From NCBI GenBank assembly GCA_038087875.1, contig CM075987.1:23128001-23192000 (forward strand): DNA of 64,000 bases, in the 5' to 3' direction. Source of the stretch: Malacoraja senta (taxonomy: Eukaryota). Numbering within the stretch: position 1 is the stretch's first letter; each line of letters begins with the position of its first letter. Both the position numbers and the translations under genes were made by a program. This document shows, in pieces, positions 1-64,000 of the stretch. The notes below the pieces were generated by a model. That model did not search any database. It saw nothing but the letters and a program-made list of their open reading frames with translations, and was not told the DNA's origin.

Positions 1-879
1 TGAAGAAGGTTGAGACATGTTTTGATCGAGGTGTGGAAAATCGTGACTAGTTCAAACAAGAAATATGGAACAAAATGATTCCCATTAGCAAACGAGCAAC
101 ACGAATTTTGAGCAAAAAATACAAAGGGAAGATTCCTTAAAGGAGAAAAAACAGTCCCGATTTTGGAATTCACGATCTTCTGTGATGGTGTAAACAAAAT
201 CAGTCAGTGGTTTCACCAAATAGGAAGGAGAGGATAACTTACAAAAAGGGAAAGATAACTGGTAGAGGTCGATGCAGATTTGATAGATGGATTGCCTAAT
301 CTTTGAATGGTAATGATCCCGTGGGGAGTCTAGAATCAGGGACCATTAATATCAGGTACCCAATGGGTAAGTTCAGAGGAGGAACCCTCCAGACAGAGTG
401 GAGGGAGTAGGGAATATTTGGCCTGCCGCCCAGACTGAATGAGACAGATTCAAGGGGAAGCATTAAAGGGGAACAAGTGAGCACATGAAAGAGAGGGGAC
501 CCTTCAGACGGATCCATTTCCTCCACAGATGCAGCCTGACCCACTGATTTCCCTCCCCCAGTGTGTTTTGACTCAAATCTAAACTCCTCCACCAACACTT
601 CCCCGCTCACTGTACATGGTGATCCAGAAATAGATGACATATGTCAGAGCTCGCTCGTTAGTGGGAAGTGTGTGTGTGTGTTGGAGTGGGGTGACGGCTT
701 GACGGGAATGATGTGATGTTTCTGAACGAGGGATGTGATGCTGCCGATGCCGGAACTGACAGACACGGAGCATCTCCAACTCTGTCGCTGATTCCTGCCA
801 CCACTTCACATTGGGGGCGACCCCGCTTTAAGCGGGGAACAGTTTCCCCACAGTTTAACACAGACTTTGCACTCCTGGG

Positions 880-1075
880 AGTAAAACACAGAGTGTTGGA
901 GTTACTCAGCATCTGTGGTGGGAATGGACAGACGACATTTCGGGTCGGCACCCTTCTTACAGACAGGGTAACGTCCTCTGTCTATTCCCTCCCCAGATGC
1001 TGTCTGATCCGCTAAGTTCCTCTAGTACTCTGTGTTTTGCTCAAGATTTCAGCATCTGCAATTCTTTGTGCCTAG
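880..1075. mobile_element. Old fold-back Penelope-like terminal-repeat element
   Basis: The left arm (gagtaaaacacagagtgttggag...) is an imperfect inverted copy of the right arm (...ctctagtactctgtgttttgctc). A degenerate hammerhead core lies at about 930-965. Confidence 0.6.
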
Positions 1076-1327
1076 GTTCCTGAGAGATTTGGCTTAGCAG
1101 TAACAGTAAGTCTTTAGCTTATATCCAGTGCTGTCCTTTCAGTTCTGGCCCAGGAGACTAGATGAGTGGGGATTGGGCTATTGGTCCAGTCAGGTGAGTT
1201 TGAGGATGGAGCAGAATGGACCAAATGCTTCTGAGTGTATATTGGCCATCGCCTAGCTGAATGGGCCATTGTAATAGTGTCCTGGCTCACAGCGGGGAGT
1301 CAGCACCGCCAGGGGCAAAATGCTGGA

Positions 1328-1460
1328 GTCTGAAGAATGGGTCTCGACCCGAAACGTCACCCATTACTTCTCTCCAGAGATGCGGCCTGTCCCGCCGAGC
1401 AAATCCAGCAATTTGTGTCTACCTTTGTGTAAACCAGCATCTGCAGTTCCTTCCTACACA
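1328..1460 (+). mobile_element. Penelope-like terminal repeat with intact minimal hammerhead core
   Basis: CTGAAGA-at-GGGTCTCGACCC-GAAACGTC at 1330-1358, followed by the family tail (ttctctccagagatgc...gcatctgcagttccttcctacac). Confidence 0.75.
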
Positions 1461-2269
1461 TTGTGAGGGGCAAGATGTCGAGGCTTTTCATTGTGTCTCT
1501 CTACACGTAATGATGACAAAATAAAGTCCAATTCAATAACTACAGGAAATTTAATGGGACTATGGCCAGATATCCCACTGCCTCCCTCTCTCACTCACAC
1601 ACGCACTGAGAGCTGTAGGAGTGAGTCGATGTCCCCCCCCACCCCCTCTCCCCCTCCCCCCGTCCTTTAGCCTGTGGATATTTACCATAAATGTGCTCCA
1701 AAACCAAGCGAGAAACACAACCAATGCTGGAAATCTGCAATGCAGAAGCATTCAGCAAGTCAGGCCACCTCTGTGGCAAGATGAAGAGTTCAGAGGATAG
1801 TCTTTGAATCTATTTGTTGCTCCACGAATGCTGATGAGAAAAACCCAGTATTTGCTTATATTTCAGTTATGGCTTATTTGTTTTACCTTTGAGATGCTCA
1901 TCCTTTGAGCAGGTTTACCTTTGAAACATTGTACCTGCGAGCTGGTTTATCTTTGAAAGTTTGTACCTGTGAGCTGGTTTACCTTTGAGACCAAGTACTT
2001 GTGAGCAGGTTTATCTGTGACATGGTTTCCTTGTTGCAGTCACTGCCTGATTTGGGCTAAGTGCATTTCCCTGTTAGCCCTCTCTGCCTGGATTAATTAA
2101 TCACCTAAGGGATGACAGTACTTCAAACATATATTATAGTGTTAAATTAAACATGGAGCAAAAAAATATTCCTTTTGAGTTTCTGGAGTGATCTGCAGCT
2201 GCACGGTGCTAAATATAACCATTGCCACTCAGCACCTGCTGACGTGGGTCTCTGGTGCTCAGGGGAGAG

Positions 2270-2850
2270 AGGTTATGGAGCTGGGGGCAGACTGGGAGGT
2301 GAAGCGTGGAGGAGCTGGGGGCAAAGTGGAAGGGGCTGGGGGCAGAGTGAGAGGGGCTGGGGGCAAGAGTGAGAGGGGCTGGGGGTAGAGTGAGAGGGGC
2401 CGAGGGCAGAGTGAGAGGGGCTGGGGGTAGAGTGGGAGACTGCACCTGGGGGCAGAGTGAGAGGGGCTGGGGCAGGAGTGAGAGATGGTGGAGCTGGGGC
2501 GTAGAGTGAGAGGGGCCGGGGGTAGAGTGAGAGGGGCTGGGGGCAGAGTGAGAGGGGCTGGGGGCAGAGTGAGAGGGGATGGGGGCAGAGTGAGAGGGGC
2601 TGGGGTCAGTGAGAGATGGTGGAGCTGGGGGGCAGAGTGAGAGGGGCCGGGGGTAGAGTGGGAGACTGCACCCGGGGGTGAGGTGTTGTGGAGCCGGAGG
2701 AGTGATTGTGGAGCTGGGGAGAGTGGGAGGTGAAGCGTGGAGGAGCTGGGGGGTAGAGTGAGGGAGCTGGACCTGGGGGCAGAGTGAGGGATGGTGGAGC
2801 TGGGGGGGGGAGGGGGGTTGAGTGGGAGGCTGCACCCGGGGGTGAGGCAG
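2270..2850 (+). repeat. G-rich minisatellite, about 21-bp unit (ggggctgggggcagagtgaga)
   Basis: Directly visible tandem units with interspersed variants. Confidence 0.9.
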
Positions 2851-2899
2851 CCGCAGCCGGGACCAAAGATACTAGAGTAATGTCAGGGACAGGGACAGG

Positions 2900-3020
2900 G
2901 ACCGGGCCCTGGGGCAGCGCGGCGTGACGTCATGCGTCACGGCTTCACCTTTGCCTCCTCCCCCGGCACGTGACGCGGGCTTGTCCGGCTCCCCGCCCCC
3001 GGCCCCGCGCGCCCTCACCC
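2900..3020. promoter_or_regulatory. Putative CpG-island promoter core
   Basis: CRE TGACGTCA at 2925-2932, a half-CRE at about 2935-2939, E-box CACGTGAC at 2967-2974 and GC box CCCCGCCCC at 2991-2999. CpG density is high in an otherwise CpG-poor window. Confidence 0.55.
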
Positions 3021-3049
3021 CAGTCACGGGTTGTCCGTCACCTGCACCG

Positions 3050-3700
3050 GGCGGTCACCTCATCCCCGACCCCCCGCCACTGGTCACCGGTCACCTCATC
3101 CCCGACCCCCGCCACTGGTCACCTCATCCCCGACCCCCCGCCACTGGTCACCTCATTCCCGACCCCCCGCCACTGGTCACCTCATCCCCGACCCCCCGCC
3201 ACTGGTCACCTCATCCCCGACCCCCCGCCACTGGTCACCTCATCCCCGACCCCCCGCCACTGGTCACCTCATCCCCGACCCCCCGCCACTGGTCACCTCA
3301 GCCCCGACCTCCCGCCACTGGTCACCTCATCCCCGACCCCCCGCCACTGGTCACCGGTCACCTCATCCCCGACCCCCGCCACTGGTCACCTCATCCCCAA
3401 CCCCCCGTCACTGGTCACCTCAGCCCCGACACCGCTCACCGGTCACCTCAGCCCAGACCTCCCGTCACTGGTCATCTCAGCCCCGTCACTGGTCACTTCA
3501 GCCCCGTCACTGGTCACCGGTCACCTCAGCCCAGACCTCCCGTCACTGGTCACCTCAGCCCCGACACCGGTCACCGGTCACCGGTCACCTCAGCCCAGAC
3601 CTCCCGTCACTGGTCATCTCCGCCCCGTCACTGGCCATCTCTCAGCCCCATCCACCCCGACCTCCCGTCACCTCAGCCCCACCGGCCCGGTCACCTCGGT
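3050..3700 (+). repeat. C-rich minisatellite, 29-bp unit (ccactggtcacctcatccccgaccccccg), degenerating rightwards
   Basis: 29-nt period visible (for example acctcat at 3121 and 3150). It accounts for the three overlapping Pro-rich ORFs. Confidence 0.9.
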
Positions 3701-3899
3701 CACGGGTTGCGCACCGCCTTCACCGGCCACTTCAACCGCACGTCACCCGTCACCTCAGTCACCGGTTGTCCAACACTTTCGCCAGCTGTCCGGCCGTCCT
3801 CTCAGCTGACGGTCACCTTCGCCGTCTACCTCAGCCGCCGGTCGTCCATCACCTTCGCCGCCCTCCACCCGGCGAGATCAAACCTGAGTCACCTGTAAC

Positions 3900-5230
3900 A
3901 TTGGAAGCAGATACCAGAGCGGCGTTTGAGAGGCTTTTTAGATGGATATGCTAGGCATGGAGGGATATGGATCATCTCCTCTGAGATTAGTTTAATTTGC
4001 CACCTTGTTCAGTATGGACATTGTGGGCCGAAAGATTATCACGGGCCACATTTTTCTGTATTCTTTCAACTGTTCTTGCTATCTTATTGTTTTGAAAGGG
4101 AGTAAGAAGAGGCCACTCAGCCCCTCAGGTCTGCTATTCCATTCCATTTGGCACTCACCTCACGAAATCACGAGATAAGGTGATAACCGCTGTCTTTTCC
4201 TCCAGGATAGAGGAGTCCAAAACTGGAGGGCATATGTTTAAGGCGAGACAGGAAAGATTTAAAAGAGACCTGAGGGGGCAACATGTTCACACAGGGTGGT
4301 GCGTATACAGCATGAGCTGCCAGAAAAAATGATGGGTACAATAACTGATTGGAAAAGTTTGGAGGGATGTGGGCAGGCACAGGCAAGTGAGGCTAGCTGG
4401 GTTAGGCAGCTTGATTGGCATGGACGAGTTGGGGCGAAGGCCTGTTTCCGTGCTTAGCTGAATATCTGGCCTGGTCTCCATAGCTACAGAAAAAATCTAG
4501 AAGGACTGAAGATTATATAGTTTTGGTCTTCTTATCCAAAGAAGGAAATATGTGGTCTGGAGAGAGTGCAGTAAAGCTTCATCAGACTGGTTCCAGGGAT
4601 GGGATATCTGTTATCTGAGAAGAAATTGAGTAAGAAAGACTAAAAAATGTCCAAAATGGTTTAGGTTCAACAGAGTAGATGAAGGATACTTCCCTGGCTG
4701 AGCAATCTAGGAGGTCACTATCAAAATAATGCAATAGGCCACCTAGGATTAAATGAAGTGAAATGTATTAACTCAAAGAGCAGTGAATCTTTGGAATTTT
4801 CTACCCCAGTGGGTTCATTCAAAATTCAAATTGTTCGATTTTCAGGAATTCGAAGGATATGGGACACAGTAGGAAAATGGTGCTGAGTTAGAAGATGATC
4901 TTGTTGAACGATGGAGCAGGCTGAAAGAGTGGCAGAAACATTAAACAGGCTGCTATTTTCTATCGAAAAAATAAGTCAAAGATAACCTGTGGAGTCTTCA
5001 AGGTAAAGACTGGATTTATTCTAGTGGACATAAAGAAAATGTTTCAATGTATGATCAAGATCAAAACTGGACATAAGTGTCAGATTGTCTCTAATAAAAC
5101 CAATGGGTGTTCAAGGAAATCTTCCTCATGGAGTTATGGGAATGCGGAACTCTTTATTCCAAGTATTACCTGAGGTAAGTGGCATGCATGAATTTGAAGA
5201 AAAGGGAGGCAAGTACGAGAAAAACAGAAG
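3900..5230 (+). mobile_element. Cluster of degraded CR1 LINE 3' fragments
   Basis: CR1 3' signatures such as gggccgaag, gaagggcctgtttccgtgct, gtgaatctttggaatt and ggagagagtgcag. Many stops. Confidence 0.65.
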
Positions 5231-5559
5231 GATATGCTGGCAGGGTTAAAAGTAATTAAGCAAAAAACAAACTGCTGGATGAAATCAGCGGGTCAAGCAG
5301 TATCTGCAGAAGTGAGAACATCGTTGGAGACCAGAAAAACAGTAGAAACAACAGAAGAAGAACAGCAAGAGGGAGATTCACAGTACTACCAACAAAGAAG
5401 GAGAACTTCTTCAAGGTCAGCATGACGAAGAGAAATCTATGAGTAGTAAAATGGACACTGCAAATGCTGGAATCTGCAGCAATAAACAAACTGCGAGAGG
5501 AACTCAATAGGTCGATGTGAAAACATTGTCAAAGAGCAGAAGAGTATAATCTCCATGGC

Positions 5560-5770
5560 CTAGCACCTTCCATTCTGTAACCACCTGCTTGACAGCCTGC
5601 TGTGATCTCTGCACTGCTTCAGCTCTAGCCTCGAGCTCACCCCTGATTATAATCATTCCACCATTGGTGACCTTAACCTTCAGCTGTCTAAACCTTCTAC
5701 ATAATTGCCTCCCTTAACCTCTCTGCCTCTCTACCTATTCCATGATTCTTCCTTTGTCTAAGTTTTTTTC
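5560..5770 (+). mobile_element. Degraded L2-type LINE 3' remnant
   Basis: ccaccattggtg...ccttcagctgtcta...ctcccttaacctctctgcc resembles the region encoding the G-R-AFS---P-LWN-LP end of L2 ORF2. Confidence 0.35.
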
Positions 5771-6493
5771 ATCTACATTGATTGTCTGCTTATGCAGATC
5801 TGTGTCAGATTTAATCTTGGTATGCATGTTTTCCAAGTTATAGCCATTGATGCCATGATGACGTTGGTGGAACGATGAAGAGGTAAATCGGCGGCTGTAA
5901 ATGTCTTCAAATTCACCTCGTAAAGCACCCTAAAATTCTGTGATCGGTTTGGGAAGCTGGTCATGGCCACATTGGTGCATGGAAGCGGAAGGGCAGCTGC
6001 TGGAGGAGATGCAAGGCTCGGTTGCGGGTTGTGGTATTGTCAGAAAGAAGCTGCAGCATGTGGCCGGGTAAGCGAGCAGAGCGCAGCCTGCAGATGCTTC
6101 ATGGAGTGGTGGTGGAAGGAGCAGACGGCATTGTGATGGGCTGAGCCAGCGGCATTGCGCTAGGCTAGGCCGACCCCTATTTCATCAACCAGTGGTGCCA
6201 GGATATCGGGCCTTAAAGTGAGAAAATAAGAAATTGTGTATGCCGATTCGGCCAAAATTGGACTTTTCAGAGACTTAAGACTTGAAAGTTGCAGGATGGC
6301 ACCGGAGCATAGATGATCTACTTACAATTGTTTACACTTTTTGCACTCATGTATGGTATGGATAGCATGCCTGAATAAGCTTTTCACTGTATCTCGGTAC
6401 ACATGACAACAATAAAAACGAATCTAATCTGTATACTTAAAAGATGTAGATGCAGGGGAATCATGTGGAGTCTAAGTACTGGTACAATTACTA

Positions 6494-6554
6494 GGTAGAT
6501 AAAAGTGCTGGAGAAACTCAGCGGGTGAGGCAGCATCTATGGAGCGAAGGAATA
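6494..6554 (-). mobile_element. Short Penelope-like terminal fragment with 12-bp TSD
   Basis: TSD gtacaattacta at 6482-6493 and 6555-6566. Confidence 0.75.
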
Positions 6555-7289
6555 GTACAATTACTAAGTTCATTTGGGATTACTGCTCACTTTCTGTGCA
6601 GTATTTGTAGCACACTTCTAATGTGGTCAGATCATCTCTTAATTTGTTCCCCTTGAAAGTTTAGTCTGCATAACAGCAAAGGATATGTTTAAGTGAAGTT
6701 TTTTATTATTATTGTTGCAGTGTGAAAAAGTTTATCCTTACTACTACCAGTCTGCCTGTGGTCAGAGGAACTCCTGGTTGTCTTGTTCTCTGATTTTGGC
6801 TTTAATTCGTGCTTTGCCTTTTACATCAGATATACACCATGGTTATAATATTGACATATATACAAGGCATGTATCTGTATGCCACATTCACTGTGGAAGC
6901 AATATCATTCTATGTACCAACAAGTTTTATGTAACATCAGCACAAGAAGTCTTCCTTTCCCATACATTCCATGAGGGATGCGTGGTTGTTACACAACTCC
7001 CAGACATTGTGTGTGCAGTGGTGGGAAGCCCTTCAACTCTGGCCTTTCCACACAAGAGTTTAGCACAAGTAGCTTTGGTAACTCTCTTGGCAAGTAGTCC
7101 TAGGCCTTCCAATATGCTGGTCTACAACATTCAGTTATAAATAACTCCTTGCACTAGAAGATTAAACAAGAATCAAACAGATCAAAGGATGTCTTTCACC
7201 GTAGCAGTCGGAAGCAGTCCATAGGACGCCGAAAATTGCATTATGCAACTATTTGGAATGAACCCTAATAAAGAATGTCTAATTTCTTC

Positions 7290-7620
7290 CAGATCTTTTG
7301 GGCAAATGCATTTTTCGGACGTATACAGGCGATGTTCCCATCTCCAGCTTGGCAGTCTCAAGAGCCATGCATGGTGGCAATGAAACCTGGGCTGCGCATG
7401 AAGGATTTAATGGGGAGTTCTTTTCCCACCGCCAGCCAAGCAAGGTCTTGGTACTTGTTTGAAATTCCTGCTGATGAGGCATTTTATCAAATGACTTTTA
7501 CAGTCTGCCTGGGAATCTATCCAACAAGATCCACCATCTGCTTTACCTGCAGGACATTCTGTGCCACCTCTGTCAGATTGATGTGGTCAAAGAGGAATTT
7601 GATGATAAGGGCACTCTGGC
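7290..7620 (-). mobile_element. Degraded Tx1/L1-clade ORF2 C-terminal fragment
   Basis: The minus strand reads ..NASSAGISNKYQDLAWLAVGKELPIKSFM..AFAQKIWKK, like the region around the zf-RVT of Tx1-type elements. Interrupted by stops. Confidence 0.6.
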
Positions 7621-7879
7621 CCATTCACCAGTTTGCTTAATCTGAGCCCATGCTTACCAACCTTTCTGTCACTGGAAATCAATTTAGTCGTTGACTGTTT
7701 ACTCGTGATGACACTCAATTTTGTTTCGACCCAGGAACATTCACTTGGTTTACGCAGGATGGACAGAAGCCATCGGCTTCGTCAGTGTGCCCAAAGTCTT
7801 GAGGATATAGACAAACGGGTGGCTCAAAATCAAGGTTCATGAGCAGGTAAATGTAACCGATAAAATGATTCTCCTCATC

Positions 7880-8790
7880 TCCACCTTGGTTTCTTTTGCA
7901 TTTTTCTTAAATTTATTTCCACTCCATTGGCTGCTGGCTCCCTCTGTCAACTTGCTTCATCCCAATAATTTTAAACACATTTAATAAATCTTCACTTTTT
8001 CTTTTCTGCTCTACGGAGAATAATATCAGTTTCTCCCATCCTACACCTAATAGAAATCCCTTAACCCTGACACTATTCTGGAAATCTAATCTGCACCTCC
8101 TCCAAAGCCATCACATCCTTCTGCAAAAATGGATTCCACAATTGGACAACGATAACTTCAGCCTAACTAGTGCTGTATGAGGATTTAACAATAATAGAGC
8201 TACAAATCACACACATGGAAAGGTTCATTTGTCTCCCTGTTAGGCAAACTAGTTCTTCTGCCATCTATCTGTGTTTGGCTTAAATATCTGTATTTCTGCA
8301 AATGGACTAAAGATAAGAGTGGGAGATGATATTAGTGCAGGAACACGACGTTGTGTGAATATAATGAAGGGCTCGTATAAACTGGAGATCAAAGAACACT
8401 AAAAGCTAGAAAAGTTATTGGTAGAAAATGAAAAGTGCTGGATAGGCTGTGCAGATCTGGTAGTTTTGAATAGGCTTGTTCATTGTGTAGCTCAAATTTT
8501 AACCCTTTGTTTACCCCTTTCAGATACAAACTAGAAGCAGAAGATGGCCATTCTGCCCCTTGTGGTTTTACCATTTAATATGATCATCACCAATCTCTTA
8601 CTTAGCACCACTTGTTCTAATCCTATATCATTAGATTCCATTAATATTTAAAAACCTATCTCTGTCTTAGTGATTGAGTCTCTCATGGTAAAAAAAATTC
8701 AAAGATCCACCAAACTCTGGGAGAATATATTGCTCATCTCTGCCCTGAAATGCTAACCCCACTTTTAAGGACCATGACCTCTGTCCAGAA
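7880..8790 (-). mobile_element. Degraded CR1 3' fragments (two pieces)
   Basis: Antisense CR1 motifs ctgcacctcctccaaagccatcacatcctt, caaagatccaccaaactctggg and ggccattctgccc. Confidence 0.5.
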
Positions 8791-9430
8791 CAGGCCGTGC
8801 CTATAGCCAAGCTATTTCAGTACAGATACAACACTGGCATTTACTAACAATGTGGAAAACATACTTCTTTACAAGAAACAGGATAAATCCTACCTGGTTA
8901 ATTACTTTAATCAGCAAGTGATTGAAGGTCAAGTGGACAGTGGTTTCAGGCAACACTTACCAATGTAGAAATAGGTTAACTTCAACCTTGCTAATTACTT
9001 TCATCAGCAAGTGATGGAAGGTCATATAGACAGTTGTTTCAAGTAGCACTTACCAACGCCCAGTTTGGATTTTACCAGAACCGCTCAGCACAAAATCTCA
9101 TCATGGACTTTGTTCAAACAATGAGCTGACTTCCAGAGGTGAGGTAAGGATGACTAACCTTGTCATTGAGGAGCCATGTAAAACTAAAGTCAATAGACAT
9201 TAAAGGGAAAGCACTCCAGTGGTAGGATCTTACCTTACTGAGAGGAAGGTTGTTGTAATTGTTGGTCAATCATTCAAGCCTCAGAAACATCACTATGGCA
9301 TTTGCTTGATTAGTGATCTTCCATAATGTTTGCTGATAATCATAGAGTTCAATTCCTTTACCTTCCCTTCAGTGAGAATAATATAGCATTCAGCTGTGTG
9401 CCGATAAATGGCAAATAACATTCATGATGC
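8790..9430 (+). mobile_element. Ancient CR1-group LINE RT fragment with a local ~70-bp duplication
   Basis: Degenerate coding for ISKVMEG..AQFGF..ELTSRGEVR..LKSIDIKGKALQW..YL..RKVVV. Segments 8897-8965 and 8991-9058 are diverged copies of each other. Confidence 0.65.
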
Positions 9431-9499
9431 ACGTGTCAAATTTTGTTTGAACATGCTTACTGAGTGTTTACTGTGCTAACGGACTTTCATAAATACAAA

Positions 9500-10022
9500 G
9501 GTAGACAAAAATGCTGGAGAAATTCAGCACGTGAGGCAGCATCTATGGAGCGAAGGAATAGGTGATGTTTCGGGTCGAGACCCTTCTTCAGACCGATGTG
9601 GGGGCGGGAAGAAGAAAGGAAGAGGCAGAGACAGTAGGCTGTGGGAGAGCTGGGAAGAGGATGGGAAGGAGGGAGAAAGCAAGGACTACCTGAAATTGGA
9701 GAAGTCAATGTTCATACCGCTGGGGTGTAAACTGCCCAAGCGAAATATGAGGTGCTGCTCGTCCAATTTGCGGTGGGACTCACTCTGGCCATGAAGGAGG
9801 CCTAGGACAGAAAGGTCGGATTCGGAATGGGAGGGGGAGTTGAAGTGCTGACCCACCGGGAGATCAGGTTGGTTAATGCGAACTGTGCAGAGGTGTTGGG
9901 TGATGCGATCGCCACGCCTGCGCTTGGTCTCACCGATGTAGAGCAGCTGACACCTAGAGCAGCGGATGCAATAGATGAGGTTGGAGGAGGTGCAGGTGAA
10001 CTTCTGCCTCACCTGGAAAGAC
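9500..10022 (-). mobile_element. 5'-truncated Penelope-like element: GIY-YIG endonuclease plus 3' repeat with hammerhead core
   Basis: ORF 9686-10012 is stop-free and reads FTCTSSNLIYCIRCSRCQLLYIGETKR...GQHFN...LGSLHPSGMN (GIY-YIG, PLE type). Hammerhead core at 9564-9591. TSD taaatacaaa at 9490-9499 and 10023-10032. Confidence 0.92.
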
Positions 10023-10779
10023 TAAATACAAATACTCTGATGGTTGTTGATGTACTAGCAGAGACACTGATAGTTTTAAACTTTATTGCATATTCTGCAG
10101 CATTTGAGAGAGCTGGTGATGACTTTCTTGGGCCAGGTGCCCCATTTTATCTGACCCAGCATCTTAACTCAACTGCTGATATCTGCATTATTCATTCACT
10201 GAGGCGGGGTGTGTTTGGCATTGTCTCAGCAGGCAGAAACAAATGGAAAGATGGAAAGGATGCAAAAAGCATTTCTTTAAATATTTAATGCAGCTGCCGT
10301 TTGAACACATCTTGGTCCTTTGCCTTTGTGTCTAAGATTCTCTTTGAGAACAGTGCTTGCGAGCCAGTACAAAGGCACCTCTGGTGCACTGGGCGCAGTG
10401 CAGATGTGTTTCAGTTGCTGACAGATGGCCCCATGTTTTGTTGTCTCATAGTGGTGGTCTACAGTTCCTTGTGTGGCACTGAGAATGGAATATTTTCTCA
10501 CCCCACTCCTTCCATCTTAAAATAAGCCTGAAGTAAGAGGGAGATTGTTAAAGATGGAGAAAAATGAGTGAAGAGAAAGATCTCAATCCTGCAATGGTCT
10601 GGTATAGGAAGAACTTGTATGTTTACACAGTATAGCATTCTACAGAGGGAGCTACTGAGAGCTCTGTAGCCACTAAAGTACCCAAAGAAGTATTGTTCAG
10701 TAATAGGCACAGCAGACAATACTGCAGAATGAACCTCCACACATGATCACATGTGAAAAACAGTAATTGGAGATGCGGG

Positions 10780-11420
10780 TGGAAGGATAAACATTATTCA
10801 AAATAACAGTGAAATCGCCTCTGTTCTTTTTCAAGATGAAGACAAGGGGCCTATTTTGTCCAGGTGAGTAGACAAGGCCTTAATTTAACACATCATTAGA
10901 AATGGGCAGCAATGGTGAAAAAGCAGCTGTACACGTGGCTCCAGGGATAAATGTTCAATACTGACCTTCGATGCATCTGTGTAGAGTTTGCACATTCTCC
11001 CTGTAACTGCAAGAGTTTCCTTTGGGTTTTCTAGATTCTGCCCTAAAGATGTGGGTTGGTAGGTTAGTTGACCACTGTAAATTGCCCCTAGTATGTAGGT
11101 GAATGGAGGGAGCGGTTGGAAATGTGGTGAGAATAAAATGATGCAGGGTTAATGTCACGTGATGGTCAGCAGACTTGATGGGCCAAAATGGCATGTTGTA
11201 TGATTATATCCGAAATATTGGCATCTCCAAAGGTATCCGTAGTTTTCCCTCAGTACTGCTCCCTTGATAGTGCCATGTGGCCTAGGAACAGCCTATTACA
11301 CTGCAACACTCTCTGACAGTGCGGCACTCCCTCGGGATTGCCCCTCTGACAGCGTGGCACTCCCTTAGTACTGCCCCTCTGGCAGTGCGGCACTCCCTCA
11401 GTTTGGTACTGGGAGCATCA
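10780..11420. mobile_element. Deu-domain SINE remnant with an inserted degraded HE1-like SINE (about 10945-11210)
   Basis: Locally amplified ctgacagtgcggcactccctcagtactg units (Deu-domain-like). The V-SINE body reads gagtttgcacattctccctgt...gatgggccaaaatggc. Confidence 0.55.
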
Positions 11421-12759
11421 GTTTACATTCCTCTGCTACCCTCTGAGCCAAACCAACAGAGAGCACAAAGGCAAAGCGATGCGGTGTCAGAGAAACAGAC
11501 AATTGAATCAGGAGGACTGTTTGTAAATCAAGATCTGTGTTTCATTTTAAAGCAGATGCACTGCAGTTGTCCTTCAGATATTGAACGACTCAATTTAATC
11601 CAGGTTTGATTGAGTGAAGCTCTCTTCGCAGCTTCTTTCATTACTGCCTGACTCAAAACTGCTTCATTGTCCTTTTGTGTTTGTTGCATTAATATCCTGG
11701 TTTTTAATCCTCTTCTGTGTTACCTCCAGCTGTATCCTATGTCATCCATCTCATCCTGCAATATAAATGATGTATGCTGCCCCTTTGGCAGGTTATTAGC
11801 ATCGCGCTCCCTAGTTTCAATTCCTCCATTTCTCTTTTACTTGCCATATCATTGTATCTCCTTCTGTCTTTCTGTATCCTGGTTAGGGAGGACAGAGAGA
11901 GACAAAGAGAGAGGGAGAGCTATGCAGAGAGTGCAGGGGGTTGAGAAGAGAGTGCAAGAAACACAAAGAGCAATATAAATTGTGGGAGCGAGGCAGAGAA
12001 ACCTCTGGGTGGTGGCAGGATGAACAGAGACCAACAAAGAAAAAAAGAGATGGAGAATCAAAGGAAAACAGAAACTAACCGAGAAAGAACAAAAGGGAGA
12101 GAGGCAGGGTCATACATTAAACTATACAGTATTTCTGTTGTTAACGTCTCCAGTTGTGATTGCACTGATCATTAATATTCTATGCACTATTGTCATGCCC
12201 AACCTATCTGTATTTGTGTTTAACCCTTATTGAAATAGATGACAAAGCGTCTCCAGCTAAGTAGGTTTAGCATTACACAAGGTATATAAGGAGAGATACA
12301 GAAGAACCCTGATATTGATTACTGTATGTCGCTGGCAAGTACTCATTGAGATTAATGAATGATCAAGAGGAATATGACTGTGATGCTCAGGTTTACTGTG
12401 GAGCTGTGCTGTCTCACTGTTCTGGAGAGATTGGTGATGCGGCCAGCAATGGTGTGCTAACAATGAACCACTTGGGATGGTGCAATATAGCCAGCAATAA
12501 CCTCAGGCCCAGTACAAGGACAAGAATCCCATTGCAGTCTGGATTCAAACATGCATTCACCAGAGTCGAATACTAACAAGGCAAGTCATTCCATCAGTGA
12601 TGGTCTGTCAGTAAGAACCATAAATCTCGGCTACAACAGCAGAGGAATTGTCTTTCTCTGCACTCCTGAAATTTAATGGAAACCTGCTGCTCATTCACAT
12701 TTACTACATTCTGATATGTTTTCTTTCTTAAAGGCATCAATCTCTACTGCGGTATGTGT

Positions 12760-12848
12760 TCCACACACAGTGACCCTCACTGGGGTACTGGTCCCACACA
12801 CTGACCCTCACTGGGGTACAGGTCCCACACGCATTGACCCTCACTGAG
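12760..12848 (+). repeat. Three units of the ~31-bp ccacacacactgaccctcactggggtac minisatellite
   Basis: Same unit as the array at 34670-35270. Confidence 0.85.
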
Positions 12849-14354
12849 TTATGGGTTCCATTTGATATATAGCTGTGAGGTGCAGCATATTTTGTGTGGG
12901 GTTCCACTCGTAAAAACAAGTCATGAAGCTGTGTGAGAAGGGGGGGGGGGGGGGGAGGGGGGAGGGAGATAAAACTGGAAGAGGGGATGGGCAGGGCAAA
13001 TCCTGGCAAGGAATAGGTGGATACAGGTCAGGAGAGTTTTTGATAAGCAGATGAAAGACAAGGTGTGAGACCAAAGGATTGTTGTGAATTGTGAAGCTAG
13101 AAGAAGGAATGTCGATGGAAGGGAGAAATTGGTGTGAGGCCAGGTGGTGGGGCTTGAGGAAAAGATGGGAGGAATTTTTTTGTTATTTATTTTGCTTACT
13201 TAATTATTGTAACTCGAATGGTTTTAATTGTTTCTTTTGTTTTTAAATGTCAGACAATACTTTTGTTTTAACAGTTTTTTTAACATTTAAAACATAATTT
13301 GAATGATTCACATGTTTGGGCTTTAGTGTGGTTAATAGGTTTGAGTATGTTCCAGTGCTTTTTTTAAATTGAATTTTATTGAAAGATACAGAATGGAAAT
13401 GGTCCCTTCCGCCCACCGACTCCACACTCAATCATATCTCAAGGCAGTGATATATTAACAATCTGGTTGAAGATACTTTGTATTTGCCACACATCCCTAT
13501 TACTCTATCCATTTTCAGAGTGACCTCGATCTGAGTTGCAAATGGTTCAGAGTGTAAAGATTTATCCTTTCCTATAACTGAACAGTGTGTGCCTCTGTCA
13601 ATCTGCATCCCTAATTATTTTCCATCAGTCAAGACCTGTGATCGTAAACCTTCACACAACATTTAATTGTAGCAGAGATGATGCACATACATTAGCTTCT
13701 GTCTCATCTACAATGGTTTAAATATCGTGCAGATTCCTTCTTCGTGAAGCTTTATGGTGCTGCCGTAGAAGCAGAGCTCGTATTTGTTGGCCTGTGTTTC
13801 AGTTTACAAGACACTGCAATGTTCCTTTATACTGGCAAGTGTAGAACTTGGATTCTTTAGAAGAACAATTCAATGGGGAACGGTTGAAACACGAATGAAT
13901 ACGTCGGAACACAGAGTAGGATTCCTCTCACTGTTTGTGAACAAACGCACTTGAAGTTGTCCTTTAGCTGGGGTGCACTGTGAAGGACAAAATTCCCTTG
14001 CATTTTTGGCTGCCATGTCTGTTGATGTCACAATCTGTGCTTAATTAGATTGTCTTGTGTTTTCAACAATACCCAAACCTGTCTCCCCAAGTTAAAGTGC
14101 GTTGGTAAAGCTTACAGCGCAACAGAGTGCTCATGCATTGTTGGTCTTACCTTCTGATTAGTTGTGCTGAATTTTTGTATTGCTCTATGATTCCATAAGT
14201 GGGACGAGACTAGATAGGGCAGCTTGGTCGGCAAGGGCAAGTTGGGTCGAAGAGCTTGTTTCTGTGCTGTATGACCCGATGACTCGTGCTGTCTGCCCTC
14301 TCCACTGGCTGTGGGTTGAAGTGCCTTCTCTGCAACTCATAACCTGCTTGTTAT

Positions 14355-14495
14355 TCTCTCTCCCCAGTTCTGACAAAAGGTCTTCAACCTGAAACGTTAT
14401 CTGTTTTTCTTTCCATTGATGCTCCCTGACCTGCTGAGTGTTTCCAGCAGTTTCTGCTTTTATTTCGGATTTCCAGCATCTGTAGTGTTTTGACT
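14355..14495 (+). mobile_element. Older Penelope-like terminal repeat
   Basis: cagttCTGACAAaAGGTcttcaACCTGAAACGTTatctg followed by gatgctccctgacctgctgag. Confidence 0.65.
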
Positions 14496-14769
14496 TCCAG
14501 AAAGAAAGCAGGGCGGGCTTCAGAAATAGAGGGAGAAGGGTTGCTGCGGTGGGGTTGGTGGTGCGATGTTTTAATAAGGTTGAGTACTCTGCATGACAGA
14601 GACGTAAACTGCATCTTCACGCTCCCTCATCCTTGTTCTTCCATTACCTCTTTCAAAAGGAGGCAGCATCGTAGAGAGGGCAACGCTGAATTGTTGTGGT
14701 GCACGTGACTATGCATGGGGCAATTGAGGTATCAGGAGGAAACCTGTAAAGTCGGCTGCCCATCAAAAG

Positions 14770-15180
14770 GTTTCATAGTTTTCAAAGGTCTTTTATTTTC
14801 ACATGTACCAATTAATGTACGGTGATATGCGAATTACCATACAGCCATATGAAAAAAAAGCAACAGGACACACAACTACATAAAAGTTAACATAAACATC
14901 CACCACAGCGGATTCCTCACATTCCTCACTGTGGTGGAAGGCAAAAAAGTCCAATCTTCTTCCTCTTTATTCCCCCGCGGTCGGGGCAGTCCAACCATCC
15001 GTCGGAGCGATCGAAGCTCCCACAGCCGGCGGTCGAAGCTCCCGCGTCAGGGCGATCGAAGCTCCCGTGTCAGGGCGGTCGAAACTCCCGCGGCTTGGAC
15101 TTCCCGAAGTCGGTCTTTGACCAGAGACTGCGGGCTCCGGGGCACCCACGGTTGGAGCTCCGGGGTCGACACGCACGCCA
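14770..15180 (-). mobile_element. Non-coding CpG-rich retroelement with Rex1-type 3' tail
   Basis: Shares aacataaacatccaccacagcgg...cactgtg.tggaaggcaa with 42755-43335 and 47215-47600. The minus strand ends in a stem-loop, AATAAA and a short repeat. Confidence 0.65.
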
Positions 15181-16428
15181 ATGAATTCAGATGTCTTGAG
15201 AGGTCAGTTGTGTTGTAAAGTCAGCTGTATCCAGATGTCTAATATTTAGCCACATTTCTCAACAATAATTAACCGTTGACCTTGCCCTTCGTACTGAGAT
15301 CAGCACTTGGCCGGACCAGTAGAACACGTGGAAAATACTAATGCATTTATTGATTTTAGACAGCAGAGTTGTGACAGAACATAACACAGAGTAGCTGGAT
15401 CAGTCTGTGAAGAGACCTGGGAAATCTGTGCCAGAGGCCTTGGTCCCATTACTGTGTCGTTGGACTTATACTGTTCCTGCACTGCCCTGTTCCTGAGCAC
15501 TTCTAGGGTGTCTGTTTTCCCACTCCACACGGAGCCGGTCTCCTGCTCCCTCCACGGTCTCATGCACTGTTCCATTCCCTCCAGGATGTGATGTGGTTCA
15601 TTGGGCTCTTATTCCTTGACCAGCTGGACACTGTGGAGCTAGCCCCAGAAGTAGCAATGGGTCAACGTGCTTCATTGTCACATATACCTCGGTACTGTGA
15701 AATATCTTTTTTTTTTTTTGCATACAATTTAGTAACAAATCTTACTATACATAAGCATAACCATACTTCAATAGAAAAGTGTAAGAATAGTTGATTACAC
15801 TGATGCAGTACACAGGAGCCATCATGTTTCCAACTCCACTTGTATGCTTCAAGTTTCAAAGCTCTTAAAATGATAGAGAGTTAACTTGTCCTTAGGGGCC
15901 TGTAGCCCTGGCGGCACTGGGTCGAAGATGTGGGGGGGTGGGGGGGGTCGGTGAATGTCTTTTGTCGCTGCTCAGCCACTCTGTGCGGCTACAGGTCACA
16001 TCCGATCCATGAGCTCGGCCTCTTGGAGTGGTGCCTGATATAATTGATCCCCAGGCTGCTGCAGGGCCTCTAGTGCCCCACTCCACCGACACATCGACCT
16101 GGACACGTCGACCCACATCTTGGTTAGATTTAAACATTTCTCCACTGGCTATAAAATGAGTACATATAGTTGTTGCACATCCCCCTTTTTTAAAATCCAG
16201 TCTTTAAGTTCTGTGAAGATGAATGTAAAATATTTATCAAAACTCAGCAGGTCAAGCAGCATCTGCGAAAGGAAATTGGTCAGGATCTTTCTTCAGACAT
16301 AATCTTTGTTTTGTTTCTCTGCTATTTCCTGATTCCCCATGATGCTTTCTCCTGCCACAACCTCTAAGGTACCGACTTAACTTTGTTGATCTGTTCCTTT
16401 TAACATATCTGTTGAGAATGGATCTTTC

Positions 16429-16740
16429 TGCAGTCTTCAGGCTCCTGTACCTTCTACCTGAAGGTAGAAGGTACAGGAGCCTGAAGACTGCAACGACCAG
16501 GTTCAGGAACAGCTACTTCCCCACAGCCATCAGGCTATTAAACCTGGCTCGGACATAACACTGAACTTTACTAGCCAATACTGTTATTTGCACTTTATCA
16601 GTATATTGACCATTGTGTATATATTTATAGAATGCCTTGTAGTCAATGCCTACTATGTTCTGTTGTGCTGAAGCAAAGCAAGAATTTCATTGTCCTACCA
16701 GGGACACATGACAATAAACTCACTTGACTTGACTTGACTT
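16429..16740 (+). mobile_element. Rex1/Babar LINE 3' end with a perfect 31-bp fold-back at the 5' truncation point
   Basis: Encodes GRRYRSLKTATTRFRNSYFPTAIRLLN. Tail gacaataaa-(cttga)n. Arms at 16429-16459 and 16462-16492. Confidence 0.85.
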
Positions 16741-17177
16741 TCTCACTCAATTACTTCAAGAAAAATGCAGGCAGCAGCACCAACCCCAGTATCTGGCCTT
16801 TCTTCAAATTCACTGATCCCAGCATTTGGGAGGGACTGTTAAACAATCTCCCCAAATGTTCAATGGTTCAATGGCGCTTTATTGTCATGTGCACTGAACA
16901 GTTCGGTATTCTGAAAAACGCGAGGAATCATGGGATTTGTCAAAGGTCATTCGTGATTTTTTTTTAAAGTGAAAGAAGCGCTGGCTGTGTAAACTCTGTA
17001 TCAATTGTTAAGTATTCTACCAATGAATTAATCTAGAATTCTGTCAACTCAATAGTGGACAGGCGTCGCTCTTTTATGAACATTTATGAATTTATGAATT
17101 CGATCTTATTTCTATCTCGGTTCACAAACCCACCCTCTGGAATTCCGCAGAACCTCTCCCAGCAGCGTTGGAGGACA

Positions 17178-17314
17178 TTCTCTCTCTCCCCCTCCCCCTC
17201 CCCCTCCCCCTCCCCCTCCCCCTCCCCCTCCCCCTCCCCCTCCCCCTCCCCCTCCCCCTCCCCCTCCCCCTCCCTCTCTCCCTCCCTCCCTCCCTCCCTC
17301 TCTCTCCCTCTCCC
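17178..17314 (+). repeat. (CCCCCT)n / CT polypyrimidine microsatellite
   Basis: Directly visible. Confidence 0.95.
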
Positions 17315-17864
17315 CGAGGGGGTTAGCTGACAGCGACTGGAAAAGGCGGGAGGTGCAACTGACGGTCCCCAGCCCGTCGGGGAACGGGTTCCTCAGGAGT
17401 TGGAGCAGAGTTGAGCTGGAGTTAGCGCTTCTTCTCCGCGCTGGCTGTAAGCCTGGGGCCACCACTGCTCCGGGCCGGTGTCCTGTGACCTCGGACATCT
17501 CTGGCTGCCCCCAGACAGGGATGGGGCACTCGGGAGGAGACGGTAGTGAAACTCCGCTCACAAATCTGCCTCCTGGGGTTATGCAGGAGAGAGGTGCATG
17601 GTTCGCCCCTGTATAATAACCCGGGAGGGCAGCCCGAGTGAGAATGTGGCGTGCGCTTTAGGCAGCAAGACTACCAAAGCGATTGTGGTCACACTTTATT
17701 CCACTCGAACTTCATTCCACCTGAAAAATCATCGTTTGTCTACTGCAGTTGGAGCCCAGCTCCTTGATATCATCCTGCAAGTCTTACGCTGGTGTCGTTG
17801 TAGGGTGCACCTCTGTTCGCGATCGTTCAGACAGTAGTTTTCAATGAGACCTAATACAATCTGT

Positions 17865-18215
17865 GAAGTCATACAGTCACAGACTTATACAGTACGGCAA
17901 CGGGAGAGTCGGCGCACCAGTCTTTGCCGACCAAGGTAGCCTTCTGCGCCAGTCCCTTGTTCCTGGATTTGGCATACAACCCACTAGATTCTTCCTATGA
18001 GTGCATCTGTCCAAATCTCGTTCTAACGTCGTAAATTTATCAGTCCCTATCTATTCCACTAGCAACCCATTCCAAATACGTTCTACGCTCCCAGTGACAT
18101 TATTATCCTTGAACCCCTTCCTAAATCTCACCCCTCACTTAAAGTCAATATTCTCCAGTTGTAAGATCCTCCACTCTGGGATAAGAACAGAGTGCGTTCA
18201 CTTTATCCAGGAGCC
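17865..18215 (-). mobile_element. Degraded CR1 3' fragment
   Basis: Antisense CR1 3' UTR and ORF-end pattern (gcatctgtccaaatctcgttctaacg, ctagcaacccattccaaatac). Confidence 0.5.
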
Positions 18216-18979
18216 CCGTAATATTTTTACAGAGGTGCCGGAGAGGCGCTCCTGTGAGCTTTGGCAGCGCTGCACCCCTGGATATAAGACATTTAACTGT
18301 GGATTTGTGCAGCCTGCAGTACGCTGTGGCCTGCTGCTGGCATATTTAACGGATAAACTTATTTATTAAACTCATTGAAATGAATACGCAGGTCTGTACA
18401 CACGCAGCAGCTCAGCTGGCGAGAATGTTTTTCTCGAGTGACCTATGACCTGGGCACGCGCAGTTGAAATACCGAACTTGCTTATACCCTGGTCCCTCCC
18501 TTATCGGCCCTATCCTCTCGTCTGTCACTGCCTGCGGCTCCCTCCTCCTTGGCTCTCTGGTCTTCTGGACCGAGCATCACCCCTGCAGGCCAAGTCCTGC
18601 TGGGTCTTTCTCCACGGCGGTGAGCCAGGCCTGCTGCTGTTCTCAGCGGCTTCCCCCTACAGACTGCGGCCCGCCGGTTCTTCTTTCGTCCAGCCACCAG
18701 TTCCCCTGGGTGGGTTCTAGCACCGCGGGGCATCCCGGGAGCCTTCTGCTGCTGCGCGGTATCCTGTGCCATTGCCGTCCAGAGAAATGTGTCCCCATTT
18801 TATGTTTACTCCCTGTTAGCATTCAAACCATGATACAATCCAACAGTTTTATAACAAAGCCCTCAGTGGAGGCCAGTGTCAAACAAGGCTGTCCATTATT
18901 GCCCCAACATTCAAAAATGCTAGCAAGTCATCTTTTTATTTACAATTATTTTTAATCCCAATTATGGGATTCTGTTTAA

Positions 18980-19160
18980 TAGCAAAGCACAAAGTGCTGG
19001 AGGAACTCAGCATGTCAGGCAGCATCTGTGGAGGGAATGGACTGATGACGTGTTGCATTGGCTGAATCCATGCTTCAGTTCAGAAGGGTCTCGACCCGAA
19101 ATGTCACCCATTCCTTCTCTCCAGAGATGCTGAGTTCCTCCAGCATTTTGTGCCATTCTT
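18980..19160. mobile_element. Fold-back Penelope-like terminal element
   Basis: The left arm gcacaaagtgctggaggaactcagc is an inverted copy of gctgagttcctccagcattttgtgc. Core remnant gaagggtctcgacccgaaatgtc. Confidence 0.7.
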
Positions 19161-19559
19161 TTCAATAGGATTCTTTGAATCACTGGAAACAAATGCATTA
19201 TTCATAGCAGTGTACGGTCATAATTTAGCTGGGTAAAAGGGAGAAATTACAACATGGAAACAAGCTGGTCAGTCGGTACAAGCATTTAGCACGGCACCAG
19301 TGAATCATACCAATGAATTATTCTCATGACTGAACACAGCTCTTACCCTCCACAAACCAGTCCAAAGTAAGAATGTTATTCCGTAATGTGATTTCATGAA
19401 TATTTAATCAGAACTCATAACTAAGCACCAGAAGAGACATCAGTGGGCATTCCAGTCCAGATGAGGACTGTATTAAATCCACAATGGAATATCCTACTCT
19501 CTCAGATCACACACGGGTAATGGCTGTTCAAGGCAGGCAGCAAAGGACAGTTTACTGAC

Positions 19560-19830
19560 CGAGACTAACAGAGACTGGGCCTCGGACTGGTGCGCAGGCT
19601 GCTCATGCCTGCAGAGACTGGGCTTCAGGCTGCCTTGTTTACAGAGACTGGGCCCCAGTCTGCCATGTGTACCAGGATCGGACCCCAGGCTGCCCTGTAC
19701 ACAGAGACTGGGCGCCAGGCTGCCCTGTGTACAGAGACTGGGCCTCAGTCTGTCATGTGTACTGAGACTGGGCCTCAGTCTGTCATGTGTACCAAGATTG
19801 GGCCCCAGTCTGCCCTGTGTACAGAGACAT
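19560..19830 (+). repeat. 30-bp minisatellite (acagagactgggccccagtctgccctgtgt), about 8 copies
   Basis: 30-nt period. It explains the TETGPQSALC repeat ORF. Confidence 0.9.
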
Positions 19831-20489
19831 TGAGAATTCCTCTTCAGTTACAACCACATTTTGATCAGCACTATTCATGCCTGCAATATCCTAACCTGAT
19901 TGCTTCTGAGTTACTTCTAGAACTGTGGAGAGAGATGTCCGTCATGTTCTTGCAATATAATGGAACAAAGCAGAGATTATATTTTGTTTCCCTGACGCCT
20001 ATTCCGCAGTATTACTTTGGACACTGACGAATATCCTGTCTTCAGCTAGTGGCGTTTGCTGGATGCATACGAGTTGTCGGCAGCCATGGACTGATGCATT
20101 GTCGGCAGCCATGGAGCATCAGTAAAATCCCAACCAGGGCAACCTTTCCACTGCATCAGAAGGGGGTGGGGGTGAGCCTCATGTTAGAGACGGTGTGTCT
20201 GTCATCGAGGTAGATGCTTCCTGTGCCCCTGGATCATGTTTGACCTCTCGGGACGATGTGAGATGTTCCACAACTGGAGTGATTGAAGAGCAGGTCGATT
20301 AGTTGCCCCGGGCGATTTTATGTCACTCGGCTCTGCTCATAAATATAATTCTTGGTCGTAAGGGGTGCTTTGCACAAATAACTTGCAGTCAAATGCTCCT
20401 GGGTAGATCCTCTGTGAAAACAAATCTTGTCCCATCCATTAACAACAGACCATCAATTTTCAACTTGTACCTCCTGTTCCACCAACCCC

Positions 20490-20553
20490 TCCCCCACACC
20501 CACACCCACACCCACACCCACACCCACACCCACACCCACACCCACACCCACAC

Positions 20554-20608
<55 letters not shown>
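20490..20608 (+). repeat. (CACACC)n-(CA)n compound microsatellite
   Basis: Directly visible. Confidence 0.95.
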
Positions 20609-20611
<3 letters not shown>

Positions 20612-20844
20612 ATCCTCGGCACTCTGGGAGCAAGATCCAGAGTACCAGTATGGTGTACTTGAAGAAATATTTCATCACAACCCGCCCGAACTGCCTAATG
20701 TTAAAACTCTCGCATGCACAGCCAGAAGAAACTAATTGCCCAACAAACCTGTGATGACACCCTTTGATAGCTTTAAACACCTCAGTTGGAACACGGAAAG
20801 TTCTGTTAAGAAATCGCCATTCATGTTGTTTAAGTAAAATTCTA

Positions 20845-21035
20845 ATTTTAGTATCCACCTATCACTTGCCAGGCTTTGTCTTGTCACCGCTCTGTCCAGC
20901 TTTCTCCCCCCACCCCCCCCCCCCCCGACTACATTCGGTCTGAAGAAAGGTTCCAGCCCAAAATGTCACCTCTTCATGTCCCACAGATGCTGTCTGGCCT
21001 GACCTGTTACGCCAGCATTTTGTATGTTTCATTTT
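20845..21035 (+). mobile_element. Penelope-like 3' remnant
   Basis: gtatccacctatcacttgcc...ggtctgaagaaaggttccagcccaaaatgtcacc...cagatgctg. Confidence 0.65.
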
Positions 21036-21789
21036 GTTAACCAAATTGTAATTGTTAATTTTTTCAGTCTGACGTGTTGTATTCATGGGGAGGGGGTGGG
21101 CGGTGTGTGTGTGTGTGTGGGCGGGGGGGTTGGTGGAGGAGTCAATGGGCTAGAATCTGGCAAACGGGACAGATAATAATCTTCAATACCCCTGGGGCAA
21201 AATGAAGCAACTTTCCCCTGAGATTTGCCGTGCCATTCATTGGTTGCTTTAATTCACTTGTGGTGCTTCAAGCTTTCAAACCCAGGATCACACGCGCAAA
21301 TCATTTCCCCGACAACTGCCACAGATTTTAGTTAGTTCTTGAGGTGTGAGAGAGGAGCCAAGCCTTTCAGTTTAAATGCAAACACTAGACAGATTTAAAT
21401 GGAAAATGTACTTAATGGGAAGTAGAGTTTAATGGTGAAACATACTTAATGGGGCGTATTACTTGAATATAGGCACTGTAACTTAATCTTCCTGGGTCCC
21501 AATCATTCTTTTTCTCTTTTATAGCCTTTAAACTGGCAATGAACAGAAAAGTACACAGAGTGCTGGAGTAACTATGCTGGTCAGGCAGCATCTCTGGAGA
21601 ACATGGATAAGCAACGTTTTGCGTCAGGACCCTTCTTCCGACTCAGCGAACTTCTGAATGGACAGAAAGTTGGGCTGCCGGTGAAATCTGTGGCATCAAC
21701 GGTTGGCAGAGCAGGTGCGACCTAATTGCAATTATCTGCCACACAACAAGCTTCAACATTTCGCAAACACTGACCTGCTGCCTCTGGTC

Positions 21790-22130
21790 ACATGTGATGT
21801 CGTCATTTAGGGAACAAGTGGTGGTAGTGCTCTGGGGATGGTTGCAGAGCAGAGGCAAGTAGGAGCACAGCTACATAGTTCCCTGAAGGTGGCGTCACGG
21901 CTGGATAGATCGGTCGAGAAGCCTTTCGGTATCAGTCGGGGTATTGAGTATACCTGTAGATGTTGGGATGGTTATGTTACAGTTGTACAAACACTTTGGT
22001 GAGGCCACGTTTGGAGTATTGTGTTCAGTTTTGGTCGCCCTGCCATAGGAAGGGTGTTAAGCTGGAAAGAGTGCGGAGAAGATTTACGAAGATGTTGCCA
22101 GGGCTTGAAGGGGTTGAGCTACAGGGAGAA
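21790..22130 (+). mobile_element. CR1 ORF2 fragment
   Basis: Encodes [31 protein letters not shown]. Confidence 0.85.
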
Positions 22131-22199
22131 CTCTCAAACTCCGCACAGTCAGCACCGAAGCTCAGGATGCTGGCTGCCAGGCAGTGGCTCCACCAGCTG

Positions 22200-23360
22200 C
22201 AAACATAGCAAAATAGGTGCAGGAGTAGGCCATTCGGCCCTTCGAGCCAGCAACGACATTCAATATGATCATCTAAAATCAGTATCCCACTCCTGCTTTT
22301 TCCCCATATCCCTTGGTTCTTTTAGCCCTAAGAGCTAAATCTAACTCTCTCTTGAAAACATCCAGTGAATTGGCTTCCACTGCCTTCTGTGGCAGAGAAT
22401 GCCACAGATTCACAACTCTTTGGGTGAACATTTTTTTTCCTCATCTCAGCCCTAAATGGCCTACCCCTTATTCTTAAACTGTGACCCCTGGTTCTGGATT
22501 CCCCCAACATCGGGAAAATTTTTCCTGCATCTAGCCTGTCCAAGCCTTTAAGAATTGTATATGTTTCCATAAGATATCCTCTCATCCTTCTAAATTCCAG
22601 TGAATACAAGCCCAGTCGACCCATTCTTTCATCATATGTCAGTCCCGCCATCCCGGGATTAACGTGGTTAACCTACACTGCACTCCCTCAATAGCAAGAA
22701 TGTCCTTCATCAAATTAGGAGACCAAAATTGCACACAATACTCCTGGTGCGGTCTCACCAGGGCCCTGTACAACTGCAATAGGACCTCCTTGCTCCTAAA
22801 CTCAAATCCTCTCGCAATGAAGGCCAACATGCCATTAGCTTTCTTCACTGCCTGCTCTACCTGCATACTTACTTTCAATGACTGATGTACAAGCACACCC
22901 AAGTCTCATTGCACCTCCCCTTTTCATAATCTGACACAATTCAGATAATAATCTGCCTTCTTGTTCTTGCAACCAAAGTGGATAACCTCACATTCATCCA
23001 CATTACACTGCATCTGCCAACCATGTATCTGCCCACTCACCCAACCTATCCAAGTCACCCTGCAGCTTCATAGTATCCTCCTCGCAGCTCACACTGCCAC
23101 CCAACTTTGTGTCATCCGCAAACTTGGAGATGTACATTCAATTCCCTCATCTAAATCGTTAATATATATATATTGTAAATAAATGGGGTCCCAGCACTGA
23201 ACCTTGCGGCACCCCACTAGTCACTGCCTGCCATTCTGAAAAAGACCCGTTAATTCCTACTCTTTGCTTAATGCCTGCCAACCAGTTCTCTATCCATGTC
23301 AATACCCTACCCCCAATACCATGTGCTCTAATTTTGCACACTAATTTCTTGTGTGACACT
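22200..23360 (-). mobile_element. CR1 LINE: RT C-terminal half to 3' tail, frameshifted
   Basis: SGVPQGSVLGP, FADDTK (antisense tgtgtcatccgcaaac), [15 protein letters not shown] and GLYSLEFRRMRG. Confidence 0.95.
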
Positions 23361-23524
23361 CCGTACTGTCCAAAGGATGTAGAATCTGAGTGACTCCAGC
23401 ATTGTCTGCTTTTATCCTAGAAATACAGTGTTGGATCATTGTTAACCTCCATTCCAGCTCTCAATCCAGTTTTAGGATGGATTAAACCACCACAACATTG
23501 GTAGGGAAACAAGGCTAGAACCCT

Positions 23525-23797
23525 AGGTAGACAAAAGTGCTGGAGAAACTCAGCGGGTGCAGCAGCATCTATGGAGCAAAGGAAATAGGCAACGTTTCGG
23601 GCCGAAACCCTTGGGTTTCGGCCCGAAACTTTGCCTATTTCCTTAAGGGTTATTTCCTTAAGGGTTGCCTATTCCCTTAAGGGTTTCGGGCCGAAACGTT
23701 GCCTATTTCCTTCGCTCCATAGATGCTGCTGCACCCGCTGAGTTCCTCCAGCACTTTTGTCTACCTTCGATTTTCCAGCATCTGCAGTTCCTTCTTA
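23525..23797. mobile_element. Young fold-back Penelope-like terminal element with 14-bp TSD
   Basis: About 88-bp inverted arms (23525-23612 and 23679-23766). TSD aaggctagaaccct at 23511-23524 and 23798-23811. Confidence 0.88.
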
Positions 23798-24099
23798 AAG
23801 GCTAGAACCCTCTCGCCCAGTGCACACGTGAATGGTTCAGCTTTCTAATTTGAACAGTCTGGGTTGCAAACATCTGTCTGCTCATCCCCTTGACGATTAA
23901 TTGCTGCACAAATAAGGCAATAAAGGAAGAAAGATTTCCATTTCTAAAGCGGCATTCATTACCTCAGCTTGTCCCAAGGGGCTCCGGAGCCAATTATTTC
24001 AGTGTGGTCACTGCTGTAATAGAGGGTGTACAAGAGGGAGATAACACACAGCCAGCTTCCACAAATAATAGCTTGAGAGTAGGACTCAGGGGCTTGATG

Positions 24100-24370
24100 C
24101 TTCTGCTACCAGACAAGAATGCAGAGGCTTCAGCTAATGACGTGGACTCGTGAGTTCAAACCTCAGCGTGCCACTTTTAGAATTTAAATGCATTTATATG
24201 TTAAAATAAACTGGATGTGATAAAAAGTCTGGAATGGAAAGCTAACATTAGAAATGCCGGTGTGAAGCTACCAGCTTATTGCAATCATCCATCTCATTCA
24301 TTCATGTCCTTTACCGGTTTTACCCAGTCTGGCTTGATTCCACAGCCACTACAATGTGACTAATTCTTAC
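24100..24370 (+). mobile_element. Ancient tRNA-derived SINE remnant (chondrichthyan type)
   Basis: B-box-like gagttcaaacc, then tctggaatggaaagcta and atgtccttta...cagtctggc, as recalled for old shark SINEs. Confidence 0.4.
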
Positions 24371-24389
24371 CTAAACAAGCAATTCAACA

Positions 24390-24940
24390 TAACACAGGGC
24401 AGCTTGCAACCTAATGGTATGAACATTGAATTTAAACTAATGTCCCACCTACCCCCTTTTTCTTTCCCATACCCCCCCCCACCCACCACGACCCCGATGC
24501 ACCTCCATCTCTAATGCTATCTCCCACCCCTCCGGTTCCCTGCTCCTTTCTCCTCCTTCGTACACTTATCTCTCATCCCGGAGACCCCATTCCTCTTTTA
24601 TCCCTCTCTTTTCCCCACCCCAACCCATCCCCTTGCACCCACTTCCACCCCTCTGGCTTTACATGGCACTCTTCTCCTCCTTATCTGACACCCCTTGACT
24701 TCCACCACCCATCTGTCAATCAACTCTCCCCCCCCTCCCCACCTGTATCCACCTATCACTCGCCAGTCTATGTCTCACCTCACCCCTATCCTTTCCAGCT
24801 TTCTCCTCCCTTCTACAGTCAGTCTGAAGAACAGTTCCCACCTGAAATGCCTTCTATCCATTCTCTGCACAGATGGTGCCTGACCCACTGAGTTCCCCCA
24901 GCACTCTGTGTTTTGCTCTGTATTCCAGTTACGTGTGTCT
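24390..24940 (+). mobile_element. Penelope-like remnant: GIY-YIG end, pyrimidine-rich 3' UTR and degenerate hammerhead
   Basis: ggcagcttgcaacctaatggtatgaacattgaattt encodes GSLQPNGMNIEF. cagtctgaagaa...gaaatgcc lies at about 24820-24850. Confidence 0.75.
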
Positions 24941-26068
24941 CTAGCAATTCATCCATTTGCACCACAGGGGTGCAGACTGATAGTCACCAACACTGGCCCG
25001 AGGGTGATAGGGGATAGGTCCTGCCAGTGCCCACATTCAGGAAGAAATATTCAGATTTATTTTGATGAAAGAGTGCAAATAGGCTTTAAGGGATAATACA
25101 ACATAACTGGCTAAAAATGTGTTTTTTTGCGCGTGGTTTTGATCCACACTGATGTGTCTGGAAGTGCTACATTAGACAACTGCAGATATGGAATTCAAAT
25201 GTCAGCGTGGGGCAGGCAGCCACATTAACTGAATGTGTGGGGCGGGTGGGCACACTGCCAAGGCAGTTCAGGCGTTGAGTGAGAGGGCATACATAGATCG
25301 TAGAGAGGTCCAAAGGAATGTGAGGATTTCTGATTGAGGAAAGAGGAGTCCAATTTCTAGAAATATCCCCCCTTTTGTGTTTTATTTTTAATTGAAGTTG
25401 GTTGAGAGATTATTTTGGCCAGGACACTGGGAGAAATCCCCTGCTCCTCTTTGAATAATACTACAGTACATGAATCTTTATGTTCACCCGTGAGATCAAA
25501 TGGAACCTTGCTATAATGGGGGCACAATGCAAAAACAAATTAAACACATTTGTTCCTGCTGCTTCTGGGATTTCAGAGCAATGGGCAGTGTGAACATTTT
25601 GCTGGAGGTTGCTTTTCCCATTGAGCGCAGAGACCACACCAAGTGATTGATGGCCCCAATAGTGTGTGGAATATGACTCTTGCCTCTCAGACAGAGGAAG
25701 TCAACTTCAGATGAAGAACAACACCAATCAATTATAGAATGGTAGTGGAGTAAGCCTTTACTGATCGCAGCAGAATACCAATTGTTCAAATCCCTTCCTA
25801 TTCATACTTTTCCCACGGTACATCATAGTCCTGTCTATTCATTCCAATTCCATAACATCTCAATGGACCAAACCCTTTCCCATTCACTCACATTTAATAG
25901 AATCTGATCAAACAACTTCATTTCACTCCCGGTGCAGGGATTCCCAGTAGATGAGCTCATTTCTCTAGTATGATCATCTAGTATGGATACCCAAGAGAGC
26001 AATTAATTTCCCCTTCATTCATATTATATTATATTAAATTCCAATGGACCTAACTCCTTCCTATTATT

Positions 26069-26206
26069 GTGTAGGAAGGAACTGCAGATGCTGGTTTAAA
26101 TCAAAGGTAGACACAAAATGCTGGAGTAACTCAGCGGGACAGGCAGCATCTCTGGAGAGAAGGAATGGGTGATGTTTCGGGTCGAGACCCTTCTTCAGAC
26201 TGATTA
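26069..26206 (-). mobile_element. Penelope-like terminal repeat with 11-bp TSD
   Basis: TSD ttcctattatt at 26058-26068 and 26207-26217. Core at 26171-26198. Confidence 0.85.
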
Positions 26207-26249
26207 TTCCTATTATTCTCCATTTTAAGGATTCCGTTGGACCAAATCT

Positions 26250-26550
26250 TTTGATTGATTGAAAGATAGAGCATGGAACCAGACCCTTCGGCCCACTGAG
26301 TCCATGCCAGCCACCTGTTCACACTAGTTCCATGTTATCCTGCTTTTGCATCCACTCCCTACACATTAGGGCCAATTTACAGCATCCAATTAACCTACAA
26401 GCCCGTATGTCTTTGGGATGTGGGAGGAAACCGGAGCACATGGAGGAAAGCCATGCGGTCACAGGGAGAACATGCAAACTCCACACAGACTGCACCCGAG
26501 ATCAGGATTGAACCCGGGTCTCTGGCGTAGAGGCAGCTGCAGCATTGTGC
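26250..26550 (-). mobile_element. HE1-like V-SINE
   Basis: tRNA-like head, V-domain (antisense ctttgggatgtgggaggaaaccgg) and CR1-type tail gggccgaaggg. Confidence 0.85.
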
Positions 26551-27059
26551 TGTTCGATTCAATGGTGTGGAAGCCCAATGGACCAAATTTCTCGTTCAAA
26601 CGACCTAATTAGAATCACAATCTCTGACTCCTACTCAAAAGTTGCCTCCCTGTAATAATCCAGAATTTGCTGCAAATTTCTTACGAGCGTTTTCTGTGGC
26701 AACCTGTCTCACAGGAAACTGAGCGGAAAGGGATATTTCTCACCATGCCAACCCTGCAATCTCAGTGTAACGTGGTCCAATTTTGAACTGACGCATGGAT
26801 GCCTCCCCTAACATTGGCATGGGTTAGTGAACGGTGCAATTGTCAACCTGGAAACTTCAGCTTGTTGTTCAAGTTTCAAGCCAACCCACTGCAAATGATG
26901 CCCCGCCAGGGATCAATATTCCAACGCGCAGAGGAAGTGTTTGGAAGCATTTTCAGCCTACACACGAAGAAAGCCACCTGACAGCAGGCTCGGCCTCTGA
27001 ATCGCTTCCATCTGGCTCAAATATAGACAAGAAGTTGCTTTACTCTTTCATTATTAAAG

Positions 27060-27985
27060 AAGGAATGTGTGTGCATGTCTGTATTTGTGTGTGTGCGCGT
27101 GCATGAGTGCATGCATGTGAGTGAGTGCATGCGAGTACATGCCTGAATGTACATTCATGAGTGTGTTTGCATGAGTACGTGTGCATGTATGAATATGTGT
27201 GTGTGAGCATGTGTTCATGATTGTGTGTGTGTGAGATTGTGCATGGGTTTGCGTGTAGGCCTAAGTGTGTGTGTATGGGTGTGAGTGTGTGTACATGTGT
27301 GTGTGTGTGTGAGATTGTCTGTAGGTGTGTGTGCATGAGTGTGCGCGCATGAGTAAATCTATGAGTGTGTGTGCATGAGCATGTGTTGTGTGAATCTGCG
27401 TTCATGATGGTTTGTGTGCGTGTGTGTGTTTGTGAGGGTGTGCATGGGTGTGTGTGTATGCCTGAGTGTGTGTATGCCTGAGTGTGTGTATGCCTGAGTG
27501 TGTGTAATAATGGATGGGATTTATATAGCGCCTTTCTAATACTCAAGGCGCTTTACATCGCATTATTCATTCACTCCTCAGTCACACTCGGTGGTGGTGA
27601 GCTACTTCTGTAGCCACAGCTGCCCTGGGGCAGACTGACGGAAGTGTGGCTGCTAATCTGCGCCTACGGCCCCTCCGACCACCACCAATCACTCACACAC
27701 ATTCACACACATTCACACACAGGCAAAGGTGGGTGAAGTGTCTTGCCCAAGGACAGTATGCACTCCAAGCGGGATTCGAACCGGCTACCTTCCGGTTGCC
27801 AGCCGAACACTTAGCGCATTGCGCCATCTGTCGTCCTGTGTATGCGTGGTTGTTTGTGTGTGTGTGTATGATTTTCTGTGAGTGTGTGCATGTGATTAGG
27901 TGTGTGTGAGTGTGTTGTGTGCATCAGTGTGTGTATGTGTGAGTGTGTTATGTGCATCAGTGTGTGTATGTGTGAGTGTGAGATG
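27060..27985 (+). repeat. Degenerate (TG)n-rich tract, interrupted by a SINE
   Basis: Directly visible. Confidence 0.9.
27505..27836 (-). mobile_element. Full-length tRNA-derived CORE-SINE with L2-type tail, resembling teleost AFC-like SINEs
   Basis: Minus strand: A box tggcgcaatgcg, B box ggttcgaatccc, CORE-like gtccttgggcaagacacttcacc, body cagtctgccccagggcagctgtggctaca, tail aaggcgctatataaatcccatccattatt. Confidence 0.8.
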
Positions 27986-28604
27986 TTTACCAGGGTCCAG
28001 ATTCGCTGAGCCATCATTTTACATTTACAATGCTGGGGCAGAACTGGAAGGTTACTTCCTTCACAGAAAGACTAAACAGGTTGGACTTCCTCGCAATGGA
28101 AAAGGAAACAAATGGAAAACGGAGTAGGATGACATTGAGAAGAGTTTTCTGTGTATGGGCATGATGACTATGGCTGGGATCATAAATATAATATAGTCTC
28201 TAATAGAAGAAAGTCATGGAAGAGTTCATTTTCTCAAAGTGTGGGGTAGTCGAGATGAAAGTCATTGACACCTTTAAAGGGAAGCCGTGCAGGGTATGTG
28301 CTGGTAGCATGAAGGGGGGAGAGATACCTGAGACTCTCCTGTCCTCTCAGGTTGCTGTGAAAGACCTCGTAGCAACATCTGAAAGAACAGCACCCCCACT
28401 ATTACACTGGTCTTGAAGCACTAGTTCCTTCCACCGTGCCACACTTACCTAGTTCTGTCCTTCCTATTATGGACCTGTGGGGATGGGGTCTGTGGTGAAA
28501 GAGGGCGAGGTGTCTCTAGATGGGAAGGCCAGAGTTCCCTTCTGTTTCGAACACCATACTGGGCATCTTCTGGTCCAGGATCCACTTTGAGATAGAGCGG
28601 CGTT

Positions 28605-28840
28605 CAAGTCAAGTCAAGTCACTTTTATTTCTATAGCACATTTAAAAAACAACTCTCGTTGACCAAAGTGCTTTACATTGGTGGAGGTACCAACGTTAAA
28701 CAACAGTGGTTCATAGATTAAGTACATACATAAATATCTACATATAGCCCTCAGAGGACGTCAAGAAAGGCTTGAGAGTAAAGATGAGTTTTAAGTCTCG
28801 ACTTAAATGAGTCGATGGAGGTGGCAGTTCTGATGGGAGT
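28605..28840 (-). mobile_element. L2-clade LINE 3' end
   Basis: Minus strand encodes FKSRLKTHLYSQAF, then gtaaagcactttgg...gtgctatagaaataaa and (gactt)n. Confidence 0.75.
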
Positions 28841-29597
28841 CCTGGCCCACTGAAGTCATGACTACCTGATGTTGGCATGCACTGAATCATGGATCATTGT
28901 CCTCGATCGGGCATTGAATATAAGTCGAAGGTCAGTGGGATTTCCGCAGGAGATCGGAGTGGAAATCTCCCTCTCCCCACCTTCCCTCCGCACACTGGCT
29001 TCTCCAAAGCATTAGTTCTAGGTTACATTTGCTCCATGTACTCCTAAAGGAAATAGCCCATGGGTACACAAAGTTGGCAAGTACGTGAAGGATGACAGCA
29101 CTTCGCCATGCAGTAAGAACACGAGCGGCCAGGATGTCAAGTGTTGTCACTTAACATTATCAGACAATATGTTACCAGCAAGTGCAGAGCAGGTGCCAGG
29201 CTCCCAACATAATGTGTTCTGATGGATGGGATTGATGAGTTGTTCTTTGCTTGTGTCTAATGAAGCATCTCGGGCAGATTGCTGTGGAATGGACTGACGT
29301 CCGCTCAATTAGTAAAGTAGACAAATCCTCCAGTGAGCTGGCTAGCTGCCACTGAGGGCTCAGCCTGTTCTGCCAGAAGGGTCGGTGGCCACTTCCGTGC
29401 GGCAATGGGAATGCCAGGCTTGAAACTGCTCTACCAATCTCATTGGGATGAGAGATAACCTCACAACCAGAGCCAGGCCTTTCAGAGATGGTGTCGGGGA
29501 TGGGCATGGGAAAGGATAATGGAAACCTCAGAAAAGGTTGGGGCTTAATTACTCCAAAGCTGAAATAAAGTTTTTATTGAGTGTTAACAATGCAGAA

Positions 29598-30270
29598 GCA
29601 TAGAACATAGCACAGTACAGCAAAGGAACAGGCCCTTCGGCCCACAATGCCCGCGCCGAATATGATGACAAGTTATCGAGGGAAGGTTTAAGGAGATGTG
29701 GGCCAAAATGGGCAGGTGAGACTAATGTAGATGGGACATATTGGTCGGTATGCGCAAGTTGGGCCAAAGGGCCTGTTTCCATGCTGCGTAACTATCACTC
29801 CTCTGCCACATGTGATCCATATCCCTACTTGTCCATGTGCCTATCCAAAAGCCTCTCAAATATCACTATCGTATCAGCCTCTACCACCACCCCTGGCAGA
29901 GCGTTCCAGATACTCTCTGTGTAAAAAGAAATTGCCCCGCACATCTGCTTTGAACTTTGTCCCTCTCACCTTAAACCTATGAGCTCTAGTCTTTGACATT
30001 TCCACCCTGGGAGAAAGTCTGCTCCTTTATCTATGCCTCTCATAATGTTATTTACTTCTATCAGACCTTGCTTCAGCCTCAGATGCTCCATAGAAAACAA
30101 TCTGAGCTTGTCCAACCTCTACTTAAAGCTAATACCCTAATTTCAAGGCAGCATTCTGATAAACCTCTCCTGCACCCTATCCAATGCCTCCATATCTTTC
30201 CTGTAATGGAGTGACCAAAACTGCACACAATACACCAAATGCAGCCAAAACAATTTCCTATAAAGCTGCA
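29598..30270 (-). mobile_element. CR1 3' fragment with an oppositely oriented CR1 tail inserted (about 29676-29795)
   Basis: caggcccttcggccc and gggcctgtttcc tails in opposite orientations; antisense gaccaaaactgcacacaatac. Confidence 0.75.
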
Positions 30271-30599
30271 ACATGACTTCCGGTCAGGTGGATGTTGTTG
30301 ATGTCTAATTGACTGGGTGCACAACAGTGATGGGATGAATGGCCTCCTCCTGTTCTTTTCCCTTCCCTTCTCTCTTGTCCTTCCAGTGCCTTTTCATGCC
30401 TGTCTCTAATTATCTTGGCGTGATACCCAGCATGATACACATTTTTCTTATGCTGGGAAATCTATTCACAGCTTATTACAGCCGTCAGCTGCATCTTAGT
30501 GACATCTTCATCCTTGACCTTTACTTGCTGCTCTTTTCTTTCCACCTTGTTCTGGGCTTGTCTAATATGAATTCACAAGTGGACGAGGCATTAAACGCC

Positions 30600-33585
30600 C
30601 GCGACTGGGGATAATCTATATTTATACGGTATGGTCTGAGAATTGGTGTAAGAGGCATGAAGAACGAAAGGGTCATTTGCCTGTTGGTGGGGTGCCATCG
30701 GATCAGTGCTGAAGTCTCATCTATTTATAATCTACATCAATAACTGCAATGATGGCATTGAGTGCAATACATCAAAGTTAGCCACGGACACAAAGCTTGA
30801 TTCGAAAGTGAAATATGAGCATGGAATAACACTGCAGAATCTGAGTATAACATCATGAGGGGAATAGATAGGGTGAATGCGCAGAATCTTTTATCCAGGG
30901 TAGGAGAATCAAGAACAAGAGGACATGGGTTTAAAGTGAGACGGTAAGATTTGATATGAACCTGAGGTACAACGTTTTCACTTGTATGGAACGAGCTGCC
31001 AGAGGGGGTAGTTGAGGCAGGTATCATAACCAAATTTAAAAGACAATTGGGCAGGTACGTGGATAGGAAAGATTTAGAGGGCCATGGGCCAAACACTGGA
31101 AAATGGGACTAGCTTCAATGAGGCATCTTGGTCGGCATGGACAAGTTGGGCCGAAGGGCCTGTTTCTGTGCTGTATAACCCCATGCCACCACACCAAAGG
31201 TATAAACAGGCTAAAGGAATGGTCACAGCAGAACAGAATGGAGAATTGGATGGGAAAATATGAAATTAATCATCTTGGCAAGAAAAGGCAGACTGTTCTT
31301 GATGAGACAAGAGACTGAAAAATGCAAAATGTTGGTGTTGACGAGAACCCAGCTGTCGTGTTACATAAATCACAGAACGTTAACCTGTGGTTGCTGTAAA
31401 CAGTCAGGAAGACAAATGATATCACAGGCAGGTTAGATTAGAAGATTAAAGAAGTCTTGCCACAATTGCAAGGTTTTTGATATGAACACACCTTGGGAAC
31501 TCTGCAGATTCTGGTCATTGAAGCCAGGGAGGGATACATTTGCCTCAGAGGAGTGCAGCAGAGGTTCACGCATTGAAATAAAGAGCATTGAACAATGTGG
31601 AGAGATTGAAGAGCAAACATGCTTCCAAATTATCGAACAAATGTTGCAGGGTTTTTAATGGGATTAAACTGTGGGTTTAACGTCAAAATGTCAGTGCAGA
31701 ACCCCATCAGTACTGCCCCTCTGACAGTGGGGCACTCAGTACTGCCCTTCTGACAGTGCGGCACTCCCTCAATACTGCCCCTCTGACAATACAGAGCTGC
31801 CTCAGTCCTCTATGGAAGAGTAATCATAGGATATAATTTGACTTTGAATATGAAAGTACGATAGTTCAATCTGAAGCCAAGATCTTAAATCTAAACAAAG
31901 AAACTGTGTGTTGGTTGTTGTTGACTGGGAAAGTGCAGTGAAAGGTGTATCAGTGAACAGACAGTAGCAAGCATTTGAATAAACAATGTATAATTTGAAG
32001 AAAAAAGATATTCCGCTAAGACACCAGAACCCAACAGGAGAATTGATCCGTCAGATGTTGTCAAGATAAATTATCGACGGTATTGCATCCAAGGCAGAGG
32101 TTTCTAACGTTGCCAGAAATAGAGATATGGAGTTGTATACCACAGAAATGGGCTGTTAGGAATAGGTCTGAGATTTGGGTGGATTTTAGAACTCAGAAAA
32201 GATAGACTAAGTAATTGACGATGAAAGGCAAGACTGAATATAGCGTAAGAGTTGGCTGACAAGTAATACAAAAACCGACTAGGCTTCTGTAGGTGTGTTG
32301 AAGCTGAAGACTAGGGAGAACAAATATGGGTCCCTCATGGGTAGAGATGTAAGAATTTATAACTTGAAGTAAGGGAAAGACAAGAGGAATGATACAATTA
32401 TATTGAGTCCCTCTTCATAGAAGAAGGCAGAAAACGAACCCAGATATATTAGAAAAATCAAGGTCTAATGGGAAAGATTATCTGTAGACAATCAGAATGA
32501 GTTAAAAAATTGTGCTAGAGAAGTTGGCGAAAGTAAAATTGATAAATCCCAAGGAGCTACTCATCTACATCCCAGAGTTTTGAAAGAGATGGCTGAAGAG
32601 AGAGGATTATCAACTTCCAAAATTCTCTAAATGCTGGAATAGTCCCAGGGGATAGGAGGGCAGCAAACGTGACGACAATTGAAGAAATGAGGATGAGAGA
32701 AGAGAGAACGCCACAGAGCTGTTAATCTAATGTTGGCAGTGTGGGAGGTGCTGGGATCTATAATGATGGATGGAACTGACCACCTTGAAAAATAATTGTA
32801 TTGACCAGAGTCAGCATGGATAAATGAAAGGAAAATTAAAGGCACAACGGAAAGAAATTATCGACATGAGGAAAGGAAAATTATGCTTGACTAGTCAGTC
32901 CACTGCAGTTCTTTGAGAACGGGGCAAGTAGAGTAGATAAGGGGGTGCCAGTGGATGTGGTATATATAGATTTTCATGAGGTCTTCAACATGGCCCCACA
33001 CAGGAGGTTGATTAAGAAGGATGACAAAAATGCTGGAGAAACTCAGCGGGTGCAGCAGCATCTATGGAGCGAAGGAAATAGGCAACGTTTTGGGCCGAAA
33101 CCAGGCCACAGAACTGTGGGAGGGGGGGATAATATACTGATGGATTGAAAATTGGATGTCAGACAAAGAGTGAAAATGAACAGATCTCTCAGAAGCAAAA
33201 ACCAAACTGTTTGGAGGAACTAAACGGGACAGACATCATAGGAGGTGGAAAATGGACGGTTGATGTTACAGGTCAGGACCCTTCATTTGGCCCTCTCTCA
33301 AGTTGACAGCCTCTAATAGGACATACCTTTAGGGAGGAATCTCTTTAGCCAAAGGGTGGTGAATCTGTGGAAATCATTGCCACGGATGGTTGTGGAGGCC
33401 AAGCCATTGGGTATTTTTAAAGCGGAGATTAATAGATTCTTGATTAGTAAGGGGGGTCAAAGATTATGGGGAGAAGGCAGGAGAATGCAGTTGGAAGGGC
33501 AAAATAGATCAGCCATATTGACTGGCAGAGCAGACACGATGGGCTGAATGGCCTAATTCTGCTCCTATGTCTTATGATCTTATGA
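30600..33585 (+). mobile_element. Long, heavily degraded CR1 ORF2 pieces with younger insertions
   Basis: Encodes PVDVVYIDF..F and VVNLWKSLP; gataaatcccaagga and gaccagagtcagcatgga motifs. A CR1 tail is inserted at about 30850-31180, Deu-SINE units at about 31700-31810 and a Penelope piece at about 33020-33102. Confidence 0.7.
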
Positions 33586-34150
33586 TCCAACAGTACTAGT
33601 ATCACGGCTGGGATCAGACCTACACTGAGTGTGTCACCTCATCCACACTGGTCTCCTGAAGCAGACAACTTACTCCAAGCTCCATTACACAAAGAGATCT
33701 CCAGCATAACATAGACACTGGGGCAAAGAAATTCTTCATGTTCCTTGAGAATGCGCTCACTAACTCATGGGCATCTCAGCCTGTGGCCTCTCAGAATGGA
33801 GAAGGAGTGTTGGGGAGTCCCTCGAGACTCTGCGGTGTGTGCTCGTGTGGGCCATGGTGGAAGCATGAACAACATGGCAAACAACCCACCCCAGTGCCAC
33901 GCCAGAGCCAGGCAAGTGCCATGCCACCACCACGCTAGCACCATGCCAGCAACACGCCACCACCACGCCAACACCACTACCCCATGTATGACTGGGTCTG
34001 TGTATCTCACAGCATACAGAGAGAGGATGCAAGTCACCCTGAAGAATTGAGTGATTGCCCGAGAAGAAGATGAAGAATTTTCCTATATTTTCCTTCCCCA
34101 TCTCTTCCCTCTTGAAATTCTCCGTGTGGCTCTCAGCCTGCTCCCTCCAG

Positions 34151-34350
34151 ATCAAAGGCTCCATGACATGAAGCATGGTCTCCTCACCACCGGCAGTCCT
34201 GGCTTCCAGAACAACAAGGCTCCCATGAACAGCCTGCGAGTTCATTACGGGTCTCGCCTCCCTCTGTTCACTAGCCCAAAGCAGGAACGGAGGCTGCCGA
34301 GAAAGTCTCCTAATTGCACCGGAACCAGCGTGTACCTGGGGCCAAAGACA
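34151..34350 (+). CDS. Candidate internal exon of an unidentified gene
   Basis: Pyrimidine-rich acceptor (ctgctccctccag) and donor ACA|gtgagt. Only one frame is open over 200 nt: (D)QRLHDMKHGLLTTGSPG...VYLGPKT. No homology recognised. Confidence 0.3.
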
Positions 34351-34669
34351 GTGAGTTGTTCCTTCCTCCTGGACCCCTTGTTGCTCTGCCTCTGGGATGC
34401 TGCACTCGAGTCAGCTTTGCCATCAGAGCGAGGGAGAGGAAAGGCGTTCAGAGGCTGGCTTCATGTCTGGGTCCAGATTGTATGAAATCCCACTGCAAAT
34501 AGGCAGCCGGCATGAATCTACATCTAATGAGCAATCCACAGCACAACCTGTCACCAATCACCCAGAGGCCCCTCTCAGCTTTAATGAGATACTTTGAATT
34601 TGTCAACATAGATTCCTCTCCACCTTATAGACATTTACTCCTCTCCTCAAGGTGCCAAATCTTGCTGCG

Positions 34670-35270
34670 GTATGGGTCCCCCACACACACTGACGCTCAC
34701 TGGGGTATGGGACCCACACACACACACACACACTGACCCTCACTGGAGTATGGGTCCGACACACACTGACCCTCATTGGGGTACGGGACCCACACACACT
34801 GACCCTCACTGGGGTATGGGACCCACACACACACACACACTGACCCTCACTGGGGTATGGGACACACACACACTGACCCTCACTGGGGTACGGGACCCAC
34901 ACACACACTGACTCCCACTGGGGTATGGGTCCCACACACACTGACCCTCATTGGGGTACGGGTCCCACACACACTGACCCTCATTGGGGTACGGGACCCA
35001 CACACACGGACGCTCACTGGGGTACAGGTCCCACACACACTGACCCTCACTGGGGTACAGGTCCCACACACACTGACCCTCACTGGGGTACAGGTCCCAC
35101 ACACACTGACCCTCACTGGGGTACGGGACCCACACACACACACTGACCCTCACTGGGTACGGGTCCCACACACACTGACCCTCACTGGGGTACAGGTCCC
35201 ACACACACTGACCCTCACTGGGGTATGGGACCCACACACACACACTGACCCTCACTGGGGTACGGGTCCT
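34670..35270 (+). repeat. ~31-37-bp minisatellite (ccacacacactgaccctcactggggta[c/t]ggg[a/t]c) with variable CA spacer
   Basis: About 18 visible units. Confidence 0.95.
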
Positions 35271-35309
35271 GACTCTACCTTGCATCAGCGTGGAGGTCTT
35301 GTCCCTGAG

Positions 35310-35890
35310 CAACATAAAACAGAGAGAACAGAGAATAGCTCAGGAACAGGCCCTTCAGCCCACAATGTCTGTGCAGACATGATGCCAAAACTAACATCTT
35401 ATCTGCCTGCACACGATCCCTATCCCTCTATTCCCTGCATATCCAAGTCCCTATCCAAAAGTTTTCTTACACACCACTATGGTATCTGCCTTCACCAGCA
35501 CCCCAGCAGCGCGTTCCAGGCACTCACCGTTCTCTGTGTTAAAAAACATGCTCTGCCTGTCCTTTAAACTTTGCCCCTCTCACCATAATGCTGTGCCTTC
35601 CAGTCTTTGACAATTCCACCCTGGGAAAAAATGTTCTGACTGTCTATGCATCCATCCTATGTCTAGGATACCCTATCTTTGCCTCTCATACATTTATATC
35701 TTCTATCAGGTCTTCCCTCAATCTCGGGCCTTGGGCATTCTAGAGAAAAACAATCCAAGTTCATCCAACCTTTTCTTGCAGCTGATACCTGCTAATGCAG
35801 GTTAACCCCCTCTGCACCTTTCCCAAAGCCTCTATATCTTTCCTGTACTGGGGTGGCCAGAACATCACAGTGTATACTCCACAGTGTAAA
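35310..35890 (-). mobile_element. CR1 3' fragment
   Basis: Tail caggcccttcagccc. The minus strand encodes FWPPQYRKDIEALGKVQR. Confidence 0.8.
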
Positions 35891-36432
35891 AGGTGGGAAT
35901 ATAAGCCGAGGTGTGATGGAATGAAAAGACATTGGGTGAGAGAGAGGTTGGGGGGAGGGGGGTGAGTGGGAAGTGATCCAGCCCAGGGTAAGTGAAACAC
36001 GGCACAATCTGTCACTCGGTATGGGTGTCAGAGTCTGTCCATTGCAGGTGAATGAGGGTTCAAGGGAAGGATGATTAAATATCGATTACTGCTGCTGTTA
36101 AGGGAGGCCGGTTTTATCAAAGTACCACATCACTGCCAGCAGTGTTTTGTCACCTACAATCTGTGTAAGCCCTCCAAGCAGGAGCAGTAAACAGGATGGC
36201 AGCTCCACGCTGCCTCTGATTCCAGTGGCCTTGGTGGGTGTGTGCACCATGTAACTGCTGGCTGCCAAGGAACACAGCCCCTCTTTCAGTCCCTGGAAGG
36301 GCGACTCCTCCTGGTGGGGTGAGGGGAACATGTTGGAGTCGGGGATTACCCCTGTCCTGGGTACACTGACCATTCGCAGGTTCAGGCACCAACCTCATGG
36401 TGGGGGAGATCCATCTGCCCCAATGTACCTGC

Positions 36433-36980
36433 CCCTCCCTGAGATACATGCCCAGCATCCCCGGATAGAATGGGCCTAATGCAGGATGTGCCTCCCTGAC
36501 GTACAGGACCAACATCTCCGGATAGAATGGGCCTAATGCAGGATGTGCCTCCCTGACGTACAGGACCAACATCTCCGGATAGAATGGGCCTAATGCAGGA
36601 TGTGCCTCCCTGAGATACAGGCCCAGCATCCCTGGATAGAATGGGCCTAATGCAGGATGTGCCTCCCTGACGTACAGGACCAACATCTCCGGATAGAATG
36701 GGCCTAATGCTGGATGTGCCTCCCTGAGATACAGGCCCAGCATCCCCGGATAGAATGGGCCTAATGCAGGATGTGCCTCCCAGAGATACAGGCCCAGCAT
36801 CCCCGGATAGAATGGGCCTAATGCAGGATGTGCCTCCCAGAGATACAGGCCCAGCATCCCCGGATAGAATGGGCCTAATGCAGGATGTGCCTCCCTGAGA
36901 TACAGGCCCAGCATCCCCGGATAGAATGGGCCTAATGCAGGATGTGCCTCCCTGACGTACAGGACCAACATCTCCGGATA
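36433..36980. repeat. 57-bp minisatellite, about 9.6 copies, two unit variants
   Basis: Unit gcaggatgtgcctccctga[gatacaggcccagcatcc|cgtacaggaccaacatct]ccggatagaatgggcctaat. Confidence 0.95.
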
Positions 36981-37147
36981 GGGAACATGCAGCATTTGCT
37001 GGCTGGCTTTACACCTTCTGTGACTAATGGCCACACAATGTACCTTAGATACAAGGACAGCACGTTCAATTAATATAGCCTCACAGTCATTCAGCTTGGA
37101 ATCAAGCCCTATGGCACAACTCATTCATGCCGACCAAAGTAAAAAGC

Positions 37148-37685
37148 TGTTTTAAAGAAGGAACTGCAGATGCTGGAAAATCGAAGGTACACGAAAATGC
37201 TGGAGAAACTCAGCGGGTGCAGCAGCATCTATGGAGCGAAGGAAATAGGCAACGTTTCGGGCCGAAACCCTTCTTCAGATGCTCAATAGGCAGATGGTTG
37301 GAACAAAGGCCAGAGATAAAAGCAGAAGGTGTGAGACAGGATTGAATAGTGGCGAATTGTGAAGCCAGAGGGGGGAATGTAAGGGAGGGGGAGGGTGAAA
37401 TAGGTTGGAGTCCAGGTGAAGCGCAAGGAAGGAGAGGGGTGGAGAAAGGAAGTGGGGGTATGGGGGGTTAGTTAGAGGTTGCGGAAAATTATAGAATTGA
37501 ATGCTCAGGGTTTTGGGCTGTAAGGTGCTGTTCCTCCAGTTTGCATGTGGCCTCACTTTGTAGGGTCTCCACCCGAAACGTCACCTATCCATGTTCTCCA
37601 GAGTTGTTGCCTGACCTGCTGAGTTACTCCAGCACTTTGTGTCCTTTTGTGCCTTAACCAGCGTCTGCAGCTCCCTGCTTCTCCA
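37148..37685. mobile_element. Penelope-like composite with inverted terminal repeats and intact hammerhead core
   Basis: Minus-strand core CTGAAGA-a-GGGT-TTCG-GCCC-GAAACGTT at 37251-37278. GIY-YIG end remnant at about 37490-37560. An opposite-orientation terminal copy lies at 37562-37685. Confidence 0.8.
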
Positions 37686-38227
37686 TTAACGGACACAGTT
37701 GCTCAGAGGCTGAGCCCTGTCTCACTGTGCACTTAGCATCTGTTGTGCCAAGTCATCGACCAATTTGTGCTGGATCTAAATTGAACAGTTCGATCTCTTC
37801 ACCTCCTCTGTCGAGCGCTCTCTAAGCTAAGTCAATATGTGTGTACACATGGCTGCAACCGAGTCCCCAGTGTGCCCGGACACGTACAATGTGCGAATTA
37901 CAGAGGGAGCTCTCCGCAAACTGATGGTTGACCTCATCACATCACGCGCCGTCTCATCCGCTTGTTGTCCTCCAGGTTACCGCACAGAGACATAAAACTC
38001 GCTTGGCAGTAAATCACTACCATCTCCAAACCTCCAACAAACATAGTACTAGATACATGGTGAAAAAGGCTCCGTACCAACCTTGCCTTCTGGCATACCC
38101 ATGGTATTCATCTGGAACGGGGTGGCGATTGCTCAAATATTAGACTGGTGCTGGGTGCTGGAACATGTAGCACTTTCTATTCTGGGTACAGTGTAATGTC
38201 CCTCCGTCCTGTACCATGGTGGTACAT

Positions 38228-38452
38228 ACTGTCTGTGCGGAGTTTGCACGTTCTCTCCGTGACCACGTGGGTTTTCTCCGGGTGCTCCGGTTTCCTCCCG
38301 CACTCTGAAGAGGTACAGGTTTGTAGGTTAATCAGCTTTAGCAAAAATTGTACATTGTCCCCAGTGTGTGTAGGATAGTGTTAGTGTATGGGGGTGATCA
38401 CTGGTCGGTGGGCCGAAGGGCCTGTTTCCACAATGTATCTCTAAAGTCTAAA
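38228..38452 (+). mobile_element. HE1-like V-SINE, 5' truncated
   Basis: ggagtttgcacgttctct...ggtttcctccc...gtgggccgaagggcctgtttcc. Confidence 0.85.
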
Positions 38453-38499
38453 GTATGAAGAGTCTTTACCTGGGTTTTGTTTCGTATGCATTGTTTTGT

Positions 38500-39003
38500 A
38501 TGGGGGGGACCTCACTGAAACTTACCCAATAGTGAAAGGCCTGGATGCAGTGGATGTGGAGAGGATGCTTCCAGTGGTGTGAGAGTCTAGGACAAGAGGC
38601 CACAGCCTCAGAATAAAAGGACGTACGCTTAGAAGGGAGACGAGGTGGAATTTCTTTAGTCAGAGGGTGGTGAATCTGTGGAATTAATTTGTGGAGGCAT
38701 AGTCACCGAGTATTTTTAAGCTATAAGAAGGAAGTGCAGATGCTGGTTTACACCGAAAATAGACACAAAATGCTGGAGTAACTCAGCGGGGCAGGCAGCA
38801 ACTCTGGAGAGAAGGAATAGGTGATGTTTCGGGTCGAGTCAGGGGAGATGGAAACTAGAGGCAGAGATTGAAAGATTCTTGATTAGTACGGGTGTCAGAG
38901 GTTCTGGTGAGAAGGCAGGAGAATGGGGTTGAGAGGGAAAGACAGATCAGCCATGGTGGAGTACACTTGATGGGCCGAATGGCCCAATTCTGCTGCTATA
39001 ACA
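38500..39003 (+). mobile_element. CR1 3' end with a Penelope terminal piece inserted (about 38724-38860)
   Basis: gagtctaggacaagaggccacagcctcagaat and gtggtgaatctgtggaatt motifs; tail gatgggccgaatggcc. Confidence 0.85.
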
Positions 39004-39529
39004 TGGATTTCGGAATTATTATTTAATTCTGATTAATCTTTATTTGTGAAATTAAAAATAAAGTTGGTTCTGGGTGGTGCAGAGCCGTGGGGCTGGAAGT
39101 ACAGGGGACTTCTGCTGTATAAATCCTCTGCAGAGGGTGGCGGAGGATAGAGCTGGGAGCTGGAGACGGCAGGAGCTCGACATGCTGCAGCAGGCGGCGA
39201 TGATAGAATCTAACCTTCTATTCCTTGCACAGCTCGAATAATCAAAGCCAGTGATTTGCGCCTCGGAGATTGGTTTAGGATTGATTATGCAGGGTGCGCA
39301 GTTATGAGAATTGATGTTTGAGGAGGAGGGTGTAACACGGTGGAGTGCGGAGCCTGGGGAGAGGGCAGCTTGCTTGATTCATTCCTGGCTTACGACTGAT
39401 TCCTTTCACTGACAGCCCGGTGAATTTAACAGCAGATTGATTTAGACTTGTAACAGGAGCAGCAACACAATCATCGGGACTTGCTTAAGTGTAATATACA
39501 CAGGAGCGGCTAAATGGGAAAAGCACCAT

Positions 39530-39650
39530 TAGCCAGCGACGGTGCCCATAGCAACCAATAATGCCTGTCACTGATATGCACTTTGGGAATGTAGCTCGGA
39601 AGATTTAACCCCGGGAGGGGCGGAAACCCAATCAGGAGTGAACAATCGCT
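39530..39650. promoter_or_regulatory. Candidate promoter or enhancer motif cluster
   Basis: RFX X-box-like GTGCCCATAGCAAC at 39542-39555, CCAAT at 39555 and 39628, GC box GGGGCGG at 39617, inside a repeat-free island. Confidence 0.35.
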
Positions 39651-40019
39651 CAATGGGAATGCTGGCCCATTGTTACAATTGCTTCTTGCTGTCCTGCAAA
39701 GGCCCCCAGGCTTGATAGGGGTTGGAGCAAAGGCTGGTTGACCATGAGGTGCTGACGTCTGATGAGGTCCCCAGTGCTGGGTTATCAGACCTTACAGGGT
39801 CTCCCACTTCAAACCTGTCTTCACACATCACAAGAGCATTCCAAAGACACTGCACAGCCAATGGTTTTTTTTTCTGCAACTCCTTTACATAGGAAAGGTG
39901 GAGCACATTTGATGCACAGCAGGATCCAACTAGCAGCAATGGGCTGAATGGCCACTTGTAGCTCTAACACTATGTTCTGCATGGTGTCATTGAATGATTC
40001 TTCACCTGCATAGCACGCA

Positions 40020-40180
40020 AGAGTCATACAGTGTAGAAACAGGCCCTTCCGGCCCAACTTGCCCATGCTGACCAACATGTCCCATCTACACCAGTCCCAT
40101 CTGGCTGCGTTTGGCCCATATCCCTCGAAACCAATCCTATCCATGTACTTGCCCAAATGTTTTTTTAAAGGTTGTGATAA
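40020..40180 (-). mobile_element. CR1 3' tail fragment
   Basis: gaaacaggcccttccggcccaacttgccc...tttggcccatatcc. Confidence 0.8.
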
Positions 40181-40940
40181 TCTCGTTCTCTCTTGATGGA
40201 CTATAGATCACCGTTCGAGCAGAGGAAAGAGATGAATAACAGCGAAGGGGATCAGACCAGATCTTGACCACCGTGTCGTCCAACGCTAGCAGAACCAAAG
40301 CCAAAGCCATTGGCGGGATTGGACCTGATTATCTTGGTTGTGAAGACCAATGATTATTATCCCCCGGGAGCTGAGCTCCATACAGACAGCACCCGTAGTC
40401 GGGATCGAACCCAGGTCTCTAAGTGCTGTAAGGCAGCAACTCTACCGCTGCGCCACCTTGCAGCCCCACAGAATGGCCTGCATTTTGCTACCTTGAAACA
40501 TCGCACAAACTTTACACCCAGTGAGGTACCATTTAGACTGCAGTCTCTGCAGGGATGAATGAAAGACTAATTATACACAGCAAGCTTCTAGTTTAGTGAA
40601 TGCCACATGACTTATTCCTTATTCATGATGGTTAATGAGCATATGTCGACCAGGACATGGGCAGATTTCCTCTGGATTTTTCTGTGTGTTACCACAGGGT
40701 CTTTTACATCCAGAGATAGAAGGAACTCTGATAGCACATCCTCAGCAGGCCAGCATGTCCACCTACATTTTATGTTCAATGTTCTGGACTGGGAATTGAG
40801 TTCATGACTTTTGAAATCAGAATGAAGAATGTTACCCATTGAAACAAACTACCCGAATGAGAACTGATAGACAATGTAGATGAAACTCCATACCCCCTCC
40901 CACCCCATCCCCCCTCCTACATTCCTTCCTCAGTCTTCAC

Positions 40941-41346
40941 CAAAGATCCTATAGCGGAGCAAGATAGATTACTTCTTCTAAATGCAATGGGCTGACGTGT
41001 AGTACGCAACGGAACTGAACGTGGGCCTTTTTTTCATCCATTTCCGTAACCCGGCCCGACCCGACCCGCAGTGTAATCAACGTTGCGGGGGAACAGTTTG
41101 TGTTAATAAATTAAAATTCTGAAAATGAGGAGAAGATTTTTCCCAAATAACTTTTATTTTTACGAGTATGTTTCCGTAACCGGCTTCCGTCTCTGCACCA
41201 GTTATCTTTGCTCCGCTATGGGATCTTTGGTGCGGAGACGGAAGCCGGTTACGGAAATGGGGCCGAAAATTACCCATCAATCTGCCCGTGACCCGTACTA
41301 CGTCTTTTTCGTCGAGTGGGCTATCTTGCTCGCAATAGGGTCTTTG
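40941..41346. mobile_element. hAT-type MITE, 406 bp
   Basis: TIRs caaagatcctatagcggagcaagatag and ctatcttgctcgcaatagggtctttg. 8-bp TSD gtcttcac at 40933-40940 and 41347-41354. Confidence 0.85.
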
Positions 41347-41663
41347 GTCTTCACCATTTGCAACTCTTCAAACCGTCTGCCTTCGTTCCAACAGTCGGCC
41401 TATCAAAAAAACCCACTCGCTTTTTGTTCACCAATTGCCGGCCACAGTTTATGCTTCCCAAAGATCATAAGGTAGAGCGTTCCGCACTATGATCTATGAT
41501 CTTTGATGCTGCCTCTTCTCTCTTCAAGCTTTCCAACCCCCTCCCCACCATTCCCCTTCGCAATCAGGTAGAAATGGAAGTGCGGCCACCCTAGGATCAG
41601 AATCTTCACCACAATGAAGAGAAATCTGAAACAATCCAGAGGAGGACAGGGAGACAGACGGAA

Positions 41664-42335
41664 ACATAAGGTCATAAGTGATAGGAGTAGAATTAGGCCA
41701 TTCGGCCCATCAAGTCTACTCCACCATTCAATCATTGCTAATCTATCTCTCCCTCCTAACCCCATTCTCCTGCCTTCTCCCCATAACCTCTGACACCCGT
41801 ACTAATCAAGAATCTATCTATCTCTGCCTTAAAAATATCCACCGACTTGGCCTCCACACCCTTCTGTGGCAAAGAATTCCACAGATTCACCACCCTCCGA
41901 CTAAAGAAATTTCTCCTCATCTCCTTCCTAAAAAGAACGTCCTTTAATTCTGAGGCCATGACCTCTCGCACTAGACTCTCCCACTAGTGGAAACATCCTC
42001 TCCACATCCGCTCTATCCAAGCCTTTCACTATTCTGTATGTTTCAATGAGGTCCCGCCCATCATTCTTCTAAACTCCAGCGAGTACAGGCCCAGTGCCGA
42101 CAAACGCTCATCATAGGTTAACCTACTCATTCCTGGGATCATTCTTGTAAACCTCCTCTGGACCCTCTCCAGAGCCAGCACATCCTTCCTCAGATACGGT
42201 GCCCAAAATAGCTCACAATATTCCAAATGCGGCCTCACCAACACCTTATAGAGCCTCAGCATCACATCCCTGTTTTTGTATGCAAGCACTTGAAATAAAT
42301 GCTGGCATTGAGTTTGCCTTCTTCACTACTGATTC
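41664..42335 (-). mobile_element. CR1 ORF2 C-terminus and 3' tail
   Basis: Encodes LYKVLVRPHLEYC..LERVQRRFTRMIPG and FFSRRVVNLWNSLP. Confidence 0.93.
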
Positions 42336-42754
42336 AATACCGAAACATGGAGGGTTCCAGGGAGATAAGGACATGGAAAGACGAGAAACATGCACAGACA
42401 CAAAGAGAGACAGATGAGGTGGGAAATGGATTTGGGACATGTATCAGCGAATGGGTTTAGGTGCAACATTATTGGGGCAGAATATTTTTGTGCAGAATTA
42501 GTCCATTTGATGCGCGAGATTGTTATTCACGCATTTTAATAGTTGATTGAATGAAATTTTAAAAAAGGTTTAAACAAGGAATTAGGGATCAAATCGCATG
42601 AAATGAGATTTGGATCTTAAGATTTAAAATTTAAAGGAATTAGGTTTTAGTCAGCGTTGGTGAGATAATTGGGAAACGCACCGACAGAACCGTGCTTTGT
42701 CAGTGGTGAAGACGAGGCTCTGATCTTATGCTTTAACCAGCGATGGAGTGAGCG

Positions 42755-43335
42755 GAATCATAATCGTACTTTTATTAGCCAAGTATCTTTTGCAACATAC
42801 AAAGAATTAGATTTGCCATACAGTCATACCAACAATAGCACCAAGATACACAACTACATAGAATTTAACATAAACATCCACCACAGCGGCTCCCCCACAT
42901 TCCCCACTGTGATGGAAGGCAATAAAGTCTTATCTTCTTCCTCCTTATTCTCCCACAGTCGGGGCAGTCGAACAATCTGCAGTTGGGGCGATGGGAGCTC
43001 CCGCGATTGGGGCGGTCGAAGTCGGTCCGTAACCGGGGACTGCGAGCTCTACGATGTTAAATCCGCAGGCTCCCATGGTTGGAGCTCCCGAAGTCGACCC
43101 CCTGCAAGAGGCCGCCAGCTCCTTGATGTTAGGCCGCAGCGCGGACGGAGTAACGATACGGAAATAGTCGCATCTCCGTTGGGGAAAGAGATTTAAAAAA
43201 ACTTTCCCCCGACCTCCACATAATACAAAACTAAAGATACACTAAAATATACATTTAGCAACAGGCTAAAAACAACAAAGAAGGAAAAAGACGAGACAGA
43301 CCGTTGGCGAGGCAGCCATCGTGGGCGCCACCAGG
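42755..43335 (-). mobile_element. Apparently full-length non-coding element with Rex1-type tail
   Basis: The minus strand starts ggtggcgcccacgatggctgcctcgcc, has a T-rich stretch and a CpG-rich body, and ends ttggctaataaaagtacgattatgatt. Confidence 0.7.
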
Positions 43336-43509
43336 TTGAATCTCAGCCCAGACGTGTGCAGTGAGCTATGACCCCACTCCCAGCTCCAGACACACTGGCA
43401 CAGGGGTGAGAAATGGTCAAAGTGCACCCTGGAGAAGCTCCCCTCCACCACCGGCCTTGACTCGCTCGCTCTGACTGACCATTAATGGTAGAAGTCCTCG
43501 GCTCAACCT

Positions 43510-44130
43510 GAGACCACAGCCTCAGAATAAAAGGACGTACCTTTCGGAAGGAGATGAGGAGGAATTTCTTTAGTCCGAGATTGGTGAATCTGTGGAATTC
43601 ATTTCCACAGACGGCTGTGGAGGCCAAGTCAATGGATATTTTTAAGGCAGAGATTTATAGATTCTTCATCAGCACGGGTGTCAGGAGTGATGGGGAGAAG
43701 GCGGGAGAATGGGGTTGAGAAGGAAAGTTAGATCAGCCATGGTTGAATGGCGGAGTAGACTTGATGGGCCCAATGGGCTGCCATCACTTAGGAATTTTTG
43801 AACCTTCCTCCTGAAATGTGCTTCCAAGAGGGTCCATATCACGGCTCCCACCCTCACGTTTTGTCCCCCGCCCATTGCTATTGAGGGAGTGCAGCGTAGG
43901 TTCACCAGGTTAATTCCCGGGTGGGCGGGACAGACATATGATGAAAGAATGGATTGACTGGGCTTATATTCACTGGAATTTAGAAGGATGAGTGGGGATC
44001 TTATAGAAACATGTGCAATTCTTAAGGGATTGGACAGGCTAGATGCAGGAAAAATGTTCCCAATGTTGGGGGAGTCCAGAACCAGGGGTCACAGTTTAAG
44101 AATATGGAGCAGGCCATTTAGGACTGAGAC
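43510..44130 (+). mobile_element. Two CR1 3' fragments
   Basis: gaccacagcctcagaataaaagg motif; encodes AIEGVQRRFTRLIPG and GESRTRGHSLRI. Confidence 0.88.
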
Positions 44131-44152
44131 TGAGGGCAGTCGCAGTGACACA

Positions 44153-44373
44153 GGGCGGTCACGGTGGCGCAGCGGTAGAGTTGCCGCCTTATAGCCAATG
44201 GAGCGCCGGAGACCCGGGTTCGATCTCGACTCCGGGTGCAGTCTGTACGGAGTTTGTACGTTCTCCTCGTGACCTGCGTGGGTTTTCTCCGAGATCTTCG
44301 GTTTCCTCCCACACTCCAAAGACGTACAGGGTTGTAGATTAATTGGCCTGGTGTAAAGGTAAAAAATAGTCCC
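44153..44373 (+). mobile_element. HE1-like V-SINE
   Basis: A box ggtggcgcagcggt, B box gggttcgatc and V-domain ggtttcctcccacactccaaaga. Confidence 0.9.
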
Positions 44374-44624
44374 TCAGATACATGCAGACTCAGCTGTCAG
44401 GGGCCCGGTCTCCTGATGCGATCATTCCTGGTTGTCAGATACTCCAGTTTTGACGTTTTCCCTGAATTGATGACATAGTCACTTCTGGCTGATCTTCCCC
44501 ACTCCCTGCCGACTCCAAGTGAGATTGTGATTTCCTTCAGCCTTTACATTCTTTCCACACAAATGCAGTGCAGTGTCAAAGTTTCAACGAGTTGCTTAAG
44601 AAAGCAATGGAGTTATAGTCAATG

Positions 44625-44982
44625 ACTGATCTTATAGTGGTGAACAAAATCCTGAGAGGAATAGATCGGGTAGATGCACAGAGTCTCTTCCCCAGAGTAG
44701 GTGAATCAAGAACCAGAGGACATAACCTTTAAGGTGAGGGAGGAAAGATTTAATAGGAATCTGAGGGCTGACTTTTCCACCCAGAGGGTGGTGGGTGTGT
44801 GGAACGAGCTGCTAGAGGAGGTAGTTGAGACAGTTAGTATCGCAATGTTTAAGAAACATTTGGACAGACACATGGATAGGAAAGATTTAGAGGGCTATGG
44901 GCCAAAGGCAGGCAGGTAGGATTAGTATAGATGGGACATGTTGGGCTGAAGGGCCAGTTTCCACGCTGTATCACTCTATGAT
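44625..44982 (+). mobile_element. CR1 (HER1-like) 3' end
   Basis: Encodes FSTQRVVGVWNELLEEVVE; tail gggctgaagggccagtttccacgctgtat. Confidence 0.85.
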
Positions 44983-45208
44983 TGCATACCCACCCTTGAG
45001 CATGGATGGGTTCTCTGACCTCCCTTCTAATTGGCGTGCACCAGTTTGAAGACCGCACCTCTTTATCCTGGACTCCCTCACCAGAATAAATTGGTTTCTG
45101 TCCTATGAAATGGTTTTACCATGTTTATAAGTTTCCAATAGATATTCTTGCCAGCTTTTGTATTTGTGCGCAGGATATGGACTTCACTCGGTAGACTTCA
45201 CCAGCCTC

Positions 45209-45890
45209 TAGATTCAGATTCAGATTCAACTTTATTGTCATTGTGCAGTGTACAGTACAGAGACAACGAAATGCAGTTAGCATCTCCCTAGAAGAGCGAC
45301 ATAAATATGAGCAGTAAATAAATAAATCTAATAAATCCTGGTGGGAGGAGTGTCCGGGGGGGGGGGGGGTGTGATTGGCAGTCACCGAGGTACAGTGTTG
45401 AGTAGTGTAACCGCCGCAGGGAAGAAGCTGTTCCTGGACCTGCTGGTCCGGCAACGGAGAGACCTGTAGCGCCTCCCGGATGGTAGGAGGGTAAACAGTC
45501 TGTGGTTGGGGTGAGAGCAGTCCTTGGCGATGCTGAGCGCCCTTCGCAGACAACGCTTGCTTTGGACAGACTCAATGGTGGGGAGTGAGGAACCGGTGAT
45601 GCGTTGGGCAATTTTCACCACCCTCTGCAGTGCTTTCCGGTCGGAGACAGAGCAGTTGCCATACCATACTGTGATGCAGTTGGTAAGGATGCTCTCGATG
45701 GTGCAGCGGTAGAAGTTCACCAGAATCCGAGGAGACAGATGGACCTTCTTTAGTCTCCTCAGGAAGAAGAGACGCTGGTGAGCCTTCTTGACCAGAGTTG
45801 AGGTATTGTTGGTCCAAGAGAGGTCATCGGAAATGTTGACCCCCAGGAACCTGAAGCTGGAAACACGTTCCACCTACTGTCCATCCCAAC
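45209..45890 (-). mobile_element. Young Rex1/Babar LINE 3' portion (RT C-terminus and 3' UTR)
   Basis: Stop-free 163-aa ORF: FRFLGVNISDDLSW..KKAHQRLFFLRRLKK..FYRCTIESILT.CITVWYG..LLPSGRRYRS..NSFFP. Tail gacaataaagtt(gaatct)n. Confidence 0.92.
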
Positions 45891-45929
45891 CGTTCACTGA
45901 CTGAGGACATTTGGGGATCTGCCCGTTTA

Positions 45930-46463
45930 CTGCCCCTAATTCGAGGAAGGACATTCTTGCTATTGAGGGAGTGCAGCGTAGGTTTACAAGGTTAATTCCC
46001 GGGATGGCGGGACTGTCATATGCTGAGAGAATGGAGCAGCTGGGCTTGTACACTCTGGAGTTTAGAAGGATGAGAGGGGATCTCATTGAAACATATAAGA
46101 TTGTTAAGGGTTTGGACACGCTAGAGGCGGGAAACATGTCCCCGATGTTGGGGGAGTCCAGAACCAGGGGCCACAGATTAAGAATAAGGAGTAAGCCATT
46201 TAGAACGGAGACGAGGAAACACTTTTTCTCACAGAGAGTGGTGAGTCTGTGGAATTCTCTGCCTCAGAGGGCGGTGGAGGCAGGTTCTCTGGATACTTTC
46301 AAGAGAGAGCTAGATAGGGCTCTTAAATATAGCGGAGTCACGGGATTTGGGGAGAAGGCAGGAACGGGGTACTGATTAGGGATGATCAGCCATGATCACT
46401 TTGAATGGCGGTGCTGGCTCGAAGGGCCGAATGGCCTACTCCTGCACCTATTGTCTATTGTCT
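45930..46463 (+). mobile_element. Young CR1 3' end with (ctattgt)n tail
   Basis: Stop-free RKDILAIEGVQRRFTRLIPG...GEKAGTGY. Near-identical to 56801-57233 and 61863-62347. Confidence 0.95.
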
Positions 46464-47204
46464 GTAACTGTGGGTATGGGATCATACGTGGGTGAGATTG
46501 GGTACAGACAGAAATGTCCTTCCCTGTACAGCAGGGAACCAGAAGAGCTTCGACAGCCATCATGTAGTTTCACCTCACTGGTAAAGATGTTCATTCCAAA
46601 TGTATTTAATTTAATCGATTCAGTCTTACGTCTCCAGATCGATAGCCCAGACCTGTAGATACCAATCCCGGTAAATCAAGCAGCGTGCTGCCGTGTCCCC
46701 AAGGAGATAGAGATAGAGTGAAATACTCACAGTTACACAGGTAAACACTTCTGAAACATGGCATGAGATTTACAGCCAGGAAACAGGCTGTTCGCTCCAT
46801 TTAAGACAATGCTGGAGTAACTCAGCGGGTCAGGCAGCATCTCTGGAGAGAAGGAATTGATGACATTTCTGGGTCGAGACCTTTCTTCTGTCTGAAGTGT
46901 GTACCTGCCTCTACCATTTTATCTGGCAGCTTGATCCACGTACGTACTATCCTCTGTGTGAAAACGCTGCCCCTGGGGTCACTTTTAAATCTTTCTCACC
47001 GTTTACTTTCCTTTAGCCTCTACCCTTTGTTGCTCTGTTTTGAAACTGTCCATGTGGACACTTGCTCTTAACTCTACACGCTCCAATCTTCGTAAAGTGC
47101 CCCCTGACTTACTCAAGGTCTTTTACAAACCCGAATACATGACGTCTACCACACCACCCTGGTCAACCCTCACTGCTGCGTCTTCACAAAATTCATAATC
47201 ACAA

Positions 47205-47600
47205 GCACACAATCACAATAACACTTTATTAGCCAAGTATGTTTTGCAACATACGAGGAATTTCATTTGCCAAGTCAGTCATACAAATAATAAGCAACTG
47301 AACACACAAAATCCTCTGCCTCAGAGGGCGGTGGAGGCAGGTTCTCTGGATGCTTTCAAGAGAGAGCTAGATAGGGCTCTTAAAGATAGCGGAGTCAGGG
47401 GATATGGGGAGAAGGCAGGAACGGGGTACTGATTGGGGATGATCAGCCATGATCACATTAAATGGCGGTGCTGGCTCGAAGGGCCAAATGGCCTACTCCT
47501 GCACCTATTGTCTATATTGTCTCTATAAAATACATTTTAACATAAACATCCACCACAGTGACTCCTCCACATTCCTGACTGTGATGGAAGGTGGAAAAAA
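47205..47600 (-). mobile_element. Rex1-tail non-coding element interrupted by a young CR1 tail (47312-47522, +)
   Basis: tttattagccaagtatgttttgcaacatac lies before the insert and aacataaacatccaccacag after it. Confidence 0.75.
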
Positions 47601-48159
47601 TAAAATTCAATGCAGATTTGTCAAGTTTTATCTTTCACTTTGAAACCACTGCCAGCAAATGTTCAATATGCTTTTGGCTTTTAAAGGTTTGCCTATTACA
47701 TCTTCGTACTGCATTTTACAATTTGGAACAAAACTTTCACCGTCAACAGCTTTGGGAGGAAAAAATTTCAGGAAAGCTTATTCGGATTGCTAAAATATTT
47801 ATATTCTTGAGTTAAATTTTTGTGCACAGATTCGATAGATCATGGGCTGACAGAATCGCTGATAAATTATTAATCGATATTTTTTGTTTTCCGTCTGCTC
47901 CAGTTCATTTATAGCTTCTAAAAACCAATAAAATATTCAGTAAACAGCATTTATTTTTTATCTTGATGATACTTAAGAACTGAGAGAGATAAGAAAGAAA
48001 TCTCTAGACATATTGAAGCTTATCTCCCCCGTCCCCGAACTCTCCCACTGAAGCTCAAGCCTTTAATCTCATAATTCTTCCTTCAACACAAATTACTCCG
48101 GCACACCAACTCCTCAATTGATGGCCTTATATTAAAGACCTAACAATACACATTCCTGT

Positions 48160-48660
48160 GCAAGAAGGAACTGCAGATGCTGGTTTACAACGAAGATAGA
48201 CACAAAATGCTGGAGTAACTCAGCGGGTCAGACAGCATCTCTGGAGAAAAGGAATAGGTGACGTTTCGGGTTGAGGCCCTTCATCCTAAAAGGGTGAAAA
48301 TCCTTTCCGTCCCCTGGCTCTCTTGTCAAAATGGATGGCACAGTGGCACAGGTGGTGGAGCTGATGTCTCACAGTGCCAGGGACCCGAGGTCAAACCTGG
48401 CCTCAGGTGCTGTCCGTGTGGAGTTTGCACGTTCTCCCTGTGACTGCGTGAGTTTCCTCTGGGTGTTCCGGTTCCTCCCACTTCCCAAAGACGTGCGGGT
48501 TTGGAGGTTGGTCGGCCTCCGTAAAATTTGCCTCGTTGTGTCGAGAGTGAATGCGAACGTGGGAGAACACAGAACTAATGTGAACGGGTGATCGATGGCT
48601 GGCATGGACCAAGTGGGCCGAAGGGCCTGTTTCCTTGTTGCATCTTTCAATCAATCAATC
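48160..48660. mobile_element. Penelope terminal piece (-; 48160-48285) followed by an HE1-like SINE (+; 48330-48660)
   Basis: Family signatures as in the other copies. Confidence 0.8.
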
Positions 48661-48861
48661 CCTCTAGTACACCATCTCCCATCACCGTACAACTCGATAA
48701 CGTTCCCAGTGCTACACTCTTACTGCATCCAACACCCCCCTTAATGTCCACCTTGTTGTTACTCTGACTTCCCCAAGAAAGCTAGTGCTCTAATTACATC
48801 CTCTCCCCCTCAAAGCCCATCTGCCCAGTCAACTCTAGCATCAGCTGCCTTTTCCACACAT

Positions 48862-49220
48862 ACAAAGGACAAAGGACATTTATTGCCACGTATACCCGTT
48901 GGTGTTGTGAAATTTGAGTTACCATTTGCAGCACACCAACAAAAATAAGACACAACATTAAAGAAGAATTTAACACCAAACATAAAAACACCCCCCCCCC
49001 CACAATGGTTCCCACTGTGAGGGAAGGCAACAAAGTCCAGTCCCCTTGTTCACCCATGGTCGGGCCTATCGAGGCCTCCGCAGTTGCCGCGACGGCGGCC
49101 CAATGTTACAGGCCCGCTCACCGGATGATGGAGCTCTGGTGTCGGGAGAAACACTCCCAGGAGCTTGGAGCGTCTGGAACGGCCGCCTCCTACCCAGAGA
49201 CCGCGGCTCCCAAAGTCCAC
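48862..49220 (-). mobile_element. Rex1-tail non-coding element, variant subfamily
   Basis: cccactgtgagggaaggcaacaaagtcc motif. The minus strand ends gtggcaataaatgtccttttgtcc. Confidence 0.6.
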
Positions 49221-49918
49221 ACTCACACATACAAATATACGCACATGCAGATACATGTACAAGCAGATATACACAATTGTACACAATCTTTGCACAGATA
49301 CTTATACACACACACAGGGAAACTCATGCATACACATCCACGAATAAATACAAATGCATTCTCATACTTAAAAACGAATATATTAATTGACACACTCATG
49401 GACCAACATATATACTGTACAGACACAAATATATATGCAATTAAGCACATCCACTCACAAATACATGCAAATTCACAAATGTACATATAGCCACACTCAG
49501 ATACATGGAAAGCCACATAATCTTTGGCAGAAAAGCACTGTCTGGTAATTAAGCCTTCTCTCTCTCTCCCTCTCTCACAGGTATAAACGCACACACACAC
49601 ATCCCCCAGTTTCACCAATTTATCAGGAGTATTGCCCACACAATACTTTCTCCCAATTGCAAATGATGATAAAGTAATGATGTGTGGACATTGTGTGATG
49701 TATAATTGATAGTGTGTTTGATCACAAACAGGTTTGTGGGCGATGTCTGGCGTGGTACGATGAATTATTCAGCACCGCCACACAGCTTTCAACTGAATCA
49801 ATTTTTAGTCCAAAACACCTGGGACAGAATCGAAAAGAAAAAGAGAACAAAAAAAAAAAATGTTCCGTGTAACATCATCTGACACGCTTATTTTGTGTTG
49901 AACAAATAGGGGTCACGG

Positions 49919-50118
49919 NNNNNNNNNNNNNNNNNNNNNNNNNNNNNNNNNNNNNNNNNNNNNNNNNNNNNNNNNNNNNNNNNNNNNNNNNNNNNNNNNN
50001 NNNNNNNNNNNNNNNNNNNNNNNNNNNNNNNNNNNNNNNNNNNNNNNNNNNNNNNNNNNNNNNNNNNNNNNNNNNNNNNNNNNNNNNNNNNNNNNNNNNN
50101 NNNNNNNNNNNNNNNNNN
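49919..50118. other. Assembly gap (200 N)
   Basis: Run of N. Confidence 1.
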
Positions 50119-50398
50119 GGTCGGGGTTGGAGGCCGGGGTCGGGGTTCGAGGCCAGGGTCGGGGTTGGGGTTGGAGGCCAGGGTCGGGGTTGGAGGCCAG
50201 GGGTCGGGGTTGGAGGTCAGGGGTCGGGGTTGGAGGCCAGGGTCGGGGTTGGAGGCCAGGGTCGGGGTTGGAGGCCAGGGGTCGGGGTTGGAGGCCAGGG
50301 GTCGGGGTTGGAGGTCGGGGGTCGGGGTTGGAGGCCAGGGTCAGGTTGGAGGCCAGGGTCGGGGTTGGAGGCCAGGGGTCGGGTTTGGAGGTCAGGGG
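50119..50398 (+). repeat. G-rich 20-21-bp minisatellite (ggggtcggggttggaggcca) running into the gap
   Basis: Directly visible. Confidence 0.95.
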
Positions 50399-52139
50399 TA
50401 TCGCAGCATCTGCCCGTGTGTAACATTCAGCAGCTTTAGGTCTCCCAAGCCGAGGTTTATAAATTTTAATGTGGCCGGCTCGATCTTCAAAGAATCCGGC
50501 GGAAAAAACGCTCGTTCGGCAGCTGTCGAGGCAATGTGTTTCCATGGTGACAATTTGCATTCTGTCAAATTCTCCAGTTAATGGGAAAAGATGAATGGGA
50601 GAGAGACGGAGAGAAGGGGGAGAGAGGGAGGAGGGAGAGAGTGAGAGAGAGAGAGAGAGAGAGAGATGGGAAGGAGGGAGGAAGAGAAGGAGAAAGAAGG
50701 AGGGAGGGAGAGAGGACGGGTGAGATGGTGGAGAGAGATAGAGAGGGAGAGAGAAAGGATGTGGAAGGAGGGGGAGGGAAAGAGATGGAGAAGAAGGGAG
50801 GGGAGAGAGGGAAGAAGAGAGGGTGAGGAATTCAGAGGGTGGAGGGAGGGATGCTGGATAAAACTCAGCGGGTGAGGCAGCATCTATGGAGCGAAGGAAT
50901 AGGCGAAGGAATTTTGTGTCGAGGCCCTTCTTCAGACTGAACGTCGCCTATTCCTTCTCTCCATGGATGCTGCCTCACCCACTGAGTTTTCTCCAGCATT
51001 TTGTCTACTATCCATGTAACTGTCTGTTTCTTAAACGTTGGGATAGTCCCTGCCTCATCTACCTCCTCTGCCTCATCTACCTCCTTCTTAAGGAATGTGA
51101 AAATGACAAGGAATGAGGAAATGGAGAGACAGTATAGAGAGAGAGAGAGAGAGAGAGAGTGTGTGAGGATAGTGGATGGAAATGAGGAAAAAGTGAGGGA
51201 GAGTCTGGATGAAAGTGAGACAGATAAAGCTGGCGAGGGAGGAAGATAAAGGGAGAGTGAAAGATTAAAAAGAATTAAAGACCGAAGGGAATGAGAGGAA
51301 AAGGACAGCAACAGAGTTAGCAGTGAGTTGAGAGCGAGAGATACGGAGAGAGTGTTGTAGGAAATGAGCTCCACTTGACTGGGATTCAGATCTTCCACTA
51401 AAACTCCATGGATTTCTCCACGGAGGGAAAATGAGGCTAAAATTACCGGCAGGTTGTGAACGTGATAAAGAGAGGAAAGGCAGAGGTGGAGGAACAGACA
51501 AAGAGAGAGACAGGCAGCGGCACATCCTCAGGGATATGTGTTCGGTTTAATTTAATCCGGGAGTGATTTACATTGATAGTTAATTTAATATCACTTTGGC
51601 AATTTAAAATGTGGAGGATTTGGCAATCGTCTCATGAGCATCGGAAAGATTGGACCTCGGATGGCAGATTTGGCTTTATCCATCGCTGGAGAAAACTGCG
51701 TTCAGTGCCACGATGAACGAAGGATGCACGGGGAGAGTGTTTAAAAGGCAACCACTCACACACACTTGTACCGCTCCACCCAAGGATACAGTGGAGATTT
51801 GCGAGGATGATGCCAGGACTAGAGGGGCTGAGCTACAGGGAGAGGTTGCGTCGGCTGGGACTCTATTCCTTGGAGCACAGGGGGATGAGGGGTGATCTTA
51901 TAGAGGTGTACAGAATCATGAGAGGAATAGATCGGGTAGATACACATAGTCTCTTGCCCAGAGTAGGTGAATCGAGGACAAGAGGACATAGGTTTACGGT
52001 GAAGGGGAAAAGATTTAATAGGAATCTGCAGGGTAACTTTTTAACACAAAAGGTGGTGGGGGTATGGAATAAGTTGCCAGAGGAGGTAGTTGAGGCAGGG
52101 ACTATCCCAACGTTAAGAAACAGACAGGTACATGGATAG

Positions 52140-52561
52140 TAGACAAAAATGCTGGATAAAACTCAGCGGGTGAGGTAGCATCTATGGAGAGAAGGAATAG
52201 GCGACGTTCAGTCTGAAGAAGGGCCTCGACACAAAATTCCTTCGCCTATTCCTTCGCTCCATAGATGCTGCCTCACCCGCTGAGTTTCTCTCCGGCAATT
52301 TTGTCTACCTTCGAATTTTTCCCGGCATCTGCAGTGTAAAGAGGCGTCATAACACACTGTGTCTTTACTACTGTTTATTCATGATACACCTACTTTACTG
52401 CCCTAGCTGTTCGTGGTCTGTCACCGGAACCACAGAGAGCGAGCACTGGGTTGGGAAGGTTGTAATTCTACTAGTGATGCGGGGAGTGGTTAGTAGTGGT
52501 GAGGTCACTATGTTAAAGGTACATGCACATGTCATCTACATGCAGTTCCTTCTTAAACACA
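52140..52561. mobile_element. Fold-back Penelope-like terminal element inside CR1
   Basis: Inverted arms at about 52140-52205 and 52242-52308. The end gcatctgcag|ttccttcttaaacac is split by a solo LTR. Confidence 0.85.
52335..52540 (-). mobile_element. Solo LTR, 206 bp
   Basis: TGTA...TACA termini, 5-bp TSD tgcag at 52330-52334 and 52541-52545, and AATAAA on the minus strand at 52374-52379. Confidence 0.8.
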
Positions 52562-52877
52562 ACAGGTACATGGATAGGACAGGTTTGGAGTGATAAGGGC
52601 CAAATGTGGGCAGGTGGGACTAGTGTAGCTGGGACATGTTGGCCGGCGTCAGCAAGTTGTGCCGAAGGGCCTCCTGTTTCCAGGCTGTTTATACTCTAAG
52701 TGTCTCTATTTTACCTGTTGTCGGCTGTGGATATAGGGAGTAGTTCACCACCGCTGGTACTCCAGCGATGGACTCATTAGTGTGAATACATGCACAGTAA
52801 AACTAACAGAGAACAGTGTCTTCCTGTCTGGCACACAATGGCACGGGGAGCAATTCACTCTATCCGGCACTGTCCAC

Positions 52878-53185
52878 TTTGATTGATTGACTGAAAGATA
52901 CAGCTTGGAAAACAGGCCCTCGGCCCACCGAGTCCATGCCGACCATCGATTACCCGGCCACACTGGTTCTACATTGTGCCACTTTCCCATCCACTCTCTC
53001 CACACGGCGGCCAATTTTACAGAGGGCCAATTAACCTACAAGCCCGCACGTCTTCGCGATGTGTTTGGAAGCCAGAGCACCCAGATGAAACCAGAGGTAG
53101 AACGTGCAAACTCCACACAGTCAGCATCCAAGGTCAGGATCAACCCCGCGTCCCTGGCGCTGTCAGGCAGCAGCTCTACCAGCTG
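52878..53185 (-). mobile_element. HE1-like V-SINE
   Basis: Antisense head, body and ggaaaacaggccctcggcccacc tail. Confidence 0.85.
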
Positions 53186-53741
53186 TAGCTTCAGAGGGTC
53201 CATAAATGCAATACCAGATGTATAATAATAAAAAAATCACTAAGCTGCTCTGCATTTTACTGGGTCACCCTGATCCAGTCTGTTGTGCAATCAAAGATGG
53301 ATTCCTCTCGGTGGCTCCAACTGCTGCTCAGTTGAATGACGGGCAAGTTGAGAAGAGCTGATAGAACAGTTCTGAGAGAGAGATAGCGGTGGAAAGGATG
53401 GCTTATGCTGATGCTGCTTTCCCTTCGTATCTCAGTCAAGAATGTGTTGGGAAATCGTGGCCAGATAATATGGCAAAATAATTCTTGCCTTGAAGGGATT
53501 GAATCTTTTCTGGTGCAAGGAGCAACGCTCGCCTTGAGCACTCGGCAAAGCCAGAGCACCGGCCGTGTGTCCCTTCCGGCCAATATCCCTCGTCTGGTGC
53601 GAGGAGGCTGCGCCGTGTGCCGAGTTGGTTGGCAAATTCAGCATTGAGTATGAGGCCTAGAGAGAGGGCTGGACTGGGCGTTGTTGGGTCCATACAGTGC
53701 AGGTCATTTAACCAGAGTAGATAGATAGGAATAAGGAGTAG

Positions 53742-54043
53742 ATAGGGTGGCGCAGAGGTAGAGCTGCTGCCTTACAGCGCCTGACACCCGGGTTCGACCC
53801 CGACCACAGGTGCTGGCTGTACGGACTTTGTACGTTCTCCCTGTGACTGCGTGGGTTTTCCCCGGTTTCCCCCCACACCCCAAAGACATGCGGGTTTGTA
53901 TGTTAATTGGCTTCAGTAAGGTTGTCAACTGTCCCTAGTGTGTGTAGGATAGAAGTAGTGTACGGGGTGATCGCTGGTCGGAATAGACTCGGTGGGCCGA
54001 AGGGCCTGTTTCCAGGCTGTATGTCTAAAGTTCACAGTCTAAA
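53742..54043 (+). mobile_element. HE1-like V-SINE, full length
   Basis: ggtggcgcagaggtagagctgctgcc...gggttcgacc...ggtgggccgaagggcctgtttcc. Confidence 0.9.
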
Positions 54044-54774
54044 GCCAATGCTGCATTTTAACTCCTTAGTTTGATCTTTCTAGGCTTGGTGAAAGTGGTA
54101 AAATTCTCAAACTAAGCATTAAAAGAAAAACCTCAGGACAGTTGAAAAGTGACTTTTATGTGCAGTAATCCGACGTCGGTCTGGAACCATCCCAGGGATT
54201 AGTTGCGAAGTCTCAGTATGTTTGATAACCTCTCCGCATTTAGTGGTTAATGAACCAGTTCAAAGTAATTGAAAATCAACTCGACAAAAAGTACACAGCT
54301 CCTCGAGCTGAAAACCTGCCTGATTTACAGGATGCGGGAGCAGGCAATGAGCCAATCGGCTGGGAACGAAGGTAGGTAGAGGGGGAGTCTCCGGGCATTT
54401 TCAGCTGGCATTTTTTTTATCTCCCTTCTCTACATTGTCACAACCCATCAGCTCGGCCCTGGACAATGGCTCAGTTAGGTGGCTTGAGTAAACGTTACGG
54501 CTCATCTCGTGAGCAATTACACCGTCTCAAGGCCCCAGCAGTGATCAGAATTTAATTCACATTTCAAAGAAACGCTACGAGGCAAGATTATTAATTTGTC
54601 ACGCAGATTTTACTGGTGGTCGCGAGGTGAAGGGACCTTTCATCCCTTCCTATCGGATGTCACAGTCAGTTGCTCAGCCCCTTCCTTAAGCTGTGATGTC
54701 ATTCAGCGCAGGAACAAGAGCATCCATCCATCACTAGCCCATGCCAACCTACAAGTGCCCATACGGTGGGACGT

Positions 54775-55018
54775 AAGACCATAAGATCATAACATATAGG
54801 AACAGAATTAGGCCATTTGGCCCATCAAGTCTATTCTGCCTTTCCATCATGGCTGATCATTTTTCCCATTCTCCTGCCTTTACTCCATAACCTTTGACGC
54901 TCTGATTAATCAAGAACCAGTCAATTTCTACTTTAAAAAAAATACCCAATGACTTGGCCTCCACAGCCACAGATTCACCACCCTCTGGCTAAATAAATTC
55001 CTCCTCATCTCCATTCTA
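54775..55018 (-). mobile_element. CR1 3' tail
   Basis: gaattaggccatttggcccatcaag...cagattcaccaccctctgg. Confidence 0.8.
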
Positions 55019-55330
55019 AAACCCCTGTCTCACGGTGCGAGCTGACCCACGAGGTACCCCGAGCTTAAAGCAAATTTAACTCGTGGTAATCACGTACGAT
55101 TAACGTAGCGGGAACGTCGGAACTCGTGGACGCAACTTAGCGACTCTTGGCGCTAACGGCAGGTACCCGTGAAACTTGTTAACCCATGGAAAAATTCAAC
55201 CATGTTTAAAGTATTCCACGAGTAAAATGTACTCTTGAGATTAAAAATTGAAACATTTAAACATGTTGTAAGAACGCAGTGGCCCGTGCGTTTACCTTAG
55301 TGACTCGTGAGTCTACCGTGGGAACTCTTG
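55019..55330. mobile_element. Probable Harbinger-type MITE, right end disrupted
   Basis: Begins aacccctgtctcac, similar to the TIR at 58734, with internal acgag/ctcgt subrepeats. A Penelope piece follows at about 55331-55375. Confidence 0.4.
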
Positions 55331-55384
55331 AACTCAGCGGGCAGGCAGCATCTCTGGAGAGAAGGAATGGGTGATGGGATGACA

Positions 55385-56225
55385 TTTCCAAATTGAGGGG
55401 GGGGGGAAGGAGGGAGGGGGGGGTGGAGGAGAGAGGGTGGAGAGTGGAGGGAGAGGAGGGGGAGACAGATGGGGGTGTCTTCATTCACTAGCGGTGGGTG
55501 CCGGTCACTGAAACAGGCAGGTGAGATTTCACATCCACCTTGTGTGTGTGTGTCTCTCTCTCCCTCCCTCCCTCTCACACAGGCTGAGAGACTCTGCCTC
55601 TGTGAGTGTACGTCTCTTTCTCCCCCTCTCCCACACACAGTAAGACCGAGGTAAGTCCATCTGTGTAAGTCCATCTGTGTCTCCCACATACACAATAAAA
55701 CTCTGCTTTGTGTATGTATATACGTCTCCCCCCATTTCTCTCTTTCTCCCCCCCCACCTCTCTCTTTCTCCCCCCACACACAATAAGACCGATGTATTCT
55801 GCTTAGTCTCTCTTCCCTCCCACACACACACACAGATAGACCGAGGTCCTGTGCGCTCTTTCTCTCTCCCCCACAGTCACGCCGAAGTACACCGCACTGC
55901 CTCTGTGCCTCTCTCTCTCTGTCTCTCTCCCCCTCTCTCCTTCATACACAGTCAGAGGTCCACACTGTCTCTGTGTCTCTCTCTCCCCTACACACACACA
56001 CACAGACTGAGGTACACACTGCCCGTTGTGTTTGTGTGTCTGCCTCTGTCTCTCTCTCCCACACACACAGTTAAAGGTACTCCACGCTGCCTGTGTGTGT
56101 GTGTGTGTGTCTCTCTCTCTCTCTCTCTGTCCCACCCCCCACACCCACACACAGTCAGAGGAACTCCACTGTGTGTGTGTGTGTGTGTGTGTGCGCCTCT
56201 GTCTCTCCCTATCACAGTCAGAGTG
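55385..56225 (+). repeat. Compound GA/CT/CA/GT low-complexity region with a recurring cacacacagt.agaggt unit
   Basis: Directly visible; lies immediately 5' of the candidate first exon. Confidence 0.85.
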
Positions 56226-56407
56226 AGGTACTCCCCCCGCAGTCTCTCCGCGGCCTCTCCCCGGGCAGGGTGCATCTGCCTCAGGCTGCCCAGGCAGTCA
56301 GACACGACTCTGGTGGCGGGCTCCATGCACAGCTCCTGCCGGCCGGCTGGGAGCGGCGACGGAGGACAGGGGGAAGTTGGCCACCAGCGGGGCAGTCTCG
56401 GCTCTCC

Positions 56408-56459
56408 ATGCAGTCCGAGTCTCGCTGGATCCTCGTAATCCTCTGCCTCTGTCAAATTG
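56408..56459 (+). CDS. Candidate first coding exon (signal peptide) of a secreted or cell-surface protein, tentatively KIRREL1/NEPH1-like
   Basis: Encodes MQSESRWILVILCLCQI plus 1 nt, then the donor G|gtgagt (52 nt, phase 1), after a CpG-rich leader. M1, S3 and W7-I8-L9 match the human KIRREL1 N-terminus as recalled (MLSLLVWILTLSDTFSQG). No convincing next exon lies in the window, consistent with a long first intron. Confidence 0.5.
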
Positions 56460-56751
56460 GTGAGTTTAACCTGACCCTCCCCCCCCAACCTCCCTCCACC
56501 TCAACTCACGCCTGGGCACCAAAGCAGCTCAGGAGGCGAACCCTGAGCTCCGTCTCCCAACAATCTGATGTGCGCATCCGTCCACATTCAAAGATTTCAT
56601 CTCCAGTCTCCCCGCAGTGTGTAGACCTGGCAGTAAATTCAATTAAAATATAGCAAACCTCCGCCTGCTGGTCTTCTAACTACGTGATGTGTGTTTATAC
56701 CATCTCTCACTGCGATCTCATCAACCCCTTTCCCTCACATCCTGTAACCTG

Positions 56752-57380
56752 GATGGTGGCACAGTGGCGCTGAGGTCGAGCTACTGCCTCACAGCGCCAG
56801 AGACAATAGACAATAGACAATAGGAGCAGGAGTAGGCCATTCGGCCCTTCGAACCAGCACCGCCATTCAATGTGATCATGGCTGATCATCCCCAATCAGT
56901 ACCCCGTTCCTGCCTTCTCCCCATATCCCCTGACTCCGCTATTTTTAAGACCCCTATCTAGCTCTCTCTTGAAAGCATCCAGAGAACCTGCCTCCACCGC
57001 CCTCTGAGGCAGAGAATTCCACAGACTCACCACTCTCTGTGAGAAAAAGTGTTTCCTCGTCTCCGTTCTAAATGCCTTACTCCTTATTCTTAAACTGTGG
57101 CCCCTGGTTCTGGACTCCCCCAACATCGGGAACATGTTTCCTGCCTCTAGCGTGTCCAAGCCCTTAACAATCTTATATGTTTCAATGAGATACCCTCTCA
57201 TCCTTCTAAACTCCAGAGTGTACAAGCCCAGCTGCTCCGGGTTCGATCCTGACTACGGCTGCTGTCTGTACGGAGTTTGTACGTTCTCGCCGTGACCTGC
57301 GTAGGTTTTCTCCGGTTGAGGTCGGGGTTGAGGCTGGGACCCTGGTGCTGTGAGGCATCTGCACTATCTGCCGCGCCACT
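56752..57380. mobile_element. HE1-like SINE (+) split by a young CR1 (-; 56801-57233)
   Basis: The SINE head ends ...cagcgccagaga and resumes ccgggttcgatcctgactacgg at about 57237. The CR1 ORF 56896-57225 has a (caataga)n tail. Confidence 0.9.
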
Positions 57381-58064
57381 GTCTCGTCCGTTCGATCCTT
57401 TTCGCAAGTTTGCCTTTACAAACTCGAAGCACGCAGCTTGTGACTGAATTTCCGACAACTCAAAAGCTCTTCATCAGTGGTGTGGGAGGCTGGAGTCTCC
57501 TGAGCCGGTAAAAATACTTTATAAAGGCAAAAACTTAAAAAAATAGATGATTGAGGAAAGGACTCTGGCCACCTCCTGGTGAATTTAATCTCCCTAATGC
57601 TTTTATTTTGTTTCTGCAGTTTCAAAGAATTAAATGGATTCTTTGAAGACTTAATCCATTGCTGATTAAAGAGTACATTCACTTTCCAATGAACCCAAGC
57701 AATCAATGCATGCTTGATTATCTCACTCTGAAGCAATCTTTCACTCAGTGACTGCTCCTTTTCCCACACCGATGCTCACACTGGCGTTGGCCGTCGTTCA
57801 ATATCCGACTGCAATGAATGGCTGACGATCCCATCGGATGCCATGAAGACAACTTGAAGCAGTTGCTGCTTCTGCACCGGCTGCCACCGTGGTGAAAATA
57901 CGAGCCCTTGGGTATTGAGCTCCAGTCGTGTGTCCAGCATTCAATCTGCTACCTTATTCTGAACTGAGACAGAAGAGCAATCCATCTTCTGCCTTCAGCC
58001 TCCCATCACTGGGCATAAAACTTCTCCCTGCTGAGTGAAGCAACAGAAATGCTGGAAGAACTCG

Positions 58065-58472
58065 GGCCAGCACGGTGGCGCGGCACCAGACTTGCCGCCT
58101 CACAGCTCCAGAGTCCCGGGTTCGATCCTGACCACGGGTGCTGTCTGTATGAAGTTTGTACGTTCTCCTCGTGATCTGCGGGGGCTTTCACCGGGTGCTC
58201 CCGTTTCGTCCCACACTCTCCAAAGACGTGCAGGTTCATCGGCTATTTGGCTTGGTAAAGTGTTTAAGAAGGAACTGCTTAAGGGTTTCGGCCTGAAACG
58301 TTGCCTATTTCCTTCGCTCCATGGATGTGGCTTGGTAAAGTAGTAAATTGTCCCTCGTGTGTGTGTGTGTGTGTGTGTGTGGGGGATAGTGTTAATATGT
58401 GGGGATCGCTGGTCAGCACGGACTCGGCGGGCTGAAGGGCCTGTTTCCACGCTGTATCTCTAAACTAAATTA
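58065..58472 (+). mobile_element. HE1-like SINE with a Penelope terminal fragment inserted (58262-58327)
   Basis: 14-bp TSD tggcttggtaaagt at 58248-58261 and 58328-58341. Confidence 0.88.
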
Positions 58473-58733
58473 AAACATCTCAGCCAGAGCCCCAGCAATT
58501 CTTTTCACTCTCACAACAGCCTGGGATAAATCCCGGCCCTGGCGGCGGCCATCTTGAAGCCCTACTCTGTATTTATGAATGCCTGCACTAGACTTTCACC
58601 TACTCCTTCATTGAACTGTACAACTTGGAACTGTTTTCTTTACGAATACTGATGATAACTATTCATTTAGGATCTTTTGGCTCCAGGCACAGATTGTCCG
58701 TTACCTCCAATTTCCCCATTGTTTCCTGAGTTA

Positions 58734-58960
58734 AGGGCCTGTCCCATTTTCATGACCTAATTCACTTCCTTTTTTACTCCTGGACATTTTTCATCATGCT
58801 AGAAAAACGCCCCGACCTCCTTGATGCCACGAGTACCTACGACTAGCATCACGGCCTGCTACGACCTACCTACGACCTCGTGACGGCCATGCTGCGAGTA
58901 TGAGTCAAGGGCAAACCCGGCAGAGGTCGCGAATTAGGTCGTGAAAGTGGGACAGGCCCT
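58734..58960. mobile_element. PIF/Harbinger-type MITE, 227 bp
   Basis: About 32-bp TIRs agggcctgtccca[t/c]tttca[t/c]gacctaattc. TTA TSD at 58731-58733 and 58961-58963. Confidence 0.88.
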
Positions 58961-59267
58961 TTATTCTTACCCCTTACTATACTAGACTCAACTCATTCCA
59001 TCCCCCAACTCTCCCAGATCGCTCCTTCCACTCATCTTGTTTTCAGAACGATTTTAAAAAGTTATTTTCATTAAAGTTAGACATAAAGATTTTGTGCTAA
59101 ATTGCAATGGATTCCTCCCAGGATCAATACCATAAACCAGCTCCAAGCTCTCTGGTTGATCTGCTTATTTACTTTCGTTTGGTTGAGTGATACAGCATGG
59201 AAACAGGCCCTTCGGCCCATCAAATCTATCGCTGCGCCACCGTGCCGTTTATATTACAAATGGTGAT

Positions 59268-60143
59268 CCCATGATGGCTTTGTGGGCGGCGCGACTCTCG
59301 TTTGCAGCGGCCTCTGCAGTCCGTCTGTCTTTTTATTATTTTTGTCTCGTTTTTATGTAGTTTTTTATTATTTTTTTTGTCGGGGTATGTGTGTGGGGGG
59401 GGGGGGTGGGGGTGGGGGTGGGGGGGGAAACTTTGAAATCTTTCCCCTGCACGGGAGACCCGACCTTTCTTTGTCGGGTCTCCGTTGTCGTTGAGGCTGG
59501 GCAACGTGGAGCGGCCTCCAGCAGGAACGACCTGGGGCTCCAGTTGCGGAGCTGCGGACTACTCACCGTCGCGGGGCTGGCCGAGTCCGGAGCGGGTGGA
59601 GCTGTGGTGGAGACAAGCGCTGCTGCGACCCGACCGCCGGAGATTCGGAGGCTACAACCGCGGGTCTGGCGGACGGCAACACCGGAAGCCCGCGGGTCCC
59701 CTGGTGGGAGACCGCTTTTCGGGGCTTCCGCAGCGGCGACTTCTCCCGCCCGAGTTGCGGGGTTGAAGAGCACCTGGAGCGGGGCTTTATCCCCCCGCGC
59801 GGCTTGGAATGGCCGCCGAACTTTGCGGGCGCGCGCCGGGGCTCTAACACCAAGACCCGGTGCGCGACCTTGCATCACCCGGCGTGGCTTTAATGGCCGC
59901 GGGATAATCACCATCGCCCGCCGGGGGCTTTGACTTTGACTCTGACATCGGGGGGGGGGGAGTGCAGTGGAGAGATACGTTTTTTTGCCTTCCATCACAG
60001 CGTTGTGATGGATGTATGTGTAAATTGTGTTGTGTCTCGGGTCTTCTTCGTTTTGTATTGTATGGCTGCAGAAACGACATTCCGTTTGGACCTCAAGGGG
60101 TCCAAATGACAAATTTGTCCAAAAGACAAATAAATTGAATTGA
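59268..60143 (+). mobile_element. Long CpG-rich non-coding element with Rex1-type tail
   Basis: 5' atggctttgtgggcggcgcg...gtctgtcttttt; 3' gccttccatcacagcg (reverse complement of the motif in 42755-43335); hairpin tttggacc-tcaagg-ggtccaaa, then aaataaattgaattga. Confidence 0.7.
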
Positions 60144-60179
60144 AAAAGTCACCAGAAGAACCCAACAATGATCACCTTC

Positions 60180-60460
60180 TTACTTTAGACTTTAGAGATA
60201 TGGCTTGGAAACAGGCCCTTCGGCCCACTGAGTGCATGCTGACCGGCCTGTACACTAACACTGCCCTACACACTAGGGACAAACTACAATTTTACCAAAG
60301 TCAATTAACTTATAAACCTGAACGTCTTTGGAGTGTGGGAGGAAACCGGAGCTCCCGGAGAAACCCACGTGGTCACGGGGAGAATGTAGAGACTCTGTGA
60401 AGACAACCCCTGCAGTCAGGATCGAACCCAGGTCTCTGGCGCTATTCGGCAGCAACTCCA
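60180..60460 (-). mobile_element. HE1-like V-SINE
   Basis: Antisense V-domain ctttggagtgtgggaggaaaccgg and tail. Confidence 0.88.
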
Positions 60461-61090
60461 GATCATGGTTGTGCCATCCTGATCTGGACAGGTCCCGACA
60501 ATTTAACCTAATGGAATGAGTGAAGAAATCCTCTTGGTGTCCACTCTCCGTATCACAATCTTACAGTTTCTTTCACTCTGCCCTGCTCAGTAAATTCGTC
60601 TCCTCCGAGGATTTTTACGCCCACCTGAGAAATGAGGGGGAAAATGATATTGATGTTGAAAGCGAAGAACATGAATCATATTGATGCATGCAGCAAGCAG
60701 GTTGAGATGGCAGCTCTTATTTTATAGCATTGGATCAGGATAACTGTCCGAGCCTTTGGCCTTATTTATGTGTTACACCTGCACATTCACAATTTCTGGT
60801 GGAGTTCTGAAACCGAGCTCTGGGCTCTATCGAGAAGCGATGTTTGGACCTGGTGACTGTGTCTGGCCAGTGAGCTGAGGCAGGGGGTGGGTGGCACCAA
60901 CGTATGTCCGGTGCCACGCTCTCTGCGGTGAGAGCGGTTCGCCAGCCTTCAGTGATGCCAGGCCATGAGGACAACAGGGGTACACTCGTGGAGCGCAGGT
61001 GGCCCTGCTCCTGCCCAGCACCTTATCACCTCTCAGCCTCTCCGCTGTATAAAGATTCACAAAGTTGCCACGTTTCAGAAACATTGTAAA

Positions 61091-61365
61091 GGGGCGGCAC
61101 GGTGGCAGAGTTGCTGCCTCACCGCGCCAGAAACCCGGGTTCGATCCTAACTACCGGTGCTGCCTGTACGGAGTTTGCACGTTCTCCCTGTGACCCGTGT
61201 GGGTTTCCTCCGGCTCGTCTGGTTTCCTCCCACACTCTAAAGCCAGACAGACCTGCAGGCTAATTGGCTTCGGTAAAATTGTCAATTGTCCGTAATCGGA
61301 TAGTGCTAGTGATCGCTGGACGGCATGGACTGAGTGGGCCGAAGGGCCTGTATCTCTCTCTAAAC
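61091..61365 (+). mobile_element. HE1-like V-SINE
   Basis: ggggcggcacggtggc head, gggttcgatcc B box and V-domain. Confidence 0.88.
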
Positions 61366-61769
61366 CCCGTTTTTACGGCCCTCTTTATAATGGATTTGAG
61401 TTTAGTTTTAGTTTGAATTTAGTTTATTTTCCCGTGTACCGAGGTACAGTGAGAATCTTTTGTTGCGTGCTGTCCGGGATCTCGATTATGGCGGACATAC
61501 CAGGCGCAATGCAGATACCATCCCCGGCAGAATCCACCGCGCCGCTTCCTCGGCCGCTCCTGCCAACGCCACCGCCACCGCCGGCTGTACCCTTGGCCGC
61601 CCCATCCACCACCACCACCTGTATTGAGCTATTGAGACCTTGGAGCTTTGTCGCTTTGGGGCTATGCTTCAATGTTGCTGCTGAGAAAAAGCACCTCTCT
61701 ATCAGTGGGGTCCTTGCTCAGCTGAAATGTTATTGCTGGGACTCTCCACAAGAAATACCATATATTACA

Positions 61770-62392
61770 TAAGTTCATATGTTCATAAGTTTAGGAGCAG
61801 AATTAGGCCATTTGGCCCATCTAGTCTCCTCCGCCATTCGATCATCTTTCCCTCTCATCCCCATTGTGTGCGGTTTTGGTCTCCAAATTTAAGGAAGGAC
61901 ATTCTTGCTATTGAGGGAGTGCAGCGTAGGTTTACAAGGTTAATTCCCGGGACGGCGGGACTGTCATATGCTGAGAGAATGGAGTGGCTGGGCTTGTACA
62001 CCCTGGAATTTAGAAGGATGAGAGGATATCTTATTGAAACATATAAGATTATTAAGGGTTTGGACACGCTAGAGGCAGGAAACATGTTCCCGATGTTGGG
62101 GGAGTCCAGGACCTGGGGCCACAGTTTAAGAATAAGGGGTAAGCCATTTAGAACGGAGATGAGGAAACACTTCTTCACACAGAGAGTTGTGAGTCTGTGG
62201 AATTCTCTGCCTCATAGCGGAGTCAGGGGATATGGGGAGAAGGCAGGAACGGGGTACTGATTGTGGATGATCAGCCATGATCACATTGAATGGCGGTGCT
62301 GGCTCGAAGGGCCGAATGGCCTACTCCTGCATCTATTGTCTATTGTCGTTCTCCTGCCTTCTCCCCATAACCCCTGAGACCCGTACTGATCA
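61770..62392. mobile_element. Young CR1 (+; 61863-62347, with an internal deletion) nested in an older antisense CR1 tail
   Basis: Encodes CVRFWSPNLRKDILAIEGVQRR...GEKAGTGY. The flanks join as ...ccccatt|ctcctgccttctcccc. Confidence 0.9.
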
Positions 62393-62904
62393 AAGTAAGA
62401 ATAACACATTCATTCATTGTAAATTAATAAATAGGAAAAAAAATGGTCTCTGGGGCAGCCGTTCAACTCAAAACCCTGTGGTTCTGCATCAAGGTGGCCT
62501 CTAGTGTTGTAACGATTGAAAGGAGAAGTAAAAGCCTGGGATTTGTAAATGAATCTGGATCCAGTGTGTAGGAAGGGGTTGGAGAGGCTTCAGTGTTTCC
62601 ATTCAACCACCTGGTGCCAAACAGGACGATGAGGAATAACAAGCGCCCAGAAGCACGAGTGTGAAAAACATGTTGTTGTTGGTGTGTGTGCGTTTTGCTC
62701 GACAGGTGAATGGGTTCGCAGCGGGGCAGAGGCAACAAATGATGTCACGCAGAGGAGCTCTGGGAGTTCTCTCCCCGCGGGGAACCTGTGACTTCACTGC
62801 GTTAAATGAAACTGACAATTGTTCTCAGGCTGAACCAGTCACACCAAACAAGTGCCGTCTCCACGTGAGAGTTATCAACCGCCTACCCATGACATACTTC
62901 CGTT

Positions 62905-63200
62905 ACAATCCCATCGCAACCACCAGGTTCAAGGATAAATTCTTCCTGACAACCATCATGTTAATTGTACATGGATAAGATAGGTTTGGAGGGATATGGG
63001 CCAAACGCAGGCAGGTGGGACTAGTGTAGATGGGACATGTTGGCCGGTGTGGGAAAGTTGCGCTAAAGGGCCTGTTTCCACACTGTAAGACTCTATGATT
63101 CTGCGACTCTATTACACAACACTAACCTTAACTGTGAACTTCTATGGTTGACTTTGGTTGCACTAAGGACTTTAGCTTTTATTTTGCAAGAGCACTGTGA
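62905..63200 (+). mobile_element. Rex1 3' remnant interrupted by a CR1 tail (about 62968-63100)
   Basis: Encodes TTRFKDKFFLTTI; CR1 tail gggcctgtttccacactgt. Confidence 0.6.
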
Positions 63201-63259
63201 TTATAAATTTATAAATTTAATGATTGAAAAAAAATTGTATGATGCTATATTTTTGGAGT

Positions 63260-64000
63260 CAGTGATTTACCCCCCCACCACCGCAAAGCTCTTCCACAAT
63301 CTACAAAGCACAAGTCAGGAGCGTGATGGGTTAGTGCCCACTAGCCTGGATGAGTGCAGCTCCGACAAGGGTCGGCACGGTGGCCCATCGGCAGAGTTGC
63401 TTCCTTACAGCGCCAGAGACCCGGGTTTTATCCCGACTACGGGTGCTGTCTGTACGGAGTTTGTACGTTCTCCCCGTGACCTGCGTGGGTTTTCCCCGGG
63501 ATCTCCGGTTTCCTCCCACACTCCAAAGACGTGCCGGTTTGTAGGTTAATTGGTTTTGGTAAAATTGTCCCTAGTGTGTAGGATAGTGTGTGTGTGTGTA
63601 GGGGTCGCTGGTCGGTGTGGACTAAGTGGGCCCAAGGCCATGCTCCATGCTGTATCACTAAACTAAACTCTCAATATACTCCACACCACCCAGGACAAAG
63701 CAGTCTGCTCGATTGTCATTCCATCAACCACATAAATGGCACAGAGAGCATTGGCCGAAGGGCCCTTCCAAGGAAGCACTGCTCGATGTTCGAAGCAATC
63801 ATTCCATCCAGTGCATGGTGGCTGTAGATCATTCTAAATACAAAACTCATTGTTATCACTCACCTTGGATACTCCACCAGCACCTTCCAAACTCACAACC
63901 TGGACAAACAACGCAAGACCAACATGTATGGCTCTCCTCGAAGTTGCACAACACTTTGACTTGGAAGTATATCACAGGTCTTCATTATCACTGGGTCTAA
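63260..64000 (+). mobile_element. Ancient CR1-group LINE 3' part with a full-length HE1-like SINE inserted (63369-63668)
   Basis: Encodes YKAQVRSVM..PLAWMSAAP before the SINE and TTQDKAVCSI after it. Confidence 0.8.

Follow-up and report, generated by a model that had tools for sequence, protein, structure and literature searches.

Probable 3'-terminal modules of Penelope-like elements bearing a minimal hammerhead motif are dispersed at high density in a Malacoraja senta locus

The short repeats dispersed through the analysed window (the whole 64,000-nt stretch of contig CM075987.1 from the vertebrate Malacoraja senta, genome size 1.94 Gb) are, with a probability of roughly 85%, the 3'-terminal modules of several families of Penelope-like elements (PLE, Penelope-like retrotransposons), each carrying a minimal type I hammerhead motif and unusually abundant in this genome. 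Sharks and rays supply the closest named protein relatives of this genome. PLE ends bearing a small hammerhead motif are a kind already known. The present analysis demonstrates the identity of the module, how it is built and how abundant it is, and shows that it is conserved and covaries between families.

The module opens with CUGAAGA (alternatively CUGAUGA), one unpaired A and a 4-bp stem II with a tetraloop or pentaloop, and continues with GAAA (GAAACGUC). Helix III is reduced to the self-complementary ACGU, and cleavage would be expected 3' of GUC or GUU. As judged from its sequence, the motif is a minimal type I hammerhead of the PLE kind with palindromic helix III, as the preliminary description had recognized; all four consensus features given in PMC4209133 are present. 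Among 19 main-family copies selected for covering the motif, CTGAAGA is kept in 18, GAAA in 17 and C or T at position 17 in 18. The three stem II variants for which pairing had been said to persist across subfamilies (GGGT-CTCG-ACCC, GGGT-TTCG-GCCC and AGGT-CTTCA-ACCT) were all found; the stem of the last variant stands as described, but its core in the window, in the old-family copy at 14370..14454 (+), is mutated to CUGACAA. The proposed decay of ACGT by CpG deamination is borne out as well: of the 113 copies spanning those columns, 22 have T in place of C15.2 and 25 have A in place of G16.2 (CpG observed/expected in the window is 0.47). Stem I is weak, as previously noted, with 2 contiguous bp in the dominant families followed by a 2x2 mismatch and 2-3 possible extra pairs; pairing at 1.3, and likewise at 1.4, is seen in 2 of 19 copies.

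The loose pattern CTGANGA-N(8-30)-GAAAC matches exactly four sites of the window, 1330 (+), 9591 (-), 26198 (-) and 37278 (-), which are the four complete cores reported earlier. All core nucleotides are present in these copies but not all are intact. The core at 1330..1358 (+) has GGGU-CUCG-ACCC, GAAACGUC and an intact ACGU; it fails the strict descriptor (core, 0-1 unpaired nt, stem II of at least 4 bp, GAAA-NN-U-H) because two unpaired nucleotides (AT) precede stem II. Its unit extends to ~1458 with a long tail, and a target-site duplication (12 nt, 1 mismatch) lies 6 nt upstream. The cores at 9564..9591 (-; unit 9498-9591, short tail, also found by the profile) and 26171..26198 (-; unit 26070-26198, long tail, with a 12-nt target-site duplication with 1 mismatch 7 nt upstream) pass the strict descriptor, but their palindrome is ACAU. 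The copy at 37251..37278 (-; unit 37152-37278, long tail), with GGGU-UUCG-GCCC and triplet GUU, is the only one in the window intact throughout, combining the strict descriptor with the ACGU palindrome.

It is extremely unlikely that the hammerhead resemblance arose by chance. The loose pattern is weak alone and just marginally enriched in the window (1.05 matches expected; 4 of 100 shuffles reach 4), and the hammerhead-model scan suggested in the preliminary description gave no match to the Rfam hammerhead families at gathering score or even at E<=10, either in the whole window or in 81 bases around the intact copy, both of which would suit a chance origin. The Rfam hammerhead models describe the same catalytic core, and their misses may be due to an expected helix III that is absent from these motifs. 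Against chance, the strict descriptor gives 3 window matches, as compared with 200 shuffles that average 0.015 and never exceed 1, the motif lies at the known position of PLE hammerheads, changes between families are compensatory, and exact core 25-mers of two variants occur 28,408 and 20,930 times genome-wide (49,338 in total), with no hits for the reversed patterns used as controls. These counts also confirm the very high genomic density that had been proposed.

An iterated nhmmer profile detected 32 copies in the window and a 131-position unit profile 30, well in line with the earlier figure of more than 15; the common module is 95-130 nt long, shorter than the 130-300 bp first given. The copies within the span originally delimited hold, but its start at 1328 is too late, as the copies 512-567, 882-958 and 968-1038 precede it. 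The following copies were located by the profile. Head-to-head inverted arrangements occur at 882..1038 (882-958 -, 968-1038 +), 18988..19150 (18988-19078 -, 19082-19150 +), 23525..23767 (a group of 23525-23612 -, 23613-23643 + and 23679-23767 +), 50851..51008 (50851-50935 -, 50935-51008 +, joined at the hammerhead) and 52139..52311, the last being a near-copy of the 50851-51008 pair in opposite orientation; two directly oriented copies lie at 33018..33288 (-; 33018-33110 and 33199-33288). Truncated or deleted copies are those at 512..567 (+; 5'-truncated, profile positions 34-88), 1717..1789 (-; 5'-truncated, diverged), 5266..5307 (-; short fragment, positions 47-88), 16241..16296 (-; internally deleted), 55330..55376 (-; fragment from near the palindrome, positions 26-73) and 58275..58334 (+; 3'-truncated, UUCG-type). 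Homology starts at stem II in 37560..37642 (+), inside stem II in 38758..38840 (-; long tail) and near G8 in 48194..48285 (-; long tail). Old copies are found at 20940..21023 (+; C-rich 3'UTR upstream), 21549..21640 (-; core UCGGAAGA) and 24824..24916 (+; 3'UTR-like sequence upstream), and the core of 46806..46890 (-) is decayed. In 150 kb of arbitrarily placed loci 67 unit matches were counted, with at least one in 14 of 15 loci, and the module makes up 4.2% of the bases.

The module is physically joined to PLE ORFs. The copy with the core at 9564..9591 is preceded by a pyrimidine-rich 3'UTR (9592..9685, -), reaching from the stop codon to the hammerhead, and by the end of a 5'-truncated PLE ORF (9686..10021, -; 111 aa) encoding a GIY-YIG endonuclease (Pfam E=2.1e-4; 21.9 bits, slightly below the cut-off of 22.6 bits), in agreement with the earlier report of one copy attached to such an ORF. 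All 150 genomic matches scored for this ORF, out of 95,340 first-look candidates, have E<=4.2e-62. In a fuller genomic copy, with a 572-aa ORF (L022:4547-6262), the reverse transcriptase (RT; RVT_1, E=1.7e-5) is followed in coding order by a C-x4-C-x2-C linker, which precedes LIY...YIGET, and by GIY-YIG (E=8.7e-4). Among 8,000 candidates scored, at least 1,154 relatives of this ORF have E<=1e-5 (best 8.6e-202); PF00078 and PF26215 are present in most of the 120 relatives listed, PF01541 also in some. The linker is reported as a mark of Neptune/Nematis (PMC8557442), and for this reason its presence suggests a Neptune-type, not a Poseidon, assignment for the one family whose ORF was read. The stop codon precedes the hammerhead by ~95-330 nt, and the 3' end of the element follows 95 or 130 nt later. 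The RT-linker-GIY-YIG ORF, the two-site "tail", the head-to-head pairs and the heavy 5' truncation together identify the module as a PLE 3' end.

This physical connection to PLE ORFs makes it very unlikely that the units are non-LTR retrozymes, i.e. tandem hammerhead repeats yielding small circular RNAs. The type I motif and four direct pairs with a gap of <=20 nt would fit retrozymes, but the copies are mostly solitary or head-to-head. Head-to-head pairs are enriched: of 82 adjacent pairs, 15 have this arrangement at a gap of <=100 nt, 7 are direct and none is tail-to-tail. Moreover, the hammerheads of canonical retrozymes are described with a longer stem I and interacting loops (PMC4209133). 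On contig 1, same-strand arrays of 9 and 10 cores are spaced by ~2-7 kb, mostly 2-3.5 kb.

The modules end at two alternative positions ~35 nt apart, giving short and long tails: of 97 unit matches, 36 end at position >=125 and 24 at 92-100. Both classes fit the optional 30-40-bp tail and the two RT start sites reported for a PLE (PMC11167929). The 5' starts suggest a different view, namely that the short units are a SINE-like non-autonomous lineage, the module being transcribed alone or by read-through and copied in trans by the PLE enzyme. This would account for the very many stumps beginning near the motif, as 62 of 97 matches start at unit position <=9, and in ~25 of 61 such copies unrelated flanks lie directly at the motif (classed by eye). 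Judged from target-site duplications, two insertions begin 6-7 nt upstream of the unit and two others close to its first base, two nt ahead of C3 (gap -1); only 1 of ~80 tail-bearing matches (90 in all) reaches the ORF, and the module occupies ~4% of the sampled DNA. PLE RT starting inside the RNA also makes read-through transcripts possible templates (PMC11167929), and the case has been made in a 2026 preprint that the retrozymes of animals derive from PLEs and are non-autonomous. However, the pile-up of starts is partly an artefact, because 3'UTRs differ among families and homology to any single profile begins at the motif. The starts are scattered over ~20 nt instead of falling on one base, the same module variants occur in short and long copies so that no separate lineage is visible, and the proposal rests on 97 copies and a hypothetical promoter. 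We consider such a lineage possible but rather improbable, and regard the units as ends of the PLEs themselves.

Families with unalignable 3'UTRs become alignable from a few nucleotides before C3 through to the tail. At pair 10.1-11.1 the main families carry G-C and one old family (24 exact genomic copies of its 19-mer) A-U. At 1.2-2.2, 17 of 19 main copies have C-G and 6 of 9 old ones A-U, and at 10.4-11.4 either U-A or U-G occurs. For the cells of stem II, pairing holds in 84-92% of 84-90 copies versus 24-66% with the partner column slid. The preliminary description had looked to an excess of conservation or covariation of the core over the rest of the repeat. Here two pairs are fully compensated, between a few families, and alignability sets in at the motif, but conservation is no lower in the tail than in the core.

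Self-cleavage of these motifs and the earlier suggested effect on host pre-mRNAs are putative. The minimum-energy structure predicted for three copies is not a hammerhead, as GAAGAAGGG is paired there with the sequence following the cleavage site. Raw RNA reads from a related species (33,461-34,986 per run) run through the site with even coverage and no pile-up of ends, and just 2 of 97 genomic copies begin at unit positions 29-31, the expected start of a cleaved template; in the window, the copy at 6493..6556 (-) starts 3-4 nt past the predicted site and has a 12-nt direct repeat, recognized by eye, on either side. PLE hammerheads are reported to cleave poorly in vitro (PMC4209133), and for the anole element cleavage is described as unnecessary for insertion and dispensable in vitro (PMC11167929). 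The motif might be kept for another role, such as pairing of two template RNAs via ACGU or binding or halting of RT, its hammerhead shape being ancestral baggage. Consistent with this, along with the missing ends at the site and the dispensable cleavage of the anole element, the most expanded families combine the weakest stem I with a perfect core, 5' ends cluster in or just before the motif (86 of 97 at position <=34), and Naiad PLEs are reported to thrive without hammerheads (PMC8557442). But every catalytic nucleotide is kept, including some needless for a plain hairpin or dimer signal, and stems I and II covary in the hammerhead register. Furthermore, mutating the core of the anole element is reported to abolish its cleavage (PMC11167929), and PLE hammerheads, according to a review (PMC6765202), probably work as dimers, not monomers. 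A purely non-cleavage role therefore appears unlikely.

The copies probably arise as follows. The element RT begins copying the RNA at either of two adjacent internal sites, giving the short-tail and long-tail 3' ends, and usually stops early, leaving mostly stumps of 95-130 nt, many of them in head-to-head pairs. Judging by what has been published for other PLEs, two motifs could form a dimer via ACGU in transcripts with two copies, e.g. from head-to-tail tandems of the genome, and cleave the element RNA, either slowly or aided by the element protein. The dispersed stumps, in which the palindrome or core CpGs are mostly lost, would be by-products.

Animal non-LTR retrozymes (Li, Clavereau and Pollet 2026 preprint; Cervera and De la Pena 2020) are likewise described as short non-coding type I hammerhead units, kin to PLE pseudo-LTRs and occurring also as dispersed monomers. 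They are, however, defined by head-to-tail arrays, whereas solitary and head-to-head copies dominate here and the unit forms the actual terminus of coding PLEs. The Poseidon element PAc of Anolis carolinensis (Frangieh et al. 2024, PMC11167929) shares the pseudo-LTR hammerhead and the 30-40-bp tail explained by two adjacent internal RT start sites; its published RNA-seq data, like the reads of a related species here, are reported with no reads starting or ending at the cleavage site. In contrast to the present module, located past the stop codon, the PAc hammerhead overlaps the ORF start. The closest correspondence is with the minimal hammerheads of metazoan PLEs, including fish Xena, Poseidon and Neptune (Cervera and De la Pena 2014, PMC4209133): as described there, both have the core CUGANGA / GAAA / UH, one unpaired nucleotide between A9 and 10.1, the G10.1-C11.1 pair, the palindrome at 15.2-16.2, covarying families and a pseudo-LTR location, and both occur mostly as solitary remnants of truncated elements, some of them close together on opposite strands. 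Stem II has 4 bp here versus 7-8 bp in Schistosoma, and stem I of the dominant families 2 contiguous bp versus the 4-5 described. The 49,338 exact cores of two variants in this genome compare with ~4,000 motifs in coelacanth and ~9,000 in Xenopus in the same account.

The loose pattern CTGANGA-N(8–30)-GAAAC has four matches in the window, at 1330 (+), 9591 (−), 26198 (−) and 37278 (−), which bears out the four complete cores located in the preliminary description. By itself this pattern is weak, with 1.05 matches expected and 4 of 100 shuffles reaching four. A strict descriptor, which requires the core, 0–1 unpaired nucleotide, 4 bp or more in stem II and GAAA-NN-U-H, has three window matches, whereas 200 dinucleotide shuffles average 0.015. 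The core at 37278 is complete, ACGT palindrome included, and those at 9591 and 26198 have ACAT as the palindrome; the core at 1330 keeps ACGT and has two unpaired nucleotides ahead of stem II. The surrounding repeat, a unit formed by the hammerhead core and a tail, was found in 32 window copies with an iterated nhmmer profile and in 30 with a 131-position unit profile, the latter occupying 4.5% of the window. The repeat had been noticed already, and its copies outnumber the count made then.

The conserved type I core (C3 U4 G5 A6 N7 G8 A9, G12 A13 A14, A15.1-U16.1, H17) is present in the four window copies. Among 19 copies of the main families, with stem II GGGU-CUCG-ACCC or GGGU-UUCG-GCCC, CTGAAGA is found in 18, GAAA in 17 and C or T at position 17 in 18. 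The commonest intact core form of the old family (AGGU-CUUCA-ACCU) is CTGATGA, yet it occurs in only 2 of 9 copies. Stem II is formed by four pairs closed by the loop; the pairing holds in 84–92% of 84–90 copies, as against 24–66% after the 3' partner has been shifted one or two columns, and it varies between G-C and A-U at 10.1-11.1 and between U-A and U-G at 10.4-11.4. Stem I is weak in the main families (n = 19): pair 1.1-2.1 is kept in 19 copies and 1.2-2.2 in 17, positions 1.3 and 1.4 are paired in 2 each, 1.5 in 14 and 1.6 in 12. Its shape in these dominant families is two pairs, two mismatches (positions paired in 2/19 copies each) and then two or three possible pairs, and the caution voiced earlier about this stem was justified. 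In the old family (n = 9) four consecutive positions of stem I are paired in 6, 8, 4 and 7 copies. No intramolecular helix III is formed beyond A15.1-U16.1 with CG between them; a 4-bp helix III via ACGU is possible solely between two molecules.

In the 2014 description of minimal PLE (Penelope-like element) hammerheads, four features recur in addition to those of the search descriptor: consensus families that differ by compensatory changes, a single nucleotide separating A9 from 10.1, the pair G10.1-C11.1 and a palindrome at 15.2-16.2 (PMC4209133). All four are present in the motif of this genome. In 81 of 84 copies A is the unpaired nucleotide preceding 10.1, G10.1-C11.1 is formed in 15 of 19 main-family copies, and the ACGT palindrome is intact in 11 of these 19, the other 8 having ACAT, ATGT or ACGA.

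Because dead copies tell little about selection, the families were compared with one another. Pairs in the main and old families were counted by a custom script and not from the MAFFT alignment, since MAFFT set the extra nucleotide of the old family before stem II rather than in the loop. The pair 10.1-11.1 is altered on both sides between the main (G-C) and old (A-U) families, and 1.2-2.2 is C-G in 17/19 main-family copies versus A-U in 6/9 old-family copies, so that the covariation evidence comprises two pairs. The 19-mer of the old family occurs 24 times genome-wide. Several PLE families have mutually unalignable 3'UTRs and become alignable from a few nucleotides before C3 through the tail. 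The earlier proposal that the core should show conservation or covariation in excess of the rest of the repeat thus stands in part: the hammerhead opens the conserved block and its stems show covariation, but the tail is conserved like the core.

Decay of the motif is concentrated at CpGs, as shown by counting the bases per column in 132 copies, some of them in the window and some at other loci. C15.2 is changed to T in 22/113 copies and G16.2 to A in 25/113, in agreement with the reading of the ACGT variants as CpG decay; C11.1 is changed to T in 24/105 and G12 to A in 23/105. Positions A13, A14 and A15.1 are retained in 96–98% of copies. Across the window the observed/expected ratio of CpG is 0.47.

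Identification of the repeats as ends of Penelope-like elements with the minimal hammerhead of dimer type known from earlier work on these elements, as first suggested in the preliminary description, is supported by an ORF with reverse transcriptase (RT) and GIY-YIG domains, by two 3' ends, by head-to-head pairs and by 5' truncation. In the window the copy at 9498–9591 (−) is preceded by a 94-nt pyrimidine-rich stretch and the end of an ORF (111 aa) with a weak Pfam GIY-YIG match (E = 2.1e-4). Searched against its own genome (1.94 Gb), this ORF end gave 95,340 first-look candidates, and all 150 of the 150 that were scored had E ≤ 4.2e-62. A fuller copy elsewhere in the genome, L022:4547-6262, contains a single open frame of 572 aa with RVT_1 followed by C-terminal GIY-YIG, both scoring under the curated Pfam cut-offs. 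Of 8,000 candidates scored against this ORF, at least 1,154 are related to it at E ≤ 1e-5 (best E = 8.6e-202); these bear RT domains, some of them also GIY-YIG, and the closest named ones among the scored candidates are from sharks and rays, with 60–67% identity. In the one ORF read, a C-x4-C-x2-C linker lies 40 residues ahead of the LIY...YIGET endonuclease motif. Such a linker is given as a mark of Neptune and Nematis PLEs in PMC8557442, and the family of this ORF would belong with them, judged by the linker motif in one ORF and not by a tree.

The copies also show the heavy 5' truncation, partial tandems and inverted 5'-truncated copies at the 5' end (pseudo-LTRs) that are typical of PLEs, as well as an optional 30–40-bp tail at the 3' end, seen as two end classes. 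Only 1 of about 80 tail-bearing matches (90 matches in total) extends to an ORF. At locus L019 an inverted unit adjoins the 5' end of a long copy. This long copy, with ORF pieces of 241, 308 and 430 aa, has at L019:4364-4396 (−) a module whose homology ends about 4 nt past the predicted cleavage site (after GUC or GUU) and gives way to unrelated AT-rich sequence. The same arrangement is repeated in L020, L021, L010–L013 and L015 and was counted as one event, because several small contigs carry duplicates of this locus.

Ends and arrangement were counted for 97 unit matches in 214 kb, i.e. the window and 15 arbitrarily placed 10-kb loci. The 3' end lies at unit positions 92–100 in 24 of the 97 and at position 125 or later in 36. 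For the anole element, PMC11167929 gives two adjacent reverse-transcription start sites and an optional 30–40-bp tail, and the two 3' end classes found here fit both. The stretch AGAUGCUG in the module body (unit positions ~50–57) and CAGCAUCU of the long tail (~106–113) are complementary, for example at window 26070–26198, and CCAGCAU stands directly ahead of both 3' end sites. It is possible that this complementarity together with CCAGCAU forms a structure or recognition element for the two reverse-transcription start sites.

Of 82 adjacent pairs, 15 head-to-head and 7 direct ones have a gap of at most 100 nt, as against 0 tail-to-tail; with a gap of at most 20 nt, 14 pairs of any orientation were observed versus 5.5 under random placement. 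The head-to-tail arrays of short units that distinguish non-LTR retrozymes are not seen in the 214 kb sampled: 4 of the 82 adjacent pairs are direct with a gap of at most 20 nt, and no array of the unit alone is longer than a direct pair. On contig 1 of the genome, same-strand arrays with 9 and 10 exact UUCG-type cores lie at 3.872–3.892 and 4.002–4.035 Mb. The cores of the first array are about 1.96, 2.45 and 3.2 kb apart and those of the second 2.4–7.3 kb, with most spacings at 2–3.5 kb; these arrays are either head-to-tail PLE tandems or a satellite made of PLE tandems.

The 5' start lies at unit position 9 or earlier in 62 of the 97 copies, at 10–25 in 16, at 26–34 in 8 and beyond 34 in 11. 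The upstream sequence of 61 copies reaching unit position 9 or earlier was sorted by eye: approximately 17–20 have 3'UTR-like pyrimidine-rich sequence upstream, about 15 are head-to-head junctions and about 25 have unrelated flanks, the starts of the last group being spread from ~12 nt ahead of the motif as far as the beginning of stem II. A near-universal start exactly at the hammerhead, as the counts first suggest, is in part an artefact, because the families compared differ in their 3'UTRs. What remains in the 97 copies of the 214 kb is a clustering of 5' ends within the motif and immediately ahead of it. Target-site duplications are unusable for mapping the 5' ends, since an automated search (≥8 nt) gave candidates for 9 of 98 copies starting at unit position 12 or earlier.

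The scan with hammerhead models suggested in the preliminary description came back empty: no hammerhead family is listed by the Rfam covariance models, whether the gathering score is applied, the window is scanned at E ≤ 10 or the scan is confined to 81 bases around the intact copy. The minimum-energy fold predicted for three copies favours pairing of GAAGAAGGG with the sequence directly after the cleavage site. Unprocessed RNA reads from a related species were placed on an intact copy, L037:8650-8890 (three runs, 33,461–34,986 reads each). The read depth is even over the predicted cleavage site, and no pile-up of molecule starts or ends is listed there or elsewhere on the copy; positions at which more than 10% of reads differ within the motif fall at its three CpGs. 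Genomic copies starting at unit positions 29–31, the start expected from a cleaved template, number 2 of 97. As to strand, antisense reads are 5–7 times commoner than sense ones at L037:8803-8829 in X21, a single-cell run of the related species, where the bias describes read direction only and its direction relative to the RNA depends on library chemistry; two bulk oligo-dT runs are symmetric at the same place.

Exact 25-mer cores number 28,408 with the CUCG loop and 20,930 with the UUCG loop genome-wide, with 0 matches to reversed-pattern controls. The very high motif density claimed initially is thereby confirmed by ~49,000 exact cores of two variants alone. The 150 kb of arbitrarily placed loci contain 67 unit matches, at least one in 14 of 15 loci (0.45 per kb, 4.2% of bases), which extrapolates to roughly several hundred thousand unit copies in the genome. 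Under the strict descriptor the same 150 kb contain 6 motifs, and the palindrome is intact in 4. Self-cleavage by even a minor fraction of the sense-oriented intronic or UTR copies would be enough to affect host transcripts.

Several further features of the window deserve mention. Plant and animal "miRNA precursors" from the permissive Rfam scan at 50860–50990, 52157–52288 and 23582–23641 (E down to 6.6e-7, all under the gathering score) are really head-to-head inverted pairs of PLE ends; if transcribed, such pairs would give long hairpins and a possible source of small RNA. A near-perfect 28-bp hairpin at 16420–16502 (−), with a mir-617/mir-101/mir-199-like score under the gathering threshold, is separated by ~130 nt from the copy of the repeat at 16241–16296. 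G+C-rich minisatellites occupy 2309–3703, 34680–35269, 36434–36981 and 50119–50399 (units of 21, 29, 33/99, 57 and 20 nt) and explain why every frame has long open stretches at 2209–3954. The assembly gap of 200 N at 49919–50118 adjoins a minisatellite and an inverted PLE-end pair. The ORF at 45382–45873 (−), matching Pfam ALKBH8_N (PF09004, E = 3e-17), may be a piece of another retroelement or a gene fragment.

The purpose of PLE hammerheads is called an open question in PMC8557442. The present genome is suited to asking what they do, because families with unrelated 3'UTRs share the module and the most expanded of them have the weakest stem I; several PLE families with unrelated 3'UTRs and one common module make a clean natural comparison. 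In an unlikely reading, with a probability of only about 15%, the module would be a self-sufficient cassette common to several PLE families, which would have spread in a SINE-like manner to ~10^5–10^6 copies (~4% of the genome). In the most-expanded families the hammerhead would no longer be mainly a ribozyme; it would instead mark template-RNA pairing and the usual end of reverse transcription, and would thereby determine where new copies have their 5' ends instead of cutting RNA.

The activity-negative results obtained here fit the published systems: PLE hammerheads cleave poorly in vitro (PMC4209133), and the anole motif requires the protein of the element, is dispensable for insertion and had no RNA-seq reads ending at its site (PMC11167929). 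PLE hammerheads have been in print since 2014 (PMC4209133), and the kind of motif is not new. New in this genome are one module common to several PLE families, the weakest stem I in the most-expanded families, and the scale: ~49,000 cores are several-fold above the counts reported for coelacanth, Xenopus and axolotl in PMC4209133 and in the preprint of Li, Clavereau and Pollet (2026).
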